NCBI RefSeq assembly: GCF_002571385.2
Contig: NW_019217955.1
Location: 243,384 to 307,383 of the forward strand
Direction: 5' to 3'
Length of the DNA: 64,000 bases
DNA from: Stylophora pistillata
Lineage: Eukaryota
In this document: positions 1 through 64,000 of the stretch, one piece after another
Numbering within the stretch: position 1 is the stretch's first letter
How the letters are laid out: each line of letters opens with the position of its first letter
Notes under the pieces: model-generated
Told to the model about the DNA's origin: nothing
Databases searched by the model: none
The model's input: only the letters and a program-made list of their open reading frames with translations
Position numbers and translations under genes: made by a program

Positions 1-89
1 TATTCGCTCCCTCAGAAATCGCAAGGATGTTAGTTCTGCGGCTTTCCGGGCGCCTTTGGCGGGTATAGGTGGGCGAACTCGTAGGTCTC

Positions 90-395
90 TTGGGATGATG
101 GTACGCAAGGAAAGTGAAAGCGGCAATTCACAAAAGACTCAACTCAAACAACATAAACAGGGACAACGGAGCCGAAATACCGGAAGCGTGGATGCCTACA
201 ATAAGAAAACACCAAAACCAACGACGCACGAAAAATCAGCGAACGCCTGAGGAAACCATGGTACATGGAGACAATAGCCGAATCGAGATGCACCAATCAC
301 AACAGACCACCATGAAACACAATGCTTTGCCGCAACCAGTCGACCCCATCGCCTGAAGAAGACTTGCAGTAAGCAGTCGGAACGTTGCGTTCTAC
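90..395 (+). mobile_element. Penelope-like element 3' remnant (GIY-YIG C-terminus and degenerate hammerhead)
   Basis: Translation WYARKVKAAIHKRLNSNNINRDNGAEIPEAWMPTIRKH resembles the end of Penelope GIY-YIG ORFs. It is followed by CTGAAGA-gac...gtc-GGAAC at ~353-383, a hammerhead core with GAAA mutated to GGAA. Confidence 0.7.
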
Positions 396-404
396 ATCTA
401 GTGA

Positions 405-540
405 ATTTATTTTTCACATTCATTGCGACCCAATGTGTGCCTGCATCAACTTTGTCATCCAGATTTATCACATAATAGCCCTTTTTGATTGGTTCTTTCA
501 ATATCTCATCTCTTGAAAGCATCTTATTAAAGTTCTTCAC
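405..540 (-). pseudogene. Adenain-like cysteine protease fragment (Polinton PRO)
   Basis: GYYVINLDDKVDAGTHWVAM matches the INLD...GTHWVA catalytic-His motif. It is truncated where the Penelope remnant begins. Confidence 0.75.
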
Positions 541-980
541 TTTCGTGCATTTGATCTAGTTCAATGTGTCAAAGTTTGATATCGCTTTATTTACAAAATG
601 GCTCCAAGAACAGGGACTCCATTGAACGGACTATTTTTTTTCTAGCAGCAGCCCTTGTCTCTTTTTTGTTGAAGGTCTTTTTTTTACCTGTACCTCTTCC
701 AACAGTTGCATCTTTCCAACTACCAATGAATGGAGGCGGTCTGTAAAGCATCATTTTGATTGTATACACGATTCTGCAATCCACCATCAGATGCTGATAT
801 CAAAGGAGGAGGAGCTCATGGTGCACTTGTACGTGATCTGTTCTGCATGCCTTTTCCTGCCAGCATATTCATCAAATGAGATATACCAATTCTGGCCAAT
901 ATAGTGCCAATAGTACCACCTCTCTGTGTATTTGTTGATGCTCTTATATCGATCAAGTTGATCTTTTTCATTCTGTGGAA

Positions 981-1394
981 TTAAAAAGCCTCCTGTCTGC
1001 CCTGCCCAAGTATCTTGTCCATTCCAAAGTTTCCAAGATTTGTCAATGCACCTGTGGCAAGACCAGGTAGCATCTTGGTTGCAAGTTTAGTTGCCATTGG
1101 AAGAACTTTAGGCGCAAGAACAATCAGACTACTGAAAAGTGAGCCTCCTTCTTTCACCACACGTCTTATCTGTGCTTTGCTGATCTTTAGATCAACACCT
1201 TTTCCTTCTCTTTTGGCTTTCTGAATTTTTTGTACTTGTGTTTTGGTCAGTAATAATTCATCTTGACCATTCAAATAATTTTTTCCCAATCTGAGAATAA
1301 TGGCTGAATTATTCTTGATAGCTCTCGCAAGATTTTGTTTCTGATCATTGCTCAGTTTAACGGAATGATTGAATAGCTCTGTCATATCTTCCAT
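981..1394 (-). pseudogene. Polinton/adintovirus conserved basic core-like protein (truncated)
   Basis: LTKTQVQKIQKAK..GKGVDLKISKAQI...EGGSLF...LATGAL...GQG pattern recalled from Polinton ORFs, with GG-hydrophobic candidate protease sites. It lies next to the adenain fragment. Confidence 0.6.
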
Positions 1395-1608
1395 ATATAC
1401 GTTACATTAATAACATATATGGGCTATGCGTGAAAAATAATCTCATCATACCTTTGTCAATTATTATGAGGTTGTTGATTTATGCTCTCAGTAATGCTTT
1501 TCCACTTACCACATCAACAGATAGTTCTTCCTCATGTAGCATCAATGCGTACAGATTATAATCAGAACCTGCAGCCCCACTCAGTGTGTAATCAATGAAC
1601 CAGGCCGC

Positions 1609-1742
1609 TGTTGTATTCTGTCGGTAACCACGTCTCCGTTTAATCACATATAAGATAACTAACAACAAACGAATTCAATAGACATCCCTCGCTCGTCGCT
1701 CCACGTGTTATATCCTCCTCAGGTCATGTGACCGACACAACA
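1609..1742 (-). repeat. Gypsy 3' LTR (134 bp)
   Basis: Direct repeat of 5964-6095. The adjacent polypurine tract AAGAAAAGAAGGGA lies on the minus strand at 1743-1756. Confidence 0.95.
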
Positions 1743-1991
1743 TCCCTTCTTTTCTTAGCGAAAAAAAGAAAAACTTAACCTTAAACTAGATCATACAATC
1801 AACGCAACTGCAACTATGTCCAGAGTTTTTTTGCTTTTGTTTTTTTTAGCTTTACATAGCTAATGTCTTTATCTCCATTGTTCGCACTGTTTCCCTTTTC
1901 TTTTTTCTTTTTTGTTTTTATTATTATTTTTTAAATAACAACAAGGTTCAAACCTGTAACAGGCTACTATCATGTCAGTTTTCTTTCTGGG

Positions 1992-4417
1992 TTACTCCCA
2001 TTCACCATAGTGATCTGGGGGATGCCTATCCCGTTGCGGCCTCTGCTCTAATTCATTGTCCTCTTGTAACTCAAACTGATGATCACTGTCAACGCATTGT
2101 TCATCTCTGGGGGTAAACTTCTTTACTTCTGTGACGTTCCTCTGGTATTGAACTTTCTCAGGTGACTGTACCACAACACTATTGCCCTTCTTTTCAATGA
2201 TTTCATAAGGCTCACTTTCAAATTTGGTTGACAACTTGTTTGACTTTTTCTTCTTTAGAAGCACTTGGTTACCAGTCTGAAGGTCATTGAGTTGAGCACC
2301 CCTTCGTTCATCTGCATATATCTTCGCTTTTATTTTCTTTTCCCAGTCGCGATCTTGTAGCTCATCATCATTTACGGTAGTTTCGCGCAACTCAGGCATC
2401 TTTGCGCGGATCTTTCGACCAAATAATAACTCGGCAGGGGAAACTCCTGTGACGGTGTGCGGCGTTGTTCTGTATGTAGCGAGGTAATGAACGAGCTCTT
2501 TCCTCCTATTTTTTCCTTCTGCTTGTGCAATTCTCATGCTCTTGAGTAGGCTTCGGTTTTGACGCTCTTCTTCGTCATTTGCCTGTGCCCATTGTGGCGT
2601 AACCTTGCGGTGTAAGATACCATTATCAACAAGAAAATGCTCAAACTCTTCTGACCGGAATTGTGGTCCGTTGTCGCTCGTTATGATTGCTGGCAGGCCA
2701 TGAACAGCGAATATCGTCTCGAGGCGTGAGATAATCTGGGATGCAGTAACTGACATCAAGATCTCCACTTCATAGTACCTAGAATAATAGTCAATGACAA
2801 CAAGCAGGTACTCTCCTGTTGGCATCGGTCCCAGGAGATCCAAGGATAAGTCTTGCCATTTGCCAAGCGGCAGCTCAGTAGGCATCAAAGGCTCCTGTGG
2901 AGTTGCTTGTCCAACTAACTGACATCCATGACACGACCTTACATATTGTTCAGCGTCTTCGTCGATACCGGGCCACCACACTTTAGTCCTCAGTCTCAGT
3001 TTCGTAGCAACAATTCCAACATGTCCTTCGTTTGCAATAGCTAGTACTTGTTGTCTCAGAGTTTGGGAATAACAATGCGAGTTACACGCAAAACGACTTT
3101 GCCGATGGCACACAGTTCGTCTTTATTTAACACATTCTTTGTTGTTCCAGACACCTTCACGAATGCATCGCCTTACTTCACTCAGTTCAGCATCACGGTG
3201 GGAATGTTCCTCTACTTCTCGTGTTGTCATGGCTTTTGGGGTGGCTGTCTGGGCTATAAACCGTACATATTCTTCTGCAACGTTCCTCGTTTTCTCCTCG
3301 TCCAAACTGTGGTAACAGCTCAGTCGAGACAGGGAATCTGCTATGTTCTCGCTACCAGGCTTGTATTCAATGGTGTAATCAAAAACTTGCAAACGCAGTA
3401 CCCAGCGCTCAATGCGGGCAAGAGGTCTCTACTTCTTTGAGTACAAACATTCCAAAGGCTTGTGATCAGTTACAAGGTGAAACTTGATCCCATATAGGTA
3501 AGTGTGGAACCGTTCACAAGCCCATACAATCGCCAGCGCCTCGCGTTCTGTCTGGCTGTATCTTCGTTCTGCATCCGTTAGACTTCGACTAGCATACATA
3601 ATGACCCTGAACACTCCTTGCTGCTTCTGAGCAAGAACGGCGCCCAAACCCACAGGACTTGCATCAGTGATTACACGAGTCTCAGCATCTTTGTCGTAAT
3701 ATCCAAGAACCTCTGCTCGAGCCAGTTCATTTTTCAGCTTCTGAAATGCTGCTGCTTGCTCTGATCCCCATTGGAACACAACATCCTTCTTTGTCAGTCT
3801 TCGCAGTGGCCTTGACAGTGTCGCAAGATTTGGAATAAACCTTCCACTGTAATTTACTAGACTTAAGAATGACTTGACTTCTGAAACCGATTCTGGTTCT
3901 CTTGCTTCGACTACTGCCTTCACTTTGCCAGCGGCCACACCCACTCCTCGACTTGACAGGACAAGGCCCATGAATGTCAACTGACTCATGGAGAATTGTC
4001 ACTTTTCTAAGTTGAGGGTAAGGCCACATTCACGTACACGCATCATCACTTTTCGCAGATGTTCATCATGCTGGTCATGTGTTGCACCACTATAATATCA
4101 TCTGAGATATTGTGTACCCCTTCAATACCCTACAATGTCTGCTGGATAACCTGCTGGTATTTCTCCGGAGCTGCTGATATCCCAAACATCAATCTTTTAT
4201 ATCGGTATAGACCTTTGTGTGTGATGAATGTGGTAATCTCACGGGATTCTTTAGATAATTCAATTTGATGGTAACCCCATCTTAAGTCCAGCTTGCTGAA
4301 CACTTTACTATTGTTCATGTCTTGAAGTACTTCATCAATGTCTAGAATGGGGTATCGTTCATGTTCTACCGCACAATTTGCTTGTCTCATGTCTACACAA
4401 AGTCTCACTTGCCCCAT
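1992..4417 (-). pseudogene. pol: Gypsy pol (RT, RNase H, integrase) broken by frameshifts and stops
   Basis: VRLCVDMR...FSKLDLRWGYHQ...RLMFGISAAP (RT); TDASPVGLGAVL...YSQTEREALA...TDHKPL (RNase H); GHVG...CHGCQ and SDNGPQF (integrase), spread over four ORF pieces. Confidence 0.95.
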
Positions 4418-5927
4418 TGGGTTTTGGGACTACAACTACAGGGCTGACCCACTGAGATGGACTGTTTACTTTCTCAATGATGTCCATGTTCTTCAGTTCG
4501 TCTAATTTCTTCTCGATTTTGTCTCTAAGATTGAATGGTGGTCTGCGCAGAGGCTGAACCACAGGTGCCACATTCTCTTTTAACAACTTTATTCTCATTT
4601 TCAACTTAAGCTGATATCCTTTTAGCTTTCCTACTCCTGTAAAACAATCTTTGAATTCTTCTACAATGTCACTGCTTACAGAGTTTATGGAACTTCCTAT
4701 CTGAAGCACTCCAACCTTGATTGCTGAACCTCTCCCCAACAGGGGTTGTCCTGTCCCATCAATAACTACAAACTCTGCCTCACAAACTTTGTCACCCAGG
4801 ACTACTCTTGCTTGGAAACAACCGATAACTTCTAAAGGCACACTACTCCCATAAGCATACAGCTTCTTTTTGCACCTATAGGATTTGCATTCAATCCTCT
4901 GGGATTTTAGCTCCTCCCATGTTCCTTTATCAATCACATTAGTGCTTGCCCCAGAGTCAATAAGCATTCGCACAGAAATCCCTCCAACTAACACATTTAT
5001 CATCCCACCTGTAGTTCCTGTACCCACAGTGAATGCGTACTCGTCATCGTCGCTCTCAACTCTCAAGTTGTCATCATCAATCGAGTTCACATTCGATCTC
5101 CTTTTGTCTAGCACATCTCTTGTAGAAAATCTTTTGTTTCTGGTGACAATTTTGGTTTGGCAAACCTTAGCAAAATGTCCTATCTTGTGACACCTCTGAC
5201 ACTCGGCATTTCTTGCTGGACAACAACTGTCACGACTAAAATGACCTTCTCTGTCACAACGATAACATTTGGCTTTCGTTTCTCTTCCTTTGAACTGGAC
5301 AGCGGTTTCTCCACGTTCGATACGGTTAACTTGTTGACGATCATCTTCCACACCAGTCATCGTTTTCAAATGAATATCTACTGCCTCAAAAGATCGAGCG
5401 ATTTCTTGCCCCTTTTCCAGAGTTAGATGGGTTCCCTTTAACAATAGTTCCCGCCGCAAGTCGTCTGATCTGCACCTGTCGATGACCTGAATTGCGAATC
5501 GGCTCGCCTGCGTTATCCCAATTGCAATTTTCCGCTTGGTGTCGTAACCGAGTAATAAACTGATCGACCGTCTTTCCTGCCCCCTTTTGAGATTTCTGAA
5601 GGCGTGTCTTTCGTATGGCTCATTTAACCGCGCGCTAAAATGGGCATCAAGTGTGCGTAGGGCTTTCTGATATTCGCCAGCGTTGTCTTCACCTACATCT
5701 GCCGGCGGTCCTGGATCTTGCAGGGTTTCGAATAATTCTTGCACTTCACTGACAGCACAATGTAACAGCAAACCTTTTTTTCGAGCGCTGTTGGTGATTC
5801 CTCTCGCTAAGAGGTAATATTCAAAAGATTTTTTCCACTTTTTCCACCGAGGAGCAACTGAGGTAATCGCGCCTTTACAGTCGAACGGCAAAATTCCTCC
5901 AAATTCAACACTTGCCGCTGCCAACAT
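4359..5927 (-). pseudogene. gag: Gypsy gag-protease region
   Basis: Two CCHC knuckles (CYRCDREGHFSRDSCC, CQRCHKIGHFAKVC), aspartic protease LIDSGAS, and RT start SQWVSPVVVVPK. Confidence 0.92.
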
Positions 5928-5963
5928 GATTTATGCGAAGGTACTGAACATCCTCGTCGCCAG

Positions 5964-6095
5964 TGTTGTATTCTGTCCGTAACTACGTCTCTTTAATCAC
6001 ATATAAGATAACTAACAACAAACGAGTTCAATCGACATCCCTCGCTCGTCGCTCCACGTGTCATTACCTCCTCAGGTCATGTGACCGACACAACA
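5964..6095 (-). repeat. Gypsy 5' LTR (132 bp)
   Basis: Direct repeat of 1609-1742. It is followed on the minus strand by PBS TGGCGACGAGGATG (5962-5949), complementary to the 3' end of tRNA-Ser(GCU). Confidence 0.95.
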
Positions 6096-6414
6096 GACGC
6101 TATCAGCTTATTTTTGGTTGTAAACTTAAATCAGCAAAACTTTTTCAAAACTGGGCATTTGAAAAAGTTTTACCAAATATTAAAAAATATGGAGAGTTCA
6201 AAATGTGTGATAATCTAAAAAACAAAATGCTCAGAATAACTAATGAAACTGAATTGCAAGATAAATTTGCTGATTTTATAGGGAAAAATTGCAACAATAA
6301 AGTAGTAGTGGTTTCTGCTCGTGGTGAAAATCAAAACGCATTTGAAAAGAGAATACACAGTTATAAATAAGGTTATACAAAAGCTACTCCTGATTTAATT
6401 TGGATATATCAACA

Positions 6415-6650
6415 AAGTTGAAATGGTAATTTGGCCACCGTAACGATTACAAAAGCTGACGTTTCGAGCATTAGCCCTTTGTCGGAGCGAATAGAGGACT
6501 TGTAGGTTGTGTGTGCTTTAAAGGCAGAAAATGGAGCTACGTTATTGGTGAGAACATGGCAAGGAGAAAAGCAGGAATAAATAAGTGGAATGAAAAGCGT
6601 TCGTTGATCCCTGTGGGATTTAGACAGCCGGTTTGAAAGATGAGCTCATC
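6415..6650 (-). mobile_element. Penelope-type terminal fragment with degenerate hammerhead
   Basis: The minus strand reads tcgctCCGACAAagggctaatgctcGAAACGTCagc (~6455-6492), a decayed CTGACGA...GAAAC-GTC hammerhead core. Confidence 0.5.
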
Positions 6651-6664
6651 TTTCAATTTTATTA

Positions 6665-7500
6665 TTAATGTTTTAGAGAAACAGGAAAGTTAACACCTGA
6701 ATAATATAATTTATCAACAAACGTTTTATCTGTTATTTTGATTCTTTGTGGATTATTCTCTGCTGGATTGAGATGTTTGATATGACACCATCTGAAGCAT
6801 TCAATGTCTTTGTTCTTCATAGTTATCAAACTCCTTGAAAGCATCAATTCACTTGGGAGTATCATTTATGCAGATCCTTTCATTGGATTGTATTTATCGA
6901 TTTTAATGAAATGTTTATCAACACTATTTATTGTCCAACCAGTTCCTTGAGAAATCCAATTAAAATTGCTATTAAGAGTTTCGGTGCTTGATAAAACAAG
7001 TTTTCTCTCAAGATCGGCATCATGTAATCATAGTATTTGTTAAGCTATTAAAAAATGCACTTTTGAATTAATCTACACCAGCCTTCATTTTAAAAAAGTA
7101 ATTTTTAAAGTCGCAACGAACTGAATACCTTTCATTTCCAATAAATGACTTCTTAATATATGAAATTCGCTTTCCCTGTTTCTGTCAACTGTTTAATAGC
7201 ATTATTATCAGCACGAATGTCAATTTCAAATGATATGGTAAAATTCTTCAGTGCGTTATTCTTCAATGAAATGTTAGTTCTAGGTATTGGAACTGGTACA
7301 TTGACACTTTTGATTGTTCTTGGTTTTGGAACAGGAAGTTTAATATCTTTTTTCTCATATTCTTGAACCAGATTTTATCGGTCTTGGTATTGGAATTGGC
7401 TTTTTATATCCGAGTTTATTTAAGTGACTGTTCTGTTTGTACCAAAGCGATTAAATCATCTTTTGATAAATCATCGATATTCGTATTATTCAACATTACT
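6665..7500 (-). pseudogene. Polinton protein-primed DNA polymerase B N-terminal region (fragmented)
   Basis: WISQGTGWTINSVDKHFIKIDKYNPMKGS / LPSEL...KNKDIECFRWCHIKHLNPAENNPQRI...YSGVNFPV, preceded by PIPIPR/PVPKPR repeats, as recalled for Polinton PolB N-termini. Confidence 0.7.
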
Positions 7501-7859
7501 ATGTTGCTATATAAATAATTTTTTTCTTGTACGTTTAAACTTTTTTGACCGCCTCTAGTCATCTTTTATGTAAAGTGCCTTCTTTTGAATTGTCGATAAA
7601 TAAAAAATATCCTGAAAAATCGATAATACCACTTCCAAACAACCAAAAAAATAAAAAAAAAGCTTTATTAAAACATACCAAAAAATGGATTAAAAAATCA
7701 AAAATAAAATTGTTTACCGCTCTCAGGGCGCCTAAACAAAAAAAATCCAAAATTTCACTCAGGTCAATTGCTGAGTTGAGGGTCAACAACGATATGTTTA
7801 TATCTTTAATGAAAAAATTAGAGGAATGAATATGCCATTTCCGGAGCTGTGAGCTAAGA

Positions 7860-8497
7860 CTCCCCATTTTAATAACTACTCAAGTAGAGGTCCGCAGATT
7901 TCCCTTTCGTCGAGATCGCACCAAGGACAGTTTCCCTTGTCCCTTTTTTTCAATGGTAGGCACTGAACCTGGTTGAATTCTTCGCCTAGATCCTCCGAAG
8001 TGCACAGATCTCTCAAAACAGTCTTCCGAGAAGTGTTCGGAGCAGATCACAAATATTCCGGCAGGATTGAAGATTGCTAGGCGGGTTCGCTCAAATCCCG
8101 TTTTTCCCGCTCTGTCCTATTTGCAAGGCTTCAATGCAGAGAAATACCACCAGCATGGTTGCACGATTGCTACAGCCTTGAATTACGTATCGCTTTCTTG
8201 TCATTTTTGTGTACGGTTTCGTCAGAACAGAGGAAAGCACTCTGTTATGTTTACATGACATTTCGTCATGTGAAATTTTTGCGTTGAGCCTTTGACGTCA
8301 CTTCCTCTGAGTCCTGCTGTCAACTTCCGAAACATGGTCAAATGATAGCGGACGCGTAATCACGAATTTAACAGCCTGAAAAAAGATACTTCTGGCGCTC
8401 GGACTAAATTGAAATTTGGCAGGGTTGGTGGAAGAGACACGGTAAACATGAAAAGGAGAAAGGAAAAAAAAATGATGTACGAAAATCAGTGATCTTA
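7860..8497 (-). mobile_element. THAP-domain DNA transposon relic (Kolobok-like end)
   Basis: Minus-strand translation FVICSEHFSEDCFERSVHFGGSRRRIQPGSVPTI (THAP CxxHF...VPT motif). The element ends at ...cagtgatc|TTAA near 8497. Confidence 0.55.
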
Positions 8498-8564
8498 AGG
8501 CGCTTCAACCGTCAACGTGACCCCCTCCCCCACCCCCCTTGAGACCCTCAAACACTCCTATGCT

Positions 8565-9740
8565 ACTTAACTGACGAAAATTAACTAAAGACGCCACGCC
8601 AAGCTACTTAAGCATCCTTCGCCATTCAAGAAGAAGTTCTGCACTGAAGAGAAATTGAATTGCCCGGGTCGCAAGTCCGCCCAAGCAGCTTTGAGCCTCG
8701 CTTTGTTTGAAGTCGCTCAAATATCCAACGTGGACGGAAAAGTTATCGAGACGTAGTTTCGTGACTCATTGAGACAAGCTCAAATTGCTTCCTTCTTTGG
8801 GGTTTCATCACGCACATTGATAATCTATGTAATTCAGGTGTCCTAGCAACTTATGCCCTAACGCTTATGGGAGGCATTTGATTGGCGGTTACTCCCTTCC
8901 TGACCTGTCAATCAAACCACAGTGATTTTTCAGTTTCACACTGCTTTTTCAGTTTCACACTAACGCTGCCTGCTTTTGTTGCAACACTTTGGATCTCATC
9001 ATTCGAGCAGGAGCTCCTGACTACCTTGCTGCCTGCCACTCTGAAGTTACAACCGGTAAGGACACACCAGTAGGATTCGTGTTTCTATTGACAGTCAAAT
9101 AACCGTGTTTGGTATTAAATGGTGAGGCATGTTACAACTGACAGCACAGAAAGGGTTCCTTGATGCTTACATAGAAAAGTATCATTTAATGTCTTGATTA
9201 AACCCTGAAGCTCTGCTATCGCCTTGTTCGCGGTTCCGAAGACAACAGTCCACAACAGACCGTTTTCGAAGCAATGTGCCTCGTCTAATTCTAACGAAGA
9301 ATTGATCTATGACTTTCCTTGTTGAGCTAATTCATTCATTGCATGGCGGAAGTTGTTTGGCAAATATAGTTAGCAAGAAATGTTCACGTAAATTTCGGCT
9401 TTCAAGAATATTAATCATTTGATATTTGGAGAGGGGCTTATCAAAGGGATGGTGATCATTCCATTAACGAAATCACGATTTTCAACTAGTTCTAATCGAG
9501 TAGCAGTAAACTGCATTCGTTAGAAAGATTTTCGGTCAATCCAAGCCTTCTATTTAGGGGATAAGATAGGGAGACCACGATCTTCCTTTGCCGGATCCCC
9601 TCTCCTTTCAGCGTCTCAAAGGGCATTTGTCTGACAGTAATACTGCTAATGATACTTTGCCCGTTTGATTTAACGTTCTTATTATAGAGTGCACTTTTTA
9701 AAAGGTTAGTTTCGAATTGATTTTGCGAGAAAGTCTGGTA
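8565..9740. repeat. Partial copy of the locus-specific ~2-kb module
   Basis: Shares the blocks gccacgccaagc..cttaagcatcc, gaggcatttgattg, gttacaaccggtaagg, cctcgtctaatt and atcgagtagcagtaaac with the copies at 27.6-58.9 kb. Confidence 0.85.
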
Positions 9741-9812
9741 ACTAGTTTTTAGCACCAGGTCGAGACTGAAGGGAATAGGAGTCGTCTTAACAATACTGAC
9801 TCCTCCGCGAAA

Positions 9813-10070
9813 ATGAAAGTAGCGGCGAAGCGCGACAAGTTAATTAATTCCAAGATAACATTGCCACGAGTAAAACTACTTCGCCATCCACCTTCACTTA
9901 AGGATTGTCTGGTTGGAAAAGATGGCTACGACGAAGACTGTTCGTATAAAAGTCTTGAGGGTTTTCGTTTATTTGTAGACGGTCATGTGGAGGATTTGAA
10001 GTACCACGATTTAAGGGATGACGAAACAGATAAACGGAATGGATACTGCAATTTCCAGTTCAGCCATTAG
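9813..10070 (+). mobile_element. Fragment of an ISL2EU/Harbinger-type transposon accessory ORF
   Basis: The YKSLEGFRLFVDGHV motif resembles the YKSLEAYNYFxSGxV segment that precedes SWIM domains in these elements. Confidence 0.4.
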
Positions 10071-10699
10071 ACAGGCCAAAGTCTAAAATCGTGTGTACAA
10101 TTTCACGTATTCGTCATTTTTCGGTACATCATCCATGAAAAGTTTTTGTTTCAATGCTGGCTTGTTATCGAGTTCGTTTCGAATTGTTTGTTTTATCCGA
10201 CACATTTTTATCATATTTTACATTTGTTTGTGGTCAATGTCCATTTGACAAATTCGTTATATTTGAATGCCTTTACTCCATTAACTTTGTTTTGTAATTG
10301 CGTGACATTGCGTTTCAGTTGGGTCACGATTTTGCGCTTTGATCTTTAAGGTTTCAATTTCGCTTAGCTTTCTTTGTTGTAGTTCGTTTTCTTTGTAGTC
10401 CTCGATCAAGTTTTTAGTTATACGTGCCATCGGCGTTGCGGGATCTATATGTAAGTTTTTAAGAATCTGTTTCTATTTTCACACAGCTTGCCTCATATCT
10501 TCCCAGCCATTGTTTACTTATGTTTTGTGCACGTTATTAGAGAGTTTTAGATCCACGTTTGTTTCCTATAACGTGTAACCGCAAACCGCTGCAAGTCACG
10601 TGACCAGACTCCAGCCGTCACGTTTGCAGTTAGCGGTTCGCGTTTCAACTTTGGGAAAGGCAGTTTAAATAGACTTTAATTTACCATAATCTGGCTCTC

Positions 10700-12370
10700 A
10701 GATGAGCAATATATGGCTTGTATGTTTGCTTATTTAGATGAATAAGTATGTTTATTATTTGGTTAACAAGGATAATATTTATTTGTCATTGCATTACATA
10801 GCTTTAATTATAAGCCTGCTAAAATAAGCTATAATATTATATATTATATATTATAATAATTATTATAATTATATATTATATATTATAATATTATAGCTTT
10901 AATTATAAGCCTGCTAAAATAAGCTATAATATTATGAATGGAGATCTAAGCAAGCTCTACTAAGCTTTTATAAGAAGATCCCCATCTAATAAAAACTGTA
11001 ACTTATAGCAGATGGTTTAATTATGAACGTAAGACATTTTGCCGCTTTGCTGATAACATTACGATTTGAAGTTGTATCTCTAGTATAGAATTTAACTATA
11101 GTTTTGCAGATAGATTTTAATTAATCTCTTAAATTGTGTATATGATTTTGATTCTTTCAGGTCTTTAGGTAATTCATTCCACATTTTTGCTCCCCTAAAC
11201 TTCAATGATAATTTCCCATAATTAGTTCTTTTAAATCGATGAATATGTTTGAGGCTGATCGGGTATTGTGACTTTGAAATTTTTCACTTGATATAAAATA
11301 ACTTCTATAGTAACTTGATAGCTTCTCATTAAAGAATGAGTACATAAAAAGTGCCATTAAGTATATATTTAACTCGTATATATTAAGAATATTTAATGAT
11401 AAAAATAGTGGCCGGGATTCATTTTTGTAGTGAGCGAATGGCATAATTCTAACTATCTTTTTTTGTATCATAAATAATGGCTTGAGTCTAGTTGGATAAG
11501 TACTTGACCAACTGACATTACAATATGTTAAATAAGGGTACACCATAGTGTAATAGATTGCCTGTAGTGTTCTAAGGATAAGTAATGTCTTGCCTTAGCT
11601 ATCATAGCTGTCATCTTTGATATTTTTGTTACAACATGGTTGACGTGGTGCTAGCTTCCATGTTAGCTCATCATCAATGTATAGACCTAAGAATTTTGTG
11701 TATTTTACTTGGTCGATGTCTTGATCATTCAATTTAATTTTAACACTTAGTTTAGTTTTTTTGCCCTTGGATTTAAAAACAATAAAATGCGTTTTCTTGA
11801 TATTTAAAGCGAGTTTATTTGCTGAAGCCAGGATGAAATTTTTTGGAGTTCACAGTTCATGGTATCTTGTAAATAAACTAGATTTTTATGACTGAGAAAT
11901 AGATTTGTATCATCTGTAAATAAAATAACCGATAGTATTTGTGAGCACCTTACAATATCATTTATGTATATAAGGAAAAGAAGAGGCCCCAAAACAGATC
12001 CCTGAGGCACACCACACTTAATTGTTAAACTTTTTGATTTCTGTGACTTGAATTTAACTATCTTTTTTCTGTTTGAGAGGTAATTTTTGAGCCACTCTAG
12101 GGTAATTCCTCTTATTCCATAATGCTCTAGTTTCTCAAGTAATATTTTATGGTTTACTGTATTGAATGCCTTTGCAAGATCTAAAAATACTCCAGTTGTG
12201 TATTCACTGTTGTCTATCGCTTGCAATATCTTGTTTGTAAGCTCTATTGAATGTTGAATGTTTTTTTCGAAAACCATATTGGTTCTTGACTAACGTGTTC
12301 TGATTTTCTAAATATTTCAATAATCTTTTATACATAACTTTCTCTAGAATTCTAGTAAAACAAGGATGTT
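10700..12370 (-). mobile_element. 5'-truncated CR1/L2-group LINE (RT fragments)
   Basis: QYGFRKKHST, GVFLDLAKAFNTVNH, GVPQGSVLGPLLFLIYIND, FTDDT, and the C-terminal YPYLTYCNVSW..HNTRS. An AT-rich local duplication at ~10797-10935 lies in the 3' region. Confidence 0.9.
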
Positions 12371-12714
12371 TCAGGTTGGTCAACTCCCTCGGCGCTTTTC
12401 TTCTTTTTATTCGAAAGTTCTCACGTATGTCCCGCAAATATATGTCAATTGAGGTATTTTCTTTCTGGCCCATGTGTTTGGGACGGTAGAAAACCAAACT
12501 TTAAACCACATTTTGTGTTTGCAATGAAGGACTTTCATCCTGTCGGTAATTCAAGATGGCGGCGCACATTTTACTTTTGTTTTGATAGAGATGTGTAATG
12601 GTACTTCCGATTTTGGGGCCAGCGAACATTTCTGTGCCGGTTTTTGTATATTCGAAATCGAATGGAACCCTAGCATGTAAAAAAAATCGCTGTTTTTCTT
12701 GATTTTTCTCAAGT

Positions 12715-12969
12715 ATGCCTCCATTTTGTTGGCCGCTTGTGGAACAAGAATTACATTTGGCGAGAGAAACAAATTGTCACAGACCCGAAAAACCGGCCGA
12801 GTGGGACAAAATTGCTCAGAGACTCAGTGAAGCCTTCAGTGATGGTGAAAAGTTTGTTAAACTGAAGGGAAGAGGTTGCAGGGAGCGAATGAAGCGCCTG
12901 CTTCAAAAACGTAGGGCCGAAGATCTAAGACCTTGTTTATATTCCCTAAAATATCCGACCTCGATTTAA
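12715..12969 (+). pseudogene. Myb/SANT (MADF-like) DNA-binding ORF fragment of the Harbinger element
   Basis: EWDKIAQRLSEAF...LKGRGCRERMKRLL (W..IA..L...C..R pattern), inside the TIR-bounded element. Confidence 0.65.
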
Positions 12970-13739
12970 AACTGAAAATCTCGAAACTTCTAACTCCTAC
13001 TTTCAAACGGCTAACTGCGGTTTGAGGTTCGCGGTTAACACACCAAACGTGAATCTAAAACTCTCTATTTAGCGATGTCGCGCACTCCTGGTCGCGTGGA
13101 AATTTTCTATGTAATTTAAGTATTCTTTTATTTTGATATCGGGGTAAGCTCATTTGGTACGTTTTGGTCTAGTTCGTTTGTTATTGCGTCTTATTTTCAT
13201 TGTATTTAGTTTGTTAGTTGCCACGCGTGTTCTTACACTAGTTCCTCTTAATTTACTGATTTCAGTTTGCGAGACAATAGACGCATTCATTAAAGATCAG
13301 TGGTTAAATTGTTTTTACACGCCGAGATGGCACAAAACTTTACTTTCCACCCACAGTCACTCCCATCTGCCTTCAAAATAAGCTTGTATTCCCCTCAGCC
13401 TCGACTTGGTACTCATAATTAGTTATCAGACTCTTTCACAGAAACAATTTAAAACTAGCCTATAGGGTAATAGGCGAGCGCTATTCTTATTCATAGTATT
13501 TCATTTACGTTGTGACGTAGCTGATTGATTTGTACAGCTCTCATTTCCAATGCTATTCCATCTGAATCACTCTCTGGGGTGAAATTTTTCTAAGAAATGT
13601 ACCATTTCTTAAAGACCTTCTGTGGCAGTTGTATGACGCGTTTTATAGGCTTTATTTTGGAGCGTTGGTGATAGTTTTCTTGGAAATGAGGCACTCCCAA
13701 AAGACTTTGTAGTGCAGTTGTATGACATGTTCTATAACC

Positions 13740-14202
13740 TTTATTATTACATCGCTCGCAGCGACCGTGGATAAGATGAAACGAATCCTGTGATTCTGAT
13801 GTGTTCTTGCCTGCTCAGGATTGCCCGCATTGATCCCACGCATGAAAAAAAATAAAATTAGAATTACGTTTGTAATTCTTGGATAACACAAACAGCGGCA
13901 GAAGATAGTCAAAACTGAGGAAACAGAAACGACCCTCGCGAGTTTGGTGTGCTACAAACACAGGTGGCTTTCTTTCCCGGCTCTCGAAGTAAACAAGTAA
14001 TTTTTATTTCTTAATAAAGCAAATATTTTTGCAATATGATGAGTCCTTCATTAACCAAGCTTGTTCGGTCAAAATGGCTGGATATTACTTCATTCTTTTT
14101 TTCGCATTTTTATGGACCTCGACTTCGTCTCAGTCCATAAAAATGCAAAAAAACAACTCGGCTAATATCCATCCATCTTGACCTCATGCTTGGTTAATAA
14201 CG
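13740..14202. mobile_element. Non-autonomous interspersed repeat; a related copy lies in inverted orientation at ~15480-15900
   Basis: Shared ggtcaagatggctggatattggc / tttatggac..gtccataaaaa segments in opposite orientations. This copy interrupts a module copy (13450-14640). Confidence 0.55.
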
Positions 14203-16151
14203 CTTACTTCTTGAGCGTTCGTGATGGAAGCACTCTTCTTGGTTCTAAAATTTAAGGGCATGGCACCTACGACACAATTTGCGAATGATGCATTGTATTA
14301 TGCCAAGTATCTGATTAACGTGATAATTAAAATATGACAAAAAAAAGCAAGCGCCACGCTAAGCAACTTAAGCATCCTGTTTACCTTGCAACAGTTACCT
14401 TTGTTATTCACGCTGAAGCTCTTTACAGAACATAATCTTAATGTTATGTCTAGGGCTGTCTGGTTTTGAAGCCCGCTCGCGTGGCTTTGAGCCTGACCTT
14501 GTTTAAAGTTGCTCGAATTTCCACCTTGCCTGCACAAATAAAACAGGATAAATAAATAAATGATGGAAAAAAACTACAAGGCTACAACCCTTTTCAGACT
14601 CTTAGTTTCGAGACTCATTGAGACAAAGAGTCAGGTCTGCGCGATGTTTCGTACTGAAAATATTCGAAGAAATATTTTACTTTATCTCTGAGGCTTTGTA
14701 AGGAGACGTCATATTTGTGTCCCTCTGAGGGACGGAAGCTAACGAAAGGATATGTCATCGAGTTTTGCTATAGAAAACCTGTAGTAGTGTCCTGAGGGCT
14801 AGCAAACATCTATATGAGTACCTGTTCTCATAAAATGACTGTTGAGATCGCGAAATGTTAGCTGATAAGTAACTTTTTTTAACCTACGTGACAGCCTTCT
14901 CGACCACCATTTTAATATCGTGTCACGCAAAAGCGTAGTAAATCGCGAAACGAAAAACCCTATCAAACTGGAAATTTGCAAACGGATAATGTTTTCAGTT
15001 GTTCTATTAAATAACTAAACTAAAATCTCAAAAGGATTGATAATCCCCAACTTTTAATATTGATGACGTCACGTGAAAACCAAGATGAAAACGTGACTGG
15101 CCATTTGTTTACTCTTCTGGTGGGTTTTCCTCCTATTTGTTTGGTGACTAAGCAAATATTAATATGTGAAAATCAGTGTGTGTTTCTCAACGTTCCAAAT
15201 AACTTCTAACACTCCGAATCGACGAATTCTTCCCTTATTTTTGGTTCAACTGCTTTCCAATTTATCCATGAGCTGGCTCACAGGAGTCTTTTATTTTGAC
15301 AGGACGGTCGATTTAGGAGAGATGATAGCACAGGAAGGCTCGATTAAGGACGATTTGAGAAGCCTTTGAAGCATGCAAAGCCTGGCCGATTGTTTAAGAG
15401 ATTATTTAAAAAATTCCATGTTATTCGTTCCTAAGGGACTCGGTCACGGCATTTGAGTTTTTTTTATATAGTTTTATATGGGTTATTGACCAAGCATTCT
15501 TAGGTCAAGATGGCTGGATATTGGCTGGACTCTCTTTTTGTGTTTTTATGGACCGAAGAGAAGTCGAGGTCCATAAAAACGCAAAAAATGAAAATCGAGG
15601 CTAATGTCCAGCCATTTTGATCAAACAAGCTTAGTCAATGAAGAAATTATTAGAGAGCAATAAGATTTTGTTCTAATAAGAATAAAGAATGACTTGTTTA
15701 CTTCGAGAACCGGGAAGAATAACAATTGTATTTGTAGCACAATAGACCCAAGTGAGTCCTTTCTGTTTTCTTTGTTTTGAGTGTCTTCTGCCGCTTTTTA
15801 GGACTTCATCACCGACACTGTCCAAAAGTTACGAACATTTTAAGTCCACCCAAGCACTTTTTCCCTTGCGCGGGATCGAAGCGGTCAATCCCGAGGACCT
15901 GTAATAAGAATTGTTAACTAATAGAGCACCTACTAAGTCTCCCGACTTTTCTCTGCACTGCAAAAACACAAGACAAGACATAGAAAAATATTTACAAGAG
16001 ATCTTTAGATCTTCACTTTGGTGGCTATAATTTGTTTACCATTAATATTTTTACGGCTAACGGCAAAATGTTTGCCCTGTTTTAAGGCTAACAGTTAACC
16101 CTGTAGAAATCCTCATAGATTCTCTTTCATATCTACAGGTGAGAATTCACG

Positions 16152-19100
16152 ATGACGACAAAAATAGCAGTTAAGGACGCGGCTAAGCGACTGGGGAGAG
16201 TTTTGCTGAAGAACGAACCAAACTGGATTACTGGAGATTTAGGGAACTACGTGGACGATACACTCAAAAGCCAATTCCCTGCAGTGGCTTCGTGTGCAGC
16301 CCGCACGTGCGATGAGGTCAAAACTTTTAAGACTAAAGAAGAGCAAGGACCTGTTCAACAAAGCGACCTTTTAAAACCACTGTTGATGGATATCGCTCAA
16401 GAGGGCCTAAATTACGCTTTCCAAAAATGGATCCAGAAAAAGGAGAACCCTGAGAGGCATTCAAAGACGAAAAATCCGAAGAAAGTGATTGTGGTTGGAA
16501 CCGGAATGGCTGGGCTAGTGGCTGCATTTGAGCTGGCGCAAGTTGGACACGACGCGATAGTATTAGAAAGCCAGACGCGAGTAGGAGGCAGAGTTCACAC
16601 CCTTGGGGAAAAGGATGGTTTTGCAAAGGGACTCCACGGTGAGGGTAAGTATTGTGTACTGTAGTTGATTGATGGAGACCAACGTGGCTTTATTCTTCCT
16701 GTCTACTATATCCGTAATAACTGCTTTCGTAATCCTTTTGCATTTCTATTAATTTTATTTGCAGCTGGTGCCATGAGGTTACCATGTCTCCCTGACGCGA
16801 AGACCAAGACCCATTTCCTGACAGATTTTTATGCTTCTCAGAAGCGGTTCAATCTACCCTTGGCAGATTTTACCAACTATAGTGAAAAAGCTTTTCTCAA
16901 GTTTTATAACGAAGACGCTGTTCGTATAGAAGGTGAGCTTTATGATACATAAGTAAAATCTTCTGGTTAATGTTTGAAAGCGTCAAATGCCTTCCCTCGA
17001 GGTCAGATGTAGCTCAGGGTAGCCCTGCAGTTTAGCACGTTTATATCCCTGAGAGTGAAACTGAGTTTCAGAATTTGGGCTTGATGTTCTGAAGAGCAGT
17101 GGTCTGACCTCACAACACGACGCTGATTGGTAGATTTTTAAACGAAACAGTTACACTTACACCATTTAGTAGGTATGCAGCACAAAAACTGTTATATTTT
17201 GGAATGAAATGCTCACCATTTAAACACGTGGGTGAGGTAAGGCACCGAGAGAGGAAAGGGTCTTTATGACAATGTTCCCCTCTTAGTCAGGGGTAGTCCT
17301 GTGGTTAAGCAAGTCTATTTCGTTAAGAGTGAAATTCAGTTTCTAGAATTTGGGGCTCAATAAACTGAAGTGTAATGGCCTGGTTTAACAACAGGTCGCC
17401 CGCTTACAGCTAAAGGTAATTTCTAATTTGTGTATGCAACAGAATGGAATAAAGATCCGTTGACCTGGACGAACAAACTTTGGCTTGGATGGGATGCTAC
17501 CCTGAAAAAAACCGGAGTGAAGGACATCATGAGTATAGGTAAGATTAAAGGGCTGAAGCTGTCTAAGGTGGTTGTAAAGTTCATTTTTGCCATGCACCAT
17601 TAGTGTTGAGGCTATTCCTCAACAAGGTTTTATGTTTAGTCCGTTCCGTTCCTGATTTTTTTGTATGTCACGTTGACCACAATCCTTCAATAGTGATTTT
17701 AGTCGCTATCCTTTTTCGCACGTGGTGAGACGCTTGTAAAAGTTTAGGTACGTAAAACTGTTCCTTTTCTTTCGCTTACCGCCCGTCATCATGTGGTTTT
17801 TACGGCTCCCCGAGTCTCGTAATCTTTGATGGAAGGCGACCGGATCGTTTTGTAATTATTGGTATTCTTCGCCGTCATTAAACTCGTTGGTCGAAGCGCT
17901 GTTTTGTTATTATTCGACATCTTCGCCACTTTATGTGTCGGACCCGGATATTGTTGTAAGAAACAACATGTTTGTCATCGCTTCCTGCTGTGGAATTTGT
18001 GCCTATTTACGCTGTATATGACCTCAACTGGAGAATCGCCGTTTCATCAAAGAAAACCGCCGTTGTTCAATATTTGTGTCATGTCGCCACGTGGAATCAC
18101 AGGCGGCCCAGGCTCTGTCACAGGCTCTTTCGCAGTGGACCATTATAGAGTTTGTATGGTGGTTTAGTTGGACTTGCGTTTGAGCTCCGCAAATATAAAG
18201 TTGTGTGAAATAATCAAAGAAATAGTCTCACCTTCATACAGAGTAGTCTGTGCTGTTCCTGTCGCGATTTGAGGCCGTTTTGCTGTGTTTTAACTTCCTA
18301 CCACTACCAAATAAAAGGGGAGGTAGGAAAGCTCTGTCTCACACACGCTCGCCAAAATCGCTCGAAAAACACACTTCCATACTTCCCCTTGAATCGAAAC
18401 TTGGGAGCACGAAAGCCAAATAGTTACCGTTGGAGCGAGCTTTGGGTGTGTACCGGGATGCACAGTCTGGCATTTTCAAGTTTAAAGCTCTGCAGGCAGA
18501 AAAACCGTCCACCAAGCGAGGGGTGCTTTCGATCGTAAGTTCTTTGTTTGATCCACTAGGATTCCTTTCACCCTTTGTGTTTTCTGCCAAGCTTGTGCTG
18601 CAGGAACTCTGGAGAGATAAACTCCCTTGGGATCAGCAAGTTCCAGAACCTTACCTCTCACAATGGCAACGTTGGCTGGCTGAACTACCACATGTTATCG
18701 CCATTGATACCCCAAGGTGTTACAAGACTCAGTCATTTCACAACACATCGACTGTCCAGCTTCATAACTTTGACGACGCATCCAGACGCGGTTACGCACC
18801 AGTTTCATATTTGAGTTTCGTCAATGAAAAAATAGGGATTCATTGTTCCTTTGTCAAGAAAAAAACCCGCAATGCTCCCATTAGGGAGTGGACTATCCCT
18901 CGTCTTGAACTTCAAGCCGTAATATTAGCAGCCCGTCTGAGCAAGATAATATTGAAGGAACTCGATCTACCAGTAGATTAAACCTTCTTCTGGTCCGACT
19001 CAATGGCATCTTTACAGTACATCAAGAATGAAACAAGGCGTTTTCAAACCTTTGTCGCCAACAGTGCCACCGAAATCCTTGAAACAAGTCTTCTAGAGCA

Positions 19101-22100
19101 ATGGCATCAAATTCCCGGTGTCATAAACCCTGGTGATGATGATTCACGAGGTGTTAGTGCTCAATATTTTCACGTTGAATGTCGCTGGTGGTTAAGTCCA
19201 AAATTCCTTTGGGAACCTGAATGTGCGTGCCAAGTGTGCTAGTAAAGGATCTCCAAGATGACGACGTGGAACTACGGAAGTCACCAACTGTTATGCTCGT
19301 CTCACATGTACTGCAGATTGACACCTTGCTGCAGCGCTATTCATCGTGGTCCCACTTACTGAGAGTAATGTCGTGGGTGCTTCGTTTCGTAAAGAGAGTT
19401 CGAAATGAAACTCCAGAGTATCCTAAGTCAAGTACACTCAAGCTGGTAGAATTGCAGCAATCAAGTCGAGAAATTGTGCGGTTAGTTCAGCGAAGACATT
19501 TGCTAGAGGAGTACTTGTGTGTGAAAGAAGGCAGACAAGTGAAACGTCACAGCAAGTTACCTAATCTCAGTCCAATCTTGATTGACAATGTTATACGCGT
19601 GGGAGGTAGAATTCATCGCGCGCCAATCGCCTTTGAGGCCGCACACCCAATGATCCTTCCAAAGTACCTTCACGTTTCTGTGTTACTAGTTCGCTACTAC
19701 CACCATGTACTGGGCCATGCAGGCCGCGAACATGTATTATCCGTAATCCGTCAGCGTTTCTGGATCATGAGGGGAAGAGCTCTCGCACGCCGCGTTCGGG
19801 GTAGTTGTGTGAGCTGCCGCAGACGTAACTCGCATCCTCTTCAAGTTATGGCTGATCCTCCCAAAGAGAAGCTAGTACCTTACCAGCCTCCGTTCACATT
19901 CACAGGTCTGGATTTTTTCGGACCGTTTTACGTGAAGCGAGGTCGCAGTGCAGGGAAAGTGTATGGCTGCATATTCGTGTGCTTCAATAGCCGAACAGTA
20001 CATATTGAAGCTTTCGTTCGATTCATCTCAGTGCGTGATCGCCCAAAGGAGATATGGTCGGAAAATGGCACAAATTTTACTGGTGTTCAGAAGGAACTTC
20101 GCCTGTCGGTTCAAAATCTGAACGAAAAAACGGATCAGGAGTGACTTACATTCTCGTGAGGTAGAATGGTACAGCTGTAAACTACCAGAGTGGCGTTTTC
20201 AACCTCGTGCCGCAGGCCACATGTCAGGAGTTTGGGAAAGGCTCAGTAGAAGTGTTAGGAAAGTTATGAAGGCTGTTCTCGGTAGTCAGGGTGCGGTGGT
20301 TAGTTTGGAAACGTTGCGTACAGTATTTGCTGAAGTCACATCAATCTTGAACAGTCGTCCTATTTGTCCTTCCAGTGACGATCCAAGTGATTTATAGCCG
20401 CGAACTCCAAATAATCTTCTGCTACAATGCCGAAACCTATTTGTATCTGCTTGAGTTTTCGCTGAAAGGGACTTGTACTCCCGTAAACAATGGAGACACG
20501 CTCAGTTCATTGCTGATTGTTTCTGGTCTCGTTAATATCTAGAATATGTTCCAACATTACAGCAGCGCAACAAGGGGTTACTGAACAAACGGAACTTAGC
20601 AGTTACCGACGTGTTCCTTGTTGTGGACAATACCGTGCCCAGGTGCCACTGGTTGTTAGGTCGTGTAACAAGGGTTTTTCCGGGTGAAGACTTATGTGTA
20701 CGCACAGTAGAAGTGGAGACGAAGAGCTCGAGACTTGTTCGACCCGTGACGAAGTTGTGTCTTCTTGAAGAGGCAGTATAATAAACCAAGAGAAGATCTG
20801 AACGCTGTGAACATTGACCTACCAAAACATTGAACACTGAACACTTAGGTTGATTTCATATTTCTTAACTGTTAGCTTTTCTCAGCCCTATTCCCCAGGA
20901 TGTTGAGGCTATTCCTCCACAAGGTTTTATGTTTTAGTCCGGTCCGTTCCTCACTTTTTTCATTTGTCACGTAGACCACAATCTGTCAATAGTAATTTTA
21001 TTCGCTATCCTTTTCGGATGTGGTGAAACGCTTGTAAAAGTTTAGCTACGTAAAACTGTTCCTTATCTTTCGCTTACAGCCCTTCATCATGTGGTTTTTA
21101 CGACTCCCCAAGTCGCGTAATCTTTGATGAAAGGGTGACCGGATCGTTTTGTAAATATTGGTATTCTTCGCCGTCGTTAAACTCGTTGGTCGAAGCGCTG
21201 TTCTGTTATTATTCGACATCGCCGCTTCATGTGTCCGAGCCGGACAATTAGTGCATCAGCCACAGGAGGCGAAAAACTTCAAGCCCCTAAAATCCCCTTG
21301 GTACTATGGTATCCCTGACGTTTGTACACATCACTCCCAAAACACGTCTACCTTACGCTTAGCACACATTGGAATTCCACGAAATTTCGCAGCCCGGGAA
21401 AGAGCAAAAACGTGTGAAATATTAAATAGGAATTTACGGAGGGAAAAGTGTTCATAACTCAGGACGGTTAATGTGTCATGCTGGAAACCATCGGAATGAC
21501 AGACCGAAAATTTGAATTTGAATTGCCTTTGTTCGGCACCTAAAATACGACGCATTAAAGATAATTAAAAGAGAAAGATTTCTTCCTATGAAAGGAAAAA
21601 TACTATCCGATGTCTTTAGAACAGGCGGATTGACATAGTTGCAAAATTGATCTACTAGACTGAAAATGGCACAGTTTAAAATGTATTTTGAAATGGCTTT
21701 GTCGAAGGCCCATTTGATCGTATTCATATGCTGATTTGTGTCATAGAAATTATAACTATTATCATCATTGTCGTCTAGATGGTATGTTTTGACTGTAACT
21801 TTCTCTTTGTCCAATTGCAGATGAATATTATAATCGCACCACTCGGGTGGTAACAAATCAGCTGCTTTATTTGCTTAACGATCCCAGCGTTAAACCAAGT
21901 GATGCCTGGAATCAGTGGATTGATGTGTGGAGTCAGTTTCCACTCGATGGGTTCCTACAAAGTACTTACGAAGCAGTCAAGACAAATGTTGAGAAAAAAG
22001 TCCCCAGGGAAAAACACAGCATCTTTGTGACAAGCCTCAAAGAACTCAAGAAGTACCTTCCTTGGCCTGAAGCCGCCCTCACTGCCTACTCTGTCTTCAA

Positions 22101-23025
22101 TTATACACAGCAACTTGATCAAAGCCTGGTGCGATACCTCCGAGAACAACTGGGACAGTGGTGGTCACCAGACATGCACTGCATCAAAGGCGGGATGTCT
22201 TTGTTGCCAGAAGCCTTCACCCAAAAAGACAATGGAGGCTGGAATCCCGACGTTTCCCTTCACGATAAAATTCACTTTAACCGTACAGCCAATGAGATCA
22301 TCTACAAATTTTATGAAGGTGATACTGAAAATAATCATGTGGTGGTAAAAGGCTACTTCAGCAACAGCAGACAGCCTTTTGAGATCGAAGGAGATGCTGT
22401 TATAGTGGCAACTCCAATCAACATTCTTAGACAGATCAAGTATACGCCCTCAGAACACACCGAGCGTCCCCCACAGGATTTCTACAAGGCCATAGAAGAC
22501 ATCTATAGCGGTCCAGCAACCAAACTATTCATACAGACTAAGACCAGATTCTGGGAGAAAGACGGCATTAAAGGAGGCTTCTCAAAAACAGATCTTCCAA
22601 TCGGGCAGCTCCATTATTCAAGCAACGTCACTGGAGAGCATCCTGGAGAAAAAGGCATTCTGTTGGTTTATACGTGGAAGACAGAAGCCTTACTATTTGG
22701 CTCCCTGGATCCTACTACTGCTCTTCACGAGGCAGTAAAGCAAATAGCCACAATCCACCCAGAGATCAAGGACCAGGTTGAAACGGGAGCCGTCTGTGCA
22801 TGGTACAACCAACCAACAGCTCAGGGAGCCTATGCCCTGCTCAAACCCACCCAATACCAAAACGTCCGGTACCTCATGAAATACCCCATGGCTAACATCT
22901 TCTTTGCTGGTGAGGGTCTCTCGTTTGCTTCGGGATGGATTCAGGGGGCCTTGGAGTCTGGTCTACGAGCAGCTTATCAGTTTTACATTCGCAACGAGGG
23001 CGGATGGTGCCCCAAATTGAAATGA
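16152..23025 (+). CDS. Flavin-dependent L-amino-acid oxidase family protein, copy 1 (653 aa; exons 16152-16644, 16765-16932, 17443-17538, 21821-23025)
   Basis: Three phase-1 GT-AG introns give a 1962-nt open frame. Motifs: VVGTGMAGL (GxGxxG), [36 protein letters not shown]...[14 protein letters not shown]. Confidence 0.92.
17604..21246 (+). mobile_element. BEL/Pao LTR retrotransposon, internally deleted, in intron 3 of LAAO copy 1
   Basis: LTRs at 17604-17950 and 20901-21246; perfect TSD ATTAG. ORF pieces [58 protein letters not shown]. The site is empty in copies 2 and 3. Confidence 0.95.
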
Positions 23026-23811
23026 ATTTGCAGAACACTCCTAATTGATAATAGACTTGATAATGAACAATCCGTTTAAGCTAAATGAGCAATAGAGCAT
23101 TTTCCTATTTAGTAAATAAGTTTTTGCCGAGCTCGACACAATGTTAGGGTACGGGCTTCCTCTAGTCTAGAAAAATTGGTAGTCGAGAAAATTAGGTAAT
23201 TTTTTTTAAGCTTGTAAGTGATAAAACAAAATAGATTAAACACTTTGCTACAGCGGTTAAACCAGAGTGGTGTTTTTTCGTTGTTTTAATAATCGTTTTT
23301 TTTTAACTTATTCATTAAATTTTGACAGTTTACTCGCTTCGCGTTTCCACGACTAAAATACCCTCTTCTTCAGAGGCACTATGATACTAGCAGTTTCGGA
23401 TCACTGATCCTGATCCGGATAATCCTAAAGAAACCCAACTTTAGAAAATCTTAACATTTTCTGATGTTTCACTGCCTCACAATACCTGGAGACATTTTGC
23501 GCCGATAAGGTCGATAACTCCAATCAAATTGATAATAATACTTTACGAATGAATACTCACATAGTAACCCGATACAATTTATTACTTTCAATTTCAAGTT
23601 TATTTTTATCGATTATCAATTTTATCGTCTTAACACGCTAGCACGTATGACATGAGGTATCCCAGAGAGCCTTTGATCTTTTAATCTTGTTCTCACATTA
23701 CATTTCTTCAGTATTGTATGCAGTTCGATAAGAGCAAATATTTCTTCACGGATAGTATACAAATCCGCATCCACTATCGAGTGAATATACTCTAAGCTCT
23801 GAATGATTAGT

Positions 23812-23976
23812 ATACAACTTATTATTAAAAAATGGATCATTGGATAATGCAATTCAAGACTATTTATTGGTTTAGCCATTATGGTATATATATGAGCCAA
23901 TATACCATAATCTACGAATATGGCAAGCGTACGCGTCAGCTAAAAATTAAAAGGGAACGAAATAATAAGATTTGGT

Positions 23977-24020
<44 letters not shown>

Positions 24021-24074
24021 CTCCACTCGCGCTTGTTGGATATGAAATGATTATAGCCAACGAGGCGCTACGCT

Positions 24075-24110
<36 letters not shown>

Positions 24111-24133
24111 GCTCGTGGAATAATTGTTAAATA
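23812..24133. mobile_element. Short non-autonomous element with long internal hairpin
   Basis: Imperfect inverted repeat gttggatatgaaatgattatagccaacgagg / cctcgttggctatctatcatctcatatccaac (~24035-24105). It is absent from the paralogous 3' flank of copy 2 (~38170). Confidence 0.6.
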
Positions 24134-24584
24134 TCCAAGAGATTGGGTTGATCTACAAAACACAAGCCATGCTGAAAGCCGTCATGTTGGCCGGTAACCT
24201 ATGTAGAATTTAATATTTTTTAGAAACGAGATATGCAAACAATTGAATCAAAACTTGAAATAAATATAAATTGCACCTGTCAACAATCTTTTCAAATACA
24301 TCTCCATTTCTGATGAAATTAACACAAACCATTGCCAAAATAGAAATGAAATACTGTGATTTCTATTTACAAGAAAGAAAACTATTGCCTACAGAACAAT
24401 CTGAATGCTGTTGGCATTGCAGTGAGACAAAAAAGCCCCTCACACTAGGCTAGTGGAATCGCGAAAAGGATGTGAGAAACGAAGATTACAAAAAATCGGC
24501 GAGGAAGCTTTACAGATGTTTTAAAAGCAGTGCAGCTTAGCGATCTACCATAGTCATGGGTCTCAATTATCAACTCATTGCTTC

Positions 24585-24995
24585 TAGATAAGCACAGGGA
24601 TCGGGCATGCAAGCAAGCAGATGCATATCAAACCATACCCTCAAAATGAAAGCTTCATCATGGATAATGTAATTGAGAGCCTGGTCATCATATTGCCCGC
24701 TATTGAAACGCACAAGGATCGGGAATGCAAAGTAGAAGTTGCAAATCAAACCATTTCTTCAAAATCGTAGCTTTATCTTGGATAATATAGTAGGAAGCTT
24801 TACCACCACATCGCTTTTAGAAACGCACAGGAATTGGCAATGCAAAGTAATATTTGCAGATCAAATCACGTCTTCAAAATCACAGCTTTTTCTTGGATAA
24901 TATATTAGGAAGATTAGTGAACTTAACTTAGCTTAGTCTAGAAACGCACTGGGAACGGGTATGCAAAGTAACACCGGATGCAGATCAAACCCCAT
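24585..24995. repeat. Degenerate ~115-120-bp tandem repeat, about 4 units
   Basis: Recurring (aaac)gcac..g(g)a..ggg.atgcaa(a)g.a...gca.atcaaa near 24590, 24708, 24822 and 24942. Confidence 0.7.
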
Positions 24996-25560
24996 CAAGC
25001 CACATTTAAGAACTACTATTTGACACAAACTTAATCTCATATCTCTCGAGATAAACAAACGGTCGAGAACGATTCGGTAACAAGGTCGTCTTGAACGCGC
25101 GGGAAAGGCGAAAAACACAAAAAGATAAAATACAGCTAAAGAAAAAATGGTGAACCTTACCAAAGAGACAAAACCGAGCAATCAAGAGCTATTGTGACAG
25201 AGAATGACTCAATATCAAATGATATCTAACAATGGAAATGTTTCCCGCCAAAATCTTCAAATGGAAAACACCTAAAACCAAGAGAATATCAACTGTCGAT
25301 ATTCTCTTCCAAAAACCCACGAAGTCAAAGACTAAAATTGTATTTTCAATGAAAGGGTGATTTGCTTTTACTCTGGGTCTCTGTTTGTCTCTATTGTACT
25401 ATACAATAAAAGTATCCCTTCTTAACCCTGATGATAAGATTTAAATATATTTGCATGAAAGAGTCGCAGAGCATGAAAGTATAAGCTTGTCATCCTCCTT
25501 TCCCAGTATCTGTTAAAAGTAAGAAAAACAAAATACAGAAGCCAGGCCAAACCACTTAAG

Positions 25561-27300
25561 GTGGCTCGTACCGGTTTTCATCGTTTTGATGGTTTGTAAC
25601 TTTGAAAGAATACAACAGAAAGACTGACCAAGGCCAGTTGAACACTTTTATGGGGTTGAATTACATAATCATTGGTTATCCAAAAATAAGTGTTATTTCG
25701 TNNNNNNNNNNNNNNNNNNNNNNNNNNNNNNNNNNNNNNNNNNNNNNNNNNNNNNNNNNNNNNNNNNNNNNNNNNNNNNNNNNNNNNNNNNNNNNNNNNN
25801 NNNNNNNNNNNNNNNNNNNNNNNNNNNNNNNNNNNNNNNNNNNNNNNNNNNNNNNNNNNNNNNNNNNNNNNNNNNNNNNNNNNNNNNNNNNNNNNNNNNN
25901 NNNNNNNNNNNNNNNNNNNNNNNNNNNNNNNNNNNNNNNNNNNNNNNNNNNNNNNNNNNNNNNNNNNNNNNNNNNNNNNNNNNNNNNNNNNNNNNNNNNN
26001 NNNNNNNNNNNNNNNNNNNNNNNNNNNNNNNNNNNNNNNNNNNNNNNNNNNNNNNNNNNNNNNNNNNNNNNNNNNNNNNNNNNNNNNNNNNNNNNNNNNN
26101 NNNNNNNNNNNNNNNNNNNNNNNNNNNNNNNNNNNNNNNNNNNNNNNNNNNNNNNNNNNNNNNNNNNNNNNNNNNNNNNNNNNNNNNNNNNNNNNNNNNN
26201 NNNNNNNNNNNNNNNNNNNNNNNNNNNNNNNNNNNNNNNNNNNNNNNNNNNNNNNNNNNNNNNNNNNNNNNNNNNNNNNNNNNNNNNNNNNNNNNNNNNN
26301 NNNNNNNNNNNNNNNNNNNNNNNNNNNNNNNNNNNNNNNNNNNNNNNNNNNNNNNNNNNNNNNNNNNNNNNNNNNNNNNNNNNNNNNNNNNNNNNNNNNN
26401 NNNNNNNNNNNNNNNNNNNNNNNNTTTTTTTTCTGATGATTCCTTTCGACGTTATTATCATATTGGAACAATAAAAAGAAGGGGTCACCGGACTTGTTTT
26501 CATGCAATAGCTTTCGTGAGTTTAGCAATTTCCACGCGCGTTCTCGCGCATTTAAAAATCTGGATTCTATAAGATCGACATTTGCTCATGATCTGTTTTA
26601 GCTACCGCTGAAAATTGCGTGTGCTCGCGCGAGCACCTACGATCTGATGTTTACAGACGTTTACTGCTAAGAAAATCATTAAACGGCCGTCAAAGACAGC
26701 CTCCCGAGCTCATCTTAAAGACTTTAAGACCTTGACATCCATTTTTTTCCAAGGAGAGTATTCTACAGCACTGCTACTTTATATTCTGAATTCCACAAGG
26801 TCTAACTCGATCGCAAAGGAACGAAAAATCCGACTTGAAAATTTTGAACGTCGGCCGCGCGGACACCATATTTTCAAATTTGATCATTTAGCATGAACGC
26901 ACAGAATGATGCTCTTCTTGTACCCCTTAAAGCTATCAAAATATATGTGCAAATGACGGATTCTGATTGGTTTATTGATCTCCAAACTTTGAAGGAAGTT
27001 TGGGGACAAAATTCTGCATAGCGGGGGAGGCAGTGGGGAAAGCGTTCTCGCGCGAGCCAATCGCGCGGTTCGGGCGGTTTCGGGCGGTTAAAGCAAAACG
27101 AAAAATTTACTTTCGCGCTGCGGATTTGATCCAACCACTCCTTCGTAACAAGGAAAGTTACTATGATTGTGGCAGTACCGTGAGGCCATCTACGACATGA
27201 CCTACTAGACAGCAAAAGCCTAAAAGGATCGCAACCTTCTGATAATCTGAACTGCTTACCCTTATGTCCGAGCGTCCCATCCAGCGCATAAGCTTTTATA
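25561..27300. mobile_element. Probable TTAA-targeting (Kolobok-like) DNA element spanning an assembly gap
   Basis: Begins TTAA|GGTGGCTCG at a TTAA site inside a module copy. The right end was not identified, and 25702-26423 is N. Confidence 0.35.
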
Positions 27301-27639
27301 CGCTTATCCCTGTGCTTACATGGCAAGTAAATACCGAGCTTAATATTGCAACAATCATTTTTCGATAAACAAAACAGCACCCTTTTGAACTTTCTTTCCA
27401 CAAACCTTTGCAGTAAAATCTACAACAGTGATGAAAATCTAGAACAGTCTTACACTAACTCCTACTCAGGCCATATTTTTTGTCTTTGAGCCCTAACTTG
27501 ATTTCACATCATATTCCTCGAAACGTTCATTTACCAGTCCAACACTTTTTAAAACGATTCATACCCTAGTATGGGAATCAAACATCAATTTCTATTGACG
27601 ACACATAAATTACATTGGCTTATCCAATTCACGAGTTGG

Positions 27640-30600
27640 CTTACAAAGCCTTTGATTTATTGAAGCAGAAGCTCGTTACAAAACAGAATTTAAACTGTTA
27701 TGTGTCAAGAGTTGTCTGGGTTTGAAGGCCCAGGCTGCAAGTCCACCTACGCAGCTTTGAGTTTCGGGTAGTTTAATGTCGCTCGAGTTTCCACTTTGCT
27801 TGCTCAATTAAAACAGGATAAATACAGGATGGTAATCATTAAGTAAACTAAATCACGAGTGATGTGCAGCTTTGGACTCCAACCTCTCATCCCTTTCCCC
27901 ATCACCGCTATTGGAGATAAACTTCATTTTCTGAAAGAAAGAGAAATACGATAATTTTTGGATAACAAATTCCAACTGGTTCCAATCGAGTAGCAGCAGA
28001 CTGTATTCGTTAAAAAAAAAGACTTGGTCAAAGTTAGGCTTTTCTTTAGGGAGTCGCATGGGGAGACTACAATCTTCCTTTTTCGGATGCTCTCTCACTT
28101 ACATTTGAGCATTGCACTGCCTATGGTCAGCTTCTCAATGGACATTTGTCTGACAGTGACATTGCTGTGAAAAATGATAATCCACCCGTTCGTTAAAATT
28201 TCTTATTGAAGGCTACATTTTTTGGGAGTGCCATTCCGGTTAATTGTATTTCATTTACATTGTAACGCGGTTGATTGGTTCATGCAGTTCCTATTCCTGC
28301 GGTACTTCAGCTGAATCACTCTCTGGAATAAATGTCTCTAAGAAATTAAACACATTTTTTAGGACTTTGTGCTGCAGTTGTGTGACGTGATTTTTAGGCT
28401 TTATTCTGGAACGTTCGTGATAGAAGCGCACTTTACGTTGCTAAAAGCTTCAGGGGACCTTTGACACAATATCCGAATTACGTTTTGTACTACGCCAAGT
28501 ATCTAATTAAAATAACAGTAATATGACTTCCAATATAATAGAAAACAAAGGCCACGCCAAGCAACGTGAGCCTCCTGTTTTCCCTGTAGCAGTTACGTTC
28601 TCCATTCAAGCAAAAACTCGTTACAGAACAGAATGTGAATATTATGCCTTACGCTGTTTAGCTTTGCGAGTCCCGACTACAACAAGCCTGCTTGCGGAGC
28701 TTTGAAGTTGCTCGCATTTACACCTTGCTTGCACAAATAAAACAGGATAAATAACTAGTTTCGCGACTGATTGAAACAACGTCAATTTACTCGCCTCTTT
28801 GAGGTTTCATCTCACACAATGATAATTTATGTATTTCAAGAGTCGTTGCAATTTATGCTCCGAACGCTTATTGTGGCATTGTGAGACATTTGATTGATGG
28901 CTACTCACTTGTCGACCTTGCAAAATCAAATCGCAGTGTTCAGGACTTTTTTTATTTTATATCAAAGCTTTCTGCTTTCGTTACACCATTTTAGATTTCG
29001 TCATTCAAGCAGAAGTCCTTGACTAACTTGCTGCCTGCTGGACTGACGTTACAAACGCTAAGAACATACCTGTAGGAGTCGTGTTTCTATTTTCAATGAA
29101 GATGACTCCTCTCGGCATCAGAAGGTAAGGCATGGTACAACTGAAAGTCTAAGCAGGGGTCGTTGACCCTTGCTTAAAAAAGTACCTCTTAGTGTCTTAA
29201 GCAAACTCTGAAGGCTTCCGCGGTTCCAAAGATAAAATTGCATAAAAGACGTTTTCGAAGCATTTTGCGAATAACTATGCCGGAATCAGCTGCAGCAAAG
29301 CTTAAAAATTTAGAGGTTTATCAGTTTTAGCGCAACGATGTGATGAACATGAAAGAACTCCTAAAGACGCCTCGTCTAATTGTTAGGAAGAGGTTGATTT
29401 TTTAAAAGAAGAGAAGATGAGCATCATAAACAAAGCCTGCGTGATTCAACGCAAAGCTAATTAGCGATCTTGCTTGTGGAGCTGTTCCATTCAATGCATG
29501 GCGAAACCTGTTTAGGAAATATAGCTGGCATGAAATGTTCAAGTGAATTTTAGCCTCGAATATTAACTATTTGATATTTGGAAAGGGCCTATTACAGAAT
29601 GGTAATCATTAAGTAAACCAAGTCACGAGTGATGTGTAGCTTTGAACTCCAACCTCTCATCCCTTCCCCACCGTCACTTTTGGAGATAAACTCTATTTTT
29701 CTGAAAGAAAGAGAAATACGCTAATTTTTGAAAAACAAGTTTGAACTAGTTCCAATCGAGTAGCGGTAAACCGTATTCGTTGAAAAAAGGGACCTTTGGT
29801 CAAAGTTAGCCTTTTCTTTAGGGAGTCGCATAGGGAGGCTACAATCTTCCTTTTTCGGATGCCCTCTCTTACATTTGAGCAGTGTATTGCCTATTGTCAG
29901 CGTCTGAACGAAAGTTCATCTGACAATAAGAGTGCTGTGAGAAATGATGATCCGCCCGTTCATTAACATTTCTTATTTAAGGCTACATCTTGCAATTAGG
30001 GGAGTGCCATTCTGATTAATTGTATTTCATATAGCAACTTATGCTCCGAACGCTTAGTGAGGCGTTTGATTGATGGCTACTCACTTGTCAACCTGTCAAA
30101 ATCAAATCAAAGTGTTCATAGCTTTTTCAATTTCACTTTCAAGCTTTGTGCTTTCGTTACAACAGTTTGATTTCGTCATTCTAGCAGAAGCTTTTGACTA
30201 CGCCGCTGCCTGCGAGATTGAAGTTACATCCGGCAGGGACATACCAAAAGGAGTCGTGTTACTATTAGGAGTCAAATGGCTGTTCTTAGTATCGAAAGGC
30301 TAGGCATGATATAACTGACAGTCCAAGGAGGGGTTCTTGACGCTTGCATAAAAAGTACCATCTAATGTCTTAATTAAACCCTGATCAAACCCTCTGGTAT
30401 CGACTTAGTCGGCCGTTCCAAAGATAAGAGTTCATGAGAGACGTTTTAGAAGCACTCAATGAACTTTCATCTGACAGTAACAGTGCTGTGAAAAATGATA
30501 ATCCATCCGTTTATTAAAATTTCTTACTGAAGGCTACATTTTCTAATTAGGGGAGTGCCATTCTGATTAATTGTATTTTATTTACAATGTGACGTGGTTG

Positions 30601-33600
30601 ATTGGTTCCTGCAACTCCTATTCCTGCGAGATTCCAGCTGAATCACTTTCTGGAATAAATGTTTCTAAGAATTGAAACACCTTTTTAAAGACTTTGTGCT
30701 GTAGTTGTGTGACGTGATTTATAGGCTTTATTCTGGAGCGTTCGTGATAGAAGCGCACTTCACGGTTCCAAAATTTTTGAGGGCACCTTTGGCACAAAAA
30801 TGCGAAATACACTTTGCACTATGTCAAGTATCTAATTAAAATGACAATAATACGACGTCCAAAATAATAGAAAACAAAGGCCACGCCAAGCAACGTGAGC
30901 ATCCTGTTTTCCCTTTAACAGTTACATTCTCCGTTCAAGCAAAAACTCGTTACAGAACAGAATGTGAATATTATTTCTAAGGCTGTTTGCCTTTCTAGTC
31001 CCGCCTACAAGCCTGCTTGCGCAGCTTTGAGCCTGACCTTGTTTAAAGCTGCTTGCATTTCCACCATGCTTGCACAAATAAAACAGGATAAATAAGTAGT
31101 TTCGTGATTGATTGAAACAACGTCAATTTGCTTGCTTCTTTGCGGTTTCATCTGGCACAATGATAATTTACGTAATTTAAGAGTGCTAGCAACTTATGCT
31201 CGGAACGCTTATTGTGAGGCATTTGATTGATGTTTACTCACTTGTCGACATGTCAAAATCAAATGGAAGCGCTCAGGGCTTTTTCAATTTCATATTAAAG
31301 CTTTCCGCTGTCGTTACACCAGTTTAGATTTCGTCATTCAAGGAGAAGCCCTTGACCAACTTGCTGCCTGCGGGACTGACGTTACAAACGGTAAGGACAT
31401 ACCAGTAGGAGTCGTGTTTCTATTGGCAGTCAAATGACTGTTCTTGGTATCAAAAGCCAAGGCATGGTACGACTGACCCTTGCTTAAAAAAGTATCATTT
31501 AGCGTCTTAAGTAAACTCTGAAGCACTGCTATCGACTTTTCCGCGGTTCCGCCAAAGATAACAGGCTATAACAGACGTTTTCGAAGCATTTTTCAAATAA
31601 CTATGTCGGCATCAGCTGCAGCAAAGCTTAAAAATTTAGAGGTTTATTAGTTTTAGCGCAAGGATATGATGAACATGAAAAACTTTTAAATACGCCCCGT
31701 CTAATTGTTAGGAAGAGGTTGATTTTTAACAGAAGACAAGCTGAGGATCATAAAGAAAGCCTCCGTGTTTCAACGCAAAGTATATCGTTGATCTTCCTTG
31801 TGGAGCTGTTCCATTCAGTGCATGGCGAAAATTGTTTAGCAAGTATAGCTAGCAAGAAACTTTTACAGGAATTTTGGCTTCGAATTTGGCTTGCGCAGCT
31901 TTAAGCCCCACCTTGTTTAAAGCTGCTCGCATTTACACCTCGCGTGCAGAAATAAAACTGGATAAATATGTAGTTTCGTGAATGATTGAAACAACGTCAG
32001 TTTATTTGCTTCTTTGCGGTTTCATCTCGCACAACGATGATTTACGTAATTCAAATGTCATAGCAACTTATGCTCCGAACCCTTAGTGAGGCGTTTGATT
32101 GATGGCTACTCACTTGTCGACCTGTCAAAATCAAATCAAAGTGTTCATAGCTTTTTCAATTTTACTTTAAAGCTTTGTGCTTTCGTTACAACAGTTTGAT
32201 TTCGTCATTCTGGCAGAAGCTTTTGACTACGCCGTTGCCTGCGAGATTGAAGTTACAACCGGTAGGGGCATACCATAAGGAGTCGTGTTACTATTAGCAG
32301 TCAAATGACTGTTCTTAGTATCGAAAGGCTAGGCATGGTATAACTGACTGTCCAAGGAGGGATTCTTGTCGTTTGGATAAAAAGTACCATCTAGTGTCTT
32401 AATTAAACGCTGATCAAACCCTCTGGTATCGACTTAGTCGGCCGTTCCAAAGATAACAGTTCATGAGAGACGTTTTAGAAGTACTATGCGAATAACTATG
32501 TCAATATTAGCCGCTGCAAAGTCAAAAAGTTTTGATGTTTATCAGTTTTAGCGTAAGGGTGTGATGAACCAGAAAAAAATTTCAAAGACGCCCCGTCTAA
32601 TTGTAAGGAAGAGGTTGATTTTTAGAGAAGACAAGCTGAGGGTCATAAACAAAACCTGCGCGTTTCAACGCGAGCTTGATCAGCGACCTTCCTTGGGAAG
32701 CTAATCCATTAATTGTATGACGAAAGTTGTTTGGCAAATATAGCTAGCGAGAAATGTTCGCATGAATTTTGGCCTCGAATATTAACTATTTGATATCCGG
32801 AAAGGGGCTTATTAGAGGATGGCAATCATTTAGTAAAAGCCAAATTCCGAGCGATGTGCAGCTTTGAACTCCAACCTCTCATCCCTCCCCCACCGCCACT
32901 TTTGGAGATAAACTTTATTTTTCTGAAAGAAAAAGACCTACGATAATTCTTAGTAAACAAATTTGAACTGGTTCAAATCGAGTAGCGGTAAACCGTATTC
33001 GTTGAAAAAAGAGACTTTTGGTCAAAGTTAGCCTTTTCTTTCGGGAGTCGCATAGGAAGACTACAATCTTCCTTTTTCGGATGCCCTCTCCCTTACATTT
33101 GAGTATTGCATTGCCTATGATCAGCGTCTCAATGGACATTTTTCTGACAGTGACATTTCTAAGAAAAAATTATATTCCGCCCGTTTAATTCAATGTTCTT
33201 ATTATAGACTGCATTTTGTCTTTGGGGGAGTGCCTTTCTAATTAATCGTGTTTCATTTACATTGTGACGTGTTGATTGGCTCATGCAGCTCCTATTCCCG
33301 GGCTCTGGTATTCCATCTCATAAAGACTTTGTGCTGCAGTTGTGTGACGTTGGTCCATAGGCTTTATTCTAAAGCGTTCGTGATAGACGCGCACTTCACG
33401 GATCTAAAAGTTTAAGGGCACCTTCGGCACAATATGTGAATTAAGTTTTGTGTCATGCCAAGTATCTAATCAAAATAATAAGAATATTGCGTCTAATAAA
33501 ATACTTAACAAAAGCCACGCCAAGGAAATTAAATATCCTGTTTTCCTTGTAACAGTTACATTCTTCATTCGACCAGAAGCTATTATACTAACACAACAGA

Positions 33601-34030
33601 ATTTGAATGTTATGTCTAAGACTGTCTGGTTTTGTAGTCCCGGCTGGAAGCTTGCTCACGCAGCATTGAGCCTCCTCTGTTTTAAAGTTGCTTGTATTTC
33701 CACCTTGCTTGTACAAACAAAACAGGATAAATGAGTGGTTGCGTGACTGATTACGGTTTCATCTCACACAATGATGATTTACGTAATTCAAGTGTCATTA
33801 CAACTTATACTCCGAACGGTTATTGTGAGGCATTTGATTGATGACTACTCTCTCGTCGACCTGTCAAACAATCAAGGTGCTTATGGCTTTTTCGCTATCA
33901 CAGTAATTCATCATGCTCTCGTTGGACCTGCCGGACCTAAGTTACAACGGGTAGGATATAATTCGAGCTTGTGTTTCTTTTGGCAGTCTGCATCAGCTGG
34001 AGCAAAGGTTAAAAATTTAGAGGTATATCA
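27640..34030. repeat. Tandem array of rearranged ~2-kb module copies upstream of LAAO copy 2
   Basis: Marker aaaac(a/t)ggataaat at ~27811, 28741, 31081, 31955 and 33721. Marker ttaca..c(g)gta(a/g)g variants at ~29050, 30225, 31383, 32253 and 33942. All copies are in the same orientation. Confidence 0.9.
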
Positions 34031-34543
34031 TTCAGTCAGTAGACGGCAGACCGGGTATAAAATGTAGACTGCAGACCTGGTACAAAATGCAGACTAGGTA
34101 CAAAATGCAGACTGAGAATTTAAACTGGTTATTCGTCTGAACACGATAACATGTCGGTGAACTTACAAACGTCACTGAAACAAATGTACTAATTAAAGCG
34201 AAGGGCTCTCAAAACAGACGATTATACATGATTCAATTTTAGCCGTGACCATACTCCTAGGAAACCCTAGGAAACCCTAGGAAACCCTAGGACCATTCTG
34301 GGATGGAATAGATGAAGGTATAATAATACGAATTGTGAACTAAAGTAGAAGAAAATCTTGACAAAAGATTTTGCAATTTTCACTTGCGTGGCTAAAAATT
34401 TGTTTTTGATCAATACTTTTTTTTACGGCTAAACTTTTCGAAAATATACGCCTAACAGCTAATTTTTTTCCCTGTTTTAAGGCCAACAGTTTATCCTATT
34501 GAGAACCTTATATAATCTCTTTGATATCTACAGCTGAGAAATC

Positions 34544-37500
34544 ATGATGACGACAAAGACAGCCGATCGGAACGCCGCCAAGCGATTGGGTAAGGTTTCG
34601 CTAAAGAACGAACCAAACTGGATCACTGGGGATCTGGGGAACTATATGGATAATGCACTCGAAAGCCCATTGCCTACGGTGGCTATGTATGCAGCCCGCA
34701 CGGTAAATGAGGTTGAAGCGTCTAAGATTACAGGAAAGCAAAAACCTGTTCAACAAAGCGATCTTTTAAAACCATTGTTGATGGATATCGCTAAAGAGGG
34801 CCTAAATTACGCTTTCCAAAAATGGAGCCAGAAAGAGGAGAACCCTGAGCGACATTCAAAGACGAAAAATCCGAAGAAAGTGATTGTGGTTGGAGCTGGA
34901 ATGGCTGGGCTAGTGGCCGCATTTGAACTTGCGCAAGTTGGACACGAGGTGGTAGTACTAGAAAGCCAGACGCGAGTAGGAGGTAGAGTTCACACCCTTG
35001 GGGAAAAAGACGGTTTTGCAAAAGGACTCCACGCTGAGGGTAAGTACTGTAGTCGATTGGCGGAGACTGACGTGGTTTTATTCCTCTCGTAAACTATCTG
35101 TAATTAATGGCTTCGTTACCTTTCTGCAACTCTCTTAATTTCAATTGCAGCTGGTGCCATGAGGTTACCATGTCCTCCTGACGCGGAGAACAAGACACAT
35201 TTCCTGACGGATTTTTATGCTTCTAAGGAACGGTTCAGCCTACCCTTGGCACATTTTGCCAACTACAGTGACAGAGCTTTTCTAAAGTTTTATAACGAAG
35301 ACGCTGTCCGTGTAGCAGGTGAGCTTTATGATACATTAATAAAATGTACTCGTTAATGTTTCAACGCGTCAAATGTCTCCCCTCAAAGTCAAATGTAGCC
35401 TTTCCGAGCCCAGGGTAGCACTGTAGTTTAGCATGTCTATCCCGCTAAGAGTGATACTGATTTTTAGAATTTGAGCTTCATGAACTGAAGAGCAGTGGAC
35501 TGACCTTACAACGCGAGGCTAACTCATTTAATAAGTTTATGGTGAAAAATGTTATATTTTGGAATGAGATACCTAGTACCCAATTCGTGTATTTAACCAT
35601 CTATACACCTGGGCCATGAAAGGCAGTGAGAAAGAAAAGAGTCATTACAAATTCGTGTATTTTACAGAATGGAATGAAGATCCTTTGGAACGGACGAACA
35701 AACTTTGGCCTGGATGGAATGCTACCCTAATTGACAAAGGCGTGCACGACATCACAAGTATCAGTAAGTTTCCAGCACTGCAGCTGACTAAGTTTACAAA
35801 CTTCATTTTAACCATGTATAGTTAGGATATTCTACAGCCGCAGCTGGAGGGTAAAAAATTTTCAAACCTCTAAAATCCCCTTGGTATTAAGATATCTCTA
35901 ACTGTTGCACACATCACTCTCAAAGCTCATCTTTTTTGCACACATCGGAATCCCACGAAATTGCACAGCCCAAGGAAAAGCTGAAAGAAGGTGGTCAAAA
36001 CTCTGGATAGTTAATGTTTATGCCGGAAACAATCGGAGCGACTCAGCAAAAATGCGATCGAGTTTTAATTGCCTTTGTTCGGCACCTAAAGTGCACCGCA
36101 TCTAAAATTGATTAAAAGAGAAAGATTTCTTGATATGGGGGGAAACCACCACCCGATGTCTTTAGAACAGGCGAATTAACATAACAGCGACAAATTTGAT
36201 CTACTGGACTGAAAATGGCCTATATCAAAAGAATTTTGAATTAGCTTTTTCTGGGGCCCATTTGATCATATATGCGTGCGCGAAATATAAATTATTATTA
36301 TTGTCTAGATGGCATCTTTGACTCTAACTTTATTTTCATCTAACTGCAGATGCATATCATGATCGTACCACTCAAGTGATAACAGATCAACTGCTAAATT
36401 ACCTAAACACACCTGGCGTTGACCCATGTGTTGCCTGGGATCAGTGGATTGATCTCTGGAGTCAGTTTCCAGTCGATGGGTTCCTCCAAAGTACTTACGA
36501 AGCCGTAATGACAAAAGTCCAGGAAAAAGTGTGCGAGAGGACAGAACTCAAGAAAAAACACGACATCCCTTTGACAAGCCTTGAAGAGCTCAAGAAGTAC
36601 CTTCCTTGGCCTAATGCAGCTATCACTGCCTTCTCTGTCTTCAACTATACACCGGACCTTGATATAAGCCTTGTGCAACATCTCCGAGATCCCCTGGGAC
36701 ATTGGTGGTCATCAGAAATGCATTGCATCAAAGGCGGGATGTCTTTGTTACCAGAAGCCTTCACCAAAAAAGACAATGGAGGCTGGAATCCCGACGTTTG
36801 CCTTCACGAAAACATTCACTTCAATCGTACGGTCAAAGAGATAAAGTACAAATTTTATGAAGGTGATACTGAAAATAATCATGTGGTGGTAAAAGGCTAC
36901 TTCAGCAACAGCAGACAGCCTTTTGAGATCGAAGGAGATGCTGTTATAGTGGCAACTCCAATCAACATTCTCAGACAGATCAATTACACACCCTGTCAAC
37001 ACACCGACCCTCCCCCAAAAGAATTCCACAAGGCCATAGAAGACATCTTTACCAGTCCATCAACCAAACTGTTCATACAGACTAAGACCAGATTCTGGGA
37101 GGAAGAAGGCATTAAAGGAGGCTTCTCAAAAACAAATCTTCCAATCGGGCAGCTCCATTATCCAAGCAACCTCACTGGAGAGCATCCTGGAGAAAAAGGC
37201 ATCCTGTTGGTTTACACATGGAAGACAGAAGCCTTACTCTTCGGTTCCCTGGATCCTATTACTGCCCTATATGAGGCAGTAGAGCAAATAGCCACAATCC
37301 ACCCCGAGATCAAAGGCCAGGTTGAAACGGGAGCTGTCTGTGCGTGGTACAACCAACCAACCGCTCAAGGAGCCTTTGTCTTGCTCAAACCCACACAGTA
37401 CCAAAACGTCCGCTACCTCCAACAACACCCCTTGGATAACATCTTCTTTGCTGGTGAAGGCCTATCGTTTGCTTCGGGATGGATTCAGGGGGCCCTGGAG

Positions 37501-37560
37501 TCTGGTCTACGGGCAGCTTATCAGTTTTACATTCGCAACGAGGGCGGATGGTTCCCTTGA
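34544..37560 (+). CDS. Flavin-dependent L-amino-acid oxidase family protein, copy 2 (656 aa; exons 34544-35039, 35151-35318, 35668-35763, 36350-37560)
   Basis: Same internal exon sizes (168 and 96 nt) and phases as copy 1; 1971-nt open frame. [17 protein letters not shown] and [15 protein letters not shown] are intact. Confidence 0.93.
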
Positions 37561-37564
37561 AATT

Positions 37565-38665
37565 GTGATAGACTTGATTATGGACAATCAGTGTAGGCTA
37601 GAGCGCAAATCGAATATTGTTTCTCGGTTAAGTATTTTTTTGCTGAGCTGAACACAGTGTTAGGATGCGCACTTCCACTAATCAAGAACAATGAGAAGTT
37701 TTCTTTTTAAAGGTTTGAAAGCGATAAAAGAAAATCGATCACACTTAGCCACAGCAGTTTAACCTAAGTGTCGTTTTTTCCTTGTTGTAATGATCGTTTT
37801 TTAACTAATTCCTTAAATTTTGACAGTCTTTTATACGCCTCGCGTATCCAATACTACAACTGGAGACATTTTGCCCAAATAAAGTCGATAACTTTAATCC
37901 AATCAATAACAATAGATTAGAAAGCAATACTCACACAGCATTCCGTTACAATTTTTACTTTCAATTTATTTTATTTCGATTATCAATGTTATCGACTCAA
38001 CACACAAGCACTAATGACAGGAGGCACCCTGAGGGCCTTTGATCCTTTAATTTTGCTGTTCACGCCACATTTCCTCTGTATTTTATGCGGTTATACAAGA
38101 GTGAAAATTTCCTCACGGATGTTATTCAAGTCAATATCCACAATCGAATAAAGATACTCTTAACTTTGATTGATTGATAGAGAAATTGATATCCAAGAGG
38201 GTAGGTAGATCTGCATTTTGCGAGAGAGCTTTCCAATCATGTCACACACAAGCCATGCTCAACATCGTCATGTTGGTTTGTAATCTATGTAGATTCTTAT
38301 TTTGCTTCTAGAACCGAAATATGTAATTGATTGAATAAAAAAACTTGAAATTAATATAAATTTCACCCGTCAACAATCCTTTTAAATGTATCTCCATTGT
38401 TAACAAGTTAACAAAAACAATTGCCAAGATAGCAATAGAATACTGCAATTTCCATTTCATTTCCAAGAAAGAAAGTTAATGTCGACATAACAATCTGAAT
38501 TCAGTTGGCATTGGAGTGGGTCAAAAGTCAAAAAAAGCTTTCACACTAGGCTAGTGCAATCGAGGAAACGCTATAAAAAACGAGGATTACGAGAACGGCG
38601 AGGATGCTTTAAAAATGTTAAGCTATGCTGCTTAAGGATCTTGTATAGTGATGCTTCTCAATTAC
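37565..38665 (+). repeat. Segmental-duplication 3' flank paralogous to 23050-24570
   Basis: Collinear non-coding similarity, e.g. taaattttgacagt, tggagacattttgc, cacaagccatgct, cacactaggctagtg. Confidence 0.85.
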
Positions 38666-39669
38666 ACTTTGAGTGCAGTTACAAACGAACCCGCACGGTA
38701 TTATAATCACTAGCACTAGCATGGCACCTTAAAAAAGTGATCAGGAGAACATTAAATGTGCTGAAAATAGGAAAGTTGATCGAGCATTATGGATTTCGTT
38801 TGATTGTGTTTACAAAGAAAGCCGCAAAGATCTGTTAAACATATACTGGAATAATACACTCGAGGCACCGGCGAGTTGATCGTGCCCCGAGCAGTTTGTA
38901 ATTTGTCACAGTCATTACTCGGCCCAAAAAAGAAAAGCAATCATCGTAGCTCCACAAAAAGCCATGGAACAAAGGACGATTTAAAAGACTATAGCATACC
39001 CCGTTATTCCCTTAAGAACAATGGAAAAGATGAGTATACTCAAGATATTCGATCGCATAATTGATTCCCTCTCTCTTAATTGTCCTAAATGATCAAGCTT
39101 CTTCTGAAGATGATTTCTGAGTGTTGCTCAGTCCTTATATTATTTCCCAGAGAACAAAACTGGATCCACAACCTGAATTGTTGTAATAAATGATGTAGAA
39201 ATTGCATTTTTTTATTGCAAGAATAGCTCATTATCGTTTTAAATTCAGTTGTGATTTATTGCAACAAAAAAGGTTTACTTTTCCCGCTATTTTCCACCAG
39301 AAATGTTCTTGGTGAAAGCTGGCGGAAACTAAACAATCTAATATTTCCAATAAAGCGTCCTTGAAATATTAAAAACGTTTTAGAAGGAAAGAGCAGATTC
39401 ATTATCAAAGAAAGAGGTTTGACATAACCAGTTGCTCTCATATTACACGAAAACTTGTTACGCTTTCAATTTATCCTACATGTCATTTTATATGGTTTCG
39501 TACGAAAGTGTGGTTTATCATATTTGAGTATGATTTTCAAAATGAGATATGAAGTACTGTTTTTATCTGGACACGATTGAAAAGCTAAGCCGAATGTTAT
39601 TGATTAGGCTTCGTCTGTCATCGGTGATTATCCTGATTATGTATTATAGAAAACTGTTTCTAACTTTGT

Positions 39670-40560
39670 TAAATCAAAACCGGCCGCAAGCCCGCTCGCG
39701 CAGCTTTGAACCTTACCTTGTTTAAGGGCCGACCATTTAACTTTTGAGGGGGGTGGGTGATTTCTGGTCATTAAGAAAATTTTTCTCTAGCAATTTGCTG
39801 TGCAGGATATTTTTTTCCGACTTTTTGATACATTTTTTCTCTTACATTTGGGCTGCATGGAATTTTTTTCTTCCAACAAACGCTTGCAAAAAATTTTTTC
39901 AAAATCACCCACCCCCCCTCATAAGTTAAATGGTCAGCCCCTTAAAGTTGCTCGCATTTCCACCTTGCTTACACAAATGAAACAGGATAACTAAGTAGTT
40001 TCGTGACTGATTGAAACAACGTCAATTTGTTCGCTTCTTTGCAGTTTCATCTCACACAATGATAATTTACGTAATTCAAGTGTCATAGCAACTTACGCTC
40101 CGATCGCTTATTGTTAGGCATTTGATTGATGGCTACTCACTTGCTGACCTGTCAAAATCAAATCAAAGTGTTGATGGCTTTTCCGATTGCACTTAAAAGC
40201 TTCCTGCTTTCGTTACAACAGTTTTGATTTCGTCAATCAAGCAGAAGCTTTTCACTACTTTGCTGCCTGCGGGACTAAAGTTACAACCGGTAAGGACATA
40301 CCAATAGTAGTCGTGTTTTCTGTTGGCAGTCAAATGACTGCTTTTGGTATCAAAAGGCTAGGCATGGTATAACTGACAGTCCAAGGAGGGGTCCTTGACT
40401 ATCTAGTGTCTTAATTGAAGTACCATCTAGTGTCTTAATTAAACCTTTATTAAACCCTCTACTATCGACTTAGTCGGCCGTTCCGAAGATAACAGTTCAT
40501 AGTGAGAGACATTTTCGATGAACTTTGCAAATAACTATGGCAGTATGAGCTGCTGCAACT
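39670..40560. repeat. Module copy upstream of the SLC6 relic
   Basis: Contains aaacaggataa, ttacgtaattcaagtgtcatagc and gttacaaccggtaaggacatacc. Confidence 0.85.
39726..39941. mobile_element. MITE with TTAA target-site duplication
   Basis: TIRs ggg..gaccatttaactt.tgagggggg with TTAA on both sides. Other module copies show the empty site ccttgtTTAAagttgctcg. Confidence 0.9.
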
Positions 40561-41279
40561 TCTGCGCGTCTGTTATAAAATCACGCTCAAGTCAAATATT
40601 TTACAGTAAGAAATTTGTCTTCTAGTTGTACGAAGGTTTACGTGTCATCTAAGTTATGCCCGTTGCTTTTCCTGAGTTCTTATGAGTATCAAATAGAGAC
40701 GAACACTGAAATTGAGATTATTCAATTTTTTCCTGCTGACCTCATTTAGAGAAAATACGACCTCGCTCTCTCTAACAAAATCAAAGATGTAACTATATTT
40801 CGTAAATTCGGAAACAACGCTGATCACAAAAGGTAATCAGAACTGAAGGAAATCTGACAAGAAGCCTATGAACACTTTAAGTAAACATAACCAAACATTC
40901 TCGGTGGCGGAAAACGCGCATTTTCGAATGACTTATGGTTTTTGCTTCCTTTGGTGCTGATTGACTGAAAGATGGATATTCCGCAGAAAGATGAGTAGAT
41001 TTGCAACCCAAAGGATAGAAGATACTGTAGAAGTATTTTCAATGAGATTACGCGGTGATGACGCTCTGATTGTAACAAAAGACGAAATAAGACGCAAGGA
41101 ATCCAACAGTCCAAGCCATTCAAACAACATCCTCAAAGTATCCTGAGCAAAGAGGAGCCCGCACCTTTCAAGCATTCCTAGCAGTGGACTAGCTGTCGAA
41201 ATTGTCTGTCAAACTTGTAGGGTCACAACAAGTAACGCGCCTATGGTAAATCATACTGGTTGAATGAGTCTGCCAATGA

Positions 41280-42446
41280 ATGGAAAATAATAATCATCAT
41301 CACTGGAAGTGTAATGGAATACCAGCCAAAGTCACGAGTTCGCAACGCTTTCCATCCAAGGCAAATGAAACGCCGTCGCAGCTAAGCAAACAACACAACT
41401 CTCGCTGAGAGAATATAACCTGCTGTGGATCAACCTGCAGCAGAACCACTCAGGAAAATGGTCCTATTAATATTAAACCTTGGAAAAACAAAGGGGACTA
41501 CTCCGTAGCGATGCTAACATATCTTCTGGGAATAGGAAATGTTATCAGATTTCCTCAGCTGTGCTTCAAACATGGAGGAGGTAGGGATGTGGTAATTTTT
41601 TTTTCATTCAGTTTATTCAGTGCAACCTACTCGATTAAAAACGATTCAGGTTATTCTCTTGTGAACATGGAGAGTAGAGGGTGATGATGTTTCAACACCA
41701 AAATGAAATCTATTGTTTTCGATCTTGGATCTGAAAGGCGAGGATTCAGCGTACTTTTATGATCTGTATGATAAAACAGAGCCCGTGCATCGTATCATGC
41801 ATCAGTTGTTGCTGGTATCAACTACATTTTCCCGTCCCCCAAGCAATGTCACAAAAAATTCGAGCTCTCTCTGCTTATCATGAGAGACGAGGCCGCCAAA
41901 CATTTAGTTGGAGTCCTAATCTGCTCGATATGTTTTTCTCTTGGACAAGAATGTATGCTCTCGTGATGTCTCCCTCTGCCTGACTAGGAATAAAAAGGAA
42001 ACGGTCAAGGACAGCCTATGAAATTCTCGCGCCTTGACTTTTGACTCTTGTCCTACTCAGAGAGAATAACAATACTCCTTGTTCCATCTTGCAACGAAAA
42101 TTGACAGTCAACGCAGATGGGCCAACTACCTTCGAAGTTGGCTGCTCCTGAGAATTAATTTTATTGCGGTTAATTTCATAAAATTGTTGTTGCTGTTCTT
42201 GTTATTTCCTTTATCTCTCTGATCAACAAGAGCATTTTGTTTTATTAGGAGGGAAATAATTTGTGCGCTTTTGTAGGAGCATTTTTCATCCCGTACTTCA
42301 TCATGTTCATTATAGAAGGAATTCCGCTCACTTGCCTAGAGATGGCCGTAGGACAGAGACTGGGGCGGGGCTCTGTCATAAAGTCCAAGAAGGATCTCAG
42401 TCCCAGTCTTAGAGGAATTGGTATGGCTGCGACCTTCAATAGCCTG
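41280..42446 (+). pseudogene. SLC6 (sodium:neurotransmitter/amino-acid symporter) 5' relic, exons 41280-41580 and 42277-42446
   Basis: Spliced (phase 1, GT-AG) translation PWKNKGDYSVAMLTYLLGIGNVIRFPQLCFKHGG|GAFFIPYFIMFIIEGIPLTCLEMAVGQRLGRGS matches the SLC6 TM1-TM2 signature. There is an in-frame TGA at 41406 and no downstream exons were found. Confidence 0.85.
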
Positions 42447-42919
42447 GTGACGTGTCCCTCTTAATTTGAAGAGGTATCTAAGTTCACTTTTTTTCTTTGT
42501 TTGATTTAAGGGGACTGGCATGGGGGGACGGGGAGAATCATTGCTATAGGAGAAAATTATGATAAATATGAAGTTTGATTATTGATTTTGAAACAAAGAG
42601 ACCATTCAATTTCACTCATTTATTTGTAGAGAGTTTCTGGAAGAAAATCTATTTTCCGCAACGTCCGCTTCAAGGTTGACTGCAATCTGATAAAAATTTA
42701 GAAGTTTGTTAGTTTTAGCGCAAGGATGTGATGAACATGAAAGAACATTTAAAGACGCCTCGTCTAATTGTGAGGAAAAAGTTGATTTTTTAGAGAAGAC
42801 AAGCTGAGGGTCATTAACAAAGACTGCGCGTTTCAACGCAAGCTTGATCAACGACTTCCGTTGTGGAGCTGATCCATTCATTGCATGGCGAAAGTTGCTT
42901 GGCCGAGATGGCCAAAAAG

Positions 42920-43130
42920 AAATATTCAGGTATGATGCACGATCCTTCTCAGTAGATAGCGCTATTTATGCAATAGCGAAATTCAGACCTGAAATAGATC
43001 AGGCCTGTACGGGATTCGAACCACTGACCTCTGCGATACTAGTGCAGCGCTCTACCAATTGAGCTAACAAGCCAACTGGGAGCAGGCCGTTAAGTTGATT
43101 CGTAATAAACCCGTGATGATAAATCTAAGT
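42920..43130 (-). mobile_element. tRNA-derived repeat (SINE-like)
   Basis: Minus strand gcttgttagctcaattggtagagcgctgcactagtatcgcagaggtcagtggttcgaatcccgtacaggc has A and B boxes. It is an insertion relative to other module copies. Confidence 0.7.
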
Positions 43131-44899
43131 TATTGGAGAAATAATCAATTTAACTTCGGCCTCCAAGAATAGTAATCATTTGATATTTGGAAAGGGGCTT
43201 ATTTCGGGATGGCAATCACTCAGTAAACCAAATCACGAGTGATGTGCAGCTTTGAAGTCCAACCTCTCATCCCTTTCCCCACCGCCACTTTTGGAAATAA
43301 ACTTTATTTTATGAAAGAAAGAGAAATACGATAAAATTTGAAAAACATAAATTTTAACTGGTTCCAATCGAGTAGCGGTAAATTGTATTCTTATAGGGAG
43401 ACTACAATCTACAATCTTCCTTTTTCGGATGCCCTCTCCTTTCCTTTGAGGCATAGCATTGCCGATGGTCAGCGTCTCAATGGACATTTATACGATAGCA
43501 ACATTGCAGTGAAAACTGTTTAATTTTACTCTCTTAATGAAGACTGTATTTTGTAATTAGGGGAGTGCCATTCTGATCAGTTGTATTTCATTTACACTGT
43601 GACGCGTTTGATTGGTTCATGCAGCTCCTCTTCCTCTGGTATTCCATCTCAATCACATTCTAGAGTAATGTTTCTAAAAAATGAAGCATTTCTTAAAGAC
43701 TTTGTGTTGCAGTTGTGTGACGTGATTTATTGGCTCCATTCTGGAGCGTTCGTGATAGATGCGCACTTCACGGTTCCAAACGTCTAAGGGTACTTCTGGT
43801 ACAATATGCGAATTACGTTTTGTATCATGCCAAGTATCTCATTAAAATAATAATAATAATGATAATATGGTGTCTAATATAATAGAAAACAAAAGCCACG
43901 CCAAGTAACTTAAGCATCCTGTTTTCTTTAAAACAGTTACATTTCTTTATTCTAGAAAATATTTGCAGACCAGAATTTGAGTATTATGTCTCAGGCTGTC
44001 CGGTTTTGTAGTCCGACCGGAAGCCTGCCCGCGCAGCTTTGAGCCTCACCTGTTTTAAAGTTGGTTGTATTTCCACCTTGCTTGCACAAATAAAACAGCA
44101 TTAATAAGTAGTTTCGTGACTGATTGAAACAACGTCAATTTGTTTGCTTTTTTGCAGTTTCTTCTCGCACAATAATAATTTGCGTCAAAACTTATGATCC
44201 GAACGCTTATTGTGAGGCATTTGATTGATGGTTACTTCTAGACCTGTCAAAATCAAATCAAAGTGCTCCTGGCCTTTTCAATTTCACTTTAAAGCTTCTT
44301 GCTTTCGTTACAACAGTTTTGATTTCGTCATTCAAGCAGAAACTTTTGACTACTTTGCTGCCCGCGGGACTGAAGTTACAACCGGTAGGGACATATCAGT
44401 AGGATTCGTGTTTTCTGTTGGCAGTCAAATGACTGTTCTTGGTATCGAAAGGCTTGGCATGGTAAAACTAAATGTTTAGAGAGGGTTCCTTGACGCTTGC
44501 AAAAAAAGTACCATTTAGTGTCTTAAGTAAATGCTGGAGCTGTACTATAGATTTGTCCGAGATTTCGAAGATAACATTCCATAAGAGACGTTTTCCAAGC
44601 ATTTTGCAAATAACTATGTCAGTATCAGTTGCAGAAAGGCTTACAAATGTAGAGGTCTAATAGCCCTTATCGCATTTGTGTCTGCAATGGAAAGGGTCCG
44701 CGGAGTTATAGTTTCAGGACGAGGCTATCGGGTCAACGTTTCTCGAGAAACACCAGAAAAAAATGACTCCATGTCTGACCATACAACTGTGGAATCTGCG
44801 TTTTTTTCTGCCGAGGAAAAGGTTAAAATTCTTAGTGGTAATTGTCCTAGCATCACGAAAGAAAGATTGAAAGAATGGCTGTCATTTCGGAAAGGGACG

Positions 44900-45143
44900 G
44901 CAAAATTTTGTCGCCTTTGTTCATGACCACGGTTGTTGTTCCTTTGTCGGCATTTTTGAGGTTTAACTCAGAGTCACTTTTCAAGGCCCTCAGCGCCTTG
45001 CGTTTGGCCAGAAGCAAATTTTCGTTTGGCTTTGTAATTTCTATTTCGGAAAGGCCACTTTTAACCTCTTCTAAATAGCTTTCAAGGGCTACTGATTTTT
45101 GTATTGGTGGTATCCATGTAGATTTGACGTGGCAGGGATGGGT
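44900..45143 (-). mobile_element. Penelope-like RT fragment
   Basis: NL...RKALRALKSDSELNLKNADKGTTTVVMNK contains the ADKG motif upstream of the Penelope RT core. It abuts an N-gap. Confidence 0.75.
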
Positions 45144-45685
45144 ANNNNNNNNNNNNNNNNNNNNNNNNNNNNNNNNNNNNNNNNNNNNNNNNNNNNNNNN
45201 NNNNNNNNNNNNNNNNNNNNNNNNNNNNNNNNNNNNNNNNNNNNNNNNNNNNNNNNNNNNNNNNNNNNNNNNNNNNNNNNNNNNNNNNNNNNNNNNNNNN
45301 NNNNNNNNNNNNNNNNNNNNNNNNNNNNNNNNNNNNNNNNNNNNNNNNNNNNNNNNNNNNNNNNNNNNNNNNNNNNNNNNNNNNNNNNNNNNNNNNNNNN
45401 NNNNNNNNNNNNNNNNNNNNNNNNNNGAAGACAAGCTGAGGGTCGTAAACAAAGCCTGCGAGTTTCAACGCGAGCTTGATCAACGACCTTTCTTGTGGAG
45501 CTGATCCATTCATGGCATGAATAAAGTTGCTTGGCAATCATAGCTAGTAAGAAATGTTCCTGTGAATTTTGCCCTCGATTGTTAAATATTTGATATTTGG
45601 AAAGGGGCTTATTACAGGATGGTAATCATTAAGTAAACGAAATCACAAGTGATGTGCAGCTTTGAACTCTAACCTTTCATCTCTT

Positions 45686-46076
45686 AACCGCCTCCCGGTT
45701 AGCTCAATTGGTAGAGCGCCGAACTGTTGTGCGGAAAGTCGTGAGTTCAAATCCAGCCGGACCAACACTCAGGGTCTTTAAATGACTGAGAAGAAAGTGC
45801 TGCCTTTTGTAATAATATCTGCAAATGGTTAGACTTTCTACTCTTCTCGGATAGGGACGATAGATAAAGGTCCCGTCTCACAAGCCCTTGTATGTGATAA
45901 AAAAAATTTGTGGGACGTTAAAGAGCCCTCACGCTGTTCGAAAAGAGCAGGGCACGTAGTGCCCGGTGTTGTGGTCTATCTTTGTGTAGTGTCTATCAAA
46001 TTGATGGGGGGTACTGCGCCTTTGAATATTGTATAGAAAGGGCGCAATATAAACAAGGAATTCATCCATTCATTCA
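45686..46076 (+). mobile_element. tRNA-derived SINE with (ATTC)n tail
   Basis: Head with A box tagctcaattggtagag and B box gagttcaaatcc; 3' (attc)n tail; flanked by ttcatc(t/c)ctt; inserted into a module copy. Confidence 0.8.
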
Positions 46077-49000
46077 TTCATCCCTTTCCCCACCACCACT
46101 ATTGGAAAGAAACTTTATTTTCTGAAAGAAAAAAAAATACGAAAAATCTTTGGGAAACATAAATTTCCACTGGTGGTAAGACCAAATAAAAGGAGAATGT
46201 TAATTTTACGACGTAAACACAACGTTACAACTATTGTCTTCGCGCGGAAGCAATCTCGGGTGTAGCGTTACAACAGTTCCGATGGCCAGCGGCCGCTCCA
46301 ACTGGTCGTAGTGGATTAGCAGTAAACCGTATTCGTTATAAAAGATTTTTGGTGAAAGTTAGCCTTTTATTTAGGGAGTCGCATAGGGAGACTACAATCT
46401 TCCTTTTTCGGATGCCCTCTCACTTGCATTGGAGCATAGCACTGCGTTTGTTCAGTGTCTTAAAGGACATTTGTCTAACAGTGACATTGCCGTGATTAAT
46501 GATATTCCGCCCGTTTGATTCAACTTTCTTATTACAGACTACATTTTTTTATTAGGGGAGCGCCATTCTTAATAAATGTATTTCATTTACATTGAGGCGG
46601 TTGATTTATCATGAAGCCTCTAGTCCTCTCAGTCTGGTATTCCATCTGAATCACTTTACGGGGTAAATGTTTCTAGGAAATGAAGCAATACTTAAAGAAT
46701 TTGTGTTGTAGTTGTATGACGTGATTTATTGGCTTCATTCTGATTTATTGACATATTGTGAGTCGTGTTGCAATTAAATGATGGAACGTGTACCAAGTCA
46801 AAGTATCATGAAGAATAGCCAAGATGACGAAGCAAAAAAAACAGCAAAACAAAAGCATAAGAAAAGCAATTACGGAAACGCTCAATAGACGTCTTCGTCT
46901 AGCAAATAAGTATTGTGCCTGGTAATATTGACAGTGCATAGAGTTAAATTCAAATGCCGTATTTAACTATTTTAGTCGACTCAAATTGGAGTTTATTTCG
47001 GCAATGTGAAATTCGATGCTTGAACTGGGCTTTATTAAGAGAATAATCAAACAAACAAGTTAGCCGTACATTGTGCGAAACGGGCCGTTCATTTACAGAT
47101 CATTTAGGTACATGTCTTTGCGATATTTACTTTCATAAATGAGATCAACACTGTCCCATGATGTGATGAATGTAACAAAGACAGCAATCAAACATGTTAA
47201 CGATGAAAAAGATACTGAATTCATACTCTTCACTTAGAGCACTCAGAACGTGTTTATTGTTTGAGAAAGCAGATATATGAAGGAACTGCAGATGGTGTTG
47301 CAGCTTTAGGAAGAAATGAACTCGATTTACTGCTCGCTTTTTACAGCAACGTTATTAGCAACTGAAAACCACTCAGTGAACACCCTTATGTGTTTTTTTT
47401 TCGGATCTATTTTTTAACTGTTAAAGCGGGCTCATTGTTTGCACGTTGTACTCCCAAATTCAATACCTAATACACAAAATGAATACCTTCAATCATAGCT
47501 TTCGCTATATGCCTCACGTCCACCGACTGCGACAGACTTCTTGTTTTCTCGGTCAGTGGAACTTCTAGATGTGAAAGTTAAACGTTATCATCAAATGATA
47601 ATTCAGCTTGTTCGTGATCATTAAACCACGCTAATACTTGCTACAAAACAACTTACTACTGAACTAACTAGCAGCAAATCGTTACATTTACTGCTATAAT
47701 CATTTTGATCCTCTCCGTCAAAATTACCTTTTGATAAATTAACTCAGAGGTTTACATATTTATTTGCGTATTAGCTGCTATGATAACCATTTCAATGAAT
47801 GCTTTAAGATTAATATTTAAGCTAAAGCTATATTTTCATTTATTTGCCTGTTTTCAAAGGCGGATAATTGCAAATTTCTTGAAGACAGACACCGATGAGC
47901 TGGTAGATACAGACCAAAAATATCAATCTCGTCTAGTCTTATTCAAATAATTAGCTAGACTACTTACTTGTCTTACAAACATACTGCGACAAAAATCAAA
48001 GAGGCTTTTCTCTTTCGCTTGCTTTCGCTTATTAGTAGCACTGGAAGTGCCAATGGACGCAATTTGTGTCCAGTGTTCCTCACCATTCCATAAAATAGAC
48101 AAACGCATGTCTCATTTAACGGGTCGCCCGCATTTTTGTAAAGCAAAGAGCTTTACACATACTTGATGTACATAATATATTCAATTTGTCATATATTATG
48201 TCTATATCTCAAGGCAAAATGTATTTGAAATAAGAAAATCTCTGAGACTGAACTGATTTAAAGTAAAACCGCCTGATGCACACTGTACCACTTAAAAGTC
48301 GGTTGGTTAGGGAAGGTATTTTAATGCAAGGAAAAAAGGAGGGGACTTTAGGCGCTGCCGTCCCCCTTTCCACTTAATCCGCCCCTGGCATTGTTGAGTA
48401 TTGAAATGTTGGCCTCGCATTAGTGATCTCGAAGAAGGGTTTTTTTTACATATAATAAAACAATCTTGAACTACTTTGAATTCGATGAAAACGTTTCCAA
48501 ATACTTACAATATCAGTTACTGAAGAAATACTCCCCATATTGAATACACTCCGTAGAGTAAAAATAACTCCCAAAACGAGTACACATATGTCGCGGTATT
48601 TGTACTCCAGAGAACTGTTGCACAAGGTTTCTCGCATCGAGCAAGCGACGAATTGGACTGACGTTACGAAAAAGAAAGGCGGACGATTTAAACCTTTATT
48701 CAGACGACAAAGAGTCGGAATAGCTGGGTAATATTGATCCTAGTTTATTAGATAAATCGAACGAAGAAAAGCGGTTAGACAATAATGAAATTTGATCATT
48801 TTTTGAAGAAAATAGAAACAGTGCTAATTCTGTTCCGCTTCCCATGCGTCTGTCATACACTCCTCGTAAGTAAATATACGCGAAATTCACCCTCACTGAA
48901 ATTTGGTGTGTTGGAAAATAAATCTCTTATTAAACGTTTCGTTGTGTAGTATCGCTGAGTATTTTTACTCGTTGTTTGTGTTTTGACTTACCCTAGAGGC

Positions 49001-49300
49001 TCGTCAAATTACGACACATTCGTATATACCCAACTGAACGTTTAATAAACTATGTATATTTTCTGTATCAAATCAAGAGCTTTGTAGAACATGCGTTGCA
49101 CTACATTGGACGAGCGATCTAAATGAGTTTGCTTGAGTCGCACAGAATGATAGGATAAGCTTGTAATCCTCCTTTCCAAGTATCTGTTGAAATCAAGAAA
49201 CAACAAACGCCATGCCAAACCACTTTTAAAAGCATCCTGTTTTCCTGGTAACAGTTTTCCCTTTGTCATTAAAGCAGAAGTCCTTTACAAAACAGAATTT

Positions 49301-51150
49301 ATAACATAACTAAAGCAAAGCGCGCGCTCTGATTGGTTAATTCAGTATCTACTATTTTCCCACGGGTGTATGCTGCTGACGCGTGTGCTAATGCTTCCAA
49401 AACAAATATTGACAGACATTGTTTCCAAAGTAATGACCGACGTGCCCTCAGCCAGAAATGTGAAACTGTCTTCACAGTGGTCTATTTGGGAGCATTTTTC
49501 CCGAGCCACCTGCAAAGAGATTCGCAAGTTTAAGCGAAAGCGCACTTGAAGAGCTTGTTAGTGAGCGACACTCAAAAAAGACGAAAGAAGTCACAAACTG
49601 GTCTATGTCACCATTTAAAAGTAAAAAAAAAGTTATTAAAGCTTAGTTGAAATTCATTAATAGGCTTTACGAGAAAGAGAAAACGAAATAAATATCTGAA
49701 CACCTATTAAATATTTAGAAATTGTTCCTGTGTAAACACAATTAAATGCTAACGCGTGGACAGTGTCGACGAAATTACATTTTCAATTTGCTGTTTTCGC
49801 GATTTTAAAAAGCGCTTACTCTGATAACAGATGAAAATGAATTGAAAGTTAAGTTCCATTTCAAACCATATTTGATAGTCCGTTTCTTTTTGTTATTTTC
49901 AGCTTGGTGTGCAGAAAAACAAATTCAAACCCCACTAGAAGCGATGAAAATAGGTCAGCTTGGTCAAAACCTACGCAGGTTTCACGCAGAAGCGGGAACT
50001 AAAAAGGGCGGAGATTACAGTTATTCGATAGAAAGACACCTTAATGCCTCACCACTTAGCAGAGGCTTACAAATTTCAACTGACACAAGTTTGCAAGATC
50101 AAACCTCATGCTAGATGCACAAATAAAAAAATCTAAAACGAAGCGGCAAAGAAAATGTCTCGCATAAACCTGCTATCGAGGAAGAAGACCTCCAGAAATT
50201 GAAATTAAGCGAAGTGTTGTCCTTGTCGTCACCGCTTTCCTTGCTGAGAAATGTTTGGTTTCATGTCGCCCTGTTTTTCTGTAGACGGAGACTTGAGGGG
50301 CAAAGAAGTTTGACAACGAACAGCTTCAACTTTGAAACCGATGCGGCTGGAAGAAATTACGCAACCATGAGTCACGATGAATTATCAAAGAATCATCCCG
50401 GAGGACTAAAGGACGTTGAAAGTACAGAAAAAGAGGCCAGAATGTATGAGACCGAAGACCAAGGTGACGGCTACATGGCACTCAGATTGTATCTCCAGAA
50501 GGTACATCCAAAGTGTACCACATTTTTCCAGTATCCGAAGAAAAATAACATGGCTCTAGACGCCGTTTGGTACGAAGCACGACCGCTTGGAATAAACCGC
50601 CTCGCCAAAATGGTGAAGACCATCAGCGAAGAAGCACGTTTATCCAAAATCTGCGCAAACCATTGTGTAAGAGCCACTGCCATCTCTCTCTGGTCCAACG
50701 CCAGGATTTCAAACCGCCACATCATGGCCATTTCTGGACACCGCAGTGAGCAGTCTCTTGTAAGCTGACAATTCGCGGCCTTCGACCTCACAGCTCCATA
50801 ACTGCAGCCCGAGAGCCTTTTCTCCTTCTGCCATCAATCACAGCCAACCATCAGAAACTTCTCAGCAATCCACCTCGTTCCAGACCAAACAAGTCACAAC
50901 GAAATCACTCTTCGGCGAATGCACTATTCAAAACGTGCAAATTGTTTTCAACGGTTCTGTCAACCTCTGAAATTCAGTCCATTTTTAAATGATTTTGGAT
51001 GGTTGTCAAATTTCTCCAGTTTGTTGATAATTCTGCTGAACTCTTTCACCAGTTGTTGGATACAGACCTTATAAAGAAGAATTTGAGTGATATTTCAGGA
51101 AACGTGATTAAACTTTATCGAGTTGCTGGTGTACAGTCGATTGTCATTAT
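49301..51150 (+). mobile_element. Crypton-type tyrosine-recombinase transposon relic
   Basis: ORF 50199-50768: WFHVALFFCRR..QR, NHPGG, WYEARPLGIN, NHCVRAT (H-x-x-R), ISGHRSEQSLVS* with a stop where the catalytic Tyr is expected. There is an apparent intron at ~49621-49902. Confidence 0.8.
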
Positions 51151-51169
51151 GTAGAGTTATTCGAGTTAC

Positions 51170-54100
51170 TCTTTGTATTATGCCAAGTTCTGATTACAAT
51201 AAACGACAGACGCCGCATTAAGCCACTGAAGCATCCTTTGTCATTCATTAAGTTCTGTAGAGAACATACATTGAATTGAATCCCAGGCCGCAAGCCCGCC
51301 CATGCAGCTTCGAGCCTCGTGTTTTTAAAAGTCGCTTGGGTTCCCATTTTGCTTGCTCAAATAAAACAGGATAAATAAGTGATGAGAAACTACAGGGCAA
51401 TCGAATCTTTTTTGGAGGAAAACGTCATCGAAGCGTAATTTCTTGACTAATCGAGAAAACAGTAATTTGTTTTGCGTTTTATCTGTCATACTATTGATAA
51501 CTAACGTTTTTTTCAAGTGCCATAGCAAAGTTAACGCAAAAAGCCTATTGGACCGCATTTGATTGGTGGCTACACACCATCAACCTTTCAAAATCAAACA
51601 AAAGTATTCATGGCTTTTTGACTTTCACTTTAAAACATTTTGCATTCTTCCTTGTTGCCTGATTGTACACGATCACAAACGGTAAGAATGTACAATATGA
51701 GATTGTTTTTCTACTAGCAATCAAAAAATCAATCCCCAAACGCCTAACAAGAAACATCTTTGACTCCTAATCACTAAATTTTGAAGCTTGACTCCGCATT
51801 ATTCCATTCACAGTTCATCCATACTACAGTTAATCGTGCAGGTGAGTTTAGAAGGAAACGGCATCAAAATAAACAATCATGGCTTGAAGTGATTCTGAAT
51901 TATACGACGTGGTAGTGGTCGGTGGTGGTCCCATGGGATTATCCACAGCATACCAATGCGCCGTTAAAGAAGAAAAGAAAGTAATGGTCATCGAGCCGTT
52001 TTTAATTTGGAAACACATATGGATCAAGTCCCGGGTTTGGTCGCCAATTTCGTATCTGCTACTCAGAGCGTTATCTGTGCCAACTGGCTATCAAGTCAAG
52101 TAAAGAATGGGATAAACTCATGCAAGAGTTGAAGAATAGCTCCCTTGTGGATCGAACAGGCTGCATTTGGTTTGGCGATGCTACCCGAATGCAGCGAGCC
52201 GCTATGTTCCAATAGTGGGTAGGTCCACCTTAGAGGAATAAACTTAGATGTCAAACAGACATCTTACCATACAAATCCAAATGCGAAATGATTCAGTGAA
52301 GAAATGTCGCAGTCAGGTTTTAATCAATGAGTGTACGTAGAGAATGACATTTTGGATTTTATTTCTAGTTACTCATATGTTTACTTCCCTTATATTATAC
52401 AGTCTTTCTACTGTCTAAAAAATAGAAATGTTCTCAATAAACGTCACACCAATTGAAAATGAATCTCAAAAACGCCCGTGGGAACGTGATTTAGCATTTG
52501 TGTTCTAAGAAATACCTGCGGCTACTATTGTTTCAATTGTTTGTAACTTTTCCCTAAAAGCTACTCCCAATCAAGATCATGGTGATCTTGCTGCGTTTCT
52601 AGTTAAGAAGGGCAATTCGTAAAATTCATTAGCAGTTGCTGTATTGTGAGAATGCATGTCACAGCTAATATTTCAATATACTATACCGTTTATTCATGCA
52701 TAGCTTATAACCCAAATTATCGTCAATGAATGAATGAATGATGAGGCCCTCCACCTTTGCAAGATATACAGATTGTCTTTCAAATCATGCAGAAACACCA
52801 CACCACAAAGTTTTTTATAGGAACGCTGATTTTTAAGCACACTTTTTCCAATTGTACTGCTAGTGATACTACTGTACGAAATTATAGTCAAATGTTATTC
52901 TGCCCGTTTAGTTTAACATTTCTTAAATAGATGATTCAGTATTTAGTAATCACAGGAGTGTCATTCCAATTATAATTCATTGTATCTATTTCTGTGGACA
53001 TTTGTTAATCTCTTAGTTTTGGTCTTATTCCCTCAGGTATTCCATTCCTAAGGTAAATTTTTTGAAGAAACGGAACACTTTCAAAAACGTTTTTGCGTTG
53101 TTGTATGACGCATCATGTAAGCTTCGAGTTAGGCTTTGTATTATGCCAAGTGTCGGATGAAAATAAACGACAGACACAACCCTACGCCCTTCAAATATCC
53201 TTTGTCATTCATGAAGTTATTTACAGAACAAAAATTGAACTGAAGCCGCGTTCGCAAGTCCACTAAGAAGCTTTAAGCCTCTCCTTGCTTAGAGTCGCTC
53301 GACTTTCCACCCTGCTTGCACAAATAAAACAGGATGGATAGATGATGAAAGAAATACAGGGTTACATCCTTAATTAGACGTAAACGTTATCGAGGCGTAG
53401 TTTCGTGACTGTTTGGAACAACCTCAATGTGTTTGCTCTTTTGCGATTTCAGATCTCACAATGATCATTTACGTAATTCAAGTGTCATAGCAACATATGC
53501 TCTGAATGCTTGTAGGAGACATTTGATTAACGCAATTTGCGAATTATGCCAAGTTCTGATTAATATATAAATGATAGACGCCACGCTAAGTCACTAAAGC
53601 ATCTTTTGTCATTCATGAAGTTATTTACAGAACAGAAATTGAATTTAGGGCGCGTTGGCAAGTCCGCCATGCAACTTTGAGCCTCACCTTGTTTAGAGTG
53701 GCTCGAGTGTCCACCGTGCTTGCAAAAATAACACAGGATAAGTAAGTAAGGAAAGAACCACAGGGTTACAGCCTTTATTGGACATAAAAATTATCGGAAC
53801 GTTTTTCTTGACTGATTGAGACAACCTCAATGTGTTTGCTCCTTTGCGGTTTCATCTCACAATGATCATTTACGTAATTCAAGTGTCATAGCAACTTATG
53901 CTCTGAATGCTTGTAGGAGGCATTTGATTGGTGGCTACTCACTTCTTGACCTGTCAAATTCAAACCAAAGTGATTATGGCTTTTTCAATTTCATGTTAAA
54001 GCTCCCTGCTTCTGTTGCAACCGATTGGATTTGGTAATTCAAAGAGAAGCTCTTGACTACCTTGCATCCAGCGGGATTGATGTTACAACCGGTAAGGACA

Positions 54101-55740
54101 TACCAGTAAGAGCCGTTTGTTTCAGTCCAGGGAGGGGTCTCTGACGCTTGCATAGAAAGTTCCATTAGAGTCCGAATTTAACCTTAGAGCTCTAATGTAG
54201 ACTCGTCGGCGGTTCCTAAGATCACAGACTGTTCCGAAGCAATGTGTTTCGAATGCAATGTGTTCCGAAACAATCAGCAACAGCAAAAGTTAAAAATGTA
54301 GAGGTATATTATTTTGAGGGCAAAGATGTAATGAACATGAAGAAACTTTTAAAGACGCCTCGTCTAATTCTAGCATAGGGAAACTACAATCTTCCTTTTT
54401 CGGATCTCTTCTCTCTTACTTTTGACCATTTCCTCTGGCCAACGTCTTAATGGGAATTTGTTTGACAGTAACACTGCTGCGCAAATTGTTATTCCTCCCG
54501 TTCAATTTAATGTTCTTATTGTAGACTACATTTTGTAATTGTGGGAGTGCCATTCTGATTCACTGTACTTCATCAACATTGTCATGTGGCTGATTGATTC
54601 ATGCAGCTCTTATTCGTTTGGTATTTCATCTGATTCATTTTCTGAAATAAATATTTCTAAGAAATGAAGCACTTTTGAAAGACTTTGTGGTGCAGTTGTA
54701 TGATGTGCTTGAGAGGCTTTATTCTGGAGCGTTCGGGATAAAAGCGCGCTTCACGGTTTAAAAAATTAATGGGCACCTATGGCCCAGGTATCATAACAAC
54801 TCTTGCTGTAAAAAGCTTGTAGGAGGCATTTGATCGGTGGCTACTCACTTCTCCACCATACAAAATGAAACCAAATTGATTATGGCTTTTTCAATTTCAC
54901 ATTACAACTTCCTGCTTTCGTTGCAACAGTTTCTGGAGTAAATATTTCTAAGAAATGAACCACTTCTTAAAGACTTTGTAGTGCAGTTGTATGACGTGGT
55001 TTATAAGCTTTATTCTGGAGCATTTGTGGTAGAAGCGCATGTAAACGGTTCCAAAGGCTTAACGGCATGGCATCTATGACGCAATTTGCTATTATTCCAG
55101 TTAGGCTTTGTAGGTGTTATGCCAAGTATTGGGTGAAAATAAATGACACACACCACCCAAAGCCCTTCAAACATACTTTGTCATTCATGAAGTTATTTAC
55201 AGAACAGCAATTGAACTGAAGCCCCGTTCACAAGTCCCCCAAGCAGTTTTAAGCCTCTCCTTGATTAGAGTTTCGACTTTCCACCGCTCGACTTTCCACC
55301 CTGCTTGCACAAATAAAACAGGATGGATAGATGATGAAAGAAATACAGGGTTACATCCTTAATTAGACGTAAACGTTATCGAGGCGTAGTTTCGTGACTG
55401 TTTGAGACAACCTCAATGTGTTTGCTCTTTTGCGATTTCAGATCTCACAATGATCATTTACGTAATTCAAGTGTCATAGCAACATATGCTCTGAATGCTT
55501 GTAGGAGACATTTGATTAACGCAATTTGCGAATTATGCCAAGTTCTGATTAATATATAAATGATAGACGCCACGCTAAGTCACTAAAGCATCTTTTGTCA
55601 TTCATGAAGTTATTTACAGAACAGAAATTGAATCAAACAAAAGTATTCATGGCTTTTTGACTTTCACTTTAAAACATTTTGCATTCTTCCTTGTTGCCTG
55701 ATTGTACACGATCACAACCGGTAAGAATGTACAATATGAG
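51170..55740. repeat. Module copies flanking the NikD-like pseudogene and gene
   Basis: Markers a(c/a)acaggat(a/g) at ~51362, 53328, 53731 and 55317. A near-identical ~340-bp duplication links 53301-53644 and 55290-55633. Confidence 0.85.
51879..52233 (+). pseudogene. Internally deleted pseudogene of the NikD-like oxidase
   Basis: ATG GCT TGA (stop at codon 3) and a frameshift near 52000. The 5' and 3' ends are fused at TACC (52182-85), removing 1026 nt of the intact gene. Flanks are paralogous to 55630-55917 and 57298-57915. Confidence 0.95.
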
Positions 55741-55917
55741 ATTGTTTTTCTACTAGCAATCAAAAAATTAATCTCCAAACGCCTAACAAGAAACATCTTT
55801 GACTCCTAATCACTAAATTTTGAAGCATGACTCCCCATTATTCCATTCACAGTTCATCTATACTACAGTTAATCGTGCAGGTGAGTTTAGAAGGAAACGG
55901 CATCAAAATAAACAATC

Positions 55918-57297
55918 ATGGCTTCAAGTGTTTCTGAATTATACGACGTGGTAGTGGTCGGTGGTGGTCCCATGGGATTATCTGCAGCATACCAGTGCGC
56001 TGTAAAAGAAGGAAAGAAAGTAATGGTCATCGAGAAGTACAAATTTGGAAACGCATGTGGATCAAGTCCCGGGTTTGGTCGCCAATTTCGTATCTGCTAC
56101 TCAGAGCGTTATCTGTGCCAACTGGCTATCGAGTCAGGAAAAGAATGGGATAAACTCATGCAAGAGTTGAATGATAGCTCCCTTGTGGATCGAACAGGCT
56201 GTCTTTGGTTTGGCGATGCTACCGTCGAAAGCAGTGAGGGCAACATCGACAAGGCGGTACAGAACCTTAAAGAGCTGGGTGTAGGTGACTACGACTTACT
56301 TGAAGGCAAAGAAGCAATTCAGAGCGATGAGCGGTTTACCTTCATTTCGGATGCGGTGAACGACATCGATAAACCAAAAGCTCTCTATGTTGGTGATGGG
56401 GGTACCATAAATGTTCCTGCCGTTATCGAAGGCCTTTGCAAGATGCTGAAACGTTCAAGTACAGCTCAACTTGTGGAAAATGCGCCTACCAAATGCATTG
56501 ATTACAGCTTGGATGATGAGGTGAGAGTGTGGATCGATAAGCAGCCGTTTTGCATCCGGACCAAGAAAGTGATCCTGACGCCTGGAAGCTATATTAACGA
56601 CCTCTTATCAGCTCTAACACCCACCTTCACGGAAAGGATCAACCTCACGATCTATCTATGGAGCTCCACCTACTTCATTCCTTCTTGGCCTTCAGCTTCA
56701 AAGGAGAAGTGGCCTATCTGGTACTTCTTCGGTCAGCCGAACGAGAACAACCTAAATCTATACTACGGTTTCCCAAGCGAAAAGAAGCGGCCTGACTACG
56801 TCAGAGTTGCCCCAGCATTCACATCAAGCGAGCGATTTGACTTCAAGCTTTATCCACCAGACATTAGCGACAGACCACTTGATCAAGACGCCCTAAAGTT
56901 CACTGCTGACTTTGTGAAGAAATCAATGCCTTCTCTAGTCCCTCAACTATTAATAGAAGAGCAGTCAACATGCCTTGCTGGCTTTGCTGAATCCAGTGAT
57001 AGTGATGACGACGGTGTCGGTTTCGTTTTGGATTTTCTGCCAGACGCACGCAGCAATAATCGAATCCTTCTTTTTACAGGTGGATGGGGTATGAAGTTTG
57101 TACCTGTTATTGGAAAGGTACTTGCAGATTTGGCGATTAAAGGAACGACAGAGTACAGCAAACTCATTAAGCCATGGAATATCAACCGTGGTGTGCTCGT
57201 TAAAGAGAGAGGTAGCACCAACACGGCTCAGCAATCAGTAAAATGTACCCGATTGCAGCGAGCCACTATGTTCCAAAAGTGGGTAGGTCCACCTTAA
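55918..57297 (+). CDS. NikD-like covalent-FAD amino/imino-acid oxidase (monomeric sarcosine oxidase family), 459 aa, intronless CDS
   Basis: YDVVVVGGGPMGL, GSSPGFGRQFRICY, GCLWFGD..SEGNI, DGGTINV, NLYYGF, STCLA (Cys352, predicted 8alpha-S-cysteinyl FAD), GWGMKFVPVIGKVLADLA. Start context aatcATGG; AATAAA at 57301. Confidence 0.9.
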   Translation: MASSVSELYDVVVVGGGPMGLSAAYQCAVKEGKKVMVIEKYKFGNACGSSPGFGRQFRICYSERYLCQLAIESGKEWDKLMQELNDSSLVDRTGCLWFGDATVESSEGNIDKAVQNLKELGVGDYDLLEGKEAIQSDERFTFISDAVNDIDKPKALYVGDGGTINVPAVIEGLCKMLKRSSTAQLVENAPTKCIDYSLDDEVRVWIDKQPFCIRTKKVILTPGSYINDLLSALTPTFTERINLTIYLWSSTYFIPSWPSASKEKWPIWYFFGQPNENNLNLYYGFPSEKKRPDYVRVAPAFTSSERFDFKLYPPDISDRPLDQDALKFTADFVKKSMPSLVPQLLIEEQSTCLAGFAESSDSDDDGVGFVLDFLPDARSNNRILLFTGGWGMKFVPVIGKVLADLAIKGTTEYSKLIKPWNINRGVLVKERGSTNTAQQSVKCTRLQRATMFQKWVGPP

Positions 57298-57914
57298 AGG
57301 AATAAACTTAGAGGTCAAACAGACTTTTTGCCAAACAATTCCAAACGCGAAATGAGGTAGTGAAGAAACGTCCTAGTTTTAATCAATGAGTGTACGTTGA
57401 GAATGACATTTTGGATTTTATTTCTAGCTACTTATATGTTTACTTCCCTTATATCATACAGTCTTTCTACTGTCTGAAACTAGTAATGTTCTCAGTAAAC
57501 GTCGCACCAGTTGAAAATGAATCACAAAAACGCCGGTGGGACCATGAATTAGCATTTTTGTTCTGAGAAATACCTGAAACTATAGTTGTTTTAAATTGTT
57601 TTGTACCTTTTCCCTAAGCCCCCCCCCCCCAGTCTAGATAATGGTGATTTTGATGGGTTTCTAATTAAGAAGGGCGTTTTGCAAAAGTTATTAGCAGTTG
57701 CTGATTTTGTATTGTGAGGATGCATATCACAGCCAATGTTCCAATATACTATACCGTTTACTCATACATAAAACGTTGCCCAAATTATAGCCAATAAATG
57801 AATGGTGAAGCCCTCTACTTATGCAAGACATTCAGATTGTCTTTCAAATCATGCAGAAACACCACACCACAAAGTTTTATATTGGAACGCTGATTTTTAA
57901 GCACACTTTTCTAA

Positions 57915-58860
57915 TAGTCCTCGTCTAATTCTATCCTAGGGAGACTACAGTATTCCTTTTTCGGATTTCCTCTCTTTTGCCTTTGACCATATCCTATGGT
58001 CTGTGTCTTAATGGAGATTTGTCTGAGAGTAACACTGCTAGACAAAATGTTATTCCGACCGTTTATTTAAACTTTCTTCCTATAGACTGCATTTTGTAAT
58101 TAGGGGAGTGTTATTCTAGTTCATTGTTTTTCGTTTACATTGTGAAGTGTTCGTCTGGTATTCCATCTGAATCACTTTCTGGAGTAGCTTTTTCTAAGAA
58201 ATGAAGGACTTATCTTAAAAGACTTATTAGTGCAGTTGTATGATATGTTTGATAGGCTTTATTCTGGAGCGTTCGTGATAGTAGCGCGCTTCACGGTTCA
58301 AAAATTTAAGTGGCACCTATGGCCCAAGCATCATAACAACTCTTCCCGTAAACGCCTTGAGGAGGCATTTGATCCGTAGCTACTCACTTCTCCACCCGTC
58401 AAAATCGATCCAAAGTGATTATGGCTTTTTCAATTTGACATGATCATACCTTCCTGCTTTCATTGCAACAGTTTGGATTTCGTTATTCCAGAAATGAAAT
58501 GGTTGATTGGTTCATGCAGCTCCTATTCTTCTTCGTTCATGAAGTTCTTTACAGAACAGAAGTATAATTAAAGCTCGGGTCGCAAGTCCGCCATGCCGCT
58601 TTGAGCCTCACCCTGTTTAGAGTCCCTCGAGTTTCCACCGTACTTGTCCAATTAAAACAGGATAAATAGGTAAGTGAAAGAACTACGGTGTTACAACCTT
58701 AATTAAAAGTTATCATTGTCAGGACGTAGTCTCATGACTTTTTAAGACAACCTTAATGTGTTTACTCCTTTGCGTTTTCATCTCTCACAAGGATTAGCTA
58801 CGTAATTGGCAGTCTGCATCACCCAGAGCAAAGGTTAAAAATTTGGAGGTATATTATTCA
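57915..58860. repeat. Module copy upstream of LAAO copy 3
   Basis: Contains cctcgtctaatt, ggagactaca, ggggagtg and aaaacaggataaat blocks. It ends in ttggcagtctgcatca...aaaggttaaaaattt, as upstream of copy 2. Confidence 0.85.
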
Positions 58861-58867
58861 GTCAGCA

Positions 58868-58985
58868 CAAAATGCAGACTGCACACTGGGTAAAAAATGC
58901 AGACTAGGTAATAAATGCAGGCTGCGGACTTGGTACAAAATGCAATCCAGAGACGAAATGCAGATTACAGATGCAGTCTCAAAAT
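58868..58985. repeat. Short tandem repeats of AAAATGCAGACT (paralog at ~34058-34115)
   Basis: Several imperfect aaaatgcagact units at equivalent positions upstream of LAAO copies 2 and 3. Confidence 0.75.
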
Positions 58986-59091
58986 CCAGTCTCAGCATTG
59001 AAACTGTTTTTTTCTCGTCCGAACATGATAACATGTTGGTGAACTTATAAGCATCACAAAAACAAAATGCACAATTAAAGTTAAGGGCTCT

Positions 59092-59395
59092 TGTGGAGGC
59101 GCGGTGGCCTCATGGTTAGTGCACTCGACTCCGCATCGAGTGGTCTGGTTTCGACTCCTTGCTGAGGATATTGTGTTGTGTTCTTGGGCAAGACACTTTA
59201 CTCTCACAGAACCTCTCTTCAAGCCGGATAATAAATGAGTACCGGAGAATTTAATGCTGGGTGTAACGTTGCGATGGACTTGCATTCCATCCAGGGGGAA
59301 GTAGAAATACTCCTATTCACTTCATGCTACGGAAATCGGAGTTAAGCACCGGCCCGATGGGCTACTAGGCTCGTGAGCAGGCTTTACCTACCTCT
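59092..59395 (+). mobile_element. tRNA-derived SINE
   Basis: Head ggaggcgcggtggcctcatggttagtgc, central gtgttcttgggcaagacactttactctcac, tail ctttacctacct. It is absent at the paralogous site (gggctct|caaaacagac) near 34208. Confidence 0.85.
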
Positions 59396-59825
59396 ACTTC
59401 TCAAAACAGACAAATATGCATGGTTTAATTTTAACTGTTACCATACTCCTTGGAAACCCTCGAAACAAATCCAGTCATTCGGGTCTAGGATGCTGCAGCC
59501 GTAAAAAAAAAAAAAAAAAAAAAANNNNNNNNNNNAGAATAAAGGTCTTAGTACCATTCTGAGTTGGAATAACTGCAGCCGGAATTATTATAAAAAATTG
59601 TGAACGAATATAGCAGAACTAAGTCTTCCGCATTTACTCTGCACTACAAAGACACAAAATCTAAGAGACCTTGAGATCTACACTTTTGTGGCTAAAATAT
59701 GATTTCGATCAACATTTTTTACCACTAAGGTTTAAAATTAAGCAGCTAATTGTTTGTCCTGTTTTAAGATAACCCTATTGAGACCCTTATACAGTCTCTT
59801 TGATATCTTCAGCTGAGAATTCACG

Positions 59826-61278
59826 ATGACGACAAAGACAGTTCAGGACGTCGGTAAGCGATTGGGTAGGTTTTTGCTAAAGAACGAACCAAATTGGATT
59901 ACTGGAGATCTAGGGAAAAGCCCCTTCCCTACAAAGGCTAAGTATGAAGCCCACAGAAAAGGTCAAACGGTCGATGTTGTCAAAACGTCTAAGATTAAAG
60001 GAGAGCAAGGACCTGTTCAACAAAGCGATCTTTTAAAACCACTGTTGATGGATATTGCTAGAAACGGCCTAAATTACGCTTTCCAAACATGGGATCAGAA
60101 AGAAGAACCCGAGTGCTGTTCAAAGACGAAAAATCCGAAGAAAGTGATTGTGGTAGGAGCCGGAATGGCTGGGTTAGTGGCTGCATTTGAGCTGGCGCAA
60201 GTTGGACACGACGTGATAGTATTAGAAGGCCAGACGCGGATAGGAGGTAGAGTATACACCCTTGGGGAAAAAGATGGCTTTGAAAAAGGACTCCACGCTG
60301 AGGGTAAGTACTGTAGTGTATTGGCGGAGACCAACGTGGCTCTATTCTCCTCATAAGCTATCTGTAATGATTGGTTTCGTAATCCTTTTGCATTTCTATT
60401 AATTGCAATTGCAGCTGGTGCCATGAGGTTACCATGTCTCCCTGACGCGAAAACCAAGACCCATTTTCTGACGGATTTTTATGTTTCTGGGGAGCGGTTC
60501 AACCTACCCTTGGCACGTTTTGCCAATTACAGTGAGAAGGCTTTTCTCAAGTTTTATAACGAAGAAGCTGTCCGTATAGAAGGTGAGCTCTATGATACAT
60601 TGATGAAATCTACTACTTAATTTTTCAACGCGTCAAATGTCTTCCCTCGAAGTCAGATGTCGCCTTTCCGAACCCAAGGTAGCCCTGTAGCTTAGCATGT
60701 TATCTTTGTGTGAGTGAAACTGAGTTTTAGAATTTGGGCTTCAAGAGCTGAATTGCAGTGGCCTGACCTTACAACACGACGCTGACTTGTATTTACATCT
60801 TTTAATACGTTTATGGTGAAAAATGTTACATTTTGGAATGAAATACCCTTACCTAGTTCCCAATTCATGTATTTAGCCATTAACACACTTGAGCGAGAAA
60901 AGGCGCTGAAAGAGGTAAGGGTCTTTATGACAATGTTCCCGTGTCAAAAGCCTTCCCGAGAAATCGGATATAGCCCTCCTCCTTCAGGGGTAGTCCTGTA
61001 GTTTAGCAAGTTGATTTCTGTGATTAAGTGTAATATTGAGTTTTAGAATTTGGGGCTCGATAAAAACTGAAGTGTAGTGGCCTGGCCTTACAACTAGTCG
61101 CTTACTGAGAGCTAAACTTGTGTAAATTATGTAAATGTAAAATATGTAATAAAAGGTAATTCCCAATTCTTTTATATAACAGATTGGAGTAAAGATCAGT
61201 TGAAATGGATGAACAAACTTTGGCCTAAATGGAATGAAACCCTAATAAAAAATGGACTTTACGACATCGCAAATATCG
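59826..61278 (+). CDS. Flavin-dependent L-amino-acid oxidase family protein, copy 3, partial (exons 59826-60303, 60415-60582, 61183-61278; exon 4 expected beyond the window)
   Basis: Same exon structure and phases, with an open frame through three exons ([25 protein letters not shown]). Intron 3 homology resumes at 63961. Confidence 0.85.
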
Positions 61279-61964
61279 GTAAGTTTAACTGCTTTAGCTG
61301 TCTGAGCTGGTCGAAAACTTTATTTTTGCCATTCATCATTAGTATATTCTACAGCCACAGGAAGTTAAAAATTTTCAAGCCACTAAAATCCCCTTGATAC
61401 TATGATCTCCCTGAGTGTTGCACAGCACTCTCAAAGCACGTCTTCCTTACACACATCGGAATCCCACGAAATTTCGCCGCCCAAGAGCTGAAAGGAGGTG
61501 TGAAATACAAAATAGAATCGCATCATCGAATAAAAAGTCGCATTCTGATTGGTTTACGAAGCGAGGTATTTAGCGTGGAATTGCGAGTAATACATAACAA
61601 TAATAGTGAATGCTGTTTTCTTTTTGTTCTTATTTCTATTTAATTGTGCGATTCAAGGAAAATCCATTACTTGACTGTGAATTCCGCGTTGAATTGCACT
61701 TGAAAACCGATATTGTACTCATCGCTTCGCGATTTGTGCGATATCAGTTTTCGTGTCCAATTTAAGGCGGAATTCCCTCGTAAAGTAATGAATGTTTCTA
61801 TAGAATTTACGAGGGGAAAAGTGTACAAAAGTCAGGATAGTTACTGTGTTATGCCGAAAACCATCGGAGTGACTGACTGAAAATGGGAGTTTTAATTGCC
61901 TCTGAAAGTGTAGTCTGATCGTCCGGGTGAGTGTAGTCCTGAGAAGGACTGTTGTCGGTAGTAG

Positions 61965-62009
61965 TGACTAACGTTTCGACAACCTGTGCGGAAGTCATCA
62001 TCAGAGTCA
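61965..62009 (-). ncRNA. Minimal type I hammerhead ribozyme (Penelope-associated)
   Basis: Minus strand TGACT-CTGATGA-tgac-ttccgcacaggtt-gtc-GAAAC-GTT-AGTCA: stem I TGACT/AGTCA, intact CUGAUGA and GAAA cores, NUH triplet GUU. Confidence 0.8.
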
Positions 62010-62516
62010 AGTGAACAGTTGTTGTCAATAGAATGCTCATAGTCCAGTTCGTGTAAAATGATTGGTCAGTTTTGTCGTGATGTTATTGGCTGTAAGACTC
62101 AAGTGGCGTGAGTCGGTCGTGATTGGTCTGTTTCGATTCATCGGTAAAGTTAGGTCGTTCTGTTCGGTTCGTTTGTAATGTTAATGTCGTGAATGAGTCG
62201 TTTGTATGGAGCCGGTAGTAGTTGACACCTGTTTAGGGGAGTCTCTTTTAAGTTAGTGAACCAGCTTTCCAGAGTCAGTCGTAGTTAGTATTGTAGGTTA
62301 GGAATTGCGCAGAGTACCAGTCAATATTGTGGTTCGTAAGTCAATGATGTTCAGCAATGTGATTGCTGACATCACCTTTCCTCGTCGCCCGTCTGTGTTC
62401 AGTCAGTCTTGTTGCGAGGTTTCTACCAGTCTCACCAATGTAGGAGGCTTGGCAATCGGAGCAGTTGATCTTATAAATCACTTCCTGTCTGTTCCTCGTT
62501 TCGTCCTTGTCTTTAA

Positions 62517-63069
62517 AGTGCTACTGCGACGAAATGTTTTCTGGTGTTAACTTCGCAATTAAACCCTAAACTATAGGAATAAGCGTAAGTTTCTCAAATT
62601 TGACAACGTTATTCCTTGAAAACAGCGCCGCGAAGACATTAAAAATTCTTCCGCCAGCCCGCGAAAATAATCACAGCGGTTTTAGTTATGACGTCATCGA
62701 CTCACTTCGACAACGTCGCGAAGGCATGCCTTTACAAGAAATACGCAAAAGAAAGCTGGGGAACAATTATTTCGAATTTTATTCCTTCTTTCTTGCGGAA
62801 CCAGAAAAAAATCCTCTCTCGGCATACCAAATTAGCCACGTTTGTTGAGTCGTTGACGTCACTTCCGTTCTCGACCGAATTTCTTCTTCATCGCGCGGAG
62901 TTCTGTAGTTCGAAGAATTGCGGCCGTTTAGATCGCGAATCTACTGGGAAAATAATATTACTTCTCGATGGAGTTTTGCATTAAGATAAGTTAAATTTGT
63001 TACTTAGGGTGAAAGAAAAGGTGCATTTTTAGAGAAAAGAAAAGGTGCATTTTTGGCCGCAGTAGCCCT
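62517..63069. mobile_element. Non-autonomous TTAA-TSD DNA transposon (Kolobok-like) nested in the Penelope element
   Basis: TIRs AG(T/G)GCTACTGCG..(a)AAATG; TTAA at 62513-16 and 63070-73. Confidence 0.85.
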
Positions 63070-64000
63070 TTAACGTTGGCTAGTAACTGACGTAGTGTGG
63101 TTATGGGTTTTCGGGAGACGCGGATATTGAAGGGTTGTAAGATGCGCGAGATGTTCTCAGACATGCCTTTTATGTACGGTATGGTTGCTGTAGTCGTAGG
63201 AGTTGCGGTGTCGTTTGTTTCGGTAGTAGTAGTGGGTCGGTCAGTGTTTCGTCGGATGAAGTGGTCGTTGTAGTTGATCTTTGAAAAAACACGGTAAAAG
63301 AATTTGTTCTCGTCGGATAAGCTTTTTGTCGTGTTGCATACTAGTTGCTCGCATCGTGTTAGAGTTTTGATAGTTGTGACTTTGTGTGATGTAGGGTTGT
63401 AGGATGACTCGTCTAGTAATCTGTCGGTGTGTGTCGGTTTCCTCTAAACTGTTGTCCGTAGCGAGTTGTCGTCATGGCTTACCAGACAGTCTAGAAAAGG
63501 AAGTTGCCATTTTCTTCGACTTCTCTGGTAAACTGTATGTCAGTGTTTGCCCGTTGAGGTGGGGTAAATGCGTCGATTTCGTCGTGTCCTAGGGCGGTGA
63601 ATGTACCGTCAACGTAGCGTAACCAAAGCGGTATCGTGTGTGGGCAAGTCGAAAGGGCCCGTTCCTCGATGTTCTGCATCACAATTTCTACCACAACAAC
63701 AGAAACCTGAGACCCCATGGCTGTGCCGTGTAACTGTTTGTAGTGTTTATCGTTGTACTGAAAGTAAGTTGACGTTAGGCAAAGGTTCAGTAAGTCCGCA
63801 ATGTCGTCTGTCGGTAGCGTTAGTGGGTCGGTAGATTGTCGGAGTGCAGTTTCAGTACATTGTAGTGCCAATTGAAGTGGAATACTTGTAAACAACGATT
63901 TCACATCAAATGACAGTATTTTGTAGTCGTCAGGCATCATTTACTGCACTAATAGCCTCTATTCGGCACCTAAAATGCACCGCATCTAAAAATAATTTAA

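Follow-up and report, generated by a model that had tools for sequence, protein, structure and literature searches.

The window analysed here, a stretch of 64,000 nucleotides, is part of scaffold C172 of Stylophora pistillata. Its plus strand carries three genes of the L-amino acid oxidase (LAAO) family, one intact oxidase of the NikD type, a pseudogene of that oxidase and a two-exon SLC6 stub, and all else detected in the window is transposon debris. The first-pass annotation had described these genes as interleaved on a single strand and had found no further host genes in about 48 kb. Both descriptions were confirmed, as all of them lie on the plus strand and the remaining ORFs are transposon-derived (BEL/Pao, reverse-transcriptase fragments, DUF3504). 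The following features could be identified.

16152-23025, plus strand: LAAO-1 gene, about 653 aa (Pfam Amino_oxidase; tblastn of P0283)
17856-21460, plus strand: BEL/Pao LTR retrotransposon within intron 3 of LAAO-1 (Peptidase_A17, E 2.8e-42, and Integrase_H2C2)
25702-26424, no strand: assembly gap between LAAO-1 and LAAO-2, intergenic, no coding match adjoining
34547-37560, plus strand: LAAO-2 gene, about 655 aa (Pfam; tblastn of P0275)
41481-42464, plus strand: SLC6 transporter relic, exons 1 and 2 only (tblastx, compared with three of the coral's own SLC6 genes)
45145-45426, no strand: assembly gap in repeat and transposon debris
50127-50768, plus strand: DUF3504 ORF, probably transposon-derived (Pfam DUF3504, E 1.2e-10)
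51592-52846, plus strand: NikD-like pseudogene, 5' and 3' parts kept, internal deletion of about 1 kb, stop codons
54040-54100, plus strand: diverged copy of a 5' leader, then a GTAAGG donor (fuzzy matching of the RNA leader)
55852-57918, plus strand: NikD-like oxidase gene, CDS 55918-57297, 459 aa, uninterrupted
58472-64000, plus strand: LAAO-3 gene, cut by the window end (spliced RNA contig, tblastn, open last exon)
59525-59535, no strand: assembly gap in LAAO-3 intron 1, bridged by RNA contigs that connect 58657 with 59811

None of the coding exons is touched by any of the three assembly gaps, and the gap in LAAO-3 is spanned by one RNA contig covering 59283-59841. The gap at 45145-45426 is flanked by fragmentary ORFs that have further copies in the region, and one of these ORFs by eye resembles the N-terminus of a reverse transcriptase. 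The BEL/Pao element shows LTR-like repeats near 17859 and 21158 as well as near-identical ORFs at either end. Transposons and segmental duplications are numerous in the region.

The SLC6 stub consists of exons at 41481-41591 and 42276-42377, with a Pfam match to SNF positions 37-89 (E 4.8e-13). It covers only positions ~1-89 of the SNF profile and not the complete 12-TM coding region, and no further SLC6 exons were found at the stub. The genome-wide PF00209 search listed no match on C172, so that the stub was detected by tblastx. An earlier suggestion, that a transporter is linked to the pathway, is weak, because what remains is a two-exon stub which was duplicated along with a LAAO copy.

The LAAO array

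The exon models of the LAAO genes were taken by homology from the database proteins P0283 and P0275 and from RNA contigs. Coding exons of LAAO-1, by homology to P0283, are located at 16152-~16644, ~16763-16931, 17430-17537 and 21820-23025, and in tblastn the last of them is 100% identical to that NCBI protein ('L-amino acid oxidase-like [Stylophora pistillata]'). LAAO-2 comprises 34547-35317 (two exons with a short intron), 35655-35771 and 36343-37560. P0275, a spliced 655-aa product of a 2.8-kb Logan contig, shows 98% identity to its last exon (tblastn), and the identity in the first exons fits a read-through of the short intron. LAAO-3 is represented by a spliced RNA contig of 3139 nt with GT..AG introns, which gives exons at 58472/58492-~58669 (5'UTR), 59811-60302 (ATG at 59826), 60414-60580 and 61181-61278. 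Its last exon lies beyond the window at the window-equivalent positions 64234-65457 (in L004), and the gene ends 1.4 kb past the window.

Seven loci of this LAAO subfamily were counted, and the last exon is intact in four of them. The array is the only one of its kind in the genome; all genome matches to the coral LAAO subfamily are located on one strand of C172 between 226 and 362 kb. A similar SLC6 stub follows LAAO-4 at C172:359815-360919.

Pfam Amino_oxidase is matched by the last exons with E 1.4e-38 and 2.3e-37, and the Rossmann motif GxGxxG is found in the first exons. The best PDB matches are LAAOs of the snake-venom type (E 3e-39, 138 bits), and the similarity to Trichoderma LysOX is distant (E 4e-20) and restricted to the C-terminal part. 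Judged by their sequences, the coral LAAOs belong to a snake-venom/IL4I1-like subfamily that is distinct from the subfamily of the proven bacterial L-Lys oxidases.

Neither a signal peptide nor a peroxisomal signal was seen, by eye, in the LAAO or NikD-like proteins, and the LAAOs of the array are cytosolic-looking. The absence of a secretion or peroxisome signal is unusual for H2O2-producing enzymes. Escapin of the sea hare and the LAAOs of fish mucus are lysine-specific, secreted and serve in defence, and their lysine product equilibrates with delta1-piperideine-2-carboxylate (P2C). No NikD-type partner is known for these enzymes.

The coral enzymes could be regarded as mainly a defence or immune generator of H2O2, in which the LAAOs produce peroxide together with reactive imino acids, the NikD-like oxidase only contributes further peroxide or removes P2C, and picolinate arises as a by-product, but we consider this improbable. 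Tandem expansion, pseudogenes and a moderately relaxed constraint (dN/dS of 0.33-0.46 between the last exons of LAAO paralogues) form a pattern common in defence genes. The established chemistry of NikD and LAAO yields three H2O2 per lysine, and animal LAAOs are often antimicrobial. On the other side, no signal peptide is visible by eye on any copy, and free-living soil bacteria and protists also keep the pair, in an operon or fused (see below), which speaks for a metabolite as the product and against a defence role peculiar to animals.

The NikD-like oxidase

The NikD-like gene lies nested inside the LAAO array, and the 398-Mb genome has no second intact copy of it. Its main exon begins at a splice acceptor (AG at 55850-55851), and the CDS is free of introns. 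Continuous polyA RNA contigs cover 55852-57918, and the mRNA has a spliced 5' leader. The leader copy at 54040-54100 is one of several in the array and is a diverged relative of the leader, not its exact origin. Searches for the shared 5' leader that allowed up to 2-3 mismatches gave no match in the window or the genome, and therefore neither a shared first exon nor trans-splicing is established. Four polyA RNA-seq runs, taken from two studies, each contain contigs of the NikD-like gene as well as correctly spliced contigs of LAAO-3; such contigs show the presence of both mRNAs, not their levels.

The pseudogene has kept 0.6 kb of the 5' part (51592-52198, 94.6% identical to 55631-56238 in blastn) and 0.67 kb of the 3' part (52178-52846, 84.8% identical to 57243-57910 in blastn). 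In the genome search it matches amino acids 1-102 of the NikD-like protein, with TGA/TAA stops.

A phmmer search of the PDB gave 5.9e-41 (144 bits) for NikD versus 3.9e-14 (55 bits) for the sarcosine oxidase MSOX, and the protein stays far under the cut-offs of the NCBIfam models MTOX and soxA. When the AF2 model (pLDDT 89.4, pTM 0.89) was compared with Foldseek, the top four matches were NikD, with TM 0.84-0.90, ahead of MSOX. Coral C352 in the motif STCLA aligns to NikD Cys321, which we take to be the site of the covalent 8-alpha-S-cysteinyl FAD; alignment A1 shows no variation at this position, and all 17 animal-clade proteins have the cysteine. Coral R58, E107, Y283, W390 and K393 correspond to NikD Arg53, Glu101, Tyr258, Trp355 and Lys358, and their equivalents are kept throughout the animal clade (17 of 17 proteins) as well as in almost all of the oxidase-coupled relatives. 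Presumably Trp355 lies over the flavin, Arg53 and Lys358 bind the carboxylate, and Glu101, Tyr258 and Asp276 are active-site positions. NikD Asp276 is not kept in the animal clade, which has Ala (13 proteins, among them the coral with Ala300) or Gly (4 proteins), and is retained in 9 of 13 fusions of a DAO with an amino oxidase (DAO-AO fusions).

The coral enzyme is thus of the same type as NikD from the nikkomycin pathway of Streptomyces tendae (PDB 2OLN, 2Q6U), its best match in sequence and in fold. It shares with NikD the covalent-FAD cysteine and the five residues above, and differs in the alanine at Asp276 and in its length, which exceeds that of NikD by some 60 aa, the C-terminal tail being poorly predicted. 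The conserved active-site residues bear out the first description of the oxidase as NikD-like. By its sequence and modelled fold the coral protein belongs to the NikD clade of the MSOX flavoprotein family. In the tree of NikD-like proteins the animal clade (sponge, octocorals and hexacorals) is monophyletic with 100% support and has fused forms as its nearest neighbours; among its closest relatives outside the animals are bacterial and metagenomic proteins.

Fusions, operons and linkage of the two enzymes

The 150 best cluster representatives include 26 long proteins, and at least 21 of these combine DAO and Amino_oxidase domains, in both domain orders. The carriers include Dictyostelium, the choanoflagellate Diaphanoeca, Diplonema, the rotifer Didymodactylos and a Thermoanaerobaculia MAG. 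One fusion, P0135, matches NikD with 2.7e-65 and canonical LAAO with 3e-103. The coral LAAO scores 159 bits against the best fused partner oxidase, about equal to the venom LAAOs (138 bits). The Dictyostelium protein, 'putative bifunctional amine oxidase DDB_G0291301' (Q54EW2), carries a NikD-like DAO and PF01593 on one chain of 1080 aa. In contrast to the coral genes the two are fused and not clustered, and the protein occupies another branch in the tree of NikD-like proteins. None of the papers in which it is named gives a function for it.

In the Bacteroidota, where 80 loci were found with the Bacteroidota-subset alignment A2, a PF01593 oxidase lies directly after the NikD-like gene on the same strand in 78 of them. 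The partner oxidase of Flavobacterium supellecticarium (L025) matches PDB 7EIH/7EII, 'FAD dependent L-Lys oxidase', with 1117 bits. The same arrangement of NikD-like gene and oxidase is present in Chryseobacterium angstadtii (L031), the source species of CaLLysO. This enzyme has been characterised, with the substrate order L-Lys > 5-OH-Lys > L-Arg > L-Orn, and the kcat/Km of the assayed L-lysine oxidase for L-lysine is >15-fold over that for L-Orn; the paper is silent on the NikD-like neighbour and on a physiological role (PMC8405998). The Bacteroidota L-lysine alpha-oxidases (CaLLysO/AncLLysO; PDB 7EIH-7EIJ) are flavin amine oxidases that make the P2C precursor from L-lysine (PMC8405998), and they differ from the coral LAAOs in subfamily. 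Of the 80 loci, no more than 7 match the coral LAAO with E 1e-5 or better, and the identity is then 24-27%. The idea that an LAAO-type enzyme acts together with a NikD-type oxidase is strengthened by the fusions in both orders, by the 78 operons and by the identity of the partner as an L-lysine alpha-oxidase.

Homologues of the NikD-like and LAAO genes were found on a shared contig in eight other cnidarian-type assemblies, including the octocorals Dendronephthya and Xenia, as judged from equal contig sizes in protein tables. The two genes may be linked in other cnidarian genomes too, equal contig size being a weaker proxy than the gene neighbourhood itself. That the linkage is meaningless, and that a horizontally acquired oxidase of the sarcosine/pipecolate type landed by chance in the LAAO array, is highly unlikely. 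Such an event would fit the intronless CDS, the bacterial and metagenomic proteins among the nearest non-animal relatives and the richness of the region in transposons and segmental duplications. It is opposed by the recurrence of the pairing in fusions of both orders and in the bacterial loci, by the contigs shared in the eight assemblies, by the monophyly of the animal clade and by the spliced 5' leader and polyA mRNA of the NikD-like gene.

In a green alga and in Shewanella an ELFV amino-acid dehydrogenase is fused to the oxidase. As far as the sequences indicate, the first step is replaced non-homologously across the systems, by NikC, LAAO or ELFV dehydrogenase. In the clade with ELFV and methyltransferase fusions Trp355 is replaced by Arg, and MSOX and NikD are equally close to it; the chemistry therefore varies in the wider oxidase family.

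The proposed route to picolinate and homarine

The fusions, the operons with an L-lysine oxidase and the kept NikD residues make the conversion of lysine via P2C to picolinate the best reading. The linkage within the array, the shared RNA-seq runs and the dN/dS values of the LAAO paralogues likewise speak for it, whereas the subfamily of the coral LAAOs, the replacement of Asp276 and the lack of targeting signals by eye speak against it. We assign a probability of roughly 0.6 to this function for the core of the coral cluster, the LAAO array around the NikD-type oxidase; the two kinds of enzymes probably turn lysine into picolinate, the ring of homarine. According to the proposed route the coral LAAOs would use lysine, and the resulting 2-oxo-6-aminohexanoate would cyclise spontaneously to P2C. 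The NikD-like enzyme with its covalent FAD would then carry out the four-electron aromatisation of P2C to picolinate, with release of two more H2O2, and an unlinked methyltransferase may N-methylate picolinate to homarine.

In Streptomyces the first step from L-Lys via P2C to picolinate is done by the aminotransferase NikC (PMC4021061), and the chemistry proposed for the coral would be the same. The coral differs in that an O2-dependent, H2O2-releasing flavin LAAO stands in place of the PLP aminotransferase, in its animal host, and in that no picolinate-CoA ligase or peptide-assembly genes are found near the cluster. A complex prediction for LAAO-2 (100-655) and the NikD-like protein (1-430) gave a score of 0.00, which counts neither for nor against binding.

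The enzymes could also be coupled with another substrate or product, which we regard as rather unlikely. The LAAO would then act on ornithine, arginine or another amino acid, and the NikD-like enzyme would make another heteroaromatic or unsaturated imino acid (e.g. pyrrole-2-carboxylate, made from delta1-pyrroline-2-carboxylate) or halt after a single two-electron step. In favour of this, the subfamily of the coral LAAOs is uncharacterised and only distantly related to the proven L-Lys oxidases, the bacterial LLysO weakly turns over Arg and Orn (PMC8405998), Asp276 is replaced in animals, and the ELFV/methyltransferase-fused clade has exchanged Trp355 for Arg and is equally near MSOX. However, six of the seven NikD ligand and flavin residues are kept, including Trp355 and Glu101, the sole assayed partner oxidase prefers L-lysine by the margin over L-Orn given above (PMC8405998), and lysine is the only standard amino acid that gives the six-membered P2C (PMC4021061).

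If lysine is indeed converted to picolinate, the cluster yields clonable candidates for picolinate ring formation, and the coral locus would be a rare conserved metabolic gene cluster in an animal. The pairing would account for the orphan fusion annotated as a 'bifunctional amine oxidase', which ranges from bacteria to Dictyostelium, and would give a physiological context to the Bacteroidota L-lysine oxidases, which were previously studied only as biocatalysts. The first-pass annotation had known of no animal genes established for the synthesis of the picolinate ring. This overlooks the kynurenine/ACMSD route, by which animals obtain picolinic acid from tryptophan with unrelated enzymes and a non-enzymatic ring closure.

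Homarine is among the most abundant marine nitrogen osmolytes and signalling molecules. It has been reported at high levels in the larvae of Hydractinia, whose metamorphosis it inhibits (PMC12225738), and as an antifouling substance of gorgonians (PMC5880021). In a study of 2021, genetic information on its synthesis was described as lacking (PMC8269247), and so far only the bacterial catabolism has been solved, in 2026 (PMC13236597).

The window had been reported to contain no methyltransferase, and none is present among the ORFs of at least 100 aa in C172:203-387 kb. Inspection of the scaffold past the 64 kb provided the last exon of LAAO-3 and the extent of the array, but no methyltransferase. 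Homarine as the end-point is speculative, its only basis being unlinked SABATH genes and fusion proteins from an oxidase clade that is further removed. It is possible, but doubtful, that LAAO, NikD-like oxidase and unlinked SABATH enzymes form a homarine route in cnidarians and sponges, and that the DAO-AO fusions and the dehydrogenase, oxidase and methyltransferase protein of Shewanella surugensis are one-chain picolinate/homarine synthases of protists and marine bacteria. The trifunctional Shewanella protein as a 'homarine synthase' was down-weighted for the Arg at its Trp355 position and an oxidase domain equally near MSOX.

The SABATH family includes the plant trigonelline synthase, and most of its members are O-methyltransferases. 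In the coral genome SABATH (Pfam Methyltransf_7) exons were found at five or more loci on the contigs C256, C1879 and C10, unlinked to the cluster. The coral Methyltransf_7 sequences are 40-48% identical to the methyltransferase domains that are fused to oxidases of the MSOX/NikD family in P0220 and in Shewanella P0247.

The LAAO array and its surroundings

The window corresponds to C172:243384-307383 in the 398-Mb assembly of the stony coral Stylophora pistillata. Its LAAO genes were identified by ORF and Pfam scans and by tblastn with full-length homologues. The first-pass annotation had described three LAAO genes, an intact NikD-like oxidase, its pseudogene and an SLC6 relic, all of which were confirmed. 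The LAAO genes are all encoded on the + strand and consist of four coding exons each.

Features of the LAAO/NikD-like cluster (window positions)
16152-23025, + strand: LAAO-1; last exon 100% match to P0283, 'L-amino acid oxidase-like [Stylophora pistillata]'; BEL/Pao LTR retrotransposon within intron 3
34547-37560, + strand: LAAO-2
41481-42464: SLC6 stub of two exons, between LAAO-2 and LAAO-3
51592-52846: NikD-like pseudogene, internally deleted, between LAAO-2 and LAAO-3
55918-57297: intact NikD-like ORF of 459 aa, between LAAO-2 and LAAO-3
50127-50768: DUF3504 ORF, between LAAO-2 and LAAO-3
From 58472, + strand: LAAO-3; last exon just past the window (window-equivalent 64234-65457)

The matches to the LAAO last exon in the 398-Mb assembly are all found on the + strand of this scaffold (C172), from 226 to 362 kb. 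They represent seven loci, of which four have an open last exon and three are broken or fragmentary; dN/dS values between the last exons of the paralogues are 0.33-0.46. Since the whole genome contains only one intact NikD-like copy, this gene is nested in the sole array of that LAAO subfamily. Of the three assembly gaps, one is intergenic, one lies within repeat debris and one, which RNA contigs bridge, belongs to the first LAAO-3 intron.

The proposed link to a transporter is weak. LAAO-2 and the SLC6 stub downstream of it were copied as one unit (LAAO-4 and a second stub are 92-94% identical), and the stub is therefore a passenger fragment duplicated along with the LAAO. This second SLC6 5' stub follows LAAO-4 at C172:359815-360919, and its upstream sequence is the same as that of the window stub.

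Beyond the window the LAAO array continues to 362 kb. It is directly followed by three intronless ORFs for rhodopsin-type GPCRs (7tm_1, E 1e-35 to 1e-40; C172:364837-383189). A 4.1-kb segment within the array occurs twice with 99.3% identity (window-equivalent 73797-77940 and 108946-113089), either because it was duplicated very recently or, possibly, through an artefact of the assembly. Upstream of the gene cluster LTR retroelement ORFs are encoded on the - strand (1995-5930), among them an integrase ORF of 376 aa (1995-3122; rve, Integrase_H2C2) and an ORF of 522 aa with zinc knuckle and aspartyl-protease matches (4359-5927). A Baculovirus FP protein domain 2 (E 6e-12) is encoded by a 273-aa ORF on the - strand (window-equivalent 71073-71891, positions 7073-7891 of the adjoining stretch L004), which presumably belongs to a mobile element or one of viral origin.

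Identity and transcription of the NikD-like oxidase

The closest solved relative of the NikD-like protein is NikD (E 6e-41, versus 4e-14 for monomeric sarcosine oxidase, MSOX), which is also the top structural match of its AlphaFold model (pLDDT 89, TM 0.90). According to the alignment the NikD residues Arg53, Glu101, Tyr258, Cys321, Trp355 and Lys358 are kept in the coral protein, while the position of Asp276 is occupied by Ala. Cys321 is the residue to which FAD is covalently attached in NikD.

Two studies provide polyA RNA-seq contigs that contain the NikD-like sequence. The coding sequence is intronless, yet the gene is spliced: the contigs cover 55852-57918 without a break, and their start at a splice acceptor (AG 55850-55851) is preceded by a 5' leader. 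LAAO-3 was recovered from the same four libraries, in a contig of up to 3139 nt that is correctly spliced with GT..AG introns. Both mRNAs are thus co-detected, which is no proof of co-regulation since contigs carry no expression levels.

The contigs of NikD-like (55852) and LAAO-3 (58472/58492) open with the identical leader GACTGGAGTTACAACC..., which itself was not found anywhere in the assembly. Diverged copies, each followed by a GTAAGG donor, are located upstream of several array members (9046, 40280, 44375 and 54082). The common leader could be due to a shared first exon, to paralogous leader exons or to trans-splicing.

NikD-like contigs from three runs depart from the reference at 57918, where no GT donor is present. 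The homology of the pseudogene also stops near 57910. The reference may carry an insertion at this point, or the break may reflect a structural difference.

Pairing with deaminating enzymes in other organisms

In 78 of 80 Bacteroidota loci a 586-aa amine oxidase is encoded directly downstream of the NikD-like gene on the same strand. The one in locus L025 matches PDB 7EIH/7EII, 'FAD dependent L-Lys oxidase', almost identically (1117 bits). This family consists of specific L-lysine alpha-oxidases (L-Lys > 5-OH-Lys > L-Arg > L-Orn) and has a natural representative from Chryseobacterium angstadtii (PMC8405998). The latter species is represented among the 80 loci and has the same arrangement; the NikD-like neighbour goes unmentioned in that paper (PMC8405998).

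Fusions of both domains were found when 1.8 billion cluster representatives were scanned in full with HMMER. The best 150 include 26 proteins of 767-1253 aa, at least 21 of which contain a PF01593 amine oxidase (AO) fused to the NikD-like domain, in both orders. Carriers include Dictyostelium (DDB_G0291301), the choanoflagellate Diaphanoeca grandis, Diplonema japonicum, the rotifer Didymodactylos carnosus and a Thermoanaerobaculia MAG. Fusion P0135 matches NikD with 2.7e-65 and canonical LAAO with 3e-103. In the oxidase-domain tree sponge, octocoral and hexacoral proteins form a single clade (support 100), whose closest neighbours are fused forms; the AO halves of these neighbours are the most similar to coral LAAO.

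Other first enzymes are an amino-acid dehydrogenase of the Phe/Leu-dehydrogenase type, fused to the oxidase in a Pedinophyceae alga and in Shewanella, and the aminotransferase NikC in Streptomyces (PMC4021061). The pairing of three unrelated alpha-deaminating enzymes with one oxidase family points to a shared alpha-imino/keto-acid intermediate, which for the one assayed partner is the lysine-derived P2C. Comparative genomics, together with one published enzyme activity, gives good support to the inference that in the coral an LAAO would take the place of NikC and be followed by a NikD-type oxidase. The coral system would share the NikD chemistry with NikC/NikD and differ in the first enzyme, its type of pairing being conserved from bacteria to early-branching animals.

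In eight other assemblies NikD-like and LAAO homologues lie on contigs of identical length (117 kb, 221 kb, 418 kb, 874 kb, 2.77 Mb, 3.15 Mb, Dendronephthya 4.41 Mb and Xenia 9.62 Mb), which is a proxy for a shared scaffold rather than for adjacency. Neither molluscs nor crustaceans were named among the homologues found for the NikD-like protein, and the route may therefore be restricted to some lineages.

The bdelloid Didymodactylos carnosus fusions P0153 and P0414 (amine oxidase plus NikD-like; 919 and 977 aa) are a bilaterian case of the module. In the Bacteroidota operons the NikD-like gene is closely preceded by a ~300-aa ORF without Pfam match (L025 6866-9863, L093 9008-9940); an ECF-type sigma factor is also found nearby in L025.

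Probable picolinate synthesis and a possible homarine step

The reading that we favour for the coral cluster is a putative lysine to picolinate pathway, with a probability of 0.6. Kynurenine/ACMSD is an additional animal route to picolinate. Homarine as the end product is less probable. No genes for its synthesis are reported in the literature searched. The earlier statement that no methyltransferase is visible in the window extends to C172:203-387 kb, where none was seen among ORFs of at least 100 aa.

A SABATH (Methyltransf_7) domain is added in two fusions, P0220 and P0247, the latter being a 1170-aa dehydrogenase-oxidase-methyltransferase from Shewanella surugensis. Oxidases fused to such a methyltransferase are set apart on a long branch of their own, are equally close to MSOX and NikD and have Trp355 replaced by Arg; for the homarine step they offer a lead but no support. 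Coral Methyltransf_7 exons with 40-48% identity to the P0220/P0247 domains occur at no fewer than five loci, none linked to C172: three in tandem at C256:116-157 kb and others at C1879:9-10 kb and C10:1074-1075 kb.

Follow-up and report, generated by a model that had tools for sequence, protein, structure and literature searches.

What kind of flavin oxidase is encoded by an intronless gene lying among spliced genes in a stony coral, and how did it come to be there? The gene lies in a 64,000-nucleotide window (the whole stretch of DNA analysed) of the Stylophora pistillata genome (NCBI RefSeq assembly GCF_002571385.2, contig NW_019217955.1, positions 243,384 to 307,383 of the forward strand). 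The initial annotation, made from the sequence alone, considered the product to be NikD-type rather than PIPOX/MSOX-type, and suggested either an old bacterial-to-animal transfer or a patchily retained lineage. The observation itself is confirmed by our analysis. The interpretation is supported only in part, since the assignment to the NikD type and the integration of the gene in the coral genome hold, while the data do not decide between the two proposed origins. The features discussed below are collected in Table 1.

Table 1. Features of the locus, in coordinates of the 64,000-nucleotide window.
Position	Strand	Feature	Details
16152..23025	+	LAAO copy B	Spliced, at least 4 exons; corresponds to the annotated protein 'L-amino acid oxidase-like [Stylophora pistillata]'; a Pao retrotransposon remnant lies in an intron
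34547..37560	+	LAAO copy C	Spliced, at least 4 exons
51592..52846	+	Tandem, internally deleted duplicate (pseudogene)	51592-52198 matches 55631-56238 at 94.6%; 52182-52846 matches 57246-57910 at 84%; about 1 kb of CDS missing, remaining coding part frameshifted
55852..57918	+	Approximate extent of unspliced transcript	Long polyA RNA-Seq contigs colinear with the genome: 55852-57918, 55852-57858 and 55177-57862
55918..57297	+	CDS of the NikD-type FAD oxidase	Intact, intronless, 459 aa
57793..57798	+	AATAAA polyadenylation-type signal	60-125 nt before the ends of the RNA contigs; a second AATAAA at 57301 follows the stop codon
59826..64000	+	LAAO copy D	Spliced; last exon beyond the window at window-equivalent 64240-65460; 653-aa product; a reverse-transcriptase remnant lies in an intron

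Identity of the oxidase

The closest solved relative of the coral protein is NikD of Streptomyces tendae (PDB codes 2oln, 2olo, 2q6u and 3hzl), the FAD oxidase that converts piperideine-2-carboxylate (P2C) to picolinate, a four-electron oxidation, in nikkomycin biosynthesis. In a phmmer search against PDB sequences NikD was found with an E-value of 6e-41, compared to 4e-14 for MSOX and 3e-13 for MTOX, although identity to NikD is only about 28-31%. Each of the motifs listed in the initial annotation aligns with its NikD counterpart (2oln/2q6u): GWGMKFVP with GWAFKFVP, STCLA with STCLA, LWFGD..SEGNI with LWFGD..NEGQI, DGGTINV with DGGTIDV, and NLYYGF with NLFYGF. The fold prediction agrees with the sequence: the AF2 model has a pLDDT of 90.3 and, when compared with solved structures by Foldseek, NikD occupies ranks 1-4 with a TM score of 0.90. 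A search of the ESM Atlas returned only generic DAO clusters. The coral protein is about 60 residues longer than NikD, with a poorly conserved, low-confidence C-terminal tail.

The signature residues of NikD were assessed across 92 animal-type sequences. Cys352, equivalent to the Cys321 that carries 8-alpha-S-cysteinyl FAD in NikD and hence the predicted covalent-flavin site, is present in 92 of 92. Trp390, equivalent to the Trp355 lying over the flavin, is present in 91 of 92, whereas this column is His in 12 of 12 MSOX/MTOX-type sequences. Tyr283, Glu107-Gly108, Arg58 and Lys393 are invariant or nearly so, and correspond respectively to Tyr258, the Glu101-containing insertion, which is absent from MSOX/MTOX, and the Arg53/Lys358 pair, whose carboxylate-binding role has been described (PMC6222107). 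One correction is necessary, in that NikD Asp276 is not conserved. The coral protein has Ala300 at this position, and the column is Ala in 86 and Gly in 6 of the 92 animal-type sequences, but Asp in 48 of 61 bacterial loci and in 7 of 9 Streptomyces NikD-clade sequences. In MSOX/MTOX the column is His.

The possibility that the gene is an ordinary animal PIPOX/sarcosine-oxidase paralog that lost its introns, for example by retroposition, was considered, since monomeric sarcosine oxidase, N-methyltryptophan oxidase and peroxisomal PIPOX share with it the Pfam family (DAO), the overall fold, the covalent-FAD Cys and the Arg/Lys pair. This explanation is effectively refuted. The protein scores 100 bits against a curated cut-off of 480 for TIGR01377 and 116 bits against 257 for NF008425, and so falls far below the NCBIfam cut-offs for MTOX and soxA_mon. 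Its motif is GWGMKF rather than GHGFKF and, as the initial annotation stated, it ends in VGPP and therefore lacks a PTS1. In trees with MSOX/MTOX-type bacterial sequences as the outgroup, and containing neither metazoan PIPOX nor the coral's own PIPOX-type genes, the NikD-type sequences are all separated from MSOX/MTOX with SH-aLRT values (from quick searches) of 96-100. Moreover, the genome has two separate, multi-exon PIPOX-type genes, on C209 and C17 in our contig numbering.

An integrated and transcribed coral gene

Bacterial contamination or an assembly artefact might be suspected of an intronless gene with bacterial-like relatives, but can be excluded. The gene lies on a 585-kb contig with annotated coral genes, between spliced coral genes and retrotransposons, and the GC and GC3 of its CDS equal those of the neighbouring LAAO exons. 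The start context, with A at -3 and G at +4, is of the Kozak type. Contigs from polyA RNA of three studies cover the CDS colinearly, confirming the absence of an intron, and depth upstream is near zero; since these contigs are assembled from RNA libraries they cannot give expression levels or exact transcript ends. The gene is present in runs from 7 studies. The tandem pseudogene mentioned in the initial annotation is real and is now better defined as a decayed, DNA-level duplicate lying 3.7 kb upstream. The eukaryotic start context, the AATAAA and the contrast with spliced neighbours, all previously claimed, were likewise borne out.

Association with L-amino-acid oxidases

The most informative feature of the locus, not mentioned in the initial annotation of this gene although noted separately, is its association with L-amino-acid oxidase (LAAO) genes. 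The gene lies inside a same-strand array of five LAAO genes. In six other assemblies NikD-like and LAAO homologs also appear to share contigs, as inferred from the identical sizes of the contigs encoding them, and one of these is a relative only 49% identical. All 10 long relatives tested are DAO+Amino_oxidase fusions, in both domain orders, and they include the Dictyostelium protein Q54EW2, a protein of the choanoflagellate Diaphanoeca and bacterial examples. In 47 of 77 bacterial loci the gene is fused to, or followed on the same strand by, an amine-oxidase gene. Elsewhere the partner differs: in actinomycetes it is a DegT-type (NikC-type) aminotransferase (6 of 6 tested), and in two gammaproteobacterial loci an amino-acid dehydrogenase. 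All three partner types make a 2-oxo acid from an alpha-amino acid.

The partners are not, however, orthologous. The commonest bacterial partner belongs to a different, divergent amine-oxidase subfamily (about 24 bits to the coral LAAO), and the LAAO domain of the nearest fusion does not find the coral LAAO among its top 120 relatives, finding instead Bacillales YobN-type and vertebrate LAAOs. Co-transfer of the LAAO gene with the NikD-like gene is therefore not supported. The coral LAAO is of a classical type, matching snake and vertebrate LAAO (136 bits) better than Trichoderma lysine oxidase (89 bits), and nothing shows that it prefers lysine.

It could be argued that the gene works independently of the LAAO genes, as a stand-alone H2O2-producing or catabolic amine oxidase that happens to lie in the array. 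The tandem arrays and retroelements show that the region is dynamic, the flanking LAAO genes are 2.5-18 kb distant and no shared transcript was seen. We consider this very unlikely, since chance adjacency does not explain the fusion in both orders, or adjacency, of the same two families in many unrelated lineages, nor their inferred sharing of contigs in six other assemblies.

Evolutionary origin

Hexacorals, octocorals and a hexactinellid sponge form one fully supported clade, on a long stem (0.8-1.2 substitutions per site), which lies inside a mostly bacterial radiation in an unresolved polytomy with bacterial and fusion lineages. Identities to the coral protein fall in species-tree order, from 80-87% for close hits, through 49-55% for octocorals and 46% for the sponge, to 31-37% for bacteria, so that the gene is old within animals. 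Among the minority of the 135 hits that bear an organism name, the only animals are octocorals and a sponge, with no bilaterian. A single clade of all named eukaryotes is rejected by the AU test (p 4e-7), whereas a clade of animals plus the choanoflagellate is not (p 0.097).

Ancient transfer from bacteria is thus plausible, and the likeliest origin, but is not proven. Vertical descent from a holozoan or older eukaryotic ancestor that had the fused form, with loss in most animals, remains a possible though less favoured alternative. It draws support from the fused choanoflagellate homolog, from the AU result for Holozoa and from the species-tree order of identities within animals. On the other hand, in the free trees Diaphanoeca nests among Bacteroidota-type sequences and carries the divergent bacterial partner type, and its sequence comes from a transcriptome that could include prey bacteria. 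The rejection of a clade of all named eukaryotes, the lack of a named bilaterian hit and the intronless state of the gene across the clade also count against this alternative. The gene is a well-documented candidate for ancient gene acquisition in animals.

Predicted function

The explanation we favour, with moderate confidence, is that the gene encodes a cytosolic-looking flavoprotein oxidase, having no signal peptide as well as no PTS1, which most likely acts as the second enzyme of a two-step module with the LAAOs encoded around it. In this view the LAAO would remove the alpha-amino group of a basic amino acid, most likely L-lysine, the resulting 2-oxo acid would cyclise spontaneously to P2C, and the NikD-type enzyme would oxidise that cyclic imine towards picolinate, with release of H2O2 at each step. 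The reference pathway is that in which NikC/SanL converts lysine to P2C and NikD converts P2C to picolinic acid (PMC4021061, PMC11446937), and alpha-oxidation of lysine is described as giving P2C (PMC7698073). What the analysis demonstrates is the family assignment, unspliced transcription, integration in the host genome, the gene neighbourhood, the fusions and the alternative partner enzymes; the catalytic activity, the substrate (lysine/P2C), the product (picolinate rather than a dihydro intermediate) and any later use, such as N-methylation to homarine, are inferred. No methyltransferase, ligase or cationic amino-acid transporter was found in the window or beside LAAO copy E of the array, and the NRPS or CoA-ligase context is absent.

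A tentative alternative is that the enzyme is indeed coupled to the LAAOs but differs in its chemistry, performing a single two-electron oxidation and stopping at a dihydropicolinate, or acting on another LAAO product, for example pyrroline-2-carboxylate from ornithine to give pyrrole-2-carboxylate, or an arginine-derived keto acid. The uniform replacement of NikD Asp276 by Ala or Gly in the animal clade suggests that the chemistry, especially of the second oxidation, may differ, and the long stem of that clade and the lack of specific resemblance of the coral LAAO to lysine oxidase point in the same direction. Furthermore, a NikD homolog in another pathway is proposed to stop at a partly oxidised P2C (PMC11446937). 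Against this, the other active-site signatures of NikD are kept, and the only characterised family member uses lysine-derived P2C.

A more speculative possibility, which we regard as doubtful on present evidence, is that corals and sponges make picolinate from lysine using only two O2-dependent flavoenzymes, an LAAO and a NikD-type oxidase of bacterial ancestry. The gene pair would then be the long-missing genetic basis of the picolinate unit of homarine (N-methylpicolinate), an abundant osmolyte and signalling compound of marine invertebrates, and the same cassette would be an unrecognised, widespread picolinate route in Bacteroidota, Oxalobacteraceae and protists. No genes are currently assigned to this synthesis: in the literature searched, a 2026 paper on homarine catabolism cites only a 1982 shrimp study for biosynthesis, and no description of this gene pair in corals was found. 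The locus provides a concrete, testable candidate pathway for picolinate, and possibly homarine, in reef corals.

NikD has been treated as a specialised enzyme of actinomycete antibiotic pathways. Our results show instead that NikD-type oxidases form a large family repeatedly coupled to one of three different amino-acid-deaminating enzymes, that the LAAO-coupled form is widespread and uncharacterised, and that early-branching animals (corals, octocorals and a glass sponge) carry an intronless member, expressed and lying next to LAAO genes in Stylophora pistillata. NikD and the coral gene are alike in being coupled to an enzyme that deaminates an alpha-amino acid, but the coral partner is a flavin LAAO rather than the PLP aminotransferase NikC, and the host is an animal. 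Animal LAAOs acting on lysine include Aplysia escapin (ref. 28 of PMC7698073). Escapin turns L-lysine into P2C-type products and H2O2; it is secreted and has no known downstream oxidase, whereas the coral LAAOs show no obvious signal peptide and are linked to a NikD-type gene. The Dictyostelium 'putative bifunctional amine oxidase DDB_G0291301' (Q54EW2, 1080 aa) and the similar, uncharacterised fusions of bacteria and Diaphanoeca combine the same two enzyme families in one protein, while the coral genes are separate and the coral protein does not group with that of Dictyostelium, a joint clade being rejected. The octocoral and sponge orthologs are named by NCBI after this Dictyostelium protein, and the relationship described here explains why they are labelled 'bifunctional amine oxidase'.

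Sequence comparison and predicted fold

The open reading frame is intact and encodes 459 amino acids. Pfam recognises a single DAO domain (PF01266, E 5e-30), while the best NCBIfam models, MTOX and soxA_mon, score only 116 and 100 bits against cut-offs of 257 and 480, respectively. Among all PDB sequences the best matches are the NikD entries 2q6u, 2oln and 3hzl (E 6e-41, 144 bits), with MSOX (4e-14) and MTOX (3e-13) following at a considerable distance. The initial annotation had proposed NikD-type rather than PIPOX/MSOX-type motifs for this protein, and every segment that it cited lines up in the alignment with NikD. Counting along that alignment reproduces the known landmarks of the enzyme: Cys321 falls in STCLA, Trp355 falls in GWAFKF and Tyr258 is the one position where the wild-type chain and the 'Tyr258Phe' chain of 3hzl differ. 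An AlphaFold2 model, built on an alignment of 54 sequences, is confident (pLDDT 90.3, pTM 0.91), and a Foldseek search with it places the four NikD entries first (E 3e-36, TM 0.90), ahead of MSOX at 3e-30.

Residue-level comparison was made across 92 animal-type sequences, bacterial NikD-type sequences and 12 sequences of the MSOX/MTOX type. By every signature except the position of NikD Asp276 the protein is therefore NikD-type, and that one difference defines the animal clade. The observation made in the initial annotation thus holds, and is extended by the results below.

Occupancy of signature positions, numbered as in the coral protein and, after the slash, in NikD.
Column (coral/NikD)	92 animal-type sequences	Bacterial NikD-type sequences	12 MSOX/MTOX-type sequences
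Arg55, Arg58/Arg53, Trp268, Tyr283/Tyr258, Cys352/Cys321, Lys393/Lys358	92 each	Conserved	Arg, Tyr, Cys and Lys kept
Glu107/Glu101, Trp390/Trp355	91 each	Conserved	His at the Trp column in all 12; Ser-Glu-Gly insertion absent
Ala300/Asp276	Ala 86, Gly 6	Asp in 48 of 61 loci, in 7 of 9 Streptomyces NikD-clade sequences and in 29 of 36 fusions	His in 10 of 12 (MSOX His269, named in the title of PDB 1l9c)

An expressed gene of the coral genome

The window corresponds to positions 243384-307383 of contig C172 (585,169 bp) in an assembly of 397.6 Mb. A paralog of the neighbouring gene is the NCBI protein 'L-amino acid oxidase-like [Stylophora pistillata]', which lies on this contig and matches one exon within the window at 100%. 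The stretch is present in sequencing runs from 7 studies, including polyA RNA-Seq runs labelled 'coral metagenome'. Contigs from the polyA RNA runs of three studies are colinear with the genome over the gene, with no joint or indel inside the CDS, and there is almost no depth at 54600-55000. Of seven SNPs seen in the CDS, four are synonymous and three conservative. The start codon has A at -3 and G at +4, an AATAAA lies at 57793, and the GC and GC3 contents of the CDS (46.6 and 47.3%) equal those of the LAAO exons. The genome holds no other full copy of the gene, the nearby pseudogene being a DNA-level tandem duplicate with its middle deleted. It does, however, have two canonical multi-exon genes of the PIPOX/MSOX type, each with at least 7-9 exon hits to TIGR01377.

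RNA contigs in three runs contain joints that lead back from beyond the gene to its upstream region. In those individuals the gene unit seems to be followed by another copy of its upstream region, pointing to a tandem repeat of about 2.9 kb that the assembly may have collapsed or that varies between genotypes. In addition, a single 58-nt contig from a further run (X6) skips 340 nt inside the CDS, with ends CT..AC (GT..AG on the minus strand), and could represent a spliced antisense transcript or an artefact.

Coordinates of the features described. Plain numbers are window positions; G000 is the coral assembly, and labels beginning with L are individual loci.
Feature	Coordinates	Strand	Remarks
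NikD-type oxidase CDS	55918-57297	+	No intron
Polyadenylated RNA contigs	55852-57918		Colinear with the genome; one extends from 55177
AATAAA	57793		
Pseudogene, 5' part	51592-52198		94.6% to the 5' flank plus the first 321 nt of the CDS
Pseudogene, 3' part	52182-52846		84% to the CDS end plus the 3' UTR
Backward joints, runs X10 and X2	58110 to 55177		
Backward joint, run X14	57918 to 55005		226 other letters between
Skip in contig of run X6	55999-56340		
LAAO-like gene array	C172, 224-349 kb	+	Five genes; the NikD-type gene lies between the third and the fourth
LAAO copy A (L005)	G000:C172:224237-227322	+	Upstream of the window
LAAO copy B	16152-23025	+	At least four exons
Exon matching the NCBI protein	21820-23022		100%
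LAAO copy C	34547-37560	+	At least four exons
LAAO copy D	59826-65460	+	At least four exons
Pao/Gypsy-type remnants (peptidase A17, integrase, RT)	18430-20144 and 63491-63940		Inside introns of LAAO copies B and D
Gypsy-like element	1992-5927	-	Larger than the intronic remnants
SLC6 (sodium:neurotransmitter symporter) first exon and rhodopsin-type GPCR genes	L090:4145-4573, L090:9338-10000, L091:1-528, L091:8291-9322		About 10 kb beyond LAAO copy E
Intronless Amino_oxidase ORFs (509 and 490 aa)	G000:C6:2020222-2021664 and G000:C190:104498-105760	- and +	Full length
PIPOX/MSOX-type genes	G000:C209:373092-380731 and G000:C17:797149-802092	+ and -	Multi-exon
Glu/Leu/Phe/Val-type amino-acid dehydrogenases	L051:6861-7958 and L065:3958-5037		Two gammaproteobacterial MAGs
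M61 glycyl aminopeptidase (two loci) and saccharopine dehydrogenase (one locus)	L020:11222-13045, L024:10933-12765, L021:11087-12310		Bacteroidota

Genomic surroundings

The LAAO-like genes of the array were located by a Pfam Amino_oxidase search of the genome, and copies B to D were delimited by mapping the full-length proteins. Copy A hits the Amino_oxidase model in several short pieces in different frames and may be a degraded copy. The remainder of the window is retrotransposon debris. The transporter found beyond copy E is not of the cationic amino-acid type. The coral LAAO is a classical LAAO, scoring 136 bits to snake and vertebrate LAAO structures and 89 bits to Trichoderma L-lysine oxidase. 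Elsewhere in the genome the two further Amino_oxidase ORFs score much higher to Pfam PF01593 than the array genes do; they are a different amine-oxidase lineage and possibly other acquired genes.

Relatives and the association with LAAO

A word-indexed search found 135 relatives. These comprise many sequences at 80-87% identity, often with two or three per contig, which indicates tandem arrays, octocorals (Dendronephthya, Xenia and Paramuricea) at 49-55%, the glass sponge Oopsacas at 46% and bacteria at 31-37%. The ENA gene calls in this collection are plain ORFs, since LAAO hits from the same assemblies consist only of the 390-aa last exon; full-length calls of 460 aa on megabase contigs therefore show that the NikD-type gene is intronless across the clade. 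In six other assemblies NikD-type and LAAO hits fall on contigs of exactly the same size (2,772,247; 418,056; 679,630; 220,791; 117,398; and 873,566 bp), the last of these belonging to a relative only 49% identical.

An exhaustive search of representative sequences (1808 hits, 61 below 1e-30) revealed many proteins of 800-1250 aa. All ten of those tested are fusions of DAO and Amino_oxidase domains, seven in one domain order and three in the other. One is Dictyostelium Q54EW2, 'putative bifunctional amine oxidase DDB_G0291301', another comes from the choanoflagellate Diaphanoeca grandis and another from a Thermoanaerobaculia bacterium. Among 77 named bacterial loci carrying the GW..KF.P motif, an amine-oxidase gene is fused to, or directly follows, the NikD-type gene in 47, a lower bound since some loci end at the gene. 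In Bacteroidota an M61 glycyl aminopeptidase follows the cassette in two loci and a saccharopine dehydrogenase lies next to it in one, weak hints at peptide or lysine metabolism.

The loci without an amine-oxidase partner are mostly from actinomycetes, and one of them, L056, is a close NikD relative (E 1e-123). All six actinomycete loci tested have a DegT-family aminotransferase ending just before the gene, which is the nikC-nikD arrangement, and NRPS-sized ORFs often lie downstream. As a third kind of partner, two gammaproteobacterial loci have an amino-acid dehydrogenase directly upstream instead. The aminotransferase, the dehydrogenase and the oxidase all convert an alpha-amino acid to its 2-oxo or imino acid. 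This is non-orthologous displacement of one upstream step, and is the strongest argument that NikD-type enzymes in general act on the deaminated, cyclised product. In the characterised case, lysine 2-aminotransferase gives P2C and NikD gives picolinic acid (PMC4021061, PMC11446937), and alpha-oxidation of lysine likewise gives P2C (PMC7698073).

Taken together, the analysis shows that the gene encodes a NikD-type oxidase and not a PIPOX, that it is host-encoded, expressed and intronless, and that it is part of a conserved LAAO/NikD-type module whose fused and adjacent forms are widespread and uncharacterised. The proposed catalytic function, leading from lysine to P2C to picolinate, is on the other hand inferred from sequence and gene context, and a link to homarine is a hypothesis only.

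Phylogeny and origin

Trees of 141 and 79 sequences were built with IQ-TREE (LG+C20, quick search, SH-aLRT support), with rows chosen by greedy identity filtering, all named sequences kept, and metazoan PIPOX left out because the exons of spliced genes were not joined. Both trees separate the NikD-type sequences from the MSOX/MTOX-type outgroup (support 96 and 100), and both recover a single animal clade (100) on a long stem (0.8-1.2), within which an anthozoan subclade (97) holds the coral and the octocorals. The sister of the animal clade is unresolved, being a polytomy with the fusion P0159, with P0151, with a clade of oxidase-first fusions, with a clade containing Dictyostelium, and with a clade containing Streptomyces NikD, Bacteroidota and Diaphanoeca.

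In AU tests a clade of animals plus Diaphanoeca is not rejected (delta lnL 31.5, p 0.097), whereas a clade of animals plus Diaphanoeca plus Dictyostelium is rejected (delta lnL 245, p 4e-7). The eukaryotic copies therefore have more than one origin, and the animal gene either predates the coral-sponge split or moved between those lineages. The LAAO partner shows no sign of co-transfer. The interpretation offered in the initial annotation, that the intronless CDS suggests horizontal origin, is supported only in part: an ancient bacterial origin is likely but is not demonstrated, and ancient transfer is a plausible route. A contig labelled as archaeal (locus L017; OZ250170.1, Nitrosopumilus sp. 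MAG) carries the NikD-type plus amine-oxidase pair, about 35% identical to the coral protein, and reflects either a transfer into Thaumarchaeota or a mislabelled or misbinned record.
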